Source: Candidatus Saccharimonadota bacterium | GTDB taxonomy: Bacteria; Patescibacteriota; Gracilibacteria; BD1-5; UBA6164 | DNA: 32,000 nucleotides | Direction: 5' to 3' | NCBI GenBank assembly: GCA_004563595.2 | Contig: CP042461.1 | Location: 360,001 to 392,000 of the forward strand | Shown here: positions 1 to 32,000 of the stretch, one piece after another | How the letters are laid out: the number at the start of each line of letters is the position of its first letter | Position numbering within the stretch: position 1 is the first letter of the stretch | Notes under the pieces: model-generated | What the model was told of the DNA's origin: nothing | The model's input: the letters and a program-made list of their open reading frames with translations, nothing else | Database searches by the model: none | Program-made: the position numbers and the translations under genes

Positions 1-1362
1 TTTGTAGTTCATTATAATCTTCCAGGGAGTATTGAAAATTATTACCAAGAAGTATGAAGAGGATGAAGAGATGGTAAAAAAAGTTACGGAGTGGTACTTG
101 CGAGTTATTGAGATACAAAAATACAAGAATTTTTTATTGAGAATTCAAATCCTGAAAAACAAGAAATTCTTGATTTTTATGATTACCTGTATAAAAATAA
201 TAAAATCTGAGAAGGTTCAGGAGAACAAATATTAAAAACATACTATGTAATGGCCTCTGAGTCCGGAGTATGAAATGATATGAAAGTATGAAGTATATTA
301 AAATTACTTGAAAAATATGGAATCGTAAGAAAGTGATTTGAATGAGAATCAGAGGATAATTTTAGAGGGAGAGGTATAACTCTTATGCAAGAAAAAAGAA
401 AACATTCAGGGTTATTAATTGATTGGAAACATCAAGAATTATTGCGTGATGAAGCTTATTTTAAGTTGGAGCAAATTAAGAAGCTTCTTTTTTACCCATC
501 ATGTAGGAAGAAATTTATTCTTCAATATTTTTGAGATAAAGAAGATTTAAAAACTCTTCCTGATAATTGCTGAGTATGTGATTATTGTCTAGATAAATCA
601 AAATATCAATCATGAGATATAGAAAACCTGGTTCAATTATCAGTATTTGAAATTGTGCTTGATGTTATGTCAAAGTTTGATAAAAGATTTGGAGTGAAAG
701 TAATAACAAACTTCTTACGGGGGAGTTCAGAAAAGAGAATTATTGAATGGGGACTTGATAAACATGAGGATTATTGAGTACTTTCAGAGTACAATTCTGA
801 GCTTGTTGAAGCTTTAATAGAAGCTTTAATTCAACATGATTATCTCGAAAAAACAACATGACAGTATCCACTTCTCTGAATGACAAAAGTTGGAACAGCT
901 GCTCTGAGGAATGAAGATATACTCAAAGAAGATGAGTCAAACCTTCAATCATTTCTGATTATGAAGGTAAAAAGATCAGCTTTTAAAAAAGCAAAAACAT
1001 GATCATCTTGAGATAAAAAAGCAAAAACTCCAAGATGAGCTACCTATAAAGAAACTCTCAAGCTATTAAAAGAATGAAAAAGCCTAAAAAAAATAGCAGG
1101 TCTTCGTGAAATAAAAATTCTTTCAATAGAATGACACGTTCTTAAACTTTATGAAGACTGAGAATTATGACTTCAGGATATTTTAAAATTAGTAGACTTT
1201 AAAAATATAAAAGAAGTAAAAGTTATATTAGAGGGAACCTTTTGATGAGTTCCTGATAAACTAAGGCCAATTAAAGATAAATTGGAAGAAGAGGGAAAAG
1301 AATACATTAGTTATTTTGAGATTAAAGCCTGTATTAGTATGTTGGGGAAGGGGGATTTATAA
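1..1362 (+). CDS. recQ: ATP-dependent DNA helicase RecQ, C-terminal part (5' end lies outside the window)
   Basis: Frame 1 is open to TAA 1360-1362 with TGA=Gly. It begins in helicase motif VI, [25 protein letters not shown], where two of the glycines are TGA. A Zn-binding Cys cluster follows (SCRKKFILQYFGDKEDLKTLPDNCGVCDYC), then a winged-helix/HTH-like tail. Confidence 0.9.
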
Positions 1363-1364
1363 TA

Positions 1365-1398
1365 AAAACGGAAAATTTATTTTCCGTTTTTTATTTTT
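1365..1398 (+). terminator. Rho-independent terminator after recQ
   Basis: Hairpin aaaacggaaa / tttccgtttt (1365-1374 pairs with 1381-1390), followed by a T-rich run. Confidence 0.7.
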
Positions 1399-1432
1399 AG
1401 GTATACTAAGAGAGATACTTTAAACACCAACC

Positions 1433-3160
1433 ATGAAGAAAAATATAATCAAAAAATTTTTTGAACCAGTAATGAGGGAAAAAAAAGTTTCCTTTAAAGC
1501 GATTATCCCAGCGATATTATCGAGTCTTATTTGAATAATAACAGTGTACCTGTTAAAAGAAATCACAAATAATATTTCAAGATGATTGAATGAATCAATA
1601 ATACCATTAATAATTTTATTTGTAGCTTGTGTGATATTTTTCTATATTACTGTAATTATTTCAAGAAATTGGACTCATGGTACTATTTGGCCTACATTTC
1701 GAGCCGTTTTATATAAGAAATATATAAGTTTATATGTTTTTCTTGATAATAATGAGTCAGAAAGGGTAGGAAGCTGAAAGATGATTGCAATGATAGATAA
1801 AGGAATTCATTCTTGGGTTGCTTTAATTGAACAATCATTAGTTGAGATTTTATCAAATAGCTTATTTATTGTATACTCATTTATTTTTATTGGGTTTATT
1901 AATATATATTATTTAATAATAGTATTATTCTTATTTAGTACTATCTTTATATTAACTGTATTTTTACAAAAAAGAGCAAAAATATATAGGATTGAGAGAA
2001 GAGATATAAACATAGGAATAACAAAAAAATTTGTAAATATTCTCATGTCAAAGTTTGAAATTTTACAAAATTGAAAATTTGATAATGAAATAAAATATAT
2101 TTTAGATAGGTTGAAATGAAATATTCGTTTAAATGCTAAAATTCAAAATTATAATATTGTTACAGATATTTTAATGAAGATTTTTATTGATGGGAGTAAG
2201 GTTTGAGTAATATTAATGTTTTGAATATGATATGGAACCAATATTATTGATTTTTGAGAATTTGTCTCTTTAATGTCGATAGTATATATTTTAGACCAAA
2301 TTTTTACTAAATCTATCCACACTTATATTGATTTTACAAAAATAATTGTAGATGTTGAGAAGCTTTGGGATTTTTTTGATCATGCATTACAAATTAAATG
2401 ATATCATAAATGAAAATCATTTGAATATAGTTCATGAGAAATAGAAATAAAAAATCTTTCATTTGGATACAATAAATGAAATAAAATTTTCAATAAATTA
2501 AATTTAAAAATTGAATGAGGAAAGGTTTTAGCTCTTATTTGAAATAGTGGTTCAGGAAAATCTACGCTTGCGAAATTAATAGCATGATATATTCATTCTG
2601 ATTCAGGAGATATTATTATAGACAATCAAAAACTCAAGAAAACATCACTGAAATCATATTATAAAAATATAGGATATCTCACTCAGGAACCATCTGTATT
2701 TGATGGAAGTGTATTAGATAATCTTACTTATGCAATTGAGAGAGATTTGCAAGATTGAGAACTAGAAAAAATCATCAAACTTGCAAAATGTGAATTTATT
2801 TACGATCTTCCAAAGTGACTAGAAACGGAAATTTGAGAAAGAGGAGTAAAGCTGTCAGGATGACAAAGGCAAAGACTTGCACTTGCAAAAATATTCTTAA
2901 AAGATCCAAAAATAATTATTCTTGATGAACCAACATCAGCACTTGATAGTTTTTCAGAGGAACAAATTACAAAAGCAATGCATAACCTCTTTAAAAATAG
3001 AACAGTTATTGTGATAGCTCATAGATTACAAACAGTCAAACATGCAGATAGAATTCTTGTAATTGAGAATGGGGAAGTTGTAGAAGATGGAAACCATAAA
3101 AGTCTCGTAAAAGAAAAATGAACCTATGCAAAGATGTTAGAACTCCAATCTGGTTTCTAA
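1433..3160 (+). CDS. ABC transporter, fused permease/ATPase (MsbA/multidrug-exporter-like), 575 aa
   Basis: ATG 1433 to TAA 3158-3160, checked line by line with no in-frame TAA/TAG. Hydrophobic N-terminal half. Walker A is GKVLALIGNSGSGKSTLAKL, with the G of LIGNSG encoded by TGA. ABC signature LSGGQRQRLALAKIF and Walker B IIILDEPTSALD are present. Confidence 0.9.
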
Positions 3161-3248
3161 ATATAAGTTTTGTCAAGAGAATAATTTAGTACTCCTCTAT
3201 ATAATATGATATTATTATTCATATATATTTAGTTATACATATGTTTAT

Positions 3249-4586
3249 ATGGGGATATCTGATGTGTTAAAATCAAATGCTCACAATAAAACCACTACTT
3301 CAAAAATAAGAGTAGGGGATTTATTTAGTATTTCAGATGATTCTAATAACGGTGATAACCTAGATTCTGATATGAATCTTAGATCACTCTGAGATAAAAA
3401 AGAAGATACAAGTCTGATTACATTTGTGAATGATATATTTTTAAATGCTTTTAAACAATGAGCCTCAGATATACACATTGAACCAAGAACAAGGTCAGTA
3501 AATATTAGATTTAGAATAGATGGAAATTTTATAGCTTATAAAACTCTTAATATAGCAAAAAAAGATTCCCTTATTGCGAGAATAAAAATTCTTTCATATT
3601 TAAGAATTGATGAGCATAGACTTCCACAGGATGGAAAAATAAATTATAAACTTTTTTGAGGAAAATCTATTGATATGAGAATCTCAATAATTCCTACTAT
3701 TTATGGAGAAAAATGCGTAATTAGAATTTTGAAAAAAGATGATACCCCACCTGAATTAAAGGACCTTTGAATTATGCCATATAATATGGTAAAAATTAAA
3801 AAACATCTCAAAGATTCGTACGGAATGATTCTAGCTGTTGGTCCTACTTGATCATGAAAAACGACTACTCTTTTTTCACTTTTGTCGCAGTTTAATGCAG
3901 AAGAACAAAATATTTCTACATTAGAAGACCCGGTTGAATATAGGATTCCATGAGTAAACCATACCCAAATTAACCCTGCTATTAGTTTTACATTTGCAAA
4001 GTGACTGAGGAGTTTACTGAGACAAGACCCCGATATTATAATGGTATGAGAAATTAGGGATGAAGAAACAGCAAAATTAGCTGTTGAGGCTTCTATTACA
4101 TGACATATTGTGTTTTCTACAATTCATACCAATTCAGCGACTCACACAATTCAGAGATTAGTAAACCTATGAGTTGATCCTCTCCTTATAAGTTCTTCAT
4201 TGAGGACTATTATATCCCAAAGGTTAGCAAGGAAGTTATGTAATGATTGTAAGCAGGCATATAATCCAAGTCCAAAAATAAGAGATTATATTGTATCAAA
4301 AGTTTGAAAATACTTAAAGAATAAAGAGGATCTTGTTTTATATAAGTCACCAGATAAATGATGCGATAAATGTAATCATACTTGATATAAATGAAGAGTT
4401 TGATTATATGAGGTACTAGAAATGACAGATCAGCTTGAATCACTTATGTTAAAAAATGCGAGTAGGTTACAGCTTGAAATTCAAGCCGTGTGAGATGGAA
4501 TGGTTCCTATCAAAGAAGATGGGCTTATGAAAGTAGTGATGTGAGAGACTTCAATAGAAGAAATCTTATCTGTCCTGGGGACTTAA
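3249..4586 (+). CDS. pilB: Type IV pilus / type II secretion assembly ATPase (PilB/GspE family), short form, 445 aa
   Basis: ATG 3249 to TAA 4584-4586, frame checked throughout. Contains GASDIHIEP, Walker A GPTGSGKTTTLFS (two TGA glycines), [15 protein letters not shown], and a tetracysteine motif CNDC...CDKCNHTGYKGRVGLYEVL. Confidence 0.9.
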
Positions 4587-4633
4587 AAAATGAAGATTGT
4601 CTAGAAAAAATAAAAACATTTGTGGGTTTATAT

Positions 4634-4662
4634 TTGCTAAGTATAATCTTATATGATAAAAT
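4634..4662 (+). promoter_or_regulatory. Candidate sigma70-type promoter (TTGCTA-N17-TAAAAT, with TG at the extended -10 position)
   Basis: ttgcta 4634-4639, 17-nt spacer, taaaat 4657-4662. It lies in the 98-nt gap between pilB and the next small ORF. The background is AT-rich, so this is weak evidence. Confidence 0.3.
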
Positions 4663-4684
4663 TATTTATGTATTATTTGTAACT

Positions 4685-4978
4685 ATGAATACACGACTAG
4701 AATCACTTTTTGAGAAATATAATCTTTCTGAGAAGGATAGATATGAAATAAGGCAAATTTATGGCTTATTGCCGATAGAAAAGCAAAAGAACTTACTCAA
4801 AAATTTTGAAGTTCTTGTATATAGGTTACAAAGAATAGAGGAAGAGATAGGTGCTGAAAGAAAAATATTAATTTGATGAGCATTAGATAATGTTAAAAAT
4901 GCAATTGATCAAGTAAGGAAAGAAAAGACTTTACAAAATACAAAAAAAGGAATAGATTTTCTTAGACAGGAAATCTAA
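4685..4978 (+). CDS. Small hypothetical protein, 97 aa, predicted helical and charged
   Basis: ATG 4685 to TAA 4976-4978. It reads through two adjacent TGA codons (LIGGALD). I recognise no family. It sits directly downstream of pilB. Confidence 0.5.
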
Positions 4979-5005
4979 TAACTTAAAAATTAAAATAAAA
5001 ATAAA

Positions 5006-5290
5006 ATGGTAATTTCAAATTGATTAGAAAGAAAATTTAATGAAGGAACATCTAAAGGGTATGAATCTTTAGATATTGAAAATATTTTCCCTGAATATAG
5101 AGAAAAAATTATAGCTTTATTGAATGATTTATGAGCTACTAATGATGAGGTTGCTGATCCTATTGTTCAAAAAGCTATAATGAACTGAAACGATGAAGTG
5201 GTTGACTTTGAAAAATATGCCACTTCAAGAAGACTAAGATCTAATGTACTAAAAGCAGCAAATGATGATAATTACACAGATGTTGCCTAA
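5006..5290 (+). CDS. Small hypothetical acidic protein, 94 aa
   Basis: ATG 5006 to TAA 5288-5290, followed by a terminator hairpin. Several in-frame TGA codons. I recognise no family. Confidence 0.5.
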
Positions 5291-5291
5291 T

Positions 5292-5328
5292 AAAAAAACA
5301 CTCAATTCATAAATCGAGTGTTTTTTTA
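5292..5328. terminator. Bidirectional terminator hairpin between convergent genes
   Basis: aaaaaacactc ... gagtgttttttt, with an A-run on one side and a T-run on the other. It lies between the + gene ending at 5290 and the - gene ending at 5329. Confidence 0.6.
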
Positions 5329-5886
5329 TTACTTATATTCTACGAGTCAGTTTATCATATTAATGTGAATAGTTTTTTCAAAAGTACCACTTCCGTAATC
5401 AGTTACTATTTCAAGTTTTTTGGAAGTAGTATCTGTACAGGCCCCTGTAAGTGATAAGTTACTTCATATAAACTCTATTGTTCAAATTCAATTTGTAATA
5501 AGAGTATCTACTGTGTTATCAAGCCTTAAACAATTTATTTCACTTATATTAAAGTTCTTTTGCGGAACTAAAGTACTTCCTGTATATATGAACCAACTTC
5601 AACTAAAATAACTCGTTACGATTTGCCCGCTTCAGACATTAGAAAAATCTATTTTCCACTTTTCTGGTACATTCAGATCAGTTCATATTCACTTCCCTAA
5701 AAGAGCATCATTACGTACATTTTCAAAGGAGTAGGTAACCTTATTTGTAAAGACCTCGAGGTCTTGCTTTTTACTTATCCTGTTAAAGTTAATACTGTTT
5801 ATTCAGAGAGAAAGAATTGCTATTATTGATATAACAACGAGTATTTCTGCTAATGTAAAAGCAGAGAGAGATTTTTTTAAGTTCAT
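5329..5886 (-). CDS. Type IV pilin-like / pseudopilin protein with prepilin N-terminal motif, 185 aa
   Basis: The full reverse-complement translation has no TAA/TAG. The N-terminus MNLKKSLSAFTLAEILVVISIIAILSLG is the class III signal / N-methylation motif (FTLxE plus a hydrophobic helix). Confidence 0.75.
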
Positions 5887-5989
5887 AAAAAAACTTGTAA
5901 TAATATAAAATTTAATAGAATGGTATTTGTATTCTATAGTACGAATAAAAAAATAAGTTCAAATTTATTTTATAATCTTGACTTTACGA

Positions 5990-6946
5990 ATGAAAAATCT
6001 ATTTAAACTATTCTCAGTATTTTTAATTATTGCAGTTTCTATATTCAGTGTACATGCAGTAAATGCACCAACAAATCTGAAAATGATTGATGCAGGTACA
6101 GATTTTATTAAAATGTGATGGGACGAAGCTGAATGAGCTTGAGGTTATTATATGTATTATGGAAAAAAGTCATGAGTTGATAACTGATATGACTTAGAAT
6201 CATATGAATTAATTGAATGACTGGAGACTCAAATTGATTGACTCGACCCTGCAACTACTTATTATTTTTCAGTAACATCAATTGATGAAAATTGAGATGA
6301 AGCTGGATTTTCAGAAGAATGAGTATTCTCTACTACTAATGTATTATGAGAAAGTATTGAGTGAGCTGTATGAGTAAAATTTGAATTTATTTGAGTAAGT
6401 GTGAAAACATATGATACTTTAGAACTTACTTTTAGTTCTGATCTTGATGCTTCAGATTCTGCCGTACGTGAATTTAAGATAGTGAACAAAGGAGATATAT
6501 TAGATGAAATTGAAGTTATTTCTACTCAATTAAACGAAGCGGACACAAAAAGAATTACTCTTGCTTTATGAGAAAAAACACTTCCAAATACAGAATATGA
6601 AGTTACTGTGATTGCTATCACTGATAAAGATGGAAGAACAATAGAATCATGAATAGATAGTATCGATTCATTTGTTGTTCCTGAAATCATTGAAACCTCT
6701 ATTGTAGATGATGAGCTAGAAGTTGACTTAAAAGCAGCTGCAGAAGTATCAGACACTGATAAAACAGTGGCAGACTGATTGTCATGAGAAGATATGAGTA
6801 GTGATGATGTTGTAAATGATACTATATCAGCAGCAAAATCTAATGAAAAACTTCCAACTACATGACCTGAACATATTTTAATATTTATCCTTGCATTTAT
6901 ACTTTGAACATTAATATTTATCTTCAAATTTAATAAAAGAAGTTAA
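5990..6946 (+). CDS. Secreted FN3 + Ig-like surface protein with C-terminal LPXTG-type sorting signal, 318 aa
   Basis: ATG 5990 to TAA 6944-6946, frame checked. Signal peptide MKNLFKLFSVFLIIAVSIFSVHAVNA. FN3-like region APTNLKMIDAGTDFIKMGWDEAEGAGGYYMYYG...TTYYFSVTSIDENGDEAGFS. C-terminus KLPTTGPEHILIFILAFILGTLIFIFKFNKRS, i.e. LPTTG, a hydrophobic span and a basic tail. Confidence 0.8.
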
Positions 6947-6971
6947 TTATACAATATACGTTAATAGCTAA

Positions 6972-7006
6972 AAAACTAATAAGTCAAAGACTTTTTAGTT
7001 TTTTAT
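6972..7006 (+). terminator. Rho-independent terminator
   Basis: A 14-bp stem, aaaactaataagtc / gactttttagtttt, with one mismatch and loop aaa, followed by a T-run. Confidence 0.65.
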
Positions 7007-7074
7007 TTTGCTCAGAACCAAAAACTCTTAAATTAGACCTTGTAAGCATTTATTTATTTAATGAAAGAAACTTT

Positions 7075-8625
7075 ATGATAGGAAATAAAAAAGCATTTAC
7101 TCTGGTTGAATTGATATGAGTAATGGTTGTCTTAGTGATCCTTTGAACAATAGCATTTATTAGCTTTCAAGGGTATGCAAAAACAGCAAGAGACTCTTGA
7201 AGAGTAACTGATGTAAATAGTATCACAAAATCACTTGAAGTTTATTATGTAAATAATTGAACCTATCCTACTCCTACTGGAGCAACACCTGTATCGTACT
7301 CATGAACAACAGTATGGACTCAAGGGACAGTCTGAGATGATGTAATAGAAGAGCTTTGATTATCATGACCTATTTTAGATCCATTACTTTGATCTGAGTA
7401 TGCATATTCAGTAACAAAATTGAATAAAGAATTTGAAGTATGAGCAGTGATGGAATGAAATTCGATAGCAAGCACTCAAATTACAAATGCAGTACATGCT
7501 GCGGGAACTAGATATACAGCATATATTAAATGAACCTATAATAAAAAAATAGCGAAAGCAGTTATGGGGAACACTACATATTTATTTGCTATTCCAAGTA
7601 TAATATCATCTGATTTATCAAATCCTGATATTATAGAAATAGCAGCAAATAAAGCATTGGTATACAGTGGATATAATAATCTTCCATCAAATATAGATAT
7701 TCCAAGTGTAGAAAATACATGAGGTTTTAATTTTGGTTGATCTGTAAACATTGTTATTTATGAATGAAGCTCTGATCCTTCATGACTTGATTCATCTGCA
7801 TTACAAACGTTTGCAGAAAACTTACAAAATGTATATGTTGCAAGTGACATAGCGAATGATCCATTATATGAAAATATTGTATCAATGAACACTTCAGATT
7901 CAACTGAAGTGAGTTCAAATATATGACCGATTATTAATAATATTTTATGAGGAAGTGTAGAGGTTTCAGAAGCTGCTATAAACTCATGTACGGTAGTAGG
8001 GGAGATCTTATCTTCAACAAGCTCATATGGATCTTGTAATACACCAGATATAATAGTTTGTTCAGGACCATGAAGTTCATATACAATTGCAGCATGTAAT
8101 GCATGAACACAAATTGGTTGAACATGAGCTACATCATACTGAGAATTATATCAATGGTGAAATAATGCAGCTCTAAAATTAGCTTGAGAAAGTTCTACAC
8201 AAATATGAGCAACTACAAGTGATAGTACTTATAGTAATACTACATTTATAAAACTTTCAGATGATTGGACATCTATTCAAAATGATAATTTATGGGGAAA
8301 TACTACGAATACAAATGTAGCGAGACAATGACCATGTGAAAATTGATACCATGTTCCAACTCAATTGGAATGGGAAAATATATACACAGTGTGATGATGG
8401 GGAACAGACGGAGATGCTATGTCAAATGCCTTAAAACTTCCTATGTCTGGTATTCGTGAAGCGACTACATGAAACATTTTTGGAGAAGGATTTCTTTCAG
8501 TTTACTGGGCTTCATCTATAAATGGCGTTTCATGAGCTTCTGCATGATTTACTTCTACTGCTATTAATCCAAGTTGATTGACTGCACGTGCTTTTTGATC
8601 TTCTGTGAGATGTTTTAAAAATTAG
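7075..8625 (+). CDS. Large type IV pilin with C-terminal FISUMP-type (Fibrobacter succinogenes major paralogous, TIGR02145-like) domain, 516 aa
   Basis: ATG 7075 to TAG 8623-8625, frame checked line by line. N-terminus MIGNKKAFTLVELIGVMVVLVILGTIAFISFQGY is a prepilin motif. The C-terminus carries FISUMP hallmarks: YGELYQWGNN, CENGYHVPTQLEWENI, LPMSGIR, SVYWASS, AFGSSVRCFKN. Confidence 0.85.
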
Positions 8626-8628
8626 AAC

Positions 8629-8663
8629 AAAAAACCTTAATCCATAGGATTGAGGTTTTTTTT
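8629..8663. terminator. Bidirectional terminator hairpin
   Basis: aaaaaaccttaatcc ata ggattgaggtttttttt (one G-U wobble). It sits between the convergent pilin gene and the lemA-like gene. Confidence 0.65.
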
Positions 8664-9165
8664 ATAAATATTTTTTTCTCATTGGAATTATTAATCATAG
8701 TATTGATATATTCTTGAGTTTGAGTAAAAAATTAAACTTAGCTATTATTTGTTTATAGAGTTCTATGTTTTTTCAGAGTTCAGAGCTTTTATTAAGAAAT
8801 ATATCTCTCATGTAAAGAAACTTTCAGCTCTTCATTAGTTTAGGATGTTTATTTGAAACTTTGAATATAAAGTTTATCTCATTATGGATGAGCTCTTGAG
8901 TTCAAATAATTTCAGGTAATTTTTGATTCCAGTTCGTTTCAGAAAAATGATACTTTTTAAGTTGTAGTATCTTATTAAATACTTGGTGATGTTTCACAAA
9001 AGAATTTTTTGTTGTTTCGTATAAACTTGGAATTCAGTTCGTTCTTTCATTAAATAACACTATAATTTTCTCTTCTAGGATCTCTATTTTTACTTTTAGG
9101 AGATATATATAGAAATAGAAAAGTATGAGTATAATGAGGACGCTTCATATTATTCAGAAGTACAT
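8662..9165 (-). CDS. lemA: LemA-family membrane protein, 167 aa
   Basis: Reverse-strand ATG at 9165 to TAA 8662-8664; length is divisible by 3 and there are no TAA/TAG. N-terminal TM MYFGIIGSVLIILILFYFYIYL. The segment RTNGIPSLYETTKNSFVKHH resembles the LemA RxDLIPNLVETVK motif, and the C-terminal HPKLMKSGKFLYMRD...YKQIIAKFN resembles YPxLKA...YN. Confidence 0.6.
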
Positions 9166-9229
9166 GAATAGTAATTTAAAATGTATATATCTATACTATA
9201 ATACTATAAAAATTAAATGAAAGCAAAAA

Positions 9230-9257
9230 TTGACTTTTTTTGAAAAAAATATAGAAT
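9230..9257 (+). promoter_or_regulatory. Candidate promoter for secE-nusG (TTGACT-N16-TAGAAT)
   Basis: ttgact 9230-9235, 16-nt spacer, tagaat 9252-9257. It lies about 70 nt upstream of the secE ATG. Confidence 0.45.
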
Positions 9258-9326
9258 GTCTCTTGACAGGTGTTGCAAAGATATGAAATTGCAGCATTTT
9301 TTTATTACTTTTTATATAAAGGATTT

Positions 9327-9509
9327 ATGATAAAATTTTTTAGTGAATCTCTGAGAGAATTACGTCATGTTGTTTGGCCAACATATACAGAAACAAGAAA
9401 ATACTTTTTGATTGTTTTAACGGTACTTGTTTTATTTGGGGTATACTTGTTTGTGGCAAGTTCATTATTTTCAGAGATTATATTTTCTGTTAAAGATATT
9501 GTTTCTTAA
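9327..9509 (+). CDS. secE: Preprotein translocase subunit SecE, 60 aa
   Basis: MIKFFSESLRELRHVVWPTYTETRKYFLIVLTVLVLFGVYLFV has the SecE signature (ELKKVxWPTxxE followed by a single TM). It is immediately upstream of nusG, as in most bacteria. I prefer ATG 9327 to the in-frame GTG 9270 from the ORF track. Confidence 0.8.
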   Translation: MIKFFSESLRELRHVVWPTYTETRKYFLIVLTVLVLFGVYLFVASSLFSEIIFSVKDIVS

Positions 9510-9572
9510 AGACTTCAATATTGCATTCTTAAAAGAAAACGTATTTGATATTTGATAATTTTTTAAAATTTT

Positions 9573-10106
9573 ATGATTAATAAAGCAGAGTGGTATGTAA
9601 TTCAAGTAATTTCTTGAACTGAGGAAAATGTAAAACAATCAATTTTTCAAAGAAGAGAAAGTTTTTGACTTGAAGATCATATTTTAGATGTTTTTGTTCC
9701 TACTCATGATGTAATATCTGTAAGAGCAACTGGAGCACAAGTTAAAAAAAAGAAAAACCTTTTACCAGGTTATATTCTTGTTCAAATGGTGGTTACAAAT
9801 GAAAGTTGGTATATAGTAAGAAATACCCCTAATGTAACAGGGTTCCTTTGAGCTTGAAATATTCCAGTACCAGTATCTGGAGAAGAATTAGAGAAGTTAA
9901 AGTGAAAGCTAAAAGAAAATGCAGAGACTTTCGAAACAAAGTATCAAGTATGAGATATTGCAACTATTATGAAATGACCATTTGAGTGAAATGAAGGGAA
10001 TATAATTGATGTAAATGAGAAAAAAGGTACAGTAAAAGTAAACATCAACTTACTTTGAAGAGATACTCCTATAGAACTAGACTTTGCGGAAGTAAAAGTT
10101 AAATAA
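9573..10106 (+). CDS. nusG: Transcription termination/antitermination factor NusG, 177 aa
   Basis: MINKAEWYVIQVISGTEENV...LLPGYILVQM...VRNTPNVTGFLGAG form the NGN domain. The C-terminal KOW is VGDIATIMKGPFEGNEGNIIDVNEKKGTVKV. Stop TAA 10104-10106. Confidence 0.9.
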
Positions 10107-10122
10107 TATGTAACTTGTATTT

Positions 10123-10788
10123 ATGAGAAAGCTTATTCATATATTGTTTATTTTCATCATTATCTTTTTTGTTAACTTTATTTTTTATTTTATATCAGAT
10201 GATTATAAATTTTTTCTAAAAAAAATTAAAGATAGTGATAGTATTATATATACAGAGGAAAAGATAGTAAATGATAACTTTGAAATTGATGATATCTGAG
10301 AATCAAATATAGTAACAGTCAAGCCAGCTCTATCAGAAAGTACAGAGCATGAAATAAGCACTCAAGTAGTTTTGGGAAACAACTATAAAGAAATAAGATA
10401 TTTATTCTCTGAATATGATTTGAAAAAAATCGAATTAAATGCAAATATTTTTGATATTACAAATGAGTACCCAGATGTATATTATGAATATTATGGACAA
10501 GATCTCACACTCTACTTCTTCACTTCAAAAACTTATACAGAAGTACAAGATATATTTCAGGTATTAGAATATGAACTTCCTATACAATTAAATGAGTTAA
10601 ATAACTTTTGAGATTCTTCTTTTTATATCAATTTAAACGAAGATATCAAAGATAGATTTGTTAGAATTATATTAGAAATTAATGGGGTAGTTGTCTGATT
10701 AAAAGTTAAAAGAGATAATTACAATGATATAAAACAAAAATTAATAAACTTTAATAATCCTGAACAGAATATTAATAAAGAGAAATAA
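10123..10788 (+). CDS. Hypothetical N-terminally membrane-anchored protein, 221 aa
   Basis: ATG 10123 to TAA 10786-10788. N-terminal TM LIHILFIFIIIFFVNFIFYFI. It is in frame with track ORF 10372-10611 and continues through TGA codons. I recognise no family. Confidence 0.6.
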
Positions 10789-10817
10789 AAAATATTTTAA
10801 TATTTTACCGTAAATAT

Positions 10818-11291
10818 ATGTCAAAAACAGTTTATTTAACAAAAGAGTGATTAAAAAACTTAGAACAAGAATTTGATACTTTAAAAAATGTAACAAGAGT
10901 TGAGATTGCAGCAAAACTTAAGGAAGCAATTTCATTTTGAGATTTATCTGAAAATGCTGAATATGAAGAGGCAAGAAATGAACAAGCTCAAGTAGAATTA
11001 AGAATTACAGATGTCGAAAGTCAATTAAAAAATGTGGAACTTATTGATGAGAATATTGATCATGATAAAGTTACTATGGGGACAATTGTAATGTTACAAA
11101 ATGTATCTGACAAGAAAAAAGAAACTTATAAAATTGTTGGTTCAACGGAAGCTAATATTTTAGCTGAACCACCTATGATTTCTAATGAATCTCCTGTATG
11201 AAAGGCAATTTTATGAAAAAAATCATGAACTACTGTAAAAGTAAATGCTCCATCAGGAAAATTTGAGTATAAAATTATTGAAATTAAATAA
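10818..11291 (+). CDS. greA: Transcription elongation factor GreA, 157 aa
   Basis: [63 protein letters not shown] is the classic GreA N-terminal coiled coil. Both GDLSENAEY and the G of KEG use TGA. Confidence 0.9.
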
Positions 11292-11313
11292 TATATATTA
11301 ATAAAAAGGAAAG

Positions 11314-11733
11314 ATGAATCAGATGAACTTTTTTTATGAAAATTTATTAATTATTCCATTTATAACTTTTTTTCTTACCGTTATATGAAAGGGGATATTG
11401 ATAAAGATAAAGACTGGGAAGGTAGAAATATCTCAATCTTTTGGAAGTTGAGGTATGCCATCTGTTCATTCTTCGGTAGTTGTTTCACTTGCAACGGCTA
11501 TAGCATTAAAACATGGAATAGCATCAGATTATTTTGCTCTGGCTATTACTATGACAGTTATTATTATTTATGATGCAATTAATGTTAGATATGAGGCATG
11601 ATTACATGCTTCTGCTATTAATACGCTTCTTTGAAAAGTGAAGTTCAAAGAATCATTGTGACACTTACCTTCAGAAGCATTTGCAGGAAGTATGTTATGA
11701 ATATTTATTGCGACACTTATGTATTATATGTAA
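11314..11733 (+). CDS. Divergent PAP2 / DUF212 (YuiD-like) membrane protein, 139 aa
   Basis: ATG 11314 is preceded by aaagga. The motif GSGGMPSVHSSVVVSLATAIAL matches the DUF212 GGMPSSHSA motif. Multiple TM segments. TAA 11731-11733. Confidence 0.75.
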
Positions 11734-11770
11734 AAAAAGCTTTCTTAGATTTTCTAAGAAAGCTTTTTTT
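11732..11770. terminator. Bidirectional terminator, perfect 17-bp hairpin
   Basis: aaaaaaagctttcttag atttt ctaagaaagcttttttt, shared by the convergent DUF212 gene and glmS. Confidence 0.8.
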
Positions 11771-13592
11771 ATTCTACTGTAACGCTTTTTGCAAGATTTT
11801 GAGGTTTATCTATATCTTTCCCAAGTTCCTTTGCTATTTCAACTGAGAATATCCAAAGAGGAATGAGAGGAAGGAATGGATTTAATAGTTCATGACTATC
11901 TGGTATTTCGATGATATCATCATATATATCAATGAGAGTATCTCCTTGTGTGATGACTCAAAGTATTGTTCAGTTTCTTGCTCATATTTCTTTTATGTTT
12001 GAGATAGTTTTATCTCTGAGTTTTCATTTTGGATTTATAGCAATACAAGGGAAGTCAGGTGTAATAAGAGCAAGAGGTCAATGTTTTAACTCTCATGTAC
12101 TATAACATTCAGCATGTAGATAGCTAAGTTCTTTCAGCTTTAAACTACATTCTGCAGCTGTTCCATACATGAGGTTTCTTCAGAGGTAAAAGAAGTTATC
12201 ATATTTAGAATACTTTTTTGCAAGACTTTTATAGTGTTCTTTATTTTTTAATTGTTCCTTAAATAAATTTGGAAGCTCTCATATTTTTTCAATCAAATGT
12301 TTTGCTTCGAAATTTTGTAAGTCTCTTTTATTTCACATCGAAATAGCTATGAGAAGAAGCACCGCAAGTTGTCATACTATATTTTTTGTAGATGCAACTC
12401 ATACTTCAATTCAGGAATGTGAATACAGTCACATATCAGCCATTCTTGCAATTGTTGATCAGACAACGTTTACAATTCAGAATGTGAGGCATCACTTTTG
12501 TTGTACCATTTTTAATGATTCTCTTACATCAGCCGTTTCTCCTGATTGGGAAATGAATATATAAAGAGTGCTTGTACTTGGGAGAAACTTCTCATATAAA
12601 AATTCTGAACTAATTTTTATTTCAGTTTTTATTCCTGCTAATTCTTTGAACCACCCTCATCATACAACTCCTGCAAAATAACTTGACCCTGATGCTATAA
12701 TCTCTATGGAGTCTATATCATAAGTATTCAGCTCTTCAAGAGTTTCATTTGTTATGGTTTTGTTTTCAAAGTTTATTCTTCCTTTCAGAGCGTTAATAAG
12801 TACATTGGGAACTTCATGTATCTCTTTTTCAGTGAATGTTTCAAAATCTCATTTATCTGCAATTTCAAAATCATCAGCAATTTTTTCTGTTTGTTTATTG
12901 ATGATTTCTCAGAGTGAATAAACATTATATTTTCCATTTTCGACAATAACTGTTTCATTATCCTCAAGAATCGTAAACTCATCTGCTACATTATTGATAG
13001 CGTTGATATCACTTGAAAGAAATACTCCATCTTTTCATAATCAGACAATCATAGGACTTCCTAGCTTTGCTCATACCATAGTATCTGGATGTTCTTTATC
13101 AATAAGTACAATAGCATATGCTCAAATAAGTTTTTTTATAAGCCTCTCAAGTGTATTTTTTATATCTCAGTCATAGAGATCATCTACTAATTTAGCAATA
13201 ACTTCACTATCAGTTTCTGAATAAAATGAATATTTTTTTGAGAGTTCTTCTTTGAGTTCTACATAATTTTCAATGATTCCATTGTGAACAATATAAAACC
13301 TATCGTTATTTGATGTATGAGGATGGGTGTTTTCAAGTGTTACTTTTCCATGAGTAGCCCATCTGGTATGTGCAATTCAATTTGTATATATAGTATTTTT
13401 AGAGTTACTATGATCTACCTTACTTGCTAGATTTGATACTTTTCAAATAGATTTTTCTAAATAAAATTTTCATGATGTATTTACTCAAAACACTCAAGCG
13501 CTATCATAACCTCTATATTCTAGATTTCTGAGTCAGTCTATAAGTAATGGAATAGAGTTTCCCTTTCAATTATAAGCAAATATTCAACACAT
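11769..13592 (-). CDS. glmS: Glutamine--fructose-6-phosphate aminotransferase GlmS, 607 aa
   Basis: The reverse-strand N-terminus [31 protein letters not shown] has the catalytic Cys2, and Gly3 is TGA. The C-terminus is ...[10 protein letters not shown], then stop. The span is 1824 nt, divisible by 3. Confidence 0.95.
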
Positions 13593-13707
13593 ATATGGAT
13601 TTTATTAGAGAATATATATTATATTTGAGAGTACTTTTTTTATCATGAAAATCAATTATTTTTCGCATAAAAAAAGAATTGATTTTGAAAAACCAATTCT
13701 TCTTATT

Positions 13708-14160
13708 CTACACTCTAATTTTTTTTATTTTTTCTCAATACCTCATACACTTTGAAGGTATACATTTTCAAGTGATTCATGCTATAAGAGGAAAGAATCA
13801 AAGGAAAAATATTAATGTATCAATTTCTAAATCAGCAGATCCTTGAATGATAGAAGAAGAATAAAATAGAAGAATTGCAAAAAATATTTGAAGCATTCTC
13901 ATATACTTTTTCTTCAGTAAACAAGCATTACTTATTCATAGTATAATTGGTCATAACCCAAGAGCAATAATTGCATACTTTATTGAAAGTGCGAGATTAT
14001 TTGATATTTCAATTCCAAAAAGAGTAGATTCGAGTTGGTCTCATTGATATATTAAATTATAATACCCAGCAAGAACGATGAGAAGACCGAATATAATTCT
14101 AAAGCTTGTAATTGCTTTATCGCTTGGTCTTTTTTGTAAAAATTGTAATAATTGCATCAT
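13708..14160 (-). CDS. Small integral membrane protein, 150 aa (possibly YgaP/DUF2892-like)
   Basis: Reverse-strand ATG-ATG at 14160 to TAG 13708-13710 (453 nt). About four hydrophobic segments (FRIIFGLLIVLAGYY, AIIALGLGPIILGI, MLQIFFAILLFYSS, LIFFLGFFPLIAGITG). The family assignment is tentative. Confidence 0.55.
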
Positions 14161-14230
14161 AAGACTTCTTTTTTATAAGATTAAATAGGTTTCTATTCTA
14201 TTTAATCTCCTAAAAAAGCAAAATTAAATT

Positions 14231-14257
14231 TTGACTTTTCATAATATTTTATATAAT
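14231..14257 (+). promoter_or_regulatory. Candidate promoter for tRNA-Gln (TTGACT-N15-TATAAT)
   Basis: ttgact 14231-14236 and tataat 14252-14257. The spacer is a short 15 nt. It lies about 30 nt upstream of the tRNA 5' end. Confidence 0.35.
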
Positions 14258-14288
14258 ACTCGGGCTTCTAAAAATCGAATTTACCTAC

Positions 14289-14363
14289 TGGGATGTCGCC
14301 AAGCGGTAAGGCAACGGACTTTGACTCCGTTATGCGTAGGTTCGAATCCTACCATCCCAACCA
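14289..14363 (+). tRNA. tRNA-Gln (anticodon UUG), CCA encoded
   Basis: The cloverleaf can be read directly: acceptor tgggatg/catccca (U1-A72 as in E. coli tRNA-Gln), D-arm gcc-aagcggtaa-ggc, anticodon stem acgga/tccgt with loop cTTTGac, T-arm gtagg-ttcgaat-cctac, discriminator A, then CCA. Confidence 0.95.
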
Positions 14364-14403
14364 TATAGATTATACATATACTATTCTTATTTAATAGTAA
14401 AAC

Positions 14404-14432
14404 TTGATTAGGGAAAAGTTTTTCAGTATAAT
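14404..14432 (+). promoter_or_regulatory. Candidate promoter for rplU (TTGATT-N17-TATAAT)
   Basis: ttgatt 14404-14409, exactly 17 nt of spacer, tataat 14427-14432. It lies 46 nt upstream of the rplU ATG. Confidence 0.5.
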
Positions 14433-14478
14433 TTATTCTAAAAAATAAATAAAATTTAAAATTTAAAACTATTATATT

Positions 14479-14790
14479 ATGTTAGCTGTTATTGAACTCG
14501 GTGGAAATCAATTTACTGTAAAAGTATGAGATGTAATTGATGTTAAAAAACAAGATAAAGAAGTAAATGCTACTATAACTACGCAAGCGCTACTTATTTC
14601 TGATGAAGAAGGGAAAGATACAAAAGTTGGAACTCCTACAATAGGAGGATCGAAGGTTGAACTAAAAGTTTTAGAACAACTTAAGGGTGAAAAAGTAAGA
14701 GTATTCAAAATGAAATCTAAGAAAAGACATATGAAAAATAGAGGTTTTAGACCACATATAACTAAACTAGAAATTTTGTCTATAGCATAA
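14479..14790 (+). CDS. rplU: 50S ribosomal protein L21, 103 aa
   Basis: MLAVIELGGNQFTVKVGDVIDV...GEKVRVFKMKSKKRHMKNRGFRPHITKLEI is the typical L21 sequence. TAA 14788-14790. Confidence 0.9.
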
Positions 14791-14795
14791 TTTTT

Positions 14796-14846
14796 AAAAA
14801 TCTTATTTCTTTGGTATAATAACTGTAAGGAATAAGATTTTTTTGA
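14796..14846 (+). terminator. Possible terminator after rplU (long-loop hairpin plus T-run)
   Basis: aaaaatcttatt ... aataagattttttt. The stem is about 12 bp but the loop is about 20 nt, so this is less canonical. Confidence 0.4.
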
Positions 14847-14912
14847 TGCTTTAATGTTACATTAAGGTTTTAAGATACTATAATTTATAGTTTATATTCA
14901 TAAAAATATCAT

Positions 14913-16019
14913 TTGCCTACAAAAGTTAACACAAAAGCCCGTATTAATAGACATTTAAGAATTTTCAAAGACGATATATGAATTTCTAAGAAAAATAAAA
15001 AGACGAATCAATCATATACTTTTATACTTTTTGTAATTCTATTACTAACACCTATTTATCCTAGCTTTGCTTCATTTATTCATAATAATAATCAGTTTAA
15101 TTTTGATAGGGGAGATATAGATGAACAATCAATTATCTGATCATATTATTGAGACAATGAAGAAGAAGATGAAGATACGCCTATTTTGGAATCATCGGAT
15201 TCATTTCTATCAGTAAATACTATACTTGATGATGAGAGAGATCTATCATGAACAAATGAGATATTAGATTATGAAGTAAAGCCATGAGAATCATTTTATT
15301 CTATAGCTTATAAGTTTAAAGTTTCAACAAATTCAATTTATTGGGCAAATAATTTTTCTAAGAATCATACTCTTCAACCAGGTGATATATTAAAAATACC
15401 ACCAGTATCAGGATTAATTCATCAAGTTAAAAAATGAGAGACACTCTCAGCTATTGCTAAAAAATATGATGTAGATGAAGATAAGATAAAAAGTCAGAAC
15501 CTTCTTTCTATCTGAGAAACTCTACAAGCTTGAGAAGTTCTTGTGATTCCTGGAGCGATTAAAAAATCTCCAAAACCTATATACAAAAAACCAACGAGCT
15601 ATGCAAAAACATCAGCAAAATCATGATACAAATTTGCGCAAGCTGCGAAGAGTCAATATACAACTAATAAAGGTTCTTACAATTTGATATGGCACAAACC
15701 TCAATCATGAGCTGCTTGAAATTGTACGTGGTATGTAGCATCTTATAAAAAGGTAAATTGGAGATGAAACGCAAATAGATGGATGGCAAATGCGAGAGCA
15801 AAATGACATGCAACTTGAAGTGCACCAAAAGTTTGAGCAATCGTACAGTTTACAGGGAGATGATACAATCCAAGATATGGTCATGTGGCTATTGTAATGG
15901 ACTTAAAGGATGATTATATGATAGTAAGTGATATGAACTACAGAAGGTTATACGAAGTGACTTACCGTAAAGTACCAGTAAATGATAGATCAATAGATTG
16001 ATATATTTATATAGACTAA
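14913..16019 (+). CDS. Secreted peptidoglycan hydrolase: 2x LysM + C-terminal CHAP/NlpC-P60-type amidase/peptidase, 368 aa
   Basis: The frame opens after TAA 14901 and there is no in-frame ATG near the 5' end, so TTG 14913 is the proposed start. TM/signal FILFVILLLTPIYPSFA. LysM 1: YEVKPGESFYSIAYKFKVSTNSIYWANNF...LQPGDILKIP. LysM 2: HQVKKGETLSAIAKKYDVDEDKIKSQN...LQAGEVLVIP. CHAP-like: GNCTWYVASY...GAIVQF...YGHVAIVM. TAA 16017-16019. Confidence 0.85.
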
Positions 16020-16047
16020 AAAATAGAACGAAAGTTCTATTTTTTTA
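16018..16047 (+). terminator. Rho-independent terminator
   Basis: aaaaatagaac gaaa gttctattttttt. Confidence 0.7.
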
Positions 16048-16107
16048 TTCTCTAATAATAATAATAAATATTTTACATATTGAGAGTAGAAGGTCAAGCT
16101 ATAGTTC

Positions 16108-16136
16108 TTGCGTCTAAAAATTAGTTATGATAAAAT
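16108..16136 (+). promoter_or_regulatory. Candidate promoter for giant surface protein gene (TTGCGT-N17-TAAAAT, TG extended -10)
   Basis: ttgcgt 16108-16113, 17-nt spacer ending in ...tga, taaaat 16131-16136. It lies 30 nt upstream of ATG 16167. Confidence 0.4.
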
Positions 16137-16166
16137 TACAGTAATTATATTATTAATACTTACGAA

Positions 16167-19100
16167 ATGAAGAACACTGTAAACAAATATCTCATTTGAG
16201 CAATTTTACTCTTGAGTTTCACTTTTACATCTGTTAATGCAGAGTGTAATGAATGAGTAGACGGTTGTCTATCTGGTTGGAACCATACATCAAATACTGG
16301 TTCTATTTGGAATAATTGGACATGGTTTAATCCAATGTCAGAATTTGGATGAGTTGGTTTTATGATAAATGAAGATAATCCACTTTGGAGTGGTCCTGCA
16401 TTTAATTGGGCAAATGGATGAAGAATTAGGTCTTTTAGTAAAGGAGCGAATGATGGAGCAGCTGTTACAGCTGCGATAGATCCAGATAATAGAGCACCAA
16501 CTACTACGGTGTGAAGTTCTTTTAAAGTAGTTGATCTACCAGAATCCACAAGTAATGGTGCATCTTGGTGGATGTGGTATGATAGAATATGAATGGCCGC
16601 GAGAGGTCTTACCAATGCAAATACTGATAGAATGAGTTTTTATATAAAAACTGAGGATATGGAACCTCTATCAACACCAACGGGGATTAATATATGGGGA
16701 TATCATGTGGGGACATATTTATGTTGGGATGAAGGGTGTAATGGTGGATGAAGTGGATGAGAAGGTCCAGGGAATCAACATTATTATCACTATCTTGGAC
16801 TGAATCCATGAGCATGGATTCATGTAGAGTTAGATCAACATCCACAACATAGAAGGGATTGAAGCGGACCTGTTTTAGGGAACAATCCATCGTTTATAGA
16901 ATCAGGGAAGAATTATTTTGAAAATATGTCTCGTTTTTACATGGAGATTAGGTCAGCTCAAACTGACACAACTACGATGCATATTGATGAAATGGAGTAT
17001 TATTCGACTCAAGACAGTGTAGAACCAAATCAAAATGATGAATCAGTTACTTCTGTTTGGGTAGGGAATTGGAGAGCAGATGATTATTGGGAGATAGGTT
17101 TTGCTGATAATTCGTTTGGTGAGGATAGTATGAATTGAGACACTTGGTCTACTTTTGAAATAAAGTGGTCAACAAGTCCGATTACAAATGCAAACTATGA
17201 TTCAGCAACACTTATAGAACCAATGTTTTACACAGGAGACCAATATACAGATAAGGGCGTATGAGCAATTCGTAGATCTGATTCTTGGGAAAGAGGAGTA
17301 TGGACACGTTTTGAATTACCAGATTCAGTTGAAATAGAGTGAAATAAATTGTATTTTGCTATAAAAGATATATCTATTATATGAACATGAGCTGGTAATG
17401 ATTACCCTTGGAATAAAAATGATCTTTATACTGCACCAACTGATAATATTAGAATTATTGATTATGTTGTAGGTCCAATTGTTGTTAACCCACTTGAGAT
17501 GACAACAACAGAAGTACCAACAGCAATTTTAAATTCATCATATTCAGAACAAATAAGTATTAAATGATGAGTAGCACCACACATATTTTCAACAACATCA
17601 TCACTTCCAGCAGGTGTAACTCTCTCAAATGCAGGTCTTCTTTCAGGAACACCAACTGAGTTAGGGATATTTAATATTGAAGTAATAGTTGATGACTCTA
17701 ATAGTCCATCAACTCAAATTACAAAGAGTTTTACACTGATGGTGAACCCACCGGAAGTATGTAATGATGGAATAGATAATGATGGAAATGGGAAGATAGA
17801 CTGTGCAGATTATGCCTGTACAGATTGATGTAGTCAATTACTGGTAGACTTTTGAAATAGTGCAATAAATGATACCTTTAGTATTTCAGGTTGGAATACA
17901 GTTTTTAAAGATACTTATACTGGTTATTATAACCAATGAATGACGAATACAGCTGGAACGAATAAAGATTATAACTATCAATGAGTTTCTGGTTCATCAA
18001 TGGAATTTGCAGAATGAGATAGAGTTTTACTCACATGGTATAATAATACGAGTTCTCAGATTACATTTACTCCAAGAATAAGTTTTGATGACAATGATAG
18101 ACCTGTTTCAGGAGTTGCAGGAACATGGTACTCAACAACTCAGTGAGTAATAGAAGCTTGATCATATGGTGTAACAGAGTATGAAGTAACATCAGCAAGT
18201 GCAGGAAATTACACACTTGTAAATACAAATGTGAATTATGAACATAATACAGAACTAATCTTAGATAAGATATCGCTTATTGATGCATGAGCGACTGGAG
18301 GGTGAACAGGGACAGGGGCAACAGATATAACAGCTCCAGTATTATCAAATGGATTTCCAAGTGGAGAACAAATATCAGGAACAACAAATACAACATTAAG
18401 TATATCTACCGATGAGAATGCCTTTTGTAAATATTCAACTGTTGTAAATACAACATATGGATCAATGATAAATAGTTTTTCTACAACATGAGCTCAATCA
18501 CATACAGTAAGTGTATGAGGACTTACAGATGGTGTATCGTATACATATTATGTAAGATGTATTGATGGAGATTCAAATGAAAATACAAATGATTACATCA
18601 TTAGCTTTTCAGTATCGGAAGCTTGAACCCCTACAACTTCTACAGGATTGATACATAATTATCAATTTGATGAAAACACTTGAACGGTTCTTTGAGATGG
18701 TTTTGGTGGACAATGAACTATATCAAATGGTTCTTGGAAAACTGGTCTTATAAATTCTGCAGTAGATTTTGATAATACAACTATTTCATTATGAAATATG
18801 GATGTAACATGAAATGGACTTACTATTTCAGCTTGGGTAAATCCAGATACTTTTGCAATTCATGATGCAAGAATCATTTCAAAAACATCAAGCCCATCTG
18901 AAGCTGACCATTATTGGATGATGAGTACACAAGGTGAAAGTGGAAGATATTATCCTCGTTTTCGTTTAAAATCTGATCAAGAAACAGTAACACTTGTATG
19001 ATATAATGTAGAACTTCAAGCATGAATATGGCAACAGATTACTGTGACATACGATCAGGCAACAATGAAGATCTATGTAAACGGTGTTGAAGCTGGATCA

Positions 19101-22100
19101 TCAACAGCTGCAAACTGACCAGTTGCAACAAATGCTACCATAGAAGCTACCATTTGAGCGAATCCAGATGGATCACGTAATTTTGATGGATCAATTGATG
19201 AATTAAAGATATATGATGAAGCTCTGAGTGCAGTAGATGTACTCACTGATTATAATGATGATATAGCTACTTCATGATATACTCCAGGTACAGGAGGTGG
19301 AAGTGGAGGTACAGGAACGGGAGGTACAGGAGGAGGATGAACAATAGAGTGACCAAATAATCCACTTGCTTGAATTTCAGATCTTAAATATACAGGAGCC
19401 TTTATTATTCCTACATGAACATATGGTGTAGCAGGTACTCCATATTCTGAGGGAAAAATTGCATATAATCCTGATAACCATTCTTTGTTTCTTTCTACAG
19501 TAGATTCAAATAACCCTGATACAGATTTTACTGTTCCAGATTCAGTGTTATGAGAATTTTCTATTCCAAATATCAGTATGAGTGAAGATAGGCTTGACCT
19601 GAGTCCAGCTGTAAATATTCAAGGATTTATTGATTTGTATGATGATGCACCAGCATCAAGTTTAGAGCGTATTTCATGAATGTATTATAAAAATGGTGAA
19701 CTATTTGTAAATGGTTTAGTCTTTTATGATGCAAGTGCAAATGGAACAGATACTTCACTTGTTATTCGTGATGCAAATGCAATGGGATCTTCTCAAATTG
19801 ATGGTATCTTTAAAATGGAGTGAGCCGCAAGAGCGGCATGATGGATTTCTGATATCCCATCTGACTGGCAAACTCCATTTGGAGCGACACAAATATCAGG
19901 GAATGCAAGTAATTTAGCGATTGATAGTCGTAATAGTATGGGGCCAAGTGCTTTTACCTTTGATATAGATACTATCATTGGAAATAACTCTCCAGCTACT
20001 ACGATAGCAACTACTACTATCATGAATTACCCATTAAATGAGTATGGTGCAGAGAGTCATGCTATGTATCCTCAAGATAAATTTCCAAACCTTACTCCAA
20101 ATCAATGGATAGGATGGGAATGAGATAATTATGAAAGTGTAGATTATAATAACATAGATTGGGATAATGATGGTACTTTTGATCATGATAATGATCTATG
20201 GACTTCAAATTCTCATGCTGATTATGGATTTATAATTCCATGAACAAATACCTATGCTGTTTTCTGATCTACAGGAGGTGCAGAAAGTGGTATATGATAT
20301 AAAGTAAAAGAAGAAGATAGAATAAATGTTACACCTGGGAGTTGAAACTGTGCATGACCATGTACTTTTGATGGGAATGATACAAGTAATTTCTATTGGT
20401 TCTTTGATGTAGATGATATGATAGCTGTAAAGAGTGGTGTTATGCAAGCTCATGAAGTAAGACCATATAGTTATTGAGAAATGGTGGTTCCATTTGAAAG
20501 AAGAAATGGTTCACTTCATACGATAAAGTGAGGGAGTTATGATGCTACAACACAAACTTTATATTTATCACTTTCTAAGTATTTAGATCCAAATCCACCT
20601 ACTATTGTTACCTACAATGTTGACCTTTCAAACAATGAAAATAATACAGGAACTGGAACAACTACAGGAACAGGAACATCGGATACAACATCTCCATTTC
20701 TTTCAAATGGGACTCCGAGTGGAGAACAGGTATCAGGAACAACAAATGTAACTTTGAGTGTTTCAACAAATGAAAATGCATTTTGTAAATATTCAACAAC
20801 TTCAAACATAGCATATGGATCAATGACAAACAGTTTTTCTACTACATGAGGTCAGTCACATACTATAAGTGTATGAGGATTCACAGATGGTAATTCATAT
20901 AGATACTATGTAAGATGTATTGATTGATCACTCAATGAAAATGCTTCAGATTATGTAATTAATTTTTCAATAGCAGAACCTTCAAGTGCTGCTGTTCCAC
21001 CGGAAAATAATGTCTGCTTACCTTTAGCAGCCCCGAGTCAAAGTGATACAATCATTAATGTAGTGCCATCTCAAGCTCTTCAATTAAGAGATATTATAAT
21101 GTGAGCACAATCTGACACTACTATCTATCTTGCTGATGGAACATATAATGTGGGAAGTAATTTCCGTTTAGAGTTTACTAATCCAAGAGTTACTGTGAGG
21201 TCTCTTTCTTGAAATAGAGATGCGGTAATTGTTGATGGATGATATAATCAATCATGAGCTGCTGAGATATTTTATGTAAATATTCCAAATATTACTATTG
21301 CGGATATTACGATTCAAAAAGCTTATTATCATCCTATTCATGTAACTTGAAATGGTGATAATGCAAACATATATAATGTAAAAATTATAGATGGTGCGGA
21401 ACAATTTATCAAGATTAACCCTGAAGGAACGAATTACCCAGATAATGGGAGAATTAGTTGTTCATATTTTGAATTGACTGATGCATGAAGTACTCATACA
21501 AGGAATGGATGTTATACTGGGGGAATAGATGCTCACTCTGCACAATGATGGTTTGTTAAAAACAATACTTTTAAAGATATCTATTGTCGTGATAATAGTG
21601 GTATAGCTGAACACGCCGTTCACTTTTGGTCACAAAGTAGAGATACTCATGTTGAATGAAACCTCATGATAAATAATGCTCGTGGTATATGATTTGGTCT
21701 CTGAGCAACTCCTACTACTTGAATAAGGTATTATGCTGATCAACCATTACTTGGAACTTCTTTAACAGAAGCTGATGTACAACATATTGGTTGAGTTATT
21801 CAAAATAATATAGTTTATTGAGATAATTGATCATACTTTGATACTGGTATTTGAGTAGAAAAAGCTCATAATCCAAAAATTTATAATAATACTGTATATA
21901 CAAATAATAATGGGAGTCTTCCACTAGATGCACGTTTTACATCAACAACAGCAGAATTTATAAATAATATTTATTATCCAAATTATTTTTCTATACGTGA
22001 TGGTGCAACGGTAAATGCTTCAAATAATATAAGTGTGTGATCTACGGCCTTTGTAGATATTGCAAACCTTGATTTTAATCTTGTTACAGCTTCAGCCCCA

Positions 22101-25100
22101 ATTAACGCTGGTATTGATGTTGGTATTTCAAACGATTTCATTGGGTTCATAAGAGATGCACAACCAGATATTTGAGCTTTAGAATTTAATTCAGGTGGAG
22201 GATGATGAGATATTACAGCTCCAGTATTATCAAACTGAGCTCCAAGTTGAGAACAATCATCAGGAACAACGAATACAATATTAAGTATATCAACAGATGA
22301 GAACGCATTCTGTAAATATTCTACAACTGCAAATACGACATATGGATCAATGATAAATATATTTGCAACAACATGATTACAATGACATAGTGTGAGTATA
22401 TGAGGACTTTCAGATGGAGTATCATATGACTACTATGTTAGGTGTATAGATTGAAGTGGGAACGAAAATACTTCTGATTATACGATTAGTTTTTCAGTAG
22501 CATCTGGCATTCCAAGTTCAGACCCTACTACAAATCCACTTGCACATATAGGAGACTTTGAATACGTATGATGATTTACTTTTGGTTCAACATCATGAGT
22601 ATCAGACCTAAGTTATACCTCAGGGAAATTTGCTGTAAATCCTGCTTCAAATTCGGTTTTCATAGCCAGTCATACAAATCAAGATGCCTTATGAGAATTT
22701 AGTATTCCTGCGTTATCACTTGATTCAGATTATAATAATCTAAACAATGCAACACAAATACAGGACTTTGATTATGTACGTAATAGAGTATTAAATCCTG
22801 AAGCGCATGACGAATTATGATGAATGGCTGTAATTGGCAATAGTTTGTTATTTCATAGCTATACATATTACGATGCAGGTGGAACTAATGTTTGAACAAC
22901 ATCAGTAGTAAAAAATCTATCAGATCTAAAAAATTCTGTAATAGATGGAATATTTCCACTTGCATGAAGGGCTCATTTAATAAGTTGGGCATCATTGATA
23001 CCAACAGAATGGCAAACACTATTATGATGAGATTATATATCATGATCATCAAGCTCAATACCTATTAATTCGAGATCTAGTATGTGACCAAGTGCGTTTG
23101 CATTTCAATCAGATGATCTTTTGAATGCAACCGATACAAATGTAACTATACCGACTACTAAATTATTAGATTTTGGTTTAAGTAATGTATTAGCAAAGAC
23201 ACCTTCAGGGTGGGCAGAATATTGAGACTGGGATCTATATAATGCAAATGGAGATAATGATTTATGGACGGAAGATTCTTGAGCAGAATATGGATTTATA
23301 ATTCCATGAACCAGAACCTATGCAACGATCTGAATGTCATGAATGCATGAAAGTGGAGGATGATACAAGATTACTCAATCAGGTGCAACAGAAGCATGTT
23401 GATGACCATGTGCCTATGATCCACTTGATATGTATAACTATATATGGTTATGGGATGTAAATGATTTCTTAGATGTAAAAAATGGATTAAAACAATCATA
23501 CGAAGTAAAACCATACCAATATGGAAAATTTAATACTCCATTTGAATATAGACTCAATGGAACAAGAAAAAACTTAATTGCTGGTTGATCATATGATGAT
23601 GTATCAAACACATTGTATTTGAATTTAAACAGAGCAGATGGAGAGAATCATGCTGCTTGACCAGTAATCCTTGCCTACAAGATAAATGCGGTAGTAGATA
23701 CTACAGCAGCTATACTTTCAAACGGAACTCCAACTGGAGAACAAGCCTGAGGAACAACGAATGTAAATCTGGCACTTGATACTGATGAGAATGCAACATG
23801 TAAATATTCTACCGTTGCAAATACAGTATTCACAAGTATGACAAATACATTTACTACGACGTGAAATACATCACATTCTACAAATGTAACATGATTAACA
23901 GATGGGAATTCATATACATATTATGTAAGATGTATAGATGGGTATTTGAATGAAAACACAATAGATTACACACTCAATTTTTCAGTAGCGAACACTCCAG
24001 ACACAACAGCACCGATTCTTTCGAACGGAACCCCAAGTGGAGAACAAGCCTCAGGAACAAGTAACGTGAATCTGATACTCGATACCGATGAAAATGCAAC
24101 ATGTAGATACTCTCCAAATGCAAACACATCATATTGAGCAATGTGAAATACATTTACAACCACAGGGAATACAACACATACTACAAAAATTACATGACTG
24201 ACAGACGGAACATCACATACGTATTATGTAAGATGTATGGATGGAAATTCTAATGCAACAATAACAGATTACACACTGAACTTCTCTGTAGCGAATACTC
24301 CAGACACATGAGCACCATTTTTAAGTAATGGACTTCCAAATGGAGAACAAGCTTCAGGAACAACAAATGTAAATCTAACATTAGATACGAATGAAGCATC
24401 AACATGTAAATACTCAACAGTAGTAAATACAACGTATTCATCAATGACAGATATATTTACAACAGGAACCTGAGGAATCACACATACAGCAAATATAACA
24501 TGACTTACAGATGGAACATCACACGCATACTATGTAAGATGTATGGACACTGATTCAAATGAAAATACAATAGACTATACAATTAACTTTTCAGTAGCCA
24601 CAGCAAGTACAAATAGCTGATGAAGTTCATCAGGCTGAAGTTCAAGCTGAGGTTGAGGAGGTTGATGATGAGGATGAGGAAGTTATATCCCAACCTGTAA
24701 AGACGAACAACTCACATGTAAACTGATTCCATGATCGACAACGACTTACAAATGGTATGTACAAGACGAAGTATCATGTAAATATGGGAAACTATGAAGT
24801 CTCTGTTGAGAAGAAGATGTAGTAGAGTTGAATAGTGGATGAACATGAACATGAAGTAGTACAGACAGTACATGATGATGAACATTGAAGAAATACCATT
24901 CAGAAATGACAATCCTTCAATTGATAGAGAAGAGAGTGGACAAAGTAATCGAACAAAAGAAGAAAGATAATGATGACAAAGTAATAGAATACAGAAATGC
25001 TTTTATCAAAGACGTAGAGAATTATATATTAGCCAGACAAGCGAAACAAAGTACAAGAGAACACAAAGTGAAGATACTCGCAACGTTCAAACTCTTTGCA

Positions 25101-25409
25101 AAAGAGTTGAAGAAAGATAGGCTTGCTAAAACAAGTGAAAAGAAGAAATCTACCATAAAGAAATACATAGCTGTACACGAGGCAGTGTATACGCTTTGAG
25201 ATAGACTTGATAGCTTGATAATAAAGTACAATAAGGAGTCGAGTATAAAAGTGTTGTTTTTTAAGAATAAGTTGTTAAAAAGTATGGATTCATACATCAC
25301 AACAAAGAAGAACAAAGAAAAAGGGATAAATTACAAGATTAAATTAAAGATATTAAAAAGTAATATCGGAAAAACTTACAAAATATTCTTGAAAGGATTA
25401 AAGTCTTAA
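16167..25409 (+). CDS. Giant mosaic secreted surface protein, 3,080 aa
   Basis: I read every codon from ATG 16167 to TAA 25407-25409. There is no TAA/TAG in frame, and many TGA codons fall at Gly-like positions. Signal peptide MKNTVNKYLIGAILLLSFTFTSVNA. Domain order by eye: N-terminal ~430-aa domain; He_PIG-like Ig (LPAGVTLSNAGLLSGTPTELGIFNIEV); CNDGIDNDGNGKIDCADYAC motif; ~160-aa CBM-like domain; module R1; LamG/ConA-like domain (...NFDGSIDELKIYDEALSA); Gly linker; ~420-aa unknown domain A; R2; ~400-aa right-handed beta-helix-like domain; R3; domain A' (paralog of A); R4-R5-R6; Gly/Ser linker; small 4-Cys domain; ~175-aa Lys-rich tail. Confidence 0.85.
18330..18614 (+). repeat. 95-aa two-Cys beta-sandwich-like module, copy R1 (type A)
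   Basis: TAPVLSNGFPSGEQISGTTNTTLSISTDENAFCKYSTVVNTTYGSMINSFSTTGAQSHTVSVGGLTDGVSYTYYVRCIDGDSNENTNDYIISFSV. Confidence 0.85.
20688..20972 (+). repeat. 95-aa module, copy R2 (type A)
   Basis: TSPFLSNGTPSGEQVSGTTNVTLSVSTNENAFCKYSTTSNIAYGSMTNSFSTTGGQSHTISVGGFTDGNSYRYYVRCIDGSLNENASDYVINFSI. Same length and register as R1. Confidence 0.85.
22215..22499 (+). repeat. 95-aa module, copy R3 (type A)
   Basis: TAPVLSNGAPSGEQSSGTTNTILSISTDENAFCKYSTTANTTYGSMINIFATTGLQGHSVSIGGLSDGVSYDYYVRCIDGSGNENTSDYTISFSV. Long stretches are identical to R1 at the nucleotide level. Confidence 0.85.
23703..24596 (+). repeat. Tandem array of three modules (R4-R6, type B), exact 303-nt period
   Basis: Module starts are at 23703, 24006 and 24309. 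Each reads (T/G)A(A/P)xLSNGxPxGEQAxGTxNVNLxLDTxEx(A/S)TC(K/R)YS...TGLTDG(N/T)S(Y/H)xYYVRCxD...DYT(L/I)NFSV, joined by ANTPD(T) linkers. Confidence 0.9.
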
Positions 25410-25416
25410 TAATAAA

Positions 25417-25459
25417 AAAGACAAAAAACTACCGGCAAGTTCGGTGGTTTTTTGTCTTT
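25417..25459 (+). terminator. Strong terminator hairpin after giant gene
   Basis: An 18-bp stem, aaagacaaaaaactaccg / cggtggttttttgtcttt, with one G-U pair and a 7-nt loop. Confidence 0.75.
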
Positions 25460-25467
25460 GCAAAATT

Positions 25468-25495
25468 TTGACTAAAAGTAAAAAATAAATAAAAT
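25468..25495 (+). promoter_or_regulatory. Candidate htpG promoter (TTGACT-N16-TAAAAT)
   Basis: ttgact 25468-25473, 16-nt spacer, taaaat 25490-25495. Confidence 0.5.
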
Positions 25496-25496
25496 A

Positions 25497-25523
25497 TTAG
25501 CACTTGATTAATTTAAGTGCTAT
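25497..25523 (+). promoter_or_regulatory. CIRCE-like inverted repeat (putative HrcA operator) in front of htpG
   Basis: TTAGCACTT-gattaattt-AAGTGCTAT compared with the CIRCE consensus TTAGCACTC-N9-GAGTGCTAA: 8/9 and 7/9 arm matches with an exact 9-nt spacer. It starts 2 nt after the predicted -10 and ends 32 nt before the htpG ATG. Confidence 0.6.
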
Positions 25524-25554
25524 ATATTTAAGAATTTAAAATAAAAATAATAAC

Positions 25555-27447
25555 ATGACAAAACATAATTTTGAAGCAGAAACTTGAAAAGTATTAGAGC
25601 TTTTAACGCATTCGATTTACTCAAACAAAGAAATATTTTTAAGGGAATTGATTTCTAATTCTGCTGATGCGATTGATAAAGCAAGAATAAAATCATTAAC
25701 TGATACAACATTTTTAGGGGATGACAGTAAATTTGAAATTAAAATAAGAGTAGACAAAGAAAAAAATCTATTAATCATTGAGGATAATGGTATATGAATG
25801 ACAGCAGATGAACTTCATAAATGTATCTGAACAATTGCAAAATCATGAACATCAGAGTTTGTAGAAAAATTGAAAAAAGCAAAAGAGAATGCTGATAATA
25901 ATCTAATCTGACAATTTTGAGTCGGGTTTTATAGTGCTTTTATGGTGGCAGATAAAGTAGAATTAGAAACAAAATCTCCACTTGATGCAAAATCTCATAA
26001 ATGGATTTCAGATTGAAAATCAGAATATGAAGTAATTACATCAGAAAAAGAATCAAGAGGAACTATAGTAAAGTTATTTATTGATGAAGCAAATAAAGAA
26101 TTATTAGAAGAATGGAAGGTGAAAGAGCTCGTAAAAAAGTATTCAAACTACGTATGAGTACCAATTTTGATGGATATTGAAGAAAAAGATGATTCTGGAA
26201 AAGTAACGTGAACGAAACAAACGCAAATAAATGAGACAAAATCAATATGGACAAAGAGTAAATCAGAAATAAAAAAAGAAGAATATAATTCTTTTTACAA
26301 AACGACCTCAATGGATTTTAATGACCCATTGACTCACTTACATAATAATGTTGAAGGAGCTGTTAGCTATAAGTCATTGTTATATATCCCTTGTGAAACA
26401 AATATGTTTGCTGATATACGTGATCCTAATAAAGAATATTGACCAAAATTATATGTAAAAAATGTTCTTATTTTAGAAAATTCAAAAGAACTCCTTCCTG
26501 TGTGGCTTAGGTTTATATCAGGTGTAGTCGAAACTTCTGATATACCTTTAAATGTGAGCAGAGAAATGCTTCAATCAAACACAGTGTTAGATAAAATAAA
26601 AAAAGGTCTTACAAAAAAAGTAATTTCAGGAATGAAAAAATCACTTGAAAATGATACTGAAAATTATAATAAATTCTTGGAGAATTTCTGACAAGTATTA
26701 AAAGAATGAATATATTATGAATGAGATTTAAAAGAAGAAATCGCAGGAGTGGTAAAATTCAAAAGCTTACTACAAGGTAAAAATATTACTTTAGATGCAT
26801 ATTTAGAAGCTTGTAAAAGTACAGAAAAAAAAGAAATATATTATATAGTTTGAAAGAGCGAAGCAGAGGTTTTATCAAGTCCATATTTAGCACAATTTAG
26901 AGAAACTTCAACAGATGTTATACTATTTACTGACCCTATAGATGCATTTATAGTTCAAGCATTTACTGAATATAAATGACATAAGTTAAAGTCAATAACT
27001 GCAGGTGATATTCAATTAAAAGAAGAATCACAAGAAGAAAAAGAGAAAACGGAAAACACTAAAAAAGATTTTAAAGATTTCTTAGAACTCACAAAAAATA
27101 CTATTGGTTCTGATATACTTGAAAAAGTAGAATTAAATGAGAATTTGTGAGATGCGCTTTGAGCTCTAAAAACCCCAACAAATTGAGTGAATCCTCAAAT
27201 GGAAAAAATGATGAAATCAATGTGACAGGAAGTGCCAGTTCAAAAGAGAATTTTAGAATTGAATCCAAACAATGGATTAGTAAAAATAATGAAACAAGAA
27301 TTTCAAAATAATATAAAATCTGATAAATTACAAGAGATGATGAGTTATGCTTATGATCAAGCTATCCTTTTAGAAGGTTGAGAACTTGAAAATATGTGAG
27401 AATTTATTAAAAAAGTAAATAAATTCGCAGGGAATTATTTAAAATAG
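25555..27447 (+). CDS. htpG: Molecular chaperone HtpG (Hsp90), 630 aa
   Basis: [53 protein letters not shown] and [19 protein letters not shown] are all present, with conserved glycines written as TGA. TAG 27445-27447. Confidence 0.95.
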
Positions 27448-27474
27448 AAATTTAAAATATTTGATTTATGTTAT

Positions 27475-27510
27475 AAAAAATAAAAATACACCCTGTATTT
27501 TTATTTTTTA
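27475..27510 (+). terminator. Rho-independent terminator after htpG
   Basis: aaaaaataaaaataca ccc tgtatttttatttttt. Confidence 0.65.
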
Positions 27511-27521
27511 TTGCTCTAAAT

Positions 27522-27550
27522 TTGATTTATTTTTTTATATATAGTAAAAT
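27522..27550 (+). promoter_or_regulatory. Candidate promoter for pilin-FReD / giant-2 operon (TTGATT-N17-TAAAAT)
   Basis: ttgatt 27522-27527, 17-nt spacer, taaaat 27545-27550. It lies 38 nt upstream of ATG 27589. Confidence 0.4.
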
Positions 27551-27588
27551 CAAATATGTAATATATATATATATTAAAAAAGAGTCAC

Positions 27589-28914
27589 ATGAGAAAGCAA
27601 AATATAAATGGGCTTACATTTGTAGAGTTAATTGTTGTTATGGTAGTTGTGGCTATACTTTGAACAATGTGAATAGTTACATTTCAGTGATATTCGAAAG
27701 ATACAAGAGATACTGCTAGAGTAAGTGACTTAGAGCAAATTGATCAAGGTTTAGAGCTATATTTTGCAACTGAGTGAGATGTACCACTTCCAGAAAATAG
27801 TATAGAGATTACAGCTACTGGGAAAATAGTACAGTACCAATGAGATATACCAGATATTACTCTCTCCCTTATTTGATTTCAATGAAAAGGAGTAGATCCC
27901 AAAGATTGAACTCATTATGTATATACATCAGATGGGAAAAATTTTCAATTAATGTGACTTCTTGAGCAGGATAATTGAAATACGGCTATTTGAAAAAGGT
28001 ATCCTTTTTTTAAAGGATGAAAGCTAGGAATATTTATTGACAATACTACAGGTGAATCAATCCATGAAATATGAACAGGTATTGATTTAATTAGTACTAG
28101 TACAGTGTATAAGGTTTATGATAGTAATAATAAAAATGATTATTTTACTTGATCATCAGATACCTTATCAAGAAAGTTATCATATAGAATCAATGGAACT
28201 GCAAACTGTAAGGAAATATTAGAAAAGTGAGTAACAACTTTAGATGGAACATACACTACTGCTATAAGAGATGATGTCCCCATATCCGAGGTATACTGTG
28301 ATATGACTACTGATTGAGGTTGATGGACAGCTGTTGTAATGCTTGCAGATAACACGACTGTAAATATGTTTAAAACATGAACATCATGACTGGTCCCCTC
28401 TGTTACAGAAGATATATCGACTACTTGAGACCTAGGTTACTTTTGGGTTGATGATGAAAATAAAGATATATTGATGCGTTGATGGTCAAGTATGGGGGAG
28501 ATTGAAGACATATACAATTCTTGATCAGTGATTTATAATTTCATGAAAAGAGATTTAGAAAATTTAACACAACAGAAAAAACAAAATGATGCAACAGGGA
28601 AAGGAGAGAGATTTTCCAGCATTCCACTTACTCTGAAGTATATCAATAATTGACAGGAATTCCAAAGTTATACATACTGGTGAGAATCTGCATGAAGTAA
28701 AAATTCACATTATATTATGATTTCTGAACACGTATATTTTATAGATTTGTTTAAATGAAATGGCTACAATAACTGATGTCATAATGATGCTGAAACAGGA
28801 ACGGGGACAGTGTCATCAGATTTCTATGATTATATACAAACAGGACCTAGTCTAAATGAGCCATGTGCTTTGTATTTTAACTCACAAAACTACATGGTCG
28901 TATTCTTAAGATAA
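27589..28914 (+). CDS. Type IV pilin fused to a fibrinogen-related (FReD-like) globular domain, 441 aa
   Basis: ATG 27589 to TAA 28912-28914, every line checked in frame. The N-terminus MRKQNINGLTFVELIVVMVVVAILGTMGIVTFQGY is a prepilin motif. From about aa 205 the sequence reads NCKEILEKGVTTLDGTYTTAIRDDVPISEVYCDMTTDGGGWTAVVML, the hallmark CxEIxxxG...G.Y.I...VYCDMxTDGGGWT motif of fibrinogen C-terminal domains. Two of the three GGG glycines are TGA. Confidence 0.8.
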
Positions 28915-28943
28915 ACTTACTCACTATTATTAAAATTAAAAAA

Positions 28944-31900
28944 ATGTATAAAAAAAATAAAACACTTATAAAAAAAATATTTACTCTCTGACTTATTTTT
29001 TGATCAACTCTCTCAATAGTAGATGCAAGCATGATAGCAGATTATGATAATGGCTGGATAGAAAATGCGGCTGAAAGTCGTCTTGAAGACTCTTCAAGTA
29101 CAGTTTGGACTACTCTAGATACTGGTCATGGTAATCAGAATATGAGCATAGATCCTTCAGGGTGAGTGAGTTGAGCTGCAGCTAAAGTTGATGTAGTTAG
29201 TTACTGAAGTGATGGTCTATTTAAGATATATTTTGCCTATGATGAAGATAGATATACTACGCTAGATGCACCAGATGGGACAAACAGAATGGTCTTATAT
29301 ACTACTATTCCATACTCAGGTGATGGAAATGAACACACGTTTCATATTGGTACCTATTCTAAAGACCCTGCAACGGCAGCTTCGACATCAAATGTAGGGA
29401 ATCACTGGTATCATTACTATGAGTTAAGAGGGAATGATAAAAATTATTGGACGAAAATGTATATGGATACACGTCCTCAGCATGTGGTAGGTGATTCCGA
29501 AAATGCGCCAGAAACGAACCCTACAGCCACTGACGGGTTTAACTACTTTGATGGACTTACAAGGTTATATATACAGATGAGATATTCTCCGTTTGAATCT
29601 AACTGGCCCGGACCGTATACTATGTTTGTAGATGAAATAGAATTTTATGATGAAACAAGAGTAGAAAATGATTATAGTATCAACAGTGTTGCTATAACTT
29701 ATTTTGGTTCTTGAGAATTTGATATAGATTGGAGTTCATTTAGTCCATATGATATTCATAGTGAGACTTTTGAAGTAAGATATTCGCTAAACCCAATAGA
29801 CACAATAGATGACTATTTAGCCTCATCAATTGTACCCGGAAGTCCAGCATGAGGACGGGGGCAAGAAAATATAGGCCATCATGACAATCATTATAGAGCA
29901 AATTTTCAAATTTCTGGTATTGATGAAACAAAGAAGTATTATTTTGCAATTAGAGATTTATATGCGTCTCATCCACAAGATTTAAAAAGAGTTGATTATG
30001 AAGTATTGAATGCTCCAGCACCCATGTATTTAGGTTTCTCATCAAGTAATTTGCTCAACGGTGAAAAAGATTTGTTTTACGCATTTCAACTTGAATGAAA
30101 ATGAGGAAAATCACCATATACATATTCCACTACATCTCAACTTCCTGCATGACTCATGCTTACAAGTGGGTGACTTATATCAGGTATACCTACAGAGTGA
30201 GGAACTTTTAATTTAGATATTACTATCCAAGATTCAGATTCTCCACAGACAAGTGTCCAAAAAACTTTTGTTCTTTATATTAGCGTACCAGAAATTTGTA
30301 CCGATGGAATTGATAATGATGGAAATTGATCAATAGATTGTAATGATCCAATCTGTGTTGGAAATGCTGCATGTGAAGGTTCTGGAGGAGTGTCACTTAT
30401 TAATTTTGGTGATAGTGCAGCAAATAACGTTTTTGGTTTAAGTGGTTGGGATACTGTATTTTTAGATAATTATACAGGCTATTATAATCAATGATCAACC
30501 ATTGTGACAGGTAATAATTCGAATTACAATTACCAAGGGCTGAGTGGTACCTCAAGAACTTTTATAGAAGATGATAAGGTTTTTGCTACTTGGTATAATG
30601 ATGGTCTTTCAAGTATGACCTTTACTCCGTTGGTAAGTTTTACAGACCCTGATAGAAAATGATCAGGAGCTATTCCTACGGGATGGTATGAAATGTCTGA
30701 AGTGACAATTCCTGCTCAGAATTATGGAATTTCAGAGTTTGTTTTTGATACTTCAAATATTTGAGACTATAGTCTTGTAAATGTGAATGTAAATGAGGAT
30801 AATAGTAGCATATTGCTTCTTGATCAAATTTGACTTATTCCAACAGGATCAGTACCAACAGATACAACTGCTCCAGTATTATCAAATGGAGTTCCAAGTT
30901 GAGTCCTTTGATCAGGGACAACAAACACAACGCTCAGTATATCTACAAATGAGAACGCATTTTGTAAATATTCTACAACTGCAAGCACAGTATATGGATC
31001 AATGATAAATACATTTGCTACGACATGATCACAGTCGCATAGTATGAGTATATGAGGACTTATTGATGGAACATCATATACATACTATGTAAAATGTATT
31101 GATTGAGATTCTAATGAAAATACATCAGACTATATAATAAATTTTTCAGTGGCTAATGCTTGAGACATTATAGCTCCTGTACTATCAAATGGAACTCCTA
31201 TAGGAGAACAGGTATGAGGAACAATAAATGTAATTTTAGGGGTTGATACGGATGAAAATTCGACTTGTAAATACTCAACAGTAGTAAATACAGCGTATCC
31301 ATCAATGACAGATACATTTACAACCACATGAAATACAAATCATACAACAAATATTACATGACTTACAGATGGAGCATCATATACATATTATGTAAAATGT
31401 ATAGATGGATCAAGTAATGAAAATATATCAGATTATATAATTAATTTTTCAGTAGCGAATGCTTGAGATACCACAGCTCCTGTGCTATCAAATGGAGCCC
31501 CAGTTTGAGTTCAATCTTCTGGAACAACAAACGTGAATGTGGCATTGACTACGGATGAAAATGCAACATGTAAATATTCAACAGTAGTAAATACAACGTA
31601 TGCATCAATGACAGATACATTTACTACGACATCAAATATAGCTCATAGCACAAATATTACATGACTTACAGATGGAGCATCATATACATATTATGTAAGA
31701 TGTATAGATGGATTAAGTAATGAAAATACATCAGATTATGCTATTAGTTTTTCAGTAGCAATTGAATCTTCAGGTTCGTACTCTGCTATGCTTTCAACAT
31801 TTGAAGTATGATGAAATGAAATATATACATGACCAAGTGCTGATCAAGTAACACGTGTACAAGACAATTATAAATGGATTCCATATCAGTGAGGAAGTTC

Positions 31901-32000
31901 ATATGCACCTACACGGGGATATCTTGAAATAGATGATACAACTGGTGCGAAGTGAAGTAGTGGAAGTTTGAAATATGTTTCAACATGAGGAAGATCTAAT
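28944..32000 (+). CDS. Second giant mosaic surface protein, paralog of 16167-25409 (3' end outside the window; >1,018 aa)
   Basis: ATG 28944 lies 30 nt after the pilin stop with no terminator between. The frame was checked to 32000 with no TAA/TAG. Signal MYKKNKTLIKKIFTLGLIFGSTLSIVDA. The N-terminal architecture matches giant 1: N-domain (HIGTY...HWYHYYEL...MFVDEIEFYDE), He_PIG-like Ig (LPAGLMLTSGGLISGIPTEGGTFNLDI), CTDGIDNDGNGSIDCNDPIC, a CBM-like domain, then three 95-aa modules. Confidence 0.85.
30867..31757 (+). repeat. Tandem array of three 95-aa modules in giant 2 (one type A then two type B), exact 303-nt period
   Basis: Module starts are at 30867, 31170 and 31473. The first copy (TAPVLSNGVPSGVLGSGTTNTTLSISTNENAFCKYSTTASTVYGSMINTFATTG...) is close to R1/R3 of giant 1. 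Copies 2 and 3 resemble R4-R6. Confidence 0.9.

What the first reader, a model, noticed from the sequence alone, without database searches (positions are those of the whole stretch)
14913..32000. 17-kb cell-surface attack/attachment island: PG hydrolase, two paralogous giant mosaic proteins and a lectin-tipped pilin
More than half of the window encodes exported, adhesin-like or envelope-degrading products. These are a LysM-LysM-CHAP hydrolase, a 3,080-aa mosaic giant, a pilin carrying a fibrinogen-like head, and a second giant that starts 30 nt after that pilin with no terminator between them, so the two are probably co-transcribed. A further T4P block (3249-8625) encodes the ATPase and two more pilins. 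Known code-25 lineages are small-genome episymbionts or predators. My inference is that this is a host-cell recognition and attachment toolkit in which pili present lectin domains and the giants provide multivalent carbohydrate binding plus an embedded beta-helix enzyme. The specific pairing of a FReD-pilin with a giant mosaic protein is not something I recognise as described.
Basis: inference. Interest (0 to 1): 0.85.

Follow-up and report, generated by a model that had tools for sequence, protein, structure and literature searches.

The report
Gracilibacterial surface-protein genes, not an island
This stretch of a published marine Gracilibacteria genome really does encode a wall hydrolase, two huge sugar-binding-type surface proteins and a pilus subunit with a fibrinogen-like lectin head, but the genes are not a conserved unit and each belongs to an already recognised kind.

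Summary
The genes are real. UGA must be read as glycine (code 25). The window matches the closed genome of Candidatus Gracilibacteria bacterium 28_42_T64 (Sieber 2019).

Present are:
- a membrane-anchored LysM-LysM-CHAP hydrolase
- a 3,080-aa secreted mosaic protein
- a modular type IV pilin with a fibrinogen-related (FReD/GGGWT) head
- a second mosaic giant that starts 29 nt after the pilin's stop codon.

It also missed tRNA-Gln and rplU, which lie directly upstream.

Two close relatives keep htpG next to the pilin-FReD gene. One has no giant on either side. The other lacks giant 1, and its contig ends 157 nt after the pilin. About 40 Gracilibacteria, Peribacteria and related Patescibacteria loci carrying pilin-FReD genes have no giant-type gene within 10 kb. 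They usually show tandem arrays of modular pilins instead.

The pilin-fibrinogen architecture is already catalogued (Raynaud 2021, Dataset S1; NCBIfam NF040941).

The giants combine LamG, Ig-like and FN3-like repeats and a right-handed beta-helix with two widespread families that lack a Pfam model. One is a CBM-like two-sandwich head. The other is a beta-propeller.

The most likely role is glycan recognition and adhesion to other cells. Verdict: a new member of a known kind, of modest interest.

The parts
14289..14363 (+). tRNA-Gln (UUG). A housekeeping flank, not part of any surface module.
   Evidence: ARAGORN; Rfam RF00005, 69.5 bits
14479..14790 (+). rplU (ribosomal protein bL21), directly upstream of the hydrolase gene.
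   Evidence: Translation MLAVIELGGNQFTVKV(G)DVIDV.... Identified from the sequence motif and my own knowledge; not run against Pfam.
14913..16019 (+). Membrane-anchored peptidoglycan hydrolase. TTG start, N-terminal TM segment (about 15012-15080), LysM (15264-15401), LysM (15420-15551), CHAP (15705-15938).
   Evidence: Pfam LysM 85.4 bits in 2 stretches and CHAP 60.3 bits. Hydrophobic window at residues 34-56. Catalytic Cys and His motifs visible.
16167..25409 (+). Giant 1, 3,080 aa. Signal peptide (16167-16241). Head made of a CBM-like jelly-roll plus an FN3/Ig-like sandwich (16242-17516). He_PIG Ig (about 17529-17801). Cys-rich CxDGIDNDGNGxIDC motif (17760-17819). Six FN3-like 101-aa repeats starting at 18333, 20691, 22218, 23706, 24009 and 24312. 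LamG (18777-19241). Beta-propeller X1 (19338-20666). Right-handed beta-helix (21000-22202). Beta-propeller X2 (22506-23696). Gly/Cys linker (24612-24881). Lys-rich helical tail (24882-25406).
   Evidence: N-domain model of proxy P0032: pLDDT 84, Foldseek hits to CBM11/CBM30/CBM4 and Endo-A sandwiches. X-domain model of proxy P0162: pLDDT 86, generic beta-propellers. Beta-helix through P0171 and P0180, which carry PF13229. Tail is 44% identical to the C-terminus of P0032.
25498..25522 (+). Terminator-like hairpin between giant 1 and htpG.
25555..27447 (+). htpG (Hsp90 chaperone). A housekeeping gene that interrupts the proposed island. Its adjacency to the pilin-FReD gene is the only conserved synteny found.
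   Evidence: Pfam HSP90 351 bits. 87% identical orthologues lie directly upstream of pilin-FReD in L001 and L091.
27589..28914 (+). Modular type IV pilin, 441 aa. Class III signal and alpha1 helix (27589-27693), pilin module (to about 28038), linker, then a fibrinogen-related (FReD/GGGWT) head (about 28189-28911).
   Evidence: Pfam Fibrinogen_C above cutoff; N_methyl 19.9, below cutoff. NF040941 49.9 bits. The family profile hits intelectin/XEEL at E 4e-14, ficolin over the whole FReD at E 1e-10, and PilA/geopilin. 100% identical to NCBI A9Q91_01915.
28944..32000 (+). Giant 2, truncated by the window end with 1,019 aa visible. Signal peptide, divergent N-domain (29028-30158), Ig, Cys-rich motif (30297-30356), CBM-like region, and three FN3-like repeats starting at 30870, 31173 and 31476.
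   Evidence: 41% identity over 687 aa to giant 1. Its N-domain is only 27% identical to giant 1's. Repeats.
3249..8625 (.). Separate T4P block outside the finding. PilB/GspE-type ATPase (3249-4586, +). 185-aa pilin (5329-5886, -). Secreted fn3/Big_5 protein with a C-terminal TM (5990-6946, +). 516-aa modular pilin whose N-terminal 150 aa are 36% identical to the pilin-FReD and whose C-terminal domain weakly resembles FISUMP (7075-8625, +).
   Evidence: T2SSE 407 bits and fn3 36 bits. Pilin and FISUMP hits, the latter sub-threshold. Pilin paralogy.

Best explanation
The region is a run of independently evolving cell-surface genes in a Gracilibacterium (genetic code 25). They are interleaved with housekeeping genes (tRNA-Gln, rplU, htpG). 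It is not a dedicated island or a conserved operon.

Shown:
1. A membrane-anchored LysM-LysM-CHAP enzyme. It binds peptidoglycan through LysM and cleaves it with a Cys/His CHAP domain.
2. Two paralogous Sec-exported mosaic proteins. Their roughly 700-aa head (CBM-like jelly-roll, FN3/Ig-like sandwich, He_PIG Ig, Cys-rich motif and a further region of unassigned fold) is a module also found in other bacteria. There it ends in a TM anchor, a dockerin, a T9SS, SLH or cadherin tail.
3. Giant 1 extends this head with FN3-like spacers, LamG, two beta-propellers and a right-handed beta-helix. It ends in a Lys-rich helical tail shared with another Gracilibacteria protein.
4. A modular type IV pilin whose pilin module carries a fibrinogen-related lectin-type head.

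Inferred mechanism:
- The prepilin peptidase processes the pilin, and the PilB-driven machinery polymerises it into the pilus.
- The FReD head is then exposed, probably at the tip. It binds a glycan epitope (acetylated or diol-bearing sugars, by analogy with ficolins and intelectins) on another cell.
- The giants are held at the cell surface by their basic tail. They provide multivalent glycan binding and possibly local glycan depolymerisation through the propeller and beta-helix pair.
- The CHAP enzyme either remodels the cell's own wall or helps breach a partner's wall.

The 29-nt spacing between the pilin gene and giant 2 is specific to this genome. It may still give co-transcription.
For: - Code 25 and gene models.
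- Source genome: (100% identical to A9Q91_01915 on the 1,343,103-bp contig).
- Domain calls: 5, 9, 32, 64.
- Giants paralogous.
- The head module is shared with P0031 (TM-anchored, standard-code organism) and P0034 (dockerin).
- The N-domain family is widespread: 180 word-index hits and 847 cluster representatives. Its model is two beta-sandwiches resembling CBM11/CBM30/CBM4/CBM16, TM 0.5-0.6 normalised by target length.
- The X-domain family occurs as stand-alone secreted proteins with T9SS tails and as X+beta-helix or X-LamG-beta-helix fusions. Its model is a beta-propeller.
- The C-terminal tail is homologous to the tail of P0032.
- FReD homology to ficolin and intelectin.
- Lack of synteny.
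- Housekeeping interruptions.
- Native composition (GC3 0.17, many in-frame TGA).
- Separate transcription signals after giant 1 and after htpG.
- Literature precedent for T4P plus giant surface proteins plus secreted PG hydrolases in code-25 CPR bacteria: PMC8080830, PMC6851277.
Against: - No expression, localisation or binding data exist for any of these proteins.
- Fold matches are generic: TM at most 0.6 for the CBM-like domain and at most 0.46 for the propeller. They cannot separate binding from catalysis.
- The strongly conserved His/Glu/Tyr/Arg cluster in the N-domain (EGPGNQHYYHY...HPQH.R) could mark an enzyme rather than a lectin.
- The surface-anchor role of the Lys-rich tail rests only on its position and composition. 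A search for more copies found none.
- Synteny was examined in only two close relatives (L001, L091). L091 ends 157 nt after the pilin, so a downstream giant there cannot be excluded.
- The FReD ligand-site residues were not examined.
Confidence: 0.6

Rival explanations
1. The FReD-pilin and giant 2 form a co-transcribed functional unit. The giant would be a pilus-associated adhesin or cargo, in the way PilY1/PilC or CofJ works with minor pilins. The whole 17 kb would be a dedicated host-attack and attachment island.
For: - Same strand, 29-nt AT-rich spacer, and no terminator-like site between the pilin stop and the giant 2 start.
- Giant genes preceded by T2SS/T4P-like loci and class III signal-peptide genes are described in Omnitrophota (bioRxiv 10.1101/2023.11.21.568195).
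- The pilin and the giants both carry glycan-binding-type folds.
Against: - The pair is absent from the closest relative with readable flanks. In L001 the genes downstream of the pilin are on the minus strand and unrelated.
- None of about 40 pilin-FReD loci has any N, X, BH or R-repeat ORF within 10 kb.
- N-domain proteins in other code-25 and standard-code genomes have no pilin neighbour.
- htpG, rplU and a tRNA interrupt or flank the region.
- No PilY1-type domain was detected in the visible part of the giants.
Confidence: 0.15
2. The giants are mainly secreted polysaccharide-degrading enzymes rather than adhesins. They would be capsule, EPS or algal-glycan depolymerases built from a beta-helix, beta-propellers and a catalytic jelly-roll. 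They would be used to strip a partner's glycan coat or to free substrates.
For: - X-domain and X+beta-helix proteins occur in marine polysaccharide degraders with T9SS sorting tails, such as Zobellia galactanivorans, Maribacter, Saprospiraceae and Alteromonas.
- One X+beta-helix homologue carries CBM_4_9.
- The N-domain has about 50 near-invariant polar and aromatic residues, including a His/Tyr/Gln/Arg cluster. Jelly-roll lyases and hydrolases use such residues (my own knowledge).
- Foldseek also lists GH12, Cip1 and other jelly-roll enzymes.
- A PL14 lyase gene lies near the N-domain gene in another Gracilibacterium.
Against: - No match to any CAZy-type catalytic Pfam family.
- The best fold matches are non-catalytic CBMs.
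- Long FN3-like spacer arrays and LamG/Ig modules are typical of adhesins.
Confidence: 0.2
3. The giants were recently acquired by horizontal transfer, for example from the suspected Colwellia host. The region would then be a foreign genomic island inserted next to tRNA-Gln.
For: - The giant 1 N-domain is 48-50% identical to Colwellia, Thalassotalea and Pseudoalteromonas proteins. That is closer than to its own paralogue in giant 2, at 27%.
- A tRNA gene lies about 550 nt upstream of the first gene.
- Overall GC is higher in the giants, 0.34 against 0.25-0.31.
- The TGA share of Gly codons is lower in the giants, 0.35-0.40 against 0.50-1.00 (mostly 0.53-0.76) in the other genes.
Against: - Giant 1 carries 133 in-frame TGA-Gly codons and giant 2 carries 35. 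GC3 is 0.17, identical to the housekeeping genes. This argues for long residence in a code-25 lineage.
- The closest N-domain relative is another code-25 Gracilibacterium protein, at 69%.
- Identities to many unrelated phyla are all 40-50%, so there is no specific Colwellia signal.
- There is no integrase, transposase or flanking direct repeat, and rplU lies between the tRNA and the first gene.
Confidence: 0.07
4. The LysM-LysM-CHAP protein is an ordinary autolysin for the cell's own division and wall turnover, not an attack enzyme.
For: - It has an N-terminal membrane anchor rather than a cleavable signal, which keeps it at its own envelope.
- It follows rplU in a housekeeping context.
- The organism makes its own peptidoglycan (PMC6851277).
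- LysM-CHAP autolysins are common in monoderm bacteria (my own knowledge).
Against: - Secreted PG hydrolases are proposed to degrade host walls in the related predator Vampirococcus (PMC8080830).
- An episymbiont's anchored enzyme could still reach a tightly apposed host wall.
Confidence: 0.5

Closest known systems
Modular type IV pilins (Streptococcus sanguinis PilB-vWA and PilC-lectin; Raynaud et al. 2021, PMC8179133)
   Same: An N-terminal class III signal and pilin module is fused through a linker to a bulky non-pilus ligand-binding module. The exact architecture IPR012902-IPR002181 (pilin plus fibrinogen C-terminal domain) is listed in their Dataset S1 with 8 proteins, plus 2 more that have an extra domain. 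The neighbouring pilin at 7075-8625 resembles their IPR012902-IPR011871 class (40 proteins), but its FISUMP hit is sub-threshold.
   Different: No FReD-pilin has been studied experimentally. Here the family is expanded into tandem arrays in Gracilibacteria and Peribacteria. The distal part of the FReD is very divergent.
Animal fibrinogen-related lectins (ficolins, intelectins/XEEL, tachylectin 5A) and the bacterial NCBIfam NF040941 'fibrinogen-like YCDxxxxGGGW' domain
   Same: The Cys...YCDMTTDGGGWT core is conserved. The family profile aligns over the whole ficolin FReD (E 1e-10) and matches intelectin/XEEL best (E 4e-14). NF040941 scores 49.9 bits against a cutoff of 30.
   Different: The single-sequence Pfam and PDB matches cover only the first 50-110 residues. 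The Ca2+ and ligand-site residues were not verified. The domain sits on a pilin rather than on a collagen or coiled-coil stalk.
Giant surface proteins of code-25 and other CPR or predatory bacteria (Vampirococcus lugosii, PMC8080830; Omnitrophota giant genes, bioRxiv 10.1101/2023.11.21.568195)
   Same: Very large exported mosaic proteins with adhesion-type domains, in a small-genome organism rich in type IV pili and PG hydrolases. In Omnitrophota the giant genes lie next to T2SS/T4P-like genes and class III signal-peptide genes.
   Different: The domain set differs: CBM-like N-domain, X propeller, beta-helix, LamG and FN3-like repeats. At 3,080 aa the size is modest. No TM anchor, SecA-like or protease domains were found. 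No conserved neighbouring secretion locus was found.
Multidomain secreted glycan-binding or glycan-degrading proteins of marine Bacteroidota and Alteromonadales (T9SS- or cadherin-tailed N-domain and X-domain proteins)
   Same: The same two domain families that lack a Pfam model, at 35-50% identity. X+beta-helix and X-LamG-beta-helix combinations recur.
   Different: Those proteins are mostly 450-950 aa with one or two modules and lineage-specific sorting tails. The Gracilibacteria giants concatenate all the modules and end in a Lys-rich helical tail.

Membership tests
Type IV pilin (class III signal peptide protein) | Short basic leader ending in Gly, Glu at +5, and a hydrophobic alpha1-N helix of about 20 residues | tested here: met
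   MRKQNING|LTFVELIVVMVVVAILGTMGIV is read directly from the sequence. The family profile hits geopilin, PpdD, PilA and PilE N-termini at E 1e-10 to 1e-5. The Pfam N_methyl score (19.9) and the TIGR02532 score (14.9) fall just below their cutoffs of 21.2 and 16.3.
Type IV pilin (class III signal peptide protein) | Processing by a prepilin peptidase and assembly by a PilB-type ATPase and platform | not testable with these tools
   A T2SSE ATPase lies at 3249-4586. PilD is reported elsewhere in the genome (PMC6851277). There is no experimental evidence.
Modular pilin (sensu Raynaud et al. 2021) | [quoted passage not shown] | tested here: met
   Pilin module at residues 1-150, FReD at about 201-441. 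The architecture is listed in their Dataset S1.
Fibrinogen-related domain (PF00147 / NF040941) | Sequence match above the curated threshold, including the Cys...YCDMxTxGGGWT core | tested here: met
   PF00147 scores 25.9-27.3 bits against a cutoff of 22, covering profile positions 4-50 only. NF040941 scores 49.9 bits against a cutoff of 30.
Fibrinogen-related domain (PF00147 / NF040941) | Full three-subdomain FReD fold (A, B, P) with a Ca2+ site and a ligand pocket | tested here: inconclusive
   The family profile aligns to ficolin-1 and ficolin-2 over chain residues 6-210. The distal half is very divergent: 20% identity among tandem paralogues.
LysM-CHAP peptidoglycan hydrolase | LysM repeats plus a CHAP domain with catalytic Cys and His | tested here: met
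   LysM 85.4 bits in 2 stretches; CHAP 60.3 bits over profile positions 5-81 of 81. The GNCTWY and GHVAIV motifs are present.
Right-handed parallel beta-helix (PF13229-type) | Direct match to beta-helix models or PDB sequences | tested here: not met
   No Pfam family at E<=1 and no PDB sequence at E<=10 for giant 1 residues 1612-2016. Only a sub-threshold choice_anchor_Q hit, 22.4 bits against a cutoff of 25.
Right-handed parallel beta-helix (PF13229-type) | Homology to proteins that do match the family | tested here: met
   Giant 1 residues 1612-2012 align to P0180 438-790 (E 6e-23) and P0171 513-718 (E 8e-24). Those regions contain PF13229 hits above cutoff. P0157 is named a right-handed parallel beta-helix protein by NCBI.
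Genomic island (mobile or foreign) | Integrase or transposase, flanking direct repeats, deviant codon composition, contiguous cargo | tested here: not met
   No mobility genes appear among the ORFs. The only direct repeats are the internal FN3-like units. GC3 is 0.17, the same as the housekeeping genes. htpG and rplU interrupt or flank the region. A tRNA-Gln is nearby.
Conserved pilin-giant gene pair or operon | Adjacency maintained in related genomes | tested here: not met
   In L001 and L091, htpG next to pilin-FReD is kept. L001 has no giant on either side. L091 has none upstream and ends 157 nt after the pilin. Zero of about 40 pilin-FReD loci have giant-type ORFs within 10 kb. N-domain genes in L006-L010 and L092 have no pilin neighbour.
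PilY1/PilC-type pilus-tip adhesin (considered for the giants) | C-terminal PilY1 beta-propeller domain (PF05567/IPR008707) | tested here: not met
   No such Pfam hit in giant 1, the visible part of giant 2, or the X-domain segment at E<=1. The X propeller has only generic fold matches.

The most novel reading that the evidence does not exclude
FReD-tipped pilins may form a diversified lectin repertoire that Gracilibacteria and Peribacteria use to recognise partner or prey cell-surface glycans. The genes are multi-copy, often sit in tandem arrays, and have a fast-diverging distal subdomain. This would reuse the fold that animal innate immunity (ficolins, intelectins) uses to recognise bacteria. 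The same bacterial GGGWT domain also turns up in giant proteins of other predators and episymbionts (Myxococcota, Bdellovibrio/Bacteriovoracaceae, DPANN archaea). In this particular genome one such pilin may have become transcriptionally coupled to a giant glycan-binding protein, so that both are deployed together.
Probability: 0.25. Interest if true: 0.55.

Novelty: new member of a known kind. Interest (0 to 1): 0.3.

Why it matters
Host recognition by uncultured CPR episymbionts is poorly understood. This locus supplies concrete candidates for testing in a published closed genome whose partner is suspected to be Colwellia: a lectin-headed pilin and two glycan-binding-type giants.

The practical gains are modest:
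1. The island and pair idea can be dropped.
2. FReD-pilins are shown to be a recurrent, multi-copy and variable family in Gracilibacteria and Peribacteria, rather than a one-off.
3. Two widespread extracellular domain families without Pfam models are pointed out. One is a CBM-like two-sandwich head with 847 cluster representatives. The other is a beta-propeller that often travels with a beta-helix. Both deserve family definitions and biochemical tests.

Tried and rejected
I used proxies P0032 and P0162 instead. As a result neither the pilin-FReD nor the beta-helix was modelled.
2. Direct Pfam and PDB-sequence searches of the N-domain, D2, the 'CBM' region, X1, the beta-helix and the C-terminal tail gave nothing usable.
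3. I tried to recover the rest of giant 2. P0001 is not in the encoding-contig index. The window's last 69 nt are absent from metagenome contigs. The source genome did not appear among the genome-contig hits.
4. A search for further copies of the Lys-rich C-terminal module in metagenome contigs matched 265 patterns, but none was confirmed.
5. Foldseek of the X-domain against viral structures gave only weak generic propeller and tail-fibre matches, TM at most 0.37. There is therefore no support for a phage receptor-binding-protein origin.
6. I considered whether the hypervariable PTD-repeat gene of Sieber et al. is one of these giants. It is not: 'PTD' occurs once in each.
7. I considered a mobile island at tRNA-Gln and recent transfer from Colwellia. 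Both were rejected on composition, TGA content and the lack of mobility genes.
8. The promoter scan is uninformative: 110 sites found against 111 expected.

Full report
**Observation**

The window has 30.6% GC. Under table 11 it has only two ORFs longer than 150 aa. With TGA read as sense it is almost fully coding. TGA falls on invariant glycines: Walker A GPTgSgKTT in the PilB-like ATPase and LSGgQRQR in the ABC transporter. The code-25 reading is therefore correct.

The pilin protein is 100% identical to NCBI A9Q91_01915. That protein belongs to Candidatus Gracilibacteria bacterium 28_42_T64 and lies on a 1,343,103-bp contig. This is the closed genome of Sieber et al. 2019 (PMC6851277). [quoted passage not shown] It does not describe this locus. 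Its hypervariable PTD-repeat gene is a different gene.

**Gene content from 14.2 kb to 32 kb**

- tRNA-Gln, 14289-14363.
- rplU, 14479-14790.
- LysM-LysM-CHAP, 14913-16019. It has a TTG start, an N-terminal TM segment and the catalytic Cys and His.
- Giant 1, 16167-25409, 3,080 aa, with the signal peptide ...SVNA|E.
- A terminator-like hairpin, 25498-25522.
- htpG, 25555-27447 (HSP90, 351 bits). An AT-rich hairpin with a T-run follows it.
- Pilin-FReD, 27589-28914.
- A 29-nt spacer without a terminator.
- Giant 2, from 28944 to past the window end.

**The pilin**

The N-terminus MRKQNING|LTFVELIVV... is a class III signal with Gly at -1 and Glu at +5. The first 150 aa are 36% identical to the other large pilin, at 7075-8625. 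The C-terminal part carries C...YCDMTTDGGGWT.

Pfam Fibrinogen_C scores above its cutoff, but only over profile positions 4-50. NCBIfam NF040941, 'fibrinogen-like YCDxxxxGGGW', scores 49.9 bits against a cutoff of 30.

A profile of 12 family members (A4) hits intelectin/XEEL at E 4e-14. It aligns with ficolin-1 and ficolin-2 across their whole FReD at E 1e-10. Its N-terminus hits geopilin, PilA and PpdD.

The protein is a modular type IV pilin in the sense of Raynaud et al. 2021 (PMC8179133). Their Dataset S1 already lists IPR012902-IPR002181 with 8 proteins, plus 2 that have an extra domain. It also lists IPR012902-IPR011871 (the FISUMP domain that the neighbouring pilin weakly resembles, at sub-threshold score) with 40 proteins. 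The architecture is therefore catalogued, although it has not been studied experimentally.

**The giants**

Giant 2 residues 133-766 align with giant 1 residues 179-843 at 41% identity (E 9e-137). Nine 303-nt FN3-like repeats are present, six in giant 1 and three in the visible part of giant 2. They are 61-78% identical at the DNA level.

Pfam recognises only Laminin_G_3 (93.7 bits), He_PIG and weak FN3-like signals. Three long stretches have no Pfam or PDB-sequence match.

1. *N-terminal domain, about 425 aa.* It belongs to a large family: 180 hits in the word-index search, and 847 cluster representatives at E<=1e-3 in the exhaustive search.
   - Members are mostly stand-alone secreted proteins of about 450 aa, or fusions with cadherin, dockerin, SLH, T9SS or PKD tails.
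   - They occur in Alteromonadales (Colwellia, Pseudoalteromonas, Thalassotalea), Omnitrophota, Scalindua, Desulfuromonas and others, at 40-50% identity.
   - The closest relatives are P0032 (69%, a code-25 Gracilibacterium), P0031 (62%; 1,047 aa with the same 700-aa head and a C-terminal TM anchor, in a standard-code organism) and P0033 (60%).
   - The AlphaFold model of P0032 (pLDDT 84, pTM 0.81) shows two beta-sandwiches followed by long helices.
   - Foldseek finds CBM11, CBM30, CBM4, CBM16 and the non-catalytic sandwiches of Endo-A and a GH50 agarase. TM is 0.5-0.6 normalised by target length, with 7-14% identity.
   - This is a CBM-like jelly-roll with no specific family assignment. A dense set of invariant His, Glu, Tyr and Arg residues leaves an enzymatic role open.

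2. *'X' domain, two copies: giant 1 residues 1058-1500 and 2114-2510.* It also belongs to a widespread family without a Pfam model.
   - Members include stand-alone proteins with T9SS tails (Zobellia, Maribacter, Saprospiraceae) and proteins from Alteromonas.
   - Also found are tandem X-X proteins, recurrent X+beta-helix or beta-helix+X fusions, and one X-LamG-beta-helix protein.
   - The model of P0162 (pLDDT 86, pTM 0.84) is a beta-propeller. It has only generic matches: WD40, N2O reductase, neuraminidase and the phage phi11 receptor-binding protein, all with TM at most 0.46. Against viral structures the matches are weak too.

3. *Residues 1612-2012.* This stretch has no direct hit. It aligns with P0180 and P0171 over regions that carry PF13229 Beta_helix above cutoff, and with an NCBI-named right-handed beta-helix protein. 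The beta-helix claim is supported indirectly. Enzyme activity is not shown.

The last 82 aa of giant 1 are 23% Lys and predicted helical. They are 44% identical (E 6e-18) to the C-terminus of P0032 and are partly duplicated within giant 1. This tail occupies the position where homologues in other lineages carry TM, dockerin, T9SS or SLH anchors. I infer that it retains the protein at the cell surface. This is inference only, and a search for further copies failed.

**Synteny test**

- The closest relative with a usable contig is L001 (pilin 72% identical, HtpG 87%). It keeps htpG next to pilin-FReD. Upstream it has RNase HII/QueH and a 233-aa gene. Downstream it has minus-strand genes that are unrelated to the giants.
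- L091 (pilin 65% identical, HtpG 87%) again has htpG directly upstream of the pilin and a 224-aa gene before that. Its contig ends 157 nt after the pilin.
- A more distant homologue, L002, is flanked by an antitoxin-like gene and uvrB.
- A scan of one genome per GTDB species found 362 relatives. I took the 80 best loci, translated them with TGA as sense, and compared every ORF of at least 100 aa with all window proteins and all giant 1 segments.
- About 40 Gracilibacteria, Peribacteria and related Patescibacteria loci carry a pilin-FReD gene. None has an ORF matching the N, X, beta-helix or R-repeat segments within 10 kb, and none has htpG.
- Instead these genes sit in tandem arrays of modular pilins: six in L023, four in L012, and three to four after a PilB gene in L029 and L030. 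Several copies occur per genome.
- Conversely, N-domain genes in L006-L010 and L092 have no pilin neighbour.

The pairing is therefore specific to this genome. Co-transcription remains possible but cannot be tested here.

**Is it an island?**

No mobility genes are present. The only direct repeats are the internal FN3-like units. GC3 of the giants is 0.17, the same as the housekeeping genes, and they contain 133 and 35 in-frame TGA-Gly codons. Their higher overall GC reflects amino-acid composition. The TGA share of Gly codons is lower in the giants (0.35-0.40) than in the other genes (0.50-1.00, mostly 0.53-0.76). I cannot explain this. Gly-rich GGN linkers may contribute.

**Mechanism**

The shown and inferred steps are separated in the Best explanation section. 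In brief, the pilin is processed and polymerised by the T4P machinery, whose ATPase lies at 3249-4586. It exposes an FReD lectin-type head. In tandem paralogues the distal FReD half is the most divergent part, at 20% identity against 40-43% for the FReD core and the pilin module. That pattern fits a variable ligand-binding surface.

The giants offer multivalent glycan binding through the CBM-like head, LamG and the propellers. The beta-helix and propeller pair may add depolymerase activity.

The CHAP enzyme may be an ordinary autolysin or a contact-dependent wall breacher. The data do not decide between these.

**Comparison with what is known, and novelty**

The general picture of T4P plus giant surface proteins plus PG hydrolases as a host-attachment toolkit in code-25 CPR bacteria is published for Vampirococcus (PMC8080830). 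It is sketched for this very genome. Giant genes next to T2SS/T4P-like genes are described in Omnitrophota. Modular pilins, including the fibrinogen type, are catalogued.

What is new here is descriptive:
- the domain anatomy of two particular giants
- two extracellular domain families without Pfam models
- a candidate Gracilibacteria tail module
- the finding that FReD-pilins form variable multi-copy arrays.

I rate it a new member of a known kind, with interest 0.3.

Noticed in passing
window 16242-17516 (giant 1 N-domain); proteins P0031-P0150 and P0225-P0363: A domain of about 425 aa with no Pfam model defines a widespread family of secreted proteins: 847 cluster representatives at E<=1e-3. 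It has a strongly conserved EGPGNQHYYHY...W.H..LD.HPQH.R cluster. Members in Colwellia, Thalassotalea and Pseudoalteromonas are 48-50% identical to giant 1. Colwellia is the suspected partner of this Gracilibacterium in Sieber 2019.
   Followed up: partly
window 19338-20666 and 22506-23696 (X1, X2); proteins P0151-P0224: A second family without a Pfam model, a beta-propeller of about 400 aa. It occurs stand-alone with T9SS tails in marine Bacteroidota, as tandem X-X proteins, and repeatedly fused to a right-handed beta-helix in either order. The recurrent fusion suggests a functional couple.
   Followed up: partly
window 24882-25406 (giant 1 C-terminal tail); P0032 residues 439-520: A Lys-rich (23% K) helical module of about 80 aa. 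It is duplicated in giant 1 and is 44% identical to the C-terminus of a stand-alone N-domain protein from another code-25 genome. It sits where other lineages have TM, dockerin, T9SS or SLH anchors, so it may be a Gracilibacteria surface-retention signal. A metagenome search for more copies found none.
   Followed up: partly
window 25555-28914; L001 5165-8511; L091 803-4154: The only conserved adjacency around the pilin-FReD gene is with the upstream htpG (Hsp90). It is kept in two relatives whose HtpG is 87% identical. I have no functional explanation for a chaperone-pilin pairing.
   Followed up: partly
L023 3557-11287; L012; L018; L020; L027; L029; L030: Pilin-FReD genes form tandem arrays in other Gracilibacteria and Peribacteria, up to six in a row. 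In L029 and L030 they lie directly downstream of a PilB ATPase gene. Within L023 the distal FReD half is only 20% identical on average, against 43% for the pilin module.
   Followed up: yes
L052-L090: The bacterial GGGWT/FReD core also occurs, without a pilin module, in large and giant proteins of Myxococcota, Bdellovibrio/Bacteriovoracaceae, Pseudoalteromonas and DPANN archaea (Nano-, Woese- and Micrarchaeia). The list is rich in predators and episymbionts, but it is biased by the search pattern used.
   Followed up: no
window 16167-25409 and 28944-32000 compared with all other genes: TGA encodes 35-40% of glycines in the giants but 50-100% (mostly 53-76%) in the other genes of the window, although GC3 is the same. 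This is unexplained. Gly-rich GGN linkers or a different evolutionary history are possible causes.
   Followed up: no
window 7075-8625: The second large pilin (516 aa) ends in a domain with the PCxxGYHVPTxxEW signature and a sub-threshold match to TIGR02145 FISUMP (15.7 bits, cutoff 41.65). Pilin-FISUMP is among the most frequent modular-pilin architectures in Raynaud 2021.
   Followed up: partly
window 5990-6946: A secreted fn3 + Big_5 protein with a signal peptide and a C-terminal TM anchor is wedged between the two pilin genes of the T4P block. It overlaps the divergent pilin gene's start region.
   Followed up: no
proteins P0002, P0003 and others in alignment A4: Public protein databases hold many Gracilibacteria proteins translated with code 4, giving W where Gly belongs (for example DGGWWT in place of DGGGWT). 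This depresses identities and can mislead conservation analyses.
   Followed up: no
L009 17241-18296: Another code-25 Gracilibacterium encodes a CBM_2 + polysaccharide lyase family 14 protein a few genes from its N-domain protein. This hints that some Gracilibacteria carry true glycan depolymerases.
   Followed up: no

What the first reader, a model, noticed from the sequence alone, without database searches (positions are those of the whole stretch)
16167..25409. 3,080-aa uninterrupted mosaic giant protein with alternating effector domains and spacer modules
I read all 3,081 codons and the only TAA/TAG is the terminal TAA. The architecture is regular: each large domain is followed by one copy of the 95-aa two-Cys module (R1, R2, R3). 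The large domains are a CBM-like domain, a LamG domain followed by unknown domain A, a beta-helix, and A'. A triple tandem (R4-R6) follows, then a Gly/Ser hinge, a 4-Cys knot-like segment and a Lys-rich tail. This beads-on-a-string layout, combining lectin-like domains (LamG, CBM-like), a beta-helix and duplicated unknown domains, looks like a modular multivalent adhesin/enzyme. At about 9.2 kb it takes a large share of what is presumably a very small genome.
Basis: partly seen in the sequence, partly recalled or inferred. Interest (0 to 1): 0.8.

Follow-up and report, generated by a model that had tools for sequence, protein, structure and literature searches.

The report
Giant secreted glycan-targeting surface protein
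A 3,080-residue secreted protein of a tiny, host-dependent marine bacterium (a Gracilibacterium, which reads TGA as glycine) strings sugar-binding modules together with three probable polysaccharide-processing domains, most likely to grip and breach the slime coat of other bacteria; the gene is real but already sits in GenBank as a 'hypothetical protein'.

Summary
Window 16167-25409 (+) is one ATG-to-TAA frame of 3,081 codons with no other TAA/TAG and 133 in-frame TGA. TGA is glycine (code 25), shown in GlmS and at invariant family glycines inside the gene itself. The product is identical to GenBank 'hypothetical protein A9Q91_01905' of Candidatus Gracilibacteria bacterium 28_42_T64, a published closed 1.34-Mb genome.

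In order: signal peptide, two-beta-sandwich CBM-like N-domain, He_PIG, acidic 4-Cys motif, unknown domain X, R1, LamG, domain A, R2, beta-helix, R3, A', R4-R6, Gly/Ser hinge, 4-Cys segment, basic two-repeat tail.

New here:
- A is a beta-propeller with no Pfam or NCBIfam model.
- A-family and beta-helix-family genes are neighbours in unrelated genomes, repeatedly inside Wzx/Wzy/exosortase exopolysaccharide loci. The giant protein fuses that pair.

Best reading: a surface-displayed glycan-binding and glycan-processing protein for host contact. Catalysis and anchoring are inferred, not shown. It is a new member of the known class of giant surface proteins of episymbiotic CPR bacteria. Interest is moderate.

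The parts
16018..16045 (+). Terminator-like hairpin ending the upstream LysM-CHAP gene. It marks the 5' limit of the giant gene's transcription unit.
   Evidence: 12-bp stem, -10.8 kcal/mol, z = -5.3 against shuffles, followed by a T run (sequence).
16167..25409 (+). Complete giant ORF: 3,080 aa plus TAA under genetic code 25.
   Evidence: Identical to NCBI A9Q91_01905.
16167..16241 (+). Sec-type signal peptide (aa 1-25, MKNTVNKYLIGAILLLSFTFTSVNA|E).
   Evidence: Read from the sequence. It is the strongest hydrophobic window of the protein. This is an inference; no predictor was run.
16242..17477 (+). N-domain (aa 26-437): two beta-sandwiches, the first a CBM-like jelly roll. The family has no Pfam model.
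   Evidence: 246 representatives in the exhaustive search, mostly 430-560-aa proteins. No Pfam match. AlphaFold2 pLDDT 90.7, pTM 0.93. Best partial Foldseek matches are CBM16/CBM4/CBM61 and the GH85 beta-sandwiches, with TM to target about 0.5.
17505..17744 (+). He_PIG Ig-like domain (aa 447-526).
   Evidence: Pfam PF05345, 37.1 bits against a cut-off of 24. It drove most hits of the whole-protein search.
17760..17831 (+). Acidic four-Cys motif CNDGIDNDGNGKIDCADYACTDGC (aa 532-555), MopE / acidic double-disulfide-repeat-like.
   Evidence: NCBIfam acid_disulf_rpt, 23.7 bits, below its cut-off of 41. Pfam Cu-binding_MopE matches in 2 of the 60 sequences of the N-domain alignment. Also present in the paralog (D6).
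17835..18302 (+). Domain X (aa 557-712): conserved ~150-aa domain of unknown fold.
   Evidence: Found 1-3 times after the N-domain cassette in other proteins at 29-48% identity. No significant Pfam or PDB match.
18324..18614 (+). R1: FN3-superfamily two-Cys spacer module (aa 720-816).
   Evidence: Weak Pur_ac_phosph_N / DUF7800 hits. R copies in relatives underlie fn3, Pur_ac_phosph_N and DUF7800 hits.
18639..19256 (+). LamG / concanavalin-A-like lectin domain (aa 825-1030; Pfam core aa 871-1025).
   Evidence: Pfam Laminin_G_3, E 1.6e-26, 93.7 bits. PDB 5hon, E 1.7e-6.
19257..19340 (+). Gly-rich linker (aa 1031-1058, 50% Gly).
19341..20645 (+). Domain A (aa 1059-1493): beta-propeller of an unnamed family. 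Putative glycan-processing domain.
   Evidence: 240 homologs, mostly ~410-aa secreted stand-alone proteins. No Pfam, NCBIfam or PDB sequence match. AlphaFold2 pLDDT 84.5, pTM 0.88. Foldseek gives only generic propellers, TM 0.3-0.43. Found in EPS-locus and beta-helix neighbourhoods.
20682..20972 (+). R2 spacer module (aa 1506-1602).
21006..22193 (+). Right-handed parallel beta-helix domain (aa 1614-2009). Putative polysaccharide lyase or hydrolase.
   Evidence: 1,479 homologs, mostly ~450-aa secreted proteins; the best is 55% identical, from a Woesearchaeota MAG. 33 of 51 relatives match Pfam Beta_helix and 22 match NosD. 37 invariant columns, rich in D/H/R/E/K/C/W. No PDB sequence match.
22209..22499 (+). 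R3 spacer module (aa 2015-2111).
22533..23687 (+). Domain A' (aa 2123-2507): second copy of the A-family beta-propeller.
   Evidence: 37% identical to A. Keeps 18 of 18 invariant and 34 of 40 near-invariant family residues. It is not A's nearest relative in a distance tree.
23697..24596 (+). R4-R6: triple tandem of spacer modules (aa 2511-2810).
24597..24683 (+). Gly/Ser hinge (aa 2811-2839, 52% Gly).
24684..24821 (+). Four-Cys segment (aa 2840-2885; Cys 2844, 2851, 2871, 2880).
   Evidence: No family match.
24885..25406 (+). Basic C-terminal tail (aa 2907-3080): two ~85-aa repeats, pI 10, net charge +26, poor in Pro and Gly. Proposed envelope anchor.
   Evidence: No Pfam or NCBIfam hit. No relatives found in the metagenome scan. 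The anchoring role is an inference.
25417..25459 (+). Strong terminator-like hairpin with A-run and T-run arms, 8 nt after the stop codon.
   Evidence: 19-bp stem, -24.9 kcal/mol, z = -7.2.
28944..32000 (+). Paralogous giant ORF. It runs off the window and has the same N-cassette followed by three R modules.
   Evidence: 41% identity to giant aa 179-843; R modules 58-77% identical to R1-R6.

Best explanation
The gene encodes one exported, disulfide-stabilised, beads-on-a-string surface protein of a code-25 Gracilibacterium.

Shown:
- It is a single ORF bracketed by terminator-like hairpins.
- The 2,880-aa body (aa 26-2906) is very acidic (net charge -193). Every Cys-bearing domain has an even number of Cys.
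- The N-terminal third is made of lectin-type or Ig-type modules: a CBM-like N-domain, He_PIG, a Cys motif, domain X and LamG.
[quoted passage not shown] They are separated by FN3-like R spacers.
- The end is a triple-R stalk, a Gly/Ser hinge, a 4-Cys segment and a basic two-repeat tail (net +26).

Inferred mechanism:
1. After Sec export, the basic tail holds the protein on the cell's own anionic envelope.
2. The stalk and hinge project the acidic body outward.
3. The distal lectin-like modules bind surface glycans of another bacterium.
4. The A / beta-helix / A' block cuts or modifies that cell's exopolysaccharide or capsule locally.
5. This lets the episymbiont or predator reach the host surface, together with the type-IV-pilus proteins and the LysM-CHAP wall hydrolase encoded next to the gene.

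For: ORF and code.

Transcription unit.

Export and extracellular character: the signal-peptide-like N-terminus is the most hydrophobic window. There are 32 Cys, and every Cys-bearing domain holds an even number. He_PIG, LamG and FN3-like domains are present.

Glycan-binding head: LamG. The N-domain model (pLDDT 90.7) has CBM16/4/61 as its best matches. N-domain relatives co-occur with dockerin, CBM96, CBM9 and Chondroitinase_B.

Glycan-processing core:
- Stand-alone A-family and beta-helix-family proteins all carry signal peptides or lipoprotein boxes.
- They are adjacent in the order A then beta-helix in L082 and L087. Both lie in the same exopolysaccharide locus in Marinobacter (L080/L081) and Paraglaciecola (L083).
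- A LamG protein with weak A-like matches (E 1.4e-10) sits next to the closest beta-helix homolog in a Woesearchaeota MAG (L079).
- Linkage was seen in 3 of 7 A-centred loci against 1 of 77 control loci, Fisher p = 0.0014.
- The A family lies inside Wzx/Wzy, exosortase and glycosyltransferase loci in L080, L083 and L086.
- Both A copies keep all 18 invariant family residues. The beta-helix family has 37 invariant columns.
- Beta-helix and beta-propeller are the two commonest polysaccharide-depolymerase folds in phages (PMC11326577).
- RbmB is a ~408-aa secreted beta-helix enzyme that degrades VPS, the polysaccharide made by the vps gene clusters (PMC11451748).

Host-interaction setting: PilB, three large pseudopilins (one with a fibrinogen-like domain), the LysM-CHAP hydrolase and a second giant paralog are in the same 32 kb. 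Giant surface proteins are held to mediate host attachment in the related predator Vampirococcus (PMC8080830).
Against: No catalytic activity, substrate or localisation is shown. Neither A nor the beta-helix has a characterised homolog: there is no Pfam, NCBIfam or PDB sequence match for the segments themselves. Foldseek similarity of A is only generic propeller, TM 0.3-0.43.

Beta-helix and propeller folds also serve as pure binding or structural domains. In their native EPS loci these families could modify the polymer (for example by epimerisation) rather than cleave it.

The anchoring role of the tail rests only on charge. The tail has no detectable relatives. The protein lacks an LPXTG signal, although a neighbouring gene has one. 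It might therefore be released rather than anchored.

The host of this organism is unknown (PMC6851277). No phage depolymerase homology exists.
Confidence: 0.5

Rival explanations
1. Purely structural or adhesive fibril. The protein is a non-catalytic multivalent adhesin or surface-coat component. The propellers, beta-helix and lectin-like domains only bind ligands, and the R modules give reach.
For: All recognisable domains (He_PIG, LamG, FN3-like) are adhesion or binding modules. No catalytic family is matched. Giant proteins of Vampirococcus are interpreted as the fibrous, sticky surface. R-module carriers in other CPR and DPANN genomes are typical multi-Ig surface proteins.
Against: A and the beta-helix belong to families of small, secreted, single-domain proteins with many invariant polar residues. 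They are embedded in polysaccharide biosynthesis loci. That pattern fits enzymes better than adhesins. Both A copies retain every invariant residue.
Confidence: 0.25
2. Self-directed enzyme. The protein remodels the Gracilibacterium's own exopolysaccharide, cell wall or S-layer glycan, as the stand-alone homologs presumably do for their producers, and plays no role against a host.
For: The stand-alone homologs sit in the producers' own EPS loci. The published genome has polysaccharide-synthesis genes (PMC6851277). GlmS (UDP-GlcNAc precursor synthesis) is 2.6 kb upstream.
Against: In the window the gene is not in an EPS locus. Its neighbours are pilus genes, a wall hydrolase and HtpG. A long lectin-rich, multi-spacer architecture in two paralogous copies is unnecessary for a housekeeping trimming enzyme. 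In EPS producers the same job is done by ~400-aa proteins.
Confidence: 0.15
3. Artefact or dead gene. The long frame results from mis-assembly of repeats or from reading through real TGA stops, and the segments are really separate genes or a pseudogene.
For: The segments are independent genes in most other organisms. The first-stage reader raised repeat mis-assembly.
Against: TGA is demonstrably Gly, including at invariant family glycines inside A and the beta-helix. There is no TAA/TAG in 3,080 codons against 73-180 in the other frames. The repeats are 65-80% identical at the DNA level, with 23 nt or less shared exactly. GC3 equals that of housekeeping genes. Domain junctions are in-frame Gly-rich linkers or R modules. 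The genome was manually curated to closure (PMC6851277), and the same 3,080-aa product is deposited.
Confidence: 0.03

Closest known systems
Giant cell-surface proteins of predatory or episymbiotic CPR bacteria (Vampirococcus lugosii, Absconditabacteria; PMC8080830), and the 'variety of large extracellular proteins' noted for this same genome (PMC6851277)
   Same: A code-25 CPR lineage with a small genome. The proteins are longer than 1,300 aa, predicted extracellular, and built from adhesion or interaction domains. They are encoded alongside rich type-IV-pilus gene sets and are thought to mediate host recognition and attachment.
   Different: The domains listed for Vampirococcus (WD40, PKD, saposin, DUF11, integrin, fibronectin) are not those found here. 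The A / beta-helix / A' core, the N-cassette, the regular R spacing and the basic tail were not described. No orthology was tested, because the Vampirococcus sequences were not retrieved.
Multimodular extracellular carbohydrate-active enzymes (catalytic domains plus CBMs plus FN3/Ig spacers), for example the multimodular xanthanase 6fhj, or the 3,459-aa Colwellia protein with galactose-binding and pectin-lyase/beta-helix domains described in PMC6851277
   Same: Beads-on-a-string layout with lectin/CBM-like modules, FN3-like spacers, a beta-helix and a signal peptide.
   Different: No domain here matches a CAZy-type family through Pfam or PDB. The carrier organism cannot use sugars through glycolysis or the pentose-phosphate pathway. 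The protein has a unique basic tail.
Glycanases that act on the producer's own exopolysaccharide, such as Vibrio RbmB (a ~408-aa secreted beta-helix enzyme that degrades VPS; PMC11451748)
   Same: The stand-alone relatives of the beta-helix domain are ~450-aa secreted beta-helix proteins. In Marinobacter and Paraglaciecola, smaller family members (about 320-400 aa) lie inside Wzx/Wzy EPS loci.
   Different: Homology to RbmB was not tested. Here the domain is fused into a giant protein and flanked by beta-propellers, and the gene is not in an EPS locus.
Phage tailspike and tail-fibre capsule depolymerases
   Same: They share the logic of a tethered enzyme that binds and digests a surface polysaccharide to reach the cell. 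The same two folds, beta-helix and beta-propeller, dominate phage depolymerases. Foldseek finds propeller-bearing phage tail proteins at low TM.
   Different: There is no sequence homology to any phage record. There is no sign of a trimerisation or virion-attachment module. The window is a bacterial chromosome.
R-module-bearing surface proteins of CPR bacteria, DPANN archaea, Acidobacteriota and others
   Same: The same ~97-aa two-Cys FN3-like module (T-D/N-E-x-x-x-C-K/R-Y ... Y-Y-V-R/K-C-I/M-D) at 48-61% identity (one partial match 67%), in 1-8 copies. It is combined with LamG, He_PIG, fn3, PG_binding and dockerin.
   Different: Those carriers are 350-2,150 aa. Only 1 of 77 loci has the beta-helix family and 2 have the N-domain. 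None has the full architecture.

Membership tests
Genetic code 25 (Gracilibacteria / Absconditabacteria) | UGA is read as glycine, not as stop or Trp | tested here: met
   19 of 33 TGA in GlmS align with Gly of 4amv and none with Trp. The Walker A and HtpG motif glycines are TGA. Seven invariant family glycines in A and the beta-helix are TGA. NCBI assigns the identical protein to Candidatus Gracilibacteria.
Laminin_G_3 / concanavalin-A-like lectin (Pfam PF13385) | Score above the Pfam gathering threshold | tested here: met
   93.7 bits against 27.6, aa 871-1025.
He_PIG putative Ig domain (PF05345) | Score above the Pfam gathering threshold | tested here: met
   37.1 bits against 24.
Right-handed parallel beta-helix (Pfam Beta_helix PF13229 / NosD) | Direct match of the segment to the Pfam model | tested here: not met
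   No Pfam hit for aa 1605-2012 even at E <= 5.
Right-handed parallel beta-helix (Pfam Beta_helix PF13229 / NosD) | Full-length homology to proteins that do match the model | tested here: met
   Relatives at 41-56% identity over about 98% of the segment. 33 of 51 match Beta_helix and 22 match NosD. No structure was predicted for this segment.
FN3 superfamily (fn3 / Pur_ac_phosph_N / DUF7800) for the R modules | Score above the Pfam gathering threshold | tested here: inconclusive
   In this protein: 28.2 bits against 30 (Pur_ac_phosph_N) and 22.3 against 27 (DUF7800). In a Woesearchaeota carrier, whole-protein scores pass for all three families on stretches that are R modules. The PDB profile search gives only weak FN3 hits.
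Characterised glycoside hydrolase or polysaccharide lyase families (for domains A, A', beta-helix and N) | Sequence or close structural similarity to a characterised catalytic family | tested here: not met
   No PDB sequence or profile hit for A or the beta-helix. Pfam gives none; one beta-helix relative of 51 weakly hits Chondroitinase_B. Foldseek for A gives generic propellers including neuraminidase, GH130 and GH43-like at TM 0.3-0.43.
DUF4185 / GH183 (a UniRef label on one A-family member) | Match to the Pfam DUF4185 model | tested here: not met
   None of the 54 A-family members matches it at E <= 0.1.
Sortase-anchored LPXTG surface proteins | C-terminal LPXTG motif, hydrophobic segment and basic tail | tested here: not met
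   No [LIV]PX[TSA]G motif and no C-terminal hydrophobic window. The neighbouring FN3 protein (5990-6946) does end with LPTTG, a TM segment and KFNKRS.
Phage capsule depolymerases / tailspikes | Homology to phage tail proteins | tested here: not met
   tblastn of A and the beta-helix against 50,697 phage records gave no match. Viral Foldseek hits are low-TM generic propellers.
Phage capsule depolymerases / tailspikes | Trimeric assembly and depolymerase activity | not testable with these tools
   Needs biochemistry or multimer modelling.
Giant surface proteins of episymbiotic or predatory CPR bacteria (descriptive class) | More than ~1,300 aa, a secretion signal, interaction domains, in a CPR genome with type-IV pili | tested here: met
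   3,080 aa, signal-peptide-like N-terminus, LamG, He_PIG and FN3-like domains, pilus genes in the window. Class as described in PMC8080830.
Acidic double-disulfide repeat / MopE motif | Score above the NCBIfam or Pfam cut-off | tested here: inconclusive
   NF033662, 23.7 bits against 41. A single copy with four Cys.

The most novel reading that the evidence does not exclude
The giant protein acts as a 'Rosetta stone'. It reveals a previously unrecognised, widespread two-component exopolysaccharide-processing system: an unnamed ~400-aa beta-propeller family plus a beta-helix subfamily of about 320-450 aa. The two are encoded as neighbours in Wzx/Wzy/exosortase EPS loci of marine bacteria. A host-dependent CPR bacterium has fused this pair, in duplicate for the propeller, to a lectin head and a surface anchor. 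The result would be a cell-tethered capsule depolymerase, a cellular counterpart of phage tailspikes, used to breach host slime.
Probability: 0.3. Interest if true: 0.65.

Novelty: new member of a known kind. Interest (0 to 1): 0.45.

Why it matters
Gracilibacteria have not been cultivated, and how they attach to and exploit hosts is unknown. This protein gives concrete, clonable candidates (A, beta-helix, N-domain) for host-glycan recognition and degradation in an organism that cannot itself ferment sugars.

Independently of the CPR context, the fusion and the conserved gene neighbourhoods link three unannotated protein families to exopolysaccharide processing. These are the A propeller, this beta-helix subfamily and the N/X cassette. 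That is a testable functional prediction for hundreds of 'hypothetical' secreted proteins in marine Bacteroidota, Alteromonadales and Marinobacter.

The ORF itself is not new. It is deposited, in a published genome, as a hypothetical protein.

Tried and rejected
- Code 4 (TGA = Trp): rejected. It would give 5.7% Trp, and no TGA aligns with Trp in GlmS.
- Assembly collapse or expansion of repeats: rejected on DNA divergence.
- Identity with the hypervariable PTD-repeat gene of the source paper: rejected. There is one PTD tripeptide and no repeat.
- Phage or prophage origin: the context is chromosomal housekeeping, and no phage homologs exist.
- DUF4185/GH183 label for domain A: not supported.
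- PDB sequence and profile searches for A, the beta-helix, X and R gave nothing significant.
- The whole-protein homolog search was swamped by He_PIG-containing proteins and was uninformative beyond the self-hit and P0021.
- Tail: no Pfam or NCBIfam hit, and no relatives in the metagenome scan. Amphipathic-helix scoring was unremarkable.
- Retrieving the rest of the paralog and the genome context failed. The exact-product look-up found no record for P0001. The second metagenome scan was empty. The R-module scan of species-representative genomes did not return this genome among its best 80.
- The Zobellia, L084, L085 and L088 neighbourhoods showed no A/beta-helix pairing.
- From memory, the C-terminus of the pseudopilin at 7075-8625 resembles the Fibrobacter 'FISUMP' domain. 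Pfam and NCBIfam did not report it, so it is not claimed.
- The simple promoter scan upstream found nothing above the shuffled expectation on the + strand.

Full report
**Observation**

Window 16167-25409 (+) starts with ATG and ends with TAA. It holds 3,081 codons, no other TAA/TAG, and 133 in-frame TGA. The other five frames of the same stretch contain 73-180 TAA/TAG. From composition alone, a TAA/TAG-free run of this length has a probability of about 1e-82. All long ORFs in the window carry in-frame TGA, so recoding is a property of the organism.

TGA is glycine:
- In GlmS, 19 of 33 TGA align with Gly of the E. coli enzyme and none with Trp.
- The Walker A glycines of the PilB-type ATPase and the IGQFGVGFYSAF glycines of HtpG are TGA.
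- Within the giant gene, seven glycines that are invariant in 50 or more standard-code relatives of domains A and beta-helix are TGA.
- With TGA = Gly the protein has 10.7% Gly and 1.4% Trp. With TGA = Trp it would have 5.7% Trp.

**Source**

The 3,080-aa product is 100% identical to NCBI 'hypothetical protein A9Q91_01905 [Candidatus Gracilibacteria bacterium 28_42_T64]' on a 1,343,103-bp contig. This is the manually closed BD1-5 genome of Sieber et al. 2019 (PMC6851277). [quoted passage not shown] It does not dissect this gene. Its hypervariable PTD-repeat gene is a different one. The gene is 0.69% of the genome.

**Context**

The window is ordinary chromosome. It carries the RecQ C-terminus, an ABC exporter, a PilB/GspE ATPase, NusG, GreA, GlmS, tRNA-Gln and HtpG. 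It is also rich in surface and host-interaction genes:
- three large pseudopilins, one with a fibrinogen-like GGGWT domain;
- an FN3 protein ending in LPTTG, a TM segment and a basic tail;
- a TM-LysM-LysM-CHAP peptidoglycan hydrolase immediately upstream;
- a second, paralogous giant ORF from 28944 that runs off the window.

The giant gene is bracketed by terminator-like hairpins. The upstream one spans 16018-16045 (-10.8 kcal/mol, z -5.3). The downstream one spans 25417-25459 (19 bp, -24.9 kcal/mol, z -7.2). It therefore looks monocistronic.

**Anatomy (aa; nucleotide coordinates are in 'parts')**

| Segment | Residues | Evidence |
|---|---|---|
| Signal-peptide-like N-terminus | 1-25 | |
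| N-domain | 26-437 | |
| He_PIG | 447-526 | Pfam 37.1 bits, |
| Acidic 4-Cys motif | 532-555 | weak acid_disulf_rpt, |
| Domain X | 557-712 | |
| R1 | 720-816 | |
| LamG | 825-1030 | Pfam 93.7 bits, |
| Gly linker | 1031-1058 | |
| A | 1059-1493 | |
| R2 | 1506-1602 | |
| Beta-helix | 1614-2009 | |
| R3 | 2015-2111 | |
| A' | 2123-2507 | |
| R4-R6 | 2511-2810 | |
| Gly/Ser hinge | 2811-2839 | |
| 4-Cys segment | 2840-2885 | |
| Basic tail | 2907-3080 | |

Each of the six R modules has two Cys and is 60-82% identical to R1. A and A' are 37% identical. All 32 Cys fall in even numbers per domain. The body (aa 26-2906) has net charge -193, and each of its large segments has a pI of about 4.1-4.7. 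The tail has net charge +26, pI 10, 2.3% Pro+Gly, and consists of two ~85-aa repeats at 28% identity. There is no LPXTG motif and no C-terminal TM segment.

**Assembly concern**

R copies are 65-80% identical at the nucleotide level, with 23 nt or less shared exactly inside the gene. GC3 (0.17) equals that of housekeeping genes. Every segment carries TGA-Gly codons: 22-67% of Gly codons per segment and 40% overall, against 53-76% in housekeeping genes. The gene is native and long resident in a code-25 lineage. It is not a chimeric artefact.

**What the unknown domains are**

- **R modules.** These are FN3-superfamily. Scores here are sub-threshold. In a Woesearchaeota carrier, the same module underlies above-threshold fn3, Pur_ac_phosph_N and DUF7800 hits. 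The module is widespread: 395 confirmed loci in species-representative genomes at about 50-60% identity. It is conspicuous in CPR bacteria and DPANN archaea, and also occurs in Acidobacteriota, Rokubacteria and others. Carriers are 350-2,150 aa with 1-8 copies, together with LamG, He_PIG, PG_binding or dockerin.
- **N-domain.** 246 representatives were found in an exhaustive search, mostly 430-560-aa proteins, with no Pfam match. The AlphaFold2 model is confident (pLDDT 90.7, pTM 0.93). It shows two beta-sandwiches whose best partial matches are CBM16, CBM4, CBM61 and GH85 accessory sandwiches. The whole N + He_PIG + Cys + X cassette recurs in the paralog (41% identity) and in 700-900-aa proteins elsewhere. 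The N-domain also sits inside P0021, a 2,634-aa protein with precomputed CBM9, Chondroitinase_B and PG_binding domains.
- **Domain X.** This is a conserved ~150-aa domain of unknown fold. 'CBM-like' is untested for it.
- **Domain A.** 240 homologs were found at about 32-41% identity over more than 90% of its length. Nearly all are ~410-aa stand-alone proteins of marine Bacteroidota (often with a T9SS sorting domain), Marinobacter, Paraglaciecola, Thalassotalea and others. All those inspected carry signal peptides or lipoprotein boxes. There is no Pfam, NCBIfam or PDB sequence match, and the UniRef 'DUF4185' label is unsupported. The AlphaFold2 model (pLDDT 84.5, pTM 0.88) is an all-beta propeller. 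Foldseek finds only generic propellers (neuraminidase, GH130, GH43-like, WD40, phage tail proteins) at TM 0.3-0.43. A' retains 18 of 18 invariant and 34 of 40 near-invariant family residues. It is no closer to A than to the stand-alone proteins.
- **Beta-helix.** 1,479 homologs were found, mostly ~450-aa secreted proteins. The best is 55% identical, from a Woesearchaeota MAG. 33 of 51 relatives match Pfam Beta_helix. There are 37 invariant columns, rich in D/H/R/E/K/C/W.

**Key new evidence: the fusion mirrors gene neighbourhoods**

I built local HMMs for A, N, beta-helix and R and scanned loci fetched around stand-alone relatives.

- L082: an A-family gene is immediately followed by a CBM_4_9 + beta-helix-family gene (E 4.9e-93).
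- L087: an A-family gene (E 1.8e-70) sits 90 nt upstream of the beta-helix homolog P0350. The order A then beta-helix is the same as in the giant protein.
- Marinobacter (L080/L081) and Paraglaciecola (L083): both families lie in one exopolysaccharide locus. It contains exosortase EpsH/EpsI (L080 also has a PEP-CTERM gene), a Wzx-type flippase, a Wzy polymerase and glycosyltransferases. L083 also carries Wzz, Wza (Poly_export), a priming transferase (Bac_transf) and a polysaccharide deacetylase.
- L086: two A-family genes sit in a sulfotransferase-rich Wzx/Wzy locus.
- Woesearchaeota contig L079: the closest beta-helix homolog follows a 776-aa LamG protein with weak A-like matches.

A / beta-helix linkage was seen in 3 of 7 A-centred loci, against 1 of 77 R-module control loci (Fisher p = 0.0014). 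Four other loci showed no pairing (L001, L084, L085, L088). The central LamG - A - beta-helix block of the giant protein is thus a fusion of a conserved gene pair or triplet that is repeatedly associated with exopolysaccharide biosynthesis loci.

**Mechanism**

Shown: one ORF; extracellular-type composition and domains; a lectin-type head; a core of three conserved domains whose free-standing relatives are secreted and EPS-locus-linked; a basic tail.

Inferred: Sec export; disulfide formation; retention on the anionic envelope by the tail, which is the weakest step; projection by the triple-R stalk and hinge; glycan binding by the N-domain, X and LamG; and local cleavage or modification of a polysaccharide by A, the beta-helix and A'.

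Three points support the glycan-processing reading:
- Beta-helix and beta-propeller are the two dominant depolymerase folds in phages (PMC11326577).
- RbmB, a ~408-aa secreted beta-helix enzyme, degrades the VPS exopolysaccharide of Vibrio (PMC11451748).
[quoted passage not shown] The adjacent pili and LysM-CHAP hydrolase fit this reading.

I give this reading 0.5. The rivals are a non-catalytic adhesin or fibril (0.25), remodelling of the organism's own glycans (0.15) and artefact (0.03).

**Comparison and novelty**

As a kind, giant multidomain surface proteins of episymbiotic or predatory CPR bacteria are known (PMC8080830). They were noted generically for this very genome. The ORF is deposited. 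It is therefore a new member of a known kind.

What is not in the literature I could search:
- the domain-level architecture;
- the recognition of the A propeller and the N/X cassette as unannotated families;
- the association of A and beta-helix with EPS loci, which the fusion reveals.

No membership in a characterised GH/PL family, in the phage depolymerases or in the LPXTG proteins can be claimed. Each was tested and not met.

**Limits**

- AFDB was not available.
- The rest of the paralog and of the genome could not be fetched.
- The neighbourhood sample is small (10 independent loci).
- The signal peptide and disulfides are read from the sequence only.

Noticed in passing
window 28944-32000 (+), runs off the window: Second giant ORF, paralogous to the first. 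It has a signal-peptide-like start, N-domain, He_PIG, the same acidic Cys motif, domain X (41% identity to giant aa 179-843), three tandem R modules, and then a new domain. Its full length and C-terminus (tail or not) are unknown.
   Followed up: partly
window 14913-16019 (+): The gene directly upstream encodes an N-terminal TM segment, two LysM domains and a CHAP domain (TTG start). It is a peptidoglycan hydrolase and could act on a host wall together with the giant protein.
   Followed up: partly
window 3249-4586, 5329-5886 (-), 7075-8625, 27589-28914: A PilB/GspE ATPase plus three prepilin-type proteins, two of them unusually large (441 and 516 aa). The one at 27589-28914 carries a fibrinogen-like YCDxxxxGGGW lectin-type domain (NF040941, 49.9 bits). 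Pilins with lectin heads sit next to the giant genes.
   Followed up: partly
window 5990-6946 (+): An FN3/Big_5 surface protein ending in LPTTG, a hydrophobic segment and KFNKRS, which is a sortase-type sorting signal. The organism therefore has LPXTG anchoring, which the giant protein conspicuously lacks.
   Followed up: no
L080/L081 6122-7204 and 9929-11236; L082 9965-13239; L083 7391-11227; L087 8769-11302; L079 7686-11383: An unnamed beta-propeller family (domain A relatives) and a beta-helix subfamily form a conserved gene pair in unrelated bacteria and a DPANN archaeon. The pair is often inside Wzx/Wzy/exosortase exopolysaccharide loci. Neither family has a Pfam or NCBIfam model that names it.
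   Followed up: partly
L086 7044-8402 (-) and 9989-11317 (+): Two A-family genes lie in one EPS locus that also holds three sulfotransferases and a sulfatase. This hints that the family acts on sulfated exopolysaccharide.
   Followed up: no
window 18324-18614, 20682-20972, 22209-22499 (R1-R3) versus 19341-20645 and 22533-23687 (A, A'): The interspersed spacers R1-R3 are 71-82% identical to each other, while the duplicated A domains are only 37% identical. The spacers seem to be homogenised (gene conversion) or to have spread recently. The paralog's first R groups with R1-R3, and its two later ones group with R4-R6.
   Followed up: partly
L002-L078 (77 loci from species-representative genomes): The ~97-aa two-Cys R module keeps 48-61% identity (one partial match 67%) across CPR bacteria, DPANN archaea, Acidobacteriota, Rokubacteria, Bacteriovoracaceae and others. 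That is unusually high for an Ig-like spacer and suggests lateral spread or a specific function beyond spacing.
   Followed up: partly
window 16167-25409 and 28944-31997 versus housekeeping genes: TGA supplies 35-40% of Gly codons in the two giant genes but 53-76% in the other genes checked (housekeeping, pilus and surface genes), at equal GC3 (~0.17). The higher overall G+C of the giant genes (0.34 against 0.26-0.31) comes from codon positions 1-2, that is, from a Gly/Thr/Ser/Ala/Asp-rich composition.
   Followed up: partly
window 1-32000: GC skew is positive in all but one sliding window (12001-14000), and cumulative skew rises almost monotonically. Most genes are on the + strand, consistent with a leading-strand segment far from origin and terminus. 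The only tRNA is tRNA-Gln(UUG) at 14289-14363.
   Followed up: no
L079 2867-7765 and 7755-10016 (Woesearchaeota MAG GCA_018221245.1): The closest beta-helix homolog (55% identity) belongs to a DPANN archaeon. It follows a 1,632-aa DUF4215 protein and a 753-aa LamG protein with overlapping gene ends. This looks like a similar surface-protein cassette in another ultra-small episymbiont lineage.
   Followed up: no

What the first reader, a model, noticed from the sequence alone, without database searches (positions are those of the whole stretch)
27589..28914. Type IV pilin with a fibrinogen-related (FReD-like) C-terminal domain
The protein starts with a canonical prepilin leader and hydrophobic helix (GLTFVELIVVMVVVAIL). 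After a ~170-aa pilin-like body it contains NCKEILEKGVTTLDGTYTTAIRDDVPISEVYCDMTTDGGGWTAVVML. This closely matches the signature opening of animal fibrinogen, ficolin and angiopoietin C-terminal domains (C-x-E-I...G-x-Y...VYCDM-x-T-DGGGWT). FReDs are carbohydrate and acetyl-group lectins and are very rare in bacteria. Placing one on a pilin would put a lectin on the pilus, which is an obvious device for grabbing another cell. The distal third of the domain does not show the canonical FReD P-subdomain motifs, so it may be a divergent or truncated version.
Basis: partly seen in the sequence, partly recalled or inferred. Interest (0 to 1): 0.8.

Follow-up and report, generated by a model that had tools for sequence, protein, structure and literature searches.

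The report
Modular pilin carrying a fibrinogen-like domain
This gene from an uncultured Gracilibacterium (which reads TGA as glycine) encodes a type IV pilin fused to a highly diverged fibrinogen/intelectin-like domain, probably a pilus-borne adhesin; both the architecture and the bacterial domain family are already catalogued but have never been studied experimentally.

Summary
Under genetic code 25, 27589-28914 (+) is an intact 441-aa ORF (NCBI hypothetical protein A9Q91_01915, Gracilibacteria bacterium 28_42_T64). It has a prepilin leader and an FReD-type motif, C207...YCDMTTDGGGWT247.

- **Pilin:** this is solid. The family profile hits only type IV filament subunits.
- **FReD-like domain, motif:** the first ~47 aa are clearly homologous to the FReD A subdomain. 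Pfam PF00147 scores above its threshold but covers only positions 4-49 of 221. NCBIfam NF040941 'GGGWT_bact' matches in full.
- **FReD-like domain, remainder:** the other ~190 aa show no sequence similarity to FReDs. A confident AF2 model (pLDDT 85) matches only FReD-superfamily structures. Intelectins are best (TM 0.45-0.50) and ficolins score 0.33-0.43.
- **Binding site:** the canonical Ca2+/acetyl-binding P-subdomain motifs are absent in all 26 family members, so ficolin-like specificity cannot be inferred.
- **Rarity:** the domain is not rare in prokaryotes. At least 313 loci were found in species-representative genomes.
- **Prior record:** the pilin+fibrinogen architecture is already listed in Raynaud et al. 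2021 (8 proteins).

Most likely it is a tip-displayed adhesin module on retractile type IV pili of an episymbiont or predator, with unknown ligand. It is a new member of a known kind, of moderate interest.

The parts
27589..28914 (+). Complete gene (441 codons plus TAA; 27 in-frame TGA = Gly) for a modular type IV pilin with a C-terminal FReD-superfamily domain. It is identical to NCBI hypothetical protein A9Q91_01915.
27589..27612 (+). Prepilin leader peptide MRKQNING (aa 1-8). Cleavage by the prepilin peptidase is predicted after G8.
   Evidence: Sequence read directly. Homologs have ...G|FT[LF]VE. The cleavage itself is inferred.
27613..28173 (+). Pilin module (aa 9-195). It comprises the hydrophobic alpha1-N LTFVELIVVMVVVAILGTMGIVTFQ with Glu at +5, a long alpha1 helix (modelled aa 11-62), and a beta-sheet head.
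   Evidence: PF07963 scores 21.3 bits against GA 21.2 for the module alone, and 20 of 22 family members match. The profile hits only type IV pilins and pseudopilins in the PDB. AF2 pLDDT is about 70-87 over aa 40-190. The module is 36% identical over 150 aa to the pilin module of the neighbouring modular pilin.
28174..28911 (+). C-terminal FReD-superfamily (GGGWT-headed) domain, aa 196-441.
   Evidence: AF2 with a 26-sequence alignment gives pLDDT 85.4 and pTM 0.87. All top 50 Foldseek PDB hits are FReD or intelectin structures. The significant viral hits are all phage fibrinogen-/collagen-NC1-type or uncharacterized proteins, one of them annotated tail-fibre-like.
28204..28344 (+). FReD A-subdomain signature (aa 206-252): C207...G-x-Y...V-Y-C237-D-M-T-T-D-G-G-G-W-T, with the conserved Cys207-Cys237 pair.
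   Evidence: PF00147 positions 4-49 of 221. NF040941 matched in full. hhalign probability is 98.4 to a sponge FIBCD1-like protein over 52 columns. The Cys pair is conserved in 25/26 and 26/26 sequences.
28714..28884 (+). Most variable stretch of the domain (aa 376-432). It sits at the topological position of the FReD P subdomain and contains a Cys pair unique to this protein (C397, C426). It is a candidate ligand-contact region.
   Evidence: Identity to the close orthologs falls from about 0.9 (aa 196-300) to 0.33-0.5 here, and family identity is 0.10-0.25. The ligand-contact role is inferred.
28888..28911 (+). Conserved C-terminal beta-strand NYMVVFLR (family consensus NYCxxAIR).
   Evidence: N434, Y435 and R441 are conserved. 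The column of M436 is Cys in 22 of 26 members and covaries perfectly with Cys at the column of G298. The strand is modelled at C-domain residues 239-245.
3249..4586 (+). PilB/GspE-type assembly ATPase (445 aa), part of the machinery that would polymerise this pilin. Context, 23 kb upstream.
   Evidence: PF00437 T2SSE at E 8e-122.
7075..8625 (+). Paralogous modular pilin (516 aa). It has the same type of pilin module with a different, FISUMP-like C-terminal module. Context.

Best explanation
The gene encodes a modular type IV pilin.

Shown: it has an N-terminal class III signal peptide and a pilin module (aa 1-195) of the same kind as other large GspG-like pilins of this genome. This is fused to a 246-aa domain. 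The first ~47 residues of that domain are homologous to the A subdomain of fibrinogen-related domains. Its predicted fold belongs to the FReD/intelectin superfamily, but it lacks the canonical Ca2+/acetyl-binding P-subdomain motifs.

Inferred mechanism:
1. The prepilin peptidase PilD removes MRKQNING.
2. The hydrophobic alpha1-N inserts the protein into a type IV filament assembled by the PilB-type ATPase.
3. The 27-kDa extra domain cannot pack along the filament shaft, so the subunit sits at the tip (or is sparse and surface-exposed). This is as modelled for Streptococcus sanguinis PilB.
4. The FReD-like module binds a surface component of another cell, most plausibly a glycan or other envelope polymer, through its variable distal region.
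5. PilT-driven retraction then pulls the tiny Gracilibacterium onto its host or prey.

The protein is one of about 15 paralogous large pilins in this genome that share a carrier module and differ in their effector modules.
For: - **Gene and code:**
- **Pilin identity:** G-1/E+5 leader. The family profile hits only type IV filament subunits, with Geobacter PilA-N at 3.7e-11 through GspG at 9e-4. PF07963 is found in 20 of 22 members. The AF2 model shows an alpha1 helix plus a beta head.
- **Machinery:** a PilB-type ATPase lies in the window. Sieber et al. 2019 (PMC6851277) report for this 1.34-Mb genome 15 GspG-like proteins averaging 528 aa, GspE, PilB/C, two PilT and PilD, and no PilQ.
- **Modular design:** the pilin at 7075-8625 has a paralogous pilin module (E 3e-27) and an unrelated C-terminal module. 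The concept, and tip placement of bulky modules, come from Raynaud et al. 2021 (PMC8179133). Their dataset lists IPR012902-IPR002181.
- **FReD-like module, sequence:**
- **FReD-like module, structure:** AF2 pLDDT 85.4. Foldseek hits are exclusively FReD superfamily, with XEEL at E 2e-6 and TM 0.49/0.45.
- **Strand packing:** perfectly covarying Cys at the columns of aa 298 and 436 (22 C/C, 4 neither) supports packing of the C-terminal strand against the central sheet, as in FReDs.
- **Cell-surface recognition role:** the same fold occurs in cyanophage proteins, one of them annotated tail-fibre-like. GGGWT domains occur in tandem arrays in giant secreted proteins. The most variable region lies where the FReD ligand-binding P subdomain would be.
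- **Biology:** type IV pili are expressed in Gracilibacteria and are essential for host adhesion in a cultured Saccharibacterium (PMC11452946). They are proposed to mediate host attachment in Vampirococcus (PMC8080830).
Against: - No experiment exists on any member of this family.
- Incorporation into a filament, tip location and ligand binding are all inferred.
- Beyond ~47-60 residues there is no sequence-detectable similarity to any FReD, including a canonical bacterial one.
- The structural match is only TM 0.33-0.50 with rmsd 8-10 A.
- The known FReD binding-site motifs are absent, so a lectin activity is not supported by conserved residues.
- The full-length model was poor, and its pilin part gave no significant structural hit.
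- The gene is not in a pilus operon, either here or in homolog contexts.
- High variability in aa 376-432 could simply reflect weak constraint.
Confidence: 0.6

Rival explanations
1. It is a pseudopilin or membrane-anchored surface protein rather than a subunit of a long adhesive pilus. The pilin-type signal merely targets and anchors the protein, or places it in a short T2SS/competence-like pseudopilus. The C-terminal module would then act at the cell surface, for example to capture nutrients, polymers or DNA-associated material, rather than to bind host cells at a distance.
For: The closest named families for the pilin module are GspG/PulG-type pseudopilins. One homolog is labelled PulG by its source. 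Sieber et al. annotate the 15 large paralogs as GspG and note competence genes. The organism has no outer membrane or PilQ. The gene lies outside any pilus operon.
Against: The genome has PilB, PilC and two PilT retraction ATPases, which are features of true retractile T4P. Bulky modular pilins have been shown to be pilus-displayed adhesins in S. sanguinis. T4P mediate host adhesion in a cultured CPR bacterium.
Confidence: 0.2
2. The C-terminal domain is a mosaic. Only the ~47-aa A-subdomain cassette is FReD-derived, and the remaining ~190 aa are an unrelated fold. On this view the Foldseek similarity is driven mainly by the N-terminal cassette and generic beta structure.
For: All sequence and profile comparisons stop at ~45-60 residues. 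TM-scores are at or below the usual 0.5 same-fold threshold, with rmsd 8-12 A. The NCBIfam model covers only 46 positions. The modelled distal part has more regular strands and helices than the loop-rich canonical P subdomain (the comparison rests on my own knowledge of FReD structures).
Against: All 50 top PDB hits and all significant viral hits belong to one superfamily, and their alignments span roughly the full length (270-305 columns for a 246-aa query). In giant proteins the motif recurs every 200-266 aa, so it always heads a full-size domain. One protein, P0049, combines a canonical FReD with divergent GGGWT domains ending in the same hydrophobic-x-R strand. The C-terminal strand pairs with the central sheet, as in FReDs, as judged by Cys covariation.
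Confidence: 0.15
3. It is a classical ficolin/tachylectin-type lectin. It would bind acetyl groups or carbohydrates through a Ca2+-dependent pocket equivalent to the FReD S1 site.
For: There is FReD superfamily membership at the motif and fold level. FIBCD1, ficolins and intelectins, which are all lectins, are among the best sequence and structure hits. A conserved FS[ST] (23 of 26) lies at roughly the position of the FST that precedes the Ca2+ site in canonical FReDs.
Against: D-x-D-[ND]-D, N-C-A...W-W-Y and N-L-N-G are absent from the target and from all 26 family members. The P-equivalent region is the least conserved part. Pfam and profile matches never reach the P subdomain.
Confidence: 0.1

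Closest known systems
Modular type IV pilins: Streptococcus sanguinis PilB (pilin + vWA) and PilC (pilin + ConA-like lectin); Raynaud et al. 2021 PNAS, PMC8179133
   Same: An N-terminal IPR012902-type pilin module is fused through a short linker to a bulky, independently folding binding module. The expected mode of action is the same: tip display and adhesion. The exact architecture IPR012902-IPR002181 is listed in their Dataset S1 with 8 proteins.
   Different: The effector module is FReD-like rather than vWA or ConA-like. The organism is a code-25 CPR bacterium. There are no structural or functional data. The pilin module is larger (~190 aa) and GspG-like.
NCBIfam NF040941 'GGGWT_bact', fibrinogen-like YCDxxxxGGGW domain-containing proteins
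   Same: The target matches the whole 46-position model at 49.9 bits against a cutoff of 30. The family is widespread in bacteria.
   Different: The model covers only the motif. Most members are giant multi-domain secreted proteins from standard-code bacteria, not pilins. The pilin-fused subfamily, with its own conserved FS[ST] and NYCxxAIR features, has not been described separately.
Intelectins / X-type lectins (XEEL 4WMO, human intelectin-1 4WMQ, lamprey LSVL 7E1E)
   Same: These are the best profile-sequence hits (XEEL 2e-10) and the best structural hits (TM 0.43-0.50). Like the target, they share only the FReD N-terminal segment at the sequence level and diverge in the remainder.
   Different: Intelectins are ~280-aa chordate proteins with Ca2+-dependent binding of exocyclic diols (own knowledge). 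Whether the target has the equivalent Ca2+/ligand residues could not be determined. Identity is 13-17%.
Classical FReDs (PF00147): ficolins, FIBCD1, tachylectin-5A, fibrinogen beta/gamma C, angiopoietins, tenascins
   Same: The A-subdomain signature with its disulfide is shared. Overall fold family is shared by Foldseek. A C-terminal strand ending in a basic residue returns to the central sheet (comparison from own knowledge).
   Different: There is no match to PF00147 positions 50-221. The Ca2+ site and the P-subdomain disulfide are absent. TM is only 0.33-0.45.
Phage FReD-type proteins (Pseudomonas phage PaBG S5VVF2; cyanophage P-SSM4, S-ShM2, S-CAM8; 'tail fiber-like' protein of metaG-MbCM1)
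   Same: They show the same predicted fold family (E 2e-5 to 3e-3, TMq up to 0.54). They provide a prokaryote-world precedent for this fold on proteins that recognise bacterial surfaces.
   Different: They are carried on virion proteins rather than pilins. They are predicted structures only, and their functions are untested.

Membership tests
Type IV pilin / type IV filament subunit | Class III signal peptide: short basic leader ending in Gly(-1), a hydrophobic ~20-aa alpha1-N, and Glu at +5 | tested here: met
   The sequence reads MRKQNING|LTFVELIVVMVVVAIL, with E13 at +5. Leu replaces the usual Phe at +1. Homologs have G|FT[LF]VE.
Type IV pilin / type IV filament subunit | Match to curated N-methylation-motif models (PF07963 / TIGR02532) | tested here: inconclusive
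   The full-length protein scores 19.9 bits on PF07963, below GA 21.2. TIGR02532 scores 14.9 against 16.3. The N-module alone scores 21.3 against 21.2, and 20 of 22 family members match. The target is borderline; the family is clearly positive.
Type IV pilin / type IV filament subunit | Long N-terminal alpha1 helix packed on a beta-sheet head, with homology to solved pilins | tested here: met
   The family profile hits only pilins and pseudopilins in the PDB, 21 of 21 hits, over alpha1. AF2 places H11-62 and then beta strands with pLDDT about 70-87. Foldseek with the low-confidence full-length model gave no significant hit.
Type IV pilin / type IV filament subunit | Cognate machinery present (assembly ATPase, platform protein, prepilin peptidase) | tested here: met
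   A T2SSE ATPase lies at 3249-4586. PilC, PilD and two PilT are reported for this genome by Sieber et al. 2019. They are not within the window.
Type IV pilin / type IV filament subunit | Processing by the prepilin peptidase and incorporation into a filament | not testable with these tools
   This needs biochemistry or EM.
Modular pilin (Raynaud et al. 2021) | [quoted passage not shown] | tested here: met
   Domain boundaries are shown. The paralog at 7075-8625 has the same carrier and a different module. The architecture IPR012902-IPR002181 is listed in their dataset.
NCBIfam NF040941 GGGWT_bact | Score above the curated cutoff over the full model | tested here: met
   49.9 bits against 30, model positions 1-46 of 46.
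Fibrinogen-related domain (PF00147 / IPR002181) | A-subdomain signature C...G-x-Y...[VF]-Y-C-D-M-x-T-x-G-G-G-W-T with the Cys-Cys pair | tested here: met
Fibrinogen-related domain (PF00147 / IPR002181) | Profile similarity across the B and P subdomains (PF00147 positions ~50-221) | tested here: not met
   Only positions 4-49 of 221 match. The family profile against the PDB stops at profile position ~70. hhalign aligns only 45-52 columns, even to a canonical bacterial FReD.
Fibrinogen-related domain (PF00147 / IPR002181) | Three-dimensional FReD fold | tested here: inconclusive
   The AF2 model has pLDDT 85.4. All top hits are FReD superfamily at probability ~1.0, but TM is 0.33-0.50 and rmsd 8-12 A. 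No coordinates were available for a strand-by-strand check.
Fibrinogen-related domain (PF00147 / IPR002181) | P-subdomain Ca2+ site (D-x-D-x-D), adjacent disulfide (N-C-A...C) and aromatic ligand pocket | tested here: not met
   The regex search found none of these motifs in the target or in any of the 26 family members. They are present in the bacterial canonical FReD of P0049.
Intelectin / X-type lectin | FReD-like N-terminal segment followed by a divergent intelectin-specific body with Ca2+-coordinated glycan site | tested here: inconclusive
   Intelectins are the best sequence-profile hits and the best fold hits. Sequence similarity ends after the N-terminal segment, TM is at most 0.50, and the Ca2+/ligand residues could not be mapped without coordinates.

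The most novel reading that the evidence does not exclude
The pilin-FReD-like family is a lineage-wide host/prey-recognition device of the code-25 CPR bacteria (Gracilibacteria and probably Absconditabacteria). Its hypervariable P-equivalent region (aa 376-432) would set host range. More broadly, the GGGWT-headed FReD/intelectin fold would be an ancient prokaryotic cell-surface-recognition module. It is shared by predatory bacteria, episymbionts, DPANN archaea and phage proteins annotated tail-fibre-like. Animals would then have acquired their fibrinogen/ficolin/intelectin domains from it, rather than the reverse.
Probability: 0.15. Interest if true: 0.75.

Novelty: new member of a known kind. 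Interest (0 to 1): 0.38.

Why it matters
How ultrasmall CPR bacteria find and hold their hosts is largely unknown. [quoted passage not shown] A pilin with a predicted binding module is therefore a concrete, testable candidate for a host-recognition determinant in Gracilibacteria, which remain uncultured.

The recombinant domain (246 aa, once the TGA codons are recoded) could be used as a probe to fish for the unknown host or ligand.

The finding also corrects a common assumption. FReD-type domains are not essentially animal-specific. A large and barely studied prokaryotic radiation exists, and it appears frequently in lineages whose lifestyle depends on cell-cell contact. That bears on the origin of the animal fibrinogen/ficolin/intelectin lectins.

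None of this is conceptually new, however. Modular pilins, the bacterial GGGWT domain and even this architecture are already on record.

Tried and rejected
1. **Standard-code reading (pseudogene or non-coding):** rejected. All 27 stops are TGA and the whole window is recoded.
2. **TGA = Trp (code 4):** rejected, on the evidence of Walker A, the HtpG motifs and DGGGWT. Many database homologs are mistranslated this way.
3. **AF2 of the full-length protein with 16 sequences:** the C-domain was unusable (pLDDT 35-55). Foldseek with that model gave nothing significant. I redid the C-domain alone with a 26-sequence alignment.
4. **Extending sequence homology beyond the motif:** I tried a family profile against the PDB, hhalign to an animal FReD, hhalign to a canonical bacterial FReD, and hhalign to a divergent domain of the same protein. 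All stop at 45-60 residues.
5. **Operon logic with the downstream giant protein (30-nt gap):** rejected as obligate. It is not syntenic in the ortholog locus, whereas htpG upstream is. A more distant homolog sits among housekeeping genes.
6. **Promoter/terminator scan:** uninformative in 30% GC DNA. It found 8 promoter-like sites against 13.7 expected and no terminators, because its rule requires GC pairs.
7. **Literature searches:** I searched for 'YCDxxxxGGGW', for FReD + pilin, for bacterial intelectin homologs and for Bdellovibrio fibre + fibrinogen. None returned a characterised bacterial example.
8. **Convergence as the origin of the motif:** rejected, given 42-50% identity over 45-52 columns plus the fold-family match.
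Full report
**1. Observation**

In the standard code the stretch 27589-28914 (+) is broken by 27 stops. Every one of them is TGA, and the terminal stop is TAA. Reading TGA as sense yields one 441-aa ORF. It also converts the whole 30.6% GC window from 15 short ORFs into a dense set of long genes.

I masked TGA as X in neighbouring housekeeping genes. The masked positions fall on invariant glycines of textbook motifs:
- Walker A, GPTXSXKTT, in the PilB-type ATPase
- DNGIXMT and IXQFXVGFYS in HtpG

In the target itself D-TGA-G-TGA-W-T becomes the universal DGGGWT. The protein is identical to NCBI 'hypothetical protein A9Q91_01915' of Candidatus Gracilibacteria bacterium 28_42_T64, on a 1,343,103-bp contig. 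This corresponds to the closed 1.34-Mb genome described by Sieber et al. 2019 (PMC6851277).

**2. The pilin half**

The protein begins MRKQNING|LTFVELIVVMVVVAIL..., with Gly at -1 and Glu at +5.

Curated motif models are borderline for the target alone:
- PF07963 scores 19.9 bits for the full-length protein, against a gathering score of 21.2.
- PF07963 scores 21.3 bits for the N-module alone.
- TIGR02532 scores 14.9 against 16.3.

The family result is clear. 20 of 22 family members match PF07963. A profile of the N-terminal ~200 aa hits only type IV filament subunits in the PDB, 21 of 21 hits. These include Geobacter PilA-N at 3.7e-11, PpdD, PilA, PilE1, MshA and GspG, and all hits are over alpha1. 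The AF2 model shows a long alpha1 helix (aa 11-62) followed by a beta head, with pLDDT about 70-87. That model was too poor overall to give significant Foldseek hits.

The window also holds:
- a PilB/GspE-type ATPase at 3249-4586, T2SSE E 8e-122
- a small pilin at 5886-5329 (-)
- a 516-aa pilin at 7075-8625

The pilin module of the 516-aa protein is 36% identical to the target's over 150 aa (E 3e-27). Its C-terminal module is different and FISUMP-like. Sieber et al. report 15 GspG-like proteins averaging 528 aa, plus GspE, PilB/C, two PilT and PilD, and no PilQ in this genome.

This is the 'carrier module plus exchangeable effector module' design defined as modular pilins by Raynaud et al. 2021.

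**3. The C-terminal half, at the sequence level**

Residues 206-252 match Pfam Fibrinogen_C above its gathering score (25.9 against 22 bits), but only over profile positions 4-49 of 221. NCBIfam has a curated bacterial model of exactly this motif: NF040941 'GGGWT_bact', fibrinogen-like YCDxxxxGGGW domain. The target matches it end to end at 49.9 bits against a cutoff of 30. phmmer against PDB sequences finds ficolins, intelectins, tenascins, angiopoietins and fibrinogen beta, with a best E of 1.9e-6.

An exhaustive search with aa 196-441 found 658 representative clusters.
- About 25-40 are pilin-sized proteins (400-470 aa) that align over most of the domain.
- Almost all of these are Trp-rich and Gly-poor, meaning code-25 genes called with code 4. 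Even the Gly at -1 is read as Trp.

A 26-sequence alignment of the domain (A2) shows:
- invariant C237, D238, W246 and T247
- further invariant F261, W286, L326 and Y435
- a conserved FS[ST] in 23 of 26
- a conserved C-terminal strand, NY[C/M/I]xxAIR

I could not extend homology to FReDs past ~45-60 residues:
- The A2 profile against the PDB matches only profile positions ~8-70. Intelectins are now on top, with XEEL at 2e-10.
- hhalign aligns 52 columns to a sponge FIBCD1-like protein, at probability 98.4.
- hhalign aligns 45 columns to a canonical FReD found in a signal-peptide-bearing, bacterial-type protein, P0049.
- hhalign aligns 47 columns to a divergent domain of that same protein.

The canonical P-subdomain hallmarks are D-x-D-[ND]-D, N-C-A...W-W-Y and N-L-N-G. 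They are absent from the target and from all 26 relatives. They are present in P0049's first domain.

**4. The C-terminal half, at the structure level**

With alignment A2, AF2 gives a confident model: mean pLDDT 85.4 and pTM 0.87. Foldseek against the PDB returns 79 hits at E <= 1e-3, and all of the top 50 are FReD-superfamily structures.

| Structure | TM-score |
|---|---|
| XEEL 4WMO | 0.49 / 0.45 (E 2.2e-6) |
| Lamprey LSVL | 0.49 / 0.44 |
| Human intelectin-1 | 0.48 / 0.43 |
| FGL1, ficolins, tenascin, angiopoietin-like, fibrinogen beta | 0.31-0.45 |

These alignments span ~270-305 columns. Against viral predicted structures, the only significant hits are phage fibrinogen-/collagen-NC1-type or uncharacterized proteins. 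One is annotated tail-fibre-like, and TMq reaches 0.54.

Two further observations support a whole-domain relationship rather than a grafted 47-aa cassette:
- In giant proteins the motif recurs every 200-266 aa, with a median of 244. It therefore always heads a full-size domain.
- The alignment column of G298, in the strand DILMxC, is Cys in 22 of 26 members. So is the column of M436, in the C-terminal strand NYC. Both are non-Cys in the other four. This perfect covariation indicates a disulfide tying the last strand to the central sheet, which is the FReD arrangement. The target's subclade lost that pair. The target alone has a different pair, C397/C426, in the variable region.

TM-scores at or below 0.5 and rmsd of 8-12 A still mean the fold assignment is probable rather than proven.

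**5. Distribution and prior knowledge**

They occur in:
- Myxococcota
- Bdellovibrio and Bacteriovoracaceae
- Bradymonadia
- Pseudoalteromonas
- Bacteroidota
- several CPR lineages (Gracili-, Peregrini-, Peri- and Nealsonbacteria)
- DPANN archaea

The premise that FReDs are 'very rare in bacteria' is therefore wrong for this motif family. Only another Gracilibacteria MAG matched beyond the motif (aa 39-189 of the domain, 40% identity). The pilin-fused subfamily thus looks specific to the recoded lineages. Other pilin+PF00147 combinations also exist in normal-composition sequences.

Raynaud et al. 2021 already list the architecture IPR012902-IPR002181 (8 proteins) and IPR012902-IPR013545-IPR002181 (2 proteins) in their Dataset S1, without discussing it. 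That IPR002181 is the fibrinogen C-terminal globular domain is from my own knowledge. I found no paper characterising any bacterial member.

**6. Context**

- htpG lies directly upstream, both here and next to the 69%-identical ortholog.
- A perfect 15-bp all-AT hairpin at 27475-27509 follows htpG.
- The downstream giant secreted protein starts 30 nt after the pilin's stop. It is not syntenic in the ortholog.
- A more distant homolog sits among housekeeping genes.

The gene is therefore a stand-alone pilin gene and not part of a pilus operon. This is common for accessory pilins (own knowledge).

**7. Mechanism**

Shown: a pilin carrier fused to a FReD-superfamily module, paralogous carriers bearing other modules, and T4P machinery in the genome.

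Inferred:
1. PilD cleaves after G8.
2. The PilB ATPase polymerises the subunit.
3. The 27-kDa module forces a tip or exposed location, by analogy with S. sanguinis PilB.
4. The module binds an envelope component of another cell.
5. PilT retraction draws the cells together.

The setting fits published work:
- Gracilibacteria express T4P (PMC11452946).
- T4P are essential for host adhesion in a cultured Saccharibacterium (Xie et al. 2022, as cited).
- Vampirococcus is proposed to use retractile T4P for host attachment (PMC8080830).

The ligand is unknown. The region at the topological position of the FReD ligand-binding P subdomain (aa 376-432) is the most variable part. Identity to close orthologs there is 0.33-0.5, against ~0.9 in aa 196-300. 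This is compatible with a diversifying recognition surface, but also with weak constraint.

**8. Verdict**

- Pilin: yes.
- FReD-related: yes for the A subdomain, and probably at fold level, closest to intelectins.
- Ficolin-like lectin chemistry: unsupported.
- Rarity: wrong.
- Architecture: already catalogued.

It is a new, uncharacterised member of a known kind, the modular pilins, carrying a member of a curated but unstudied bacterial domain family. It is of moderate interest, chiefly as a tractable candidate host-recognition determinant for an uncultured episymbiont lineage.

Noticed in passing
window 7075-8625 (+): This is a second modular pilin (516 aa). Its pilin module is paralogous to the target's (36% identity over 150 aa, E 3e-27). 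Its C-terminal module is Cys-rich and FISUMP-like (PF09603 at 17.8 bits and TIGR02145 at 15.7 bits, both below cutoff). The pilin+IPR011871 architecture is among the top 15 in Raynaud et al. 2021.
   Followed up: partly
window 16167-25409 (+) and 28944-32000+ (+): These are two paralogous giant secreted proteins, one of 3080 aa and one of at least 1019 aa that runs off the window. They share an N-terminal region. Both carry many ~95-aa Fn3-like repeats (TAPVLSNG...CKYST...YYVRCID..NEN). The first also has a Laminin_G_3/ConA-like lectin domain (aa 871-1025) and a Lys-rich C-terminal tail. The second starts 30 nt after the pilin's stop but is not syntenic in the ortholog locus L081.
   Followed up: partly
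window 27475-27509: A perfect 15-bp inverted repeat made only of A/T (AAAAAATAAAAATAC-ACCCT-GTATTTTTATTTTTT) lies just after the htpG stop. It is probably an intrinsic terminator in this 30% GC genome. The consensus scan cannot see it because it requires at least 3 G-C pairs.
   Followed up: partly
loci L003-L080; BFVD hits: GGGWT-headed FReD-like domains appear concentrated in lineages that live by cell-cell contact. These include predators (Myxococcota, Bdellovibrio, Bacteriovoracaceae, Bradymonadia), episymbionts (CPR bacteria, DPANN archaea) and cyanophage proteins, one of them annotated tail-fibre-like. I did not test this for statistical enrichment or sampling bias.
   Followed up: no
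proteins P0002-P0178: Most public homologs of this pilin family are code-25 genes translated with code 4. Glycines encoded by TGA appear as Trp (W 3-9%, G 0.3-6%). This includes the Gly at -1 of the prepilin cleavage site ('WFTLVE') and glycines in 'DGGGWT'. The error hides pilin motifs and degrades profile searches and annotations for these lineages.
   Followed up: partly
protein P0049 (936 aa): This single signal-peptide-bearing, bacterial-type protein combines one canonical, complete FReD with three divergent GGGWT-headed domains. The canonical domain has FSTIDLDNDIHNSNCSAF...WYVNCWNGNING and matches PF00147 over positions 2-186 of 221. It may serve as an evolutionary intermediate linking classical FReDs with the divergent bacterial domains. 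Several relatives also give weak COLFI (fibrillar collagen C-propeptide) matches over the same motif.
   Followed up: partly
window 5957-6946 (+) and 14904-16019 (+): Two further predicted surface proteins lie near the pilus genes. One is a 318-aa Fn3 + Big_5 protein with a C-terminal transmembrane anchor. The other is a 372-aa ORF that I did not analyse. Together with the pilins and the giant proteins, much of this window appears devoted to cell-surface functions.
   Followed up: no

What the first reader, a model, noticed from the sequence alone, without database searches (positions are those of the whole stretch)
28944..32000. Second giant gene is a paralog with the same N-terminal domain order but a different downstream cassette
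Giant 2 repeats the first ~700 aa architecture of giant 1 at low sequence identity. This architecture is the N-domain with the H(V/I)GTY...HYYH(Y)(L/E) and (M/F)xxDE(M/I)E(Y/F)Y motifs, a He_PIG-like Ig, the CxDGIDNDGNGxIDC motif and a CBM-like domain with GWxTVFxDxYTGYYNQG. In contrast, its first 95-aa module is clearly more similar to R1/R3 at the nucleotide level than the flanking domains are. This pattern suggests module shuffling or gene conversion between the two loci, about 12 kb apart on the same strand, which could diversify surface proteins.
Basis: partly seen in the sequence, partly recalled or inferred. Interest (0 to 1): 0.65.

Follow-up and report, generated by a model that had tools for sequence, protein, structure and literature searches.

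The report
Mosaic giant adhesin genes swapping cassettes
Two giant surface-protein genes of an uncultured Gracilibacterium (which reads TGA as glycine) are built from three unrelated sugar-binding-type "heads" on a shared stalk of Ig-like modules, and the stalk segments have moved between the two genes, with at least one junction inside a module.

Summary
Under genetic code 25 (TGA=Gly), G2 (28944->32000, open) repeats G1's order: head, He_PIG, acidic disulfide motif, unannotated 150-aa domain, 94-aa Ig-like module. Pre-module identity is 28-51% aa with saturated silent sites (dS ~1.5). Module M1 is 79-80% nt identical to R1/R3 (dS 0.6-0.7).

The excess is not specific to M1: nearly all module pairs show it, and a GENECONV-style test finds no tract in M1.

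The stronger evidence lies outside the window. An identical public contig (L035) extends G2 by 3.3 kb and shows a second head-He_PIG-Cys-domain-module unit. It is followed by a block 83% nt identical over 1.6 kb to G1's R3-D2-R4 (dS 0.61, falling to 0.10), directly next to a domain with dS 1.54. The junction lies inside module M4 (p=0.0015).

The "different cassette" at the window's end is the start of this second head. The three heads are 28-38% alike, but each has a closer relative elsewhere (45-72%). The closest is in a gammaproteobacterium, apparently from the same sample series.

Inter-gene exchange is supported, but it is old and segmental. There is no sign of ongoing variation.

The parts
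16167..25409 (+). Giant gene G1, complete, 3080 aa under code 25. Order: signal peptide, head (N-domain), He_PIG, acidic disulfide motif, 150-aa domain, R1, LamG, D1, R2, beta-helix-like region, R3, D2, R4-R5-R6, Gly/Ser linker, Cys-rich region, basic C-terminal tail.
   Evidence: Pfam Laminin_G_3 E=1.6e-26; the only strongly hydrophobic segment is the N-terminal signal, and the last 155 aa hold 42 K/R against 17 D/E.
28944..32000 (+). Giant gene G2, 5' part (1019 aa in the window). It continues to at least 2132 aa on the identical contig L035.
   Evidence: no TAA or TAG in 2132 codons.
28950..30005 (+). G2 head Na (aa 3-354, signal peptide included). It belongs to a rare, unannotated N-domain family.
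   Evidence: 67.7% identical over aa 3-354 (71.6% over the mature domain) to P0015/OUR99168.1 of a standard-code gammaproteobacterium. Only 28-30% identical to the G1 head. TGA makes up 5 of 26 Gly codons.
30015..30284 (+). G2 He_PIG Ig domain (unit A).
   Evidence: Pfam PF05345, E=1.9e-9, 38 bits against a cutoff of 24.
30291..30374 (+). Acidic double-disulfide motif, CTDGIDNDGNGSIDCNDPIC.
   Evidence: NCBIfam NF033662, E=7.1e-9, 35.3 bits, below the curated whole-protein cutoff of 41.
30393..30839 (+).
   Evidence: 51% aa identity to G1 558-712 with dS 1.55; no Pfam hit.
30870..31151 (+). Module M1, type A, 94 aa, Ig-like.
   Evidence: 79.1% nt identity to R1 and 79.8% to R3; dS 0.72 and 0.61; groups with R3/M4.
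31173..31757 (+). Modules M2 (31173-31454) and M3 (31476-31757), type B, in tandem.
   Evidence: 83% nt identity to each other, dS 0.34, bootstrap 91; best Sawyer-type signal, p=0.0016 uncorrected.
31776..32000 (+). Start of the second head Nb (G2 aa 945-1316, continuing on L035 8133-9248).
   Evidence: P0029 residues 27-394 align to G2 945-1314 at 67%.
16242..18302 (+). G1 unit: head (16242-17489), He_PIG (17490-17747), Cys motif (17748-17837), 150-aa domain (17838-18302).
   Evidence: The G1 head is 45-49% identical to P0066, P0107 and P0052.
18333..18614 (+). G1 module R1 (type A).
20691..20972 (+). G1 module R2 (type A).
22199..23829 (+). G1 block R3 (22218-22499), D2 (22539-23696) and the start of R4. 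This block is shared with G2 unit B.
   Evidence: blastn gives 83.8% over 1644 nt to L035 10067-11697. D/D2 silent-site z=8.9, dS 0.61. R4/M5 is 96% nt identical, dS 0.10.
23706..24596 (+). G1 tandem type-B modules R4 (23706-23987), R5 (24009-24290) and R6 (24312-24596).
   Evidence: type-B clade bootstrap 100.

Best explanation
G1 and G2 are secreted, multi-domain cell-surface proteins of a Gracilibacterium (code 25), most likely glycan-binding adhesins used to contact other cells. Both are assembled from one kind of unit: head, He_PIG Ig domain, acidic disulfide motif, 150-aa domain, then a 94-aa Ig-like module. The unit occurs three times: once in G1 and twice in G2 (units A and B).

Shown:
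- The three heads belong to different subfamilies of a rare lectin-like family, modelled as a CBM-type jelly roll plus an fn3-like subdomain. Each has closer relatives in other, standard-code organisms.
- The downstream stalk segments are shared between the genes and fall into at least three age classes: dS at or above 1.3, about 0.6, and 0.1-0.3.
- The boundary of a younger tract lies inside a module (M4).

Inferred:
- The conserved 94-aa modules act as homology patches for non-allelic recombination or gene conversion. This moves cassettes (modules, and the R3-D2-R4 block) within and between the two genes.
- The heads were imported by horizontal transfer and fused to the stalk.
- The result is several binding specificities on a common scaffold. 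This happened in episodes over evolutionary time, not as a fast switching system.
For: Code and genes.

Colinear architecture.

Module family and its two types.

Silent-site heterogeneity inside the window: 114 observed against 114.1 expected before the module, against 50 of 73 where 36 were expected for R1/M1. dS is 1.5 against 0.6-0.7.

Extension of G2 from contigs 100% identical to the window.

Second unit, and the 1.6-kb block at 83% nt identity to G1 R3-D2-R4.

Sharp change of history at equal protein identity: Cys+150-aa domain of unit B against G1 is 77% aa with dS 1.54. The adjacent D/D2 pair is 79% aa with dS 0.61, and M5/R4 has dS 0.10.

M4 breakpoint: 17 of 31 informative sites are R3-like, then 22 of 22 (permutation p=0.0015).

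Intergenic sister pairs: R3-M4 (bootstrap 97) and R4-M5 (96% nt).

Heads: 28-38% identical to each other, but 72%, 70% and 45-49% to outside proteins. P0015 is from a gammaproteobacterium and lies in a Wzx/Wzy/glycosyltransferase cluster.

TGA-Gly share is 0.19 in Na against 0.60 in ordinary genes.

Fold models: head pLDDT 88.9 with CBM4/22/28/30 matches; module pLDDT 86.9 with an Ig-like fold.

Close relatives (HtpG 84%) keep HtpG and the pilin gene but have no G1/G2.

Context of type IV pilus genes and a LysM-CHAP hydrolase. Giant surface proteins are proposed as host-attachment factors in the sister lineage (PMC8080830).
Against: - No related code-25 genome carrying these genes was found, so there is no cross-genome test of positional orthology or module copy number.
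- No discrete conversion tract passes multiple-test correction among the in-window modules.
- Three assemblies are identical, so no population-level variation is seen. They may derive from the same or sister samples.
- The 5' part of M4 is not clearly R1-like, so a simple R1 x R3 deletion is not shown.
- Modules have lower GC3, so part of their silent-site identity could be codon bias. With a module-specific codon null, z drops to 2.2-3.1.
- Function is inferred from folds and context only. Fold matches for the head are weak (E about 1e-4, TM 0.3-0.57).
- Head-to-donor dS is saturated, so the transfers are not recent.
- The 3' end of G2 is unknown.
Confidence: 0.65

Rival explanations
1. One-off construction. 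The shared segments are leftovers of a few old segmental duplications and gene fusions made when the genes were built (copy-paste of blocks). There is no gene conversion and no continuing role of the modules as recombination sites, so the locus is now static.
For: All shared tracts are diverged (dS at or above 0.1). No significant tracts in the Sawyer-type test. Three assemblies are identical.
Against: At least three distinct age classes, and a junction inside a module, need several separate events that targeted the same elements. Both intragenic (M2-M3, R4-R5) and intergenic (R3-M4, R4-M5) young pairs exist.
Confidence: 0.22
2. No exchange at all. A single whole-gene duplication occurred, and the modules simply look more alike because the protein and codon usage are more constrained there.
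For: Modules have dN/dS about 0.2 and low GC3. With a module-specific codon null, the excess for M1 weakens to z=2.2-3.1.
Against: Unit B's 150-aa domain is as conserved in protein as D/D2 (77% against 79% aa), yet its dS is 1.54 against 0.61. M1 does not group with its positional partner R1. The heads have closer relatives outside the genome. M4 has an internal breakpoint.
Confidence: 0.06
3. A programmed antigenic or phase-variation system of the MgPar/TprK/VlsE/pilS type, in which frequent gene conversion between the two loci switches exposed epitopes.
For: A small-genome, host-dependent bacterium; repeated homologous cassettes in two nearby same-strand genes.
Against: No silent, promoter-less cassette array: both are long intact ORFs. 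No near-identical tracts longer than 68 nt. No variation among three assemblies. No recombinase or reverse transcriptase was noted among the window's ORFs.
Confidence: 0.05
4. Assembly artefact: repeats caused mis-joins, so the G2 extension or the G1/G2 similarity is chimeric.
For: Repeat-rich giant genes are prone to misassembly (general knowledge; also noted in bioRxiv 10.1101/2023.11.21.568195).
Against: JGI, ENA and Logan assemblies agree base for base over 6.3-10.3 kb, including the extension. The copies differ by 4-30%, too much to collapse. The reading frame stays open for 2132 codons.
Confidence: 0.02

Closest known systems
Giant cell-surface proteins of code-25 CPR predators (Vampirococcus lugosii, Absconditabacteria; PMC8080830)
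   Same: Sister lineage with the same genetic code. Several proteins above 1400 aa carry fibronectin/PKD-type adhesion domains, are encoded alongside many type IV pilus genes, and are proposed to mediate host recognition and attachment.
   Different: That paper does not describe this head family, the unit architecture, or segment exchange between giant genes. Here the lineage is Gracilibacteria, by HtpG relatives.
Modular repeat adhesins with Ig-like extender domains and ligand-binding tips (Bap/Esp/Rib-alpha C, SiiE, LapA/MpIBP) (own knowledge)
   Same: Long stalks of near-identical Ig-like modules plus lectin-type binding domains. Recombination between repeats changes the architecture.
   Different: No RTX/T1SS, LPXTG or autotransporter signature was found by Pfam in the complete G1. 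The modules are interspersed between functional domains and are shared across two genes. The heads are N-terminal and also internal.
Segmental gene-conversion systems for surface variation (M. genitalium MgpB/C-MgPar, T. pallidum TprK, Borrelia VlsE, Neisseria pilE/pilS) (own knowledge)
   Same: Non-reciprocal transfer of segments between paralogous sequences in host-dependent bacteria with small genomes.
   Different: Donors here are intact expressed-type ORFs, not silent cassettes. The tracts are old (dS 0.1-0.7), and no within-population variation is seen.
Mosaic phage receptor-binding proteins and tail fibres (own knowledge)
   Same: Exchangeable receptor-binding heads on conserved shafts, junctions at conserved linker modules, and heads often related to host glycan-handling proteins. 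The best fold hit of the head is a haloarchaeal virus turret protein, followed by CBMs.
   Different: This is a chromosomal cellular gene between HtpG and housekeeping genes. There are no phage genes in the window.
Cellulosomal / CAZyme modular proteins with CBM jelly rolls and fn3 spacers
   Same: CBM4/22/28/30-like fold for the head. Some family members carry dockerin or T9SS tails. G1 carries a LamG domain.
   Different: No catalytic glycoside-hydrolase or lyase family was detected. The beta-helix-like region has only a weak choice_anch_Q hit.

Membership tests
Genetic code 25 (Gracilibacteria/Absconditabacteria) | TGA read as glycine | tested here: met
   Conserved Gly positions in Walker A and the ABC signature are TGA. 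5 of 5 TGA codons in head Na align with Gly in a standard-code homolog. HtpG relatives are named Candidatus Gracilibacteria.
Pfam He_PIG (PF05345) | Score above the gathering threshold (24 bits) | tested here: met
   38.4, 38.2 and 40.8 bits for the three Ig segments.
NCBIfam NF033662 acidic double-disulfide repeat | Score above the curated cutoff (41 bits, whole protein) | tested here: inconclusive
   35.3 bits, E=7.1e-9, covering profile positions 5-32 of 32. There is a single copy, so it falls below a cutoff set for multi-repeat proteins.
Fibronectin type III / Ig-like E-set (94-aa modules) | Profile match above the cutoff, or a seven-strand beta-sandwich fold | tested here: inconclusive
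   The fn3, Pur_ac_phosph_N, DUF7800 and Y_Y_Y hits are all below their cutoffs. The model of a 56%-identical homolog has pLDDT 86.9 and matches Ig-like domains with probability 1.0 and TMq 0.5-0.6. The fold is met, but sequence-family membership is not.
Carbohydrate-binding module (head) | Jelly-roll fold matching a CBM family; glycan binding | tested here: inconclusive
   The model of the 66%-identical proxy P0001 has pLDDT 88.9. CBM4, 30, 28 and 22 match at E 1e-4 to 6e-3 with TMt 0.33-0.57. No Pfam family matches. Binding is not testable here.
   No Pfam hit at E up to 1 and no PDB sequence hit. The structure could not be predicted, because the tool refuses code-25 translations.
Gene conversion (GENECONV/Sawyer criterion) | A run of shared polymorphic sites longer than permutations allow, after multiple-test correction | tested here: not met
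   In-window modules: best p=0.0016 (M2-M3), which is not significant after correction for 36 pairs; M1-R1 p=0.13.
Recombination mosaic (breakpoint / maximum chi-square criterion) | A significant switch of nearest relative along the sequence | tested here: met
   M4: 17 of 31 informative sites R3-like, then 22 of 22, permutation p=0.0015. dS steps from 1.54 to 0.44-0.61 to 0.10 along unit B. M1 alone is not significant (p about 0.10).
Cassette-type antigenic variation systems | Silent donor cassettes and sequence variants within a population | tested here: not met
   Both genes are long intact ORFs. Three assemblies show 0 mismatches.
RTX / T1SS giant adhesins | RTX nonapeptide repeats and a C-terminal T1SS signal | tested here: not met
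   No such Pfam hits in the complete G1. G1 has an N-terminal Sec-type signal peptide and a basic helical C-terminus.
Diversity-generating retroelement targets | A nearby reverse transcriptase and a template/variable repeat pair | tested here: not met
   No reverse transcriptase was recognised among the window's ORFs. Part of them were scanned with Pfam and the rest were read by eye, so this check is partial.

The most novel reading that the evidence does not exclude
The Gracilibacterium captures lectin-like head domains from the surface-polysaccharide loci of the bacteria it lives on. One head is 72% identical to a protein in the Wzx/Wzy cluster of a gammaproteobacterium that appears to come from the same sample series. 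It mounts these heads on a shared, recombination-prone Ig-module stalk. The giant-gene pair would then be a cassette system for acquiring and reshuffling host-recognition specificities, and the heads would point to the unknown hosts of Gracilibacteria.
Probability: 0.15. Interest if true: 0.85.

Novelty: new variant of a known kind. Interest (0 to 1): 0.55.

Why it matters
Gracilibacteria have no cultured member, and their hosts and attachment mechanisms are unknown. This locus gives a concrete, testable picture.

- **Candidate host-recognition domains.** Three different lectin-type heads sit on a common stalk. They can be expressed and screened for binding.
- **A possible host lead.** One head's nearest relative lies in the O-antigen/capsule-type cluster of a gammaproteobacterium from what seems to be the same sample series.
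- **Evolution of giant surface proteins.** In reduced genomes they can evolve by exchanging whole cassettes through short, conserved Ig-like modules.
- **A practical warning.** The public gene calls for this genome use code 4 (Trp at TGA). That corrupts about 3-4% of residues and hides homology.

Tried and rejected
- **Table-11 tools.** The ORF listing and translate are unusable here. All proteins were translated in Python with table 25.
- The look-up of encoding contigs and structure prediction refuse code-25 translations. A table-11 fragment of G2 is not on record. The workaround was P0170, the HtpG called under code 4, which led to L035-L037. Permitted homologs (P0001, P0164) served as structural proxies.
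- **Searches for relatives.** The genome-contig scan found only two distant gammaproteobacterial loci. The metagenome scan found 27 loci, all standard-code and none with modules. A module-profile search returned only six short fragments, and the contig of P0166 is not a relative. No cross-genome test of module number was therefore possible.
- **Strain comparison.** It failed because the three assemblies are identical.
- **Relatives with 84% HtpG.** They lack the giant genes.
- **M1 mosaic test.** Not significant.
- **R1 x R3 deletion.** A simple deletion origin for unit B is not supported by the 5' part of M4.
- **Recent head transfer.** Rejected: dS to the outside homologs is saturated.
- **Sample provenance.** Literature searches for the sample identifiers and for the MAG name found nothing.
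- **Unannotated domains.** Pfam, NCBIfam and PDB sequence searches gave nothing for D1/D2 or the 150-aa domain.
Full report
**1. Genetic code and gene models**

Under table 11 the 32-kb window has a single ORF of 150 aa or more. With TGA as a sense codon, 24 ORFs cover it. They include a 3091-codon frame at 16134-25409 and a frame open from 28881 to the window end.

TGA stands at invariant glycines: Walker A reads GPT-x-S-x-KTT and the ABC signature reads LSG-x-QRQRL. So the code is 25, not 4. Later, all five TGA codons in G2's first head aligned with Gly in a standard-code homolog. HtpG relatives are named Candidatus Gracilibacteria.

G1 is 16167-25409 (3080 aa).

**2. The observation**

G2 133-811 aligns colinearly with G1 179-889 at 40% identity, E=2e-150. 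All quoted motifs are present.

- The Ig segment is a true He_PIG domain (38-41 bits against a cutoff of 24).
- The Cys motif matches NCBIfam's acidic double-disulfide repeat (E=7e-9).
- The 150-aa 'CBM-like' domain has no match anywhere, so that label is unverified.

The window holds nine 94-aa modules: R1-R6 in G1 and M1-M3 in G2. They form two types. Type A is R1, R2, R3 and M1, interspersed between other domains. Type B is R4-R6, M2 and M3, in tandem, with bootstrap 100.

M1 is 79.1% nt identical to R1 and 79.8% to R3. The pre-module segments are 47-64% nt identical: head 47%, He_PIG 52%, 150-aa domain 59%, and the 30-codon Cys motif 64%. blastn sees only the modules and two short motif islands.

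**3. Constraint or younger ancestry?**

I compared codon identity at positions with the same amino acid against the expectation from codon usage.

| Comparison | Same-codon matches (observed / expected) | z | dS (NG86, code 25) |
|---|---|---|---|
| Pre-module, G1 vs G2 unit A | 114 of 220 / 114.1 | 0 | 1.52-1.55 |
| R1 vs M1 | 50 of 73 / 36 | 3.6 | 0.72 |
| R3 vs M1 | 53 of 73 / 35.6 | 4.4 | 0.61 |

So M1 did coalesce with G1's modules later than the scaffold did.

There are four caveats:
- Nearly all 36 module pairs, within and between genes, show the same silent-site excess (0.3-0.47), so M1-R1/R3 is not special.
- A Sawyer/GENECONV-type permutation test finds no tract for M1 (p=0.13), and nothing survives correction. 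The best signal is M2-M3 at p=0.0016.
- With a conservative module-specific codon null, the M1 signal drops to z=2.2-3.1.
- M1 shows no significant internal mosaic (p about 0.10).

In the module tree, M1 groups with R3/M4 (bootstrap 77) rather than with R1, its positional counterpart.

**4. Extending G2**

The collection's gene calls for this genome use code 4. P0170 is the window's HtpG with Trp at each TGA, which gives 97% 'identity'. Looking up P0170 returned three contigs from JGI, ENA and Logan. They are 100% identical to the window over 8357, 6984 and 6313 nt. L035 and L036 agree at all 10,274 overlapping bases.

L035 adds 3340 nt to G2, which stays open for at least 2132 codons. Window coordinate = L035 coordinate + 23643. 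After M3, G2 contains a second full unit:

| Element | G2 residues | L035 coordinates |
|---|---|---|
| Head Nb | aa 945-1316 | 8133-9248 (begins at window nt 31776) |
| He_PIG | aa 1319-1405 | 9255-9515 |
| Cys motif + 150-aa domain | aa 1406-1585 | 9516-10055 |
| Module M4 | aa 1596-1689 | 10086-10367 |
| D domain | aa 1690-2090 | 10368-11570 |
| Start of module M5 | aa 2091-2132 | 11571-11696 |

So the window's last 225 nt are not a novel cassette. They are the start of a second head.

**5. Mosaic relationship of unit B to G1**

| Segment (G2 unit B vs G1) | aa identity | dS |
|---|---|---|
| Head | 31% | 1.28 |
| He_PIG | 57% | 0.97 |
| Cys + 150-aa domain | 77% | 1.54 (dN 0.13) |
| M4 vs R3 | 86% | 0.44 (0.56 in the first 66 codons, 0.20 in the last 28) |
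| D vs D2 | 79% | 0.61 (silent-site z=8.9) |
| M5 vs R4 | 98% aa, 96% nt | 0.10 |

These values are. blastn reports the R3-D2-R4 block at 83.8% over 1644 nt. The longest identical run is 68 nt, at the M5 end.

Two adjacent segments have equal protein identity (77% and 79%) but 2.5-fold different dS, so they cannot share one history. At the sites where R1 and R3 differ, M4 is mixed for its first ~200 nt (17 of 31 R3-like) and then 22 of 22 R3-like (permutation p=0.0015). A junction therefore lies inside a module.

There are intergenic sister pairs (R3-M4, bootstrap 97; R4-M5) and intragenic ones (M2-M3, 91; R4-R5, 92). At least three age classes of shared sequence exist.

**6. The heads**

An exhaustive profile search finds the head family in only 303 cluster representatives out of 1.84 billion. 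Most are stand-alone proteins of 350-500 aa, and no Pfam model covers the domain.

The three heads in this genome are 28-38% identical to each other, and each has a much closer relative elsewhere:
- Na is 72% identical to P0015.
- Nb is 70% identical to P0029 and 68% to P0028.
- The G1 head is 45-49% identical to P0066, P0107 and P0052.

P0015 is OUR99168.1 of Gammaproteobacteria bacterium 42_54_T18. It is standard-code, GC 40%, and lies inside a Wzx/Wzy/glycosyltransferase/dTDP-sugar cluster. The homology starts at residue 3, so it includes the signal peptide.

That contig comes from ENA ERZ510999. The window's own genome is in ERZ510998 and SRR3580189. I infer a shared sample series from the consecutive accessions and from L002 being identical to L008. 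I did not verify it.

TGA supplies 60% of Gly codons in ordinary window genes, 39% in the giant genes and 19% in Na. This fits import from standard-code donors, because the reverse direction would create stop codons. The transfers are not recent: dS to the outside genes is saturated.

A model of the 66%-identical proxy P0001 (pLDDT 88.9, pTM 0.91) is all-beta. It weakly matches CBM4/22/28/30 jelly rolls plus an fn3-like subdomain. The module proxy folds as an Ig-like sandwich.

**7. Context**

The window also encodes a PilB-type ATPase, three pilin-like proteins (one fused to a fibrinogen-C-like domain) and a LysM-CHAP hydrolase just upstream of G1.

Relatives with 84% HtpG keep HtpG and the pilin gene at about 82% nt identity. 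They have other genes where G1 and G2 lie, and no G1/G2-like sequence within 17-22 kb. So the giant genes belong to the flexible genome.

Giant surface proteins are proposed as host-attachment factors in Absconditabacteria (PMC8080830). Adhesion through surface structures is proposed for Gracilibacteria (PMC11452946).

**8. Interpretation**

Shown: code 25, the architecture, the three-fold unit, heterogeneous silent-site ages, an intra-module junction, and heads that are xenologous to each other.

Inferred: the modules act as recombination substrates, the heads arrived by horizontal transfer, and the proteins are glycan-binding adhesins.

The module it pointed to is the weakest evidence for it. 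'Paralog' understates the mosaic. Nothing indicates a fast, ongoing variation system.

**9. Verdict**

This is a new variant of a known kind: modular giant adhesins that evolve by cassette exchange. It has an unannotated head family and a testable lead to host identity. Interest 0.55.

Noticed in passing
window 27589-28914 (+): A type IV pilin-like N-terminus (N_methyl motif) is fused to a fibrinogen C-terminal-like domain ('VYCDMTTDGGGWT'; Pfam Fibrinogen_C E=1e-5). The gene lies between HtpG and G2 and is conserved next to HtpG (about 82% nt) in the relatives that lack the giant genes.
   Followed up: partly
window 1-32000, all genes: TGA supplies 60% of Gly codons in ordinary genes (211 of 349), about 39% in the two giant genes, and 19% in head Na. 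GC is also higher in the giant genes (33-37% against 26-31%), while GC3 is similar.
   Followed up: partly
window 25555-27447 (HtpG); protein P0170: The public gene calls for this genome use code 4 (Trp at TGA). The stored HtpG is therefore only 97% identical to the correct code-25 protein, and all stored proteins of this genome carry Trp in place of Gly at TGA positions.
   Followed up: yes
window 19389-20681 (D1) and 22539-23702 (D2), within G1: A ~400-430-aa domain is duplicated inside G1 (40% aa identity, dS 1.3), with a third copy in G2 unit B. It has no Pfam, NCBIfam or PDB sequence match, so its function is unknown.
   Followed up: partly
window 21009-22196, within G1: A beta-helix-like region with only a weak 'choice-of-anchor Q' hit at its C-terminal end (E=1e-4). 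It could be a polysaccharide lyase or hydrolase-type domain, but that was not established.
   Followed up: no
window 14904-16019 (+): A secreted LysM (two or three copies) plus CHAP peptidoglycan hydrolase lies directly upstream of G1.
   Followed up: no
window 3276-4586, 5329-5883 (-), 7072-8625: A PilB-type secretion ATPase (T2SSE, E=8e-122) and two further pilin-like proteins. The 516-aa pilin-like protein has a large C-terminal domain with no annotation.
   Followed up: no
window 24597-25406, C-terminus of G1: A Gly/Ser linker encoded mostly by TGA (18 of 26 Gly codons), then a Cys-rich stretch, then a strongly basic, probably helical 155-aa tail (42 K/R against 17 D/E). There is no transmembrane segment. 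It may be a cell-envelope anchor.
   Followed up: no
L038 = L004 (MAAB01032290.1 / ERZ510999 NODE_4), gene at L038 6001-7143: In the gammaproteobacterium the head homolog is a stand-alone secreted protein inside a Wzx/Wzy/glycosyltransferase cluster, next to an APH-family kinase gene. An APH-family gene also neighbours the head-bearing P0002 in L001.
   Followed up: partly
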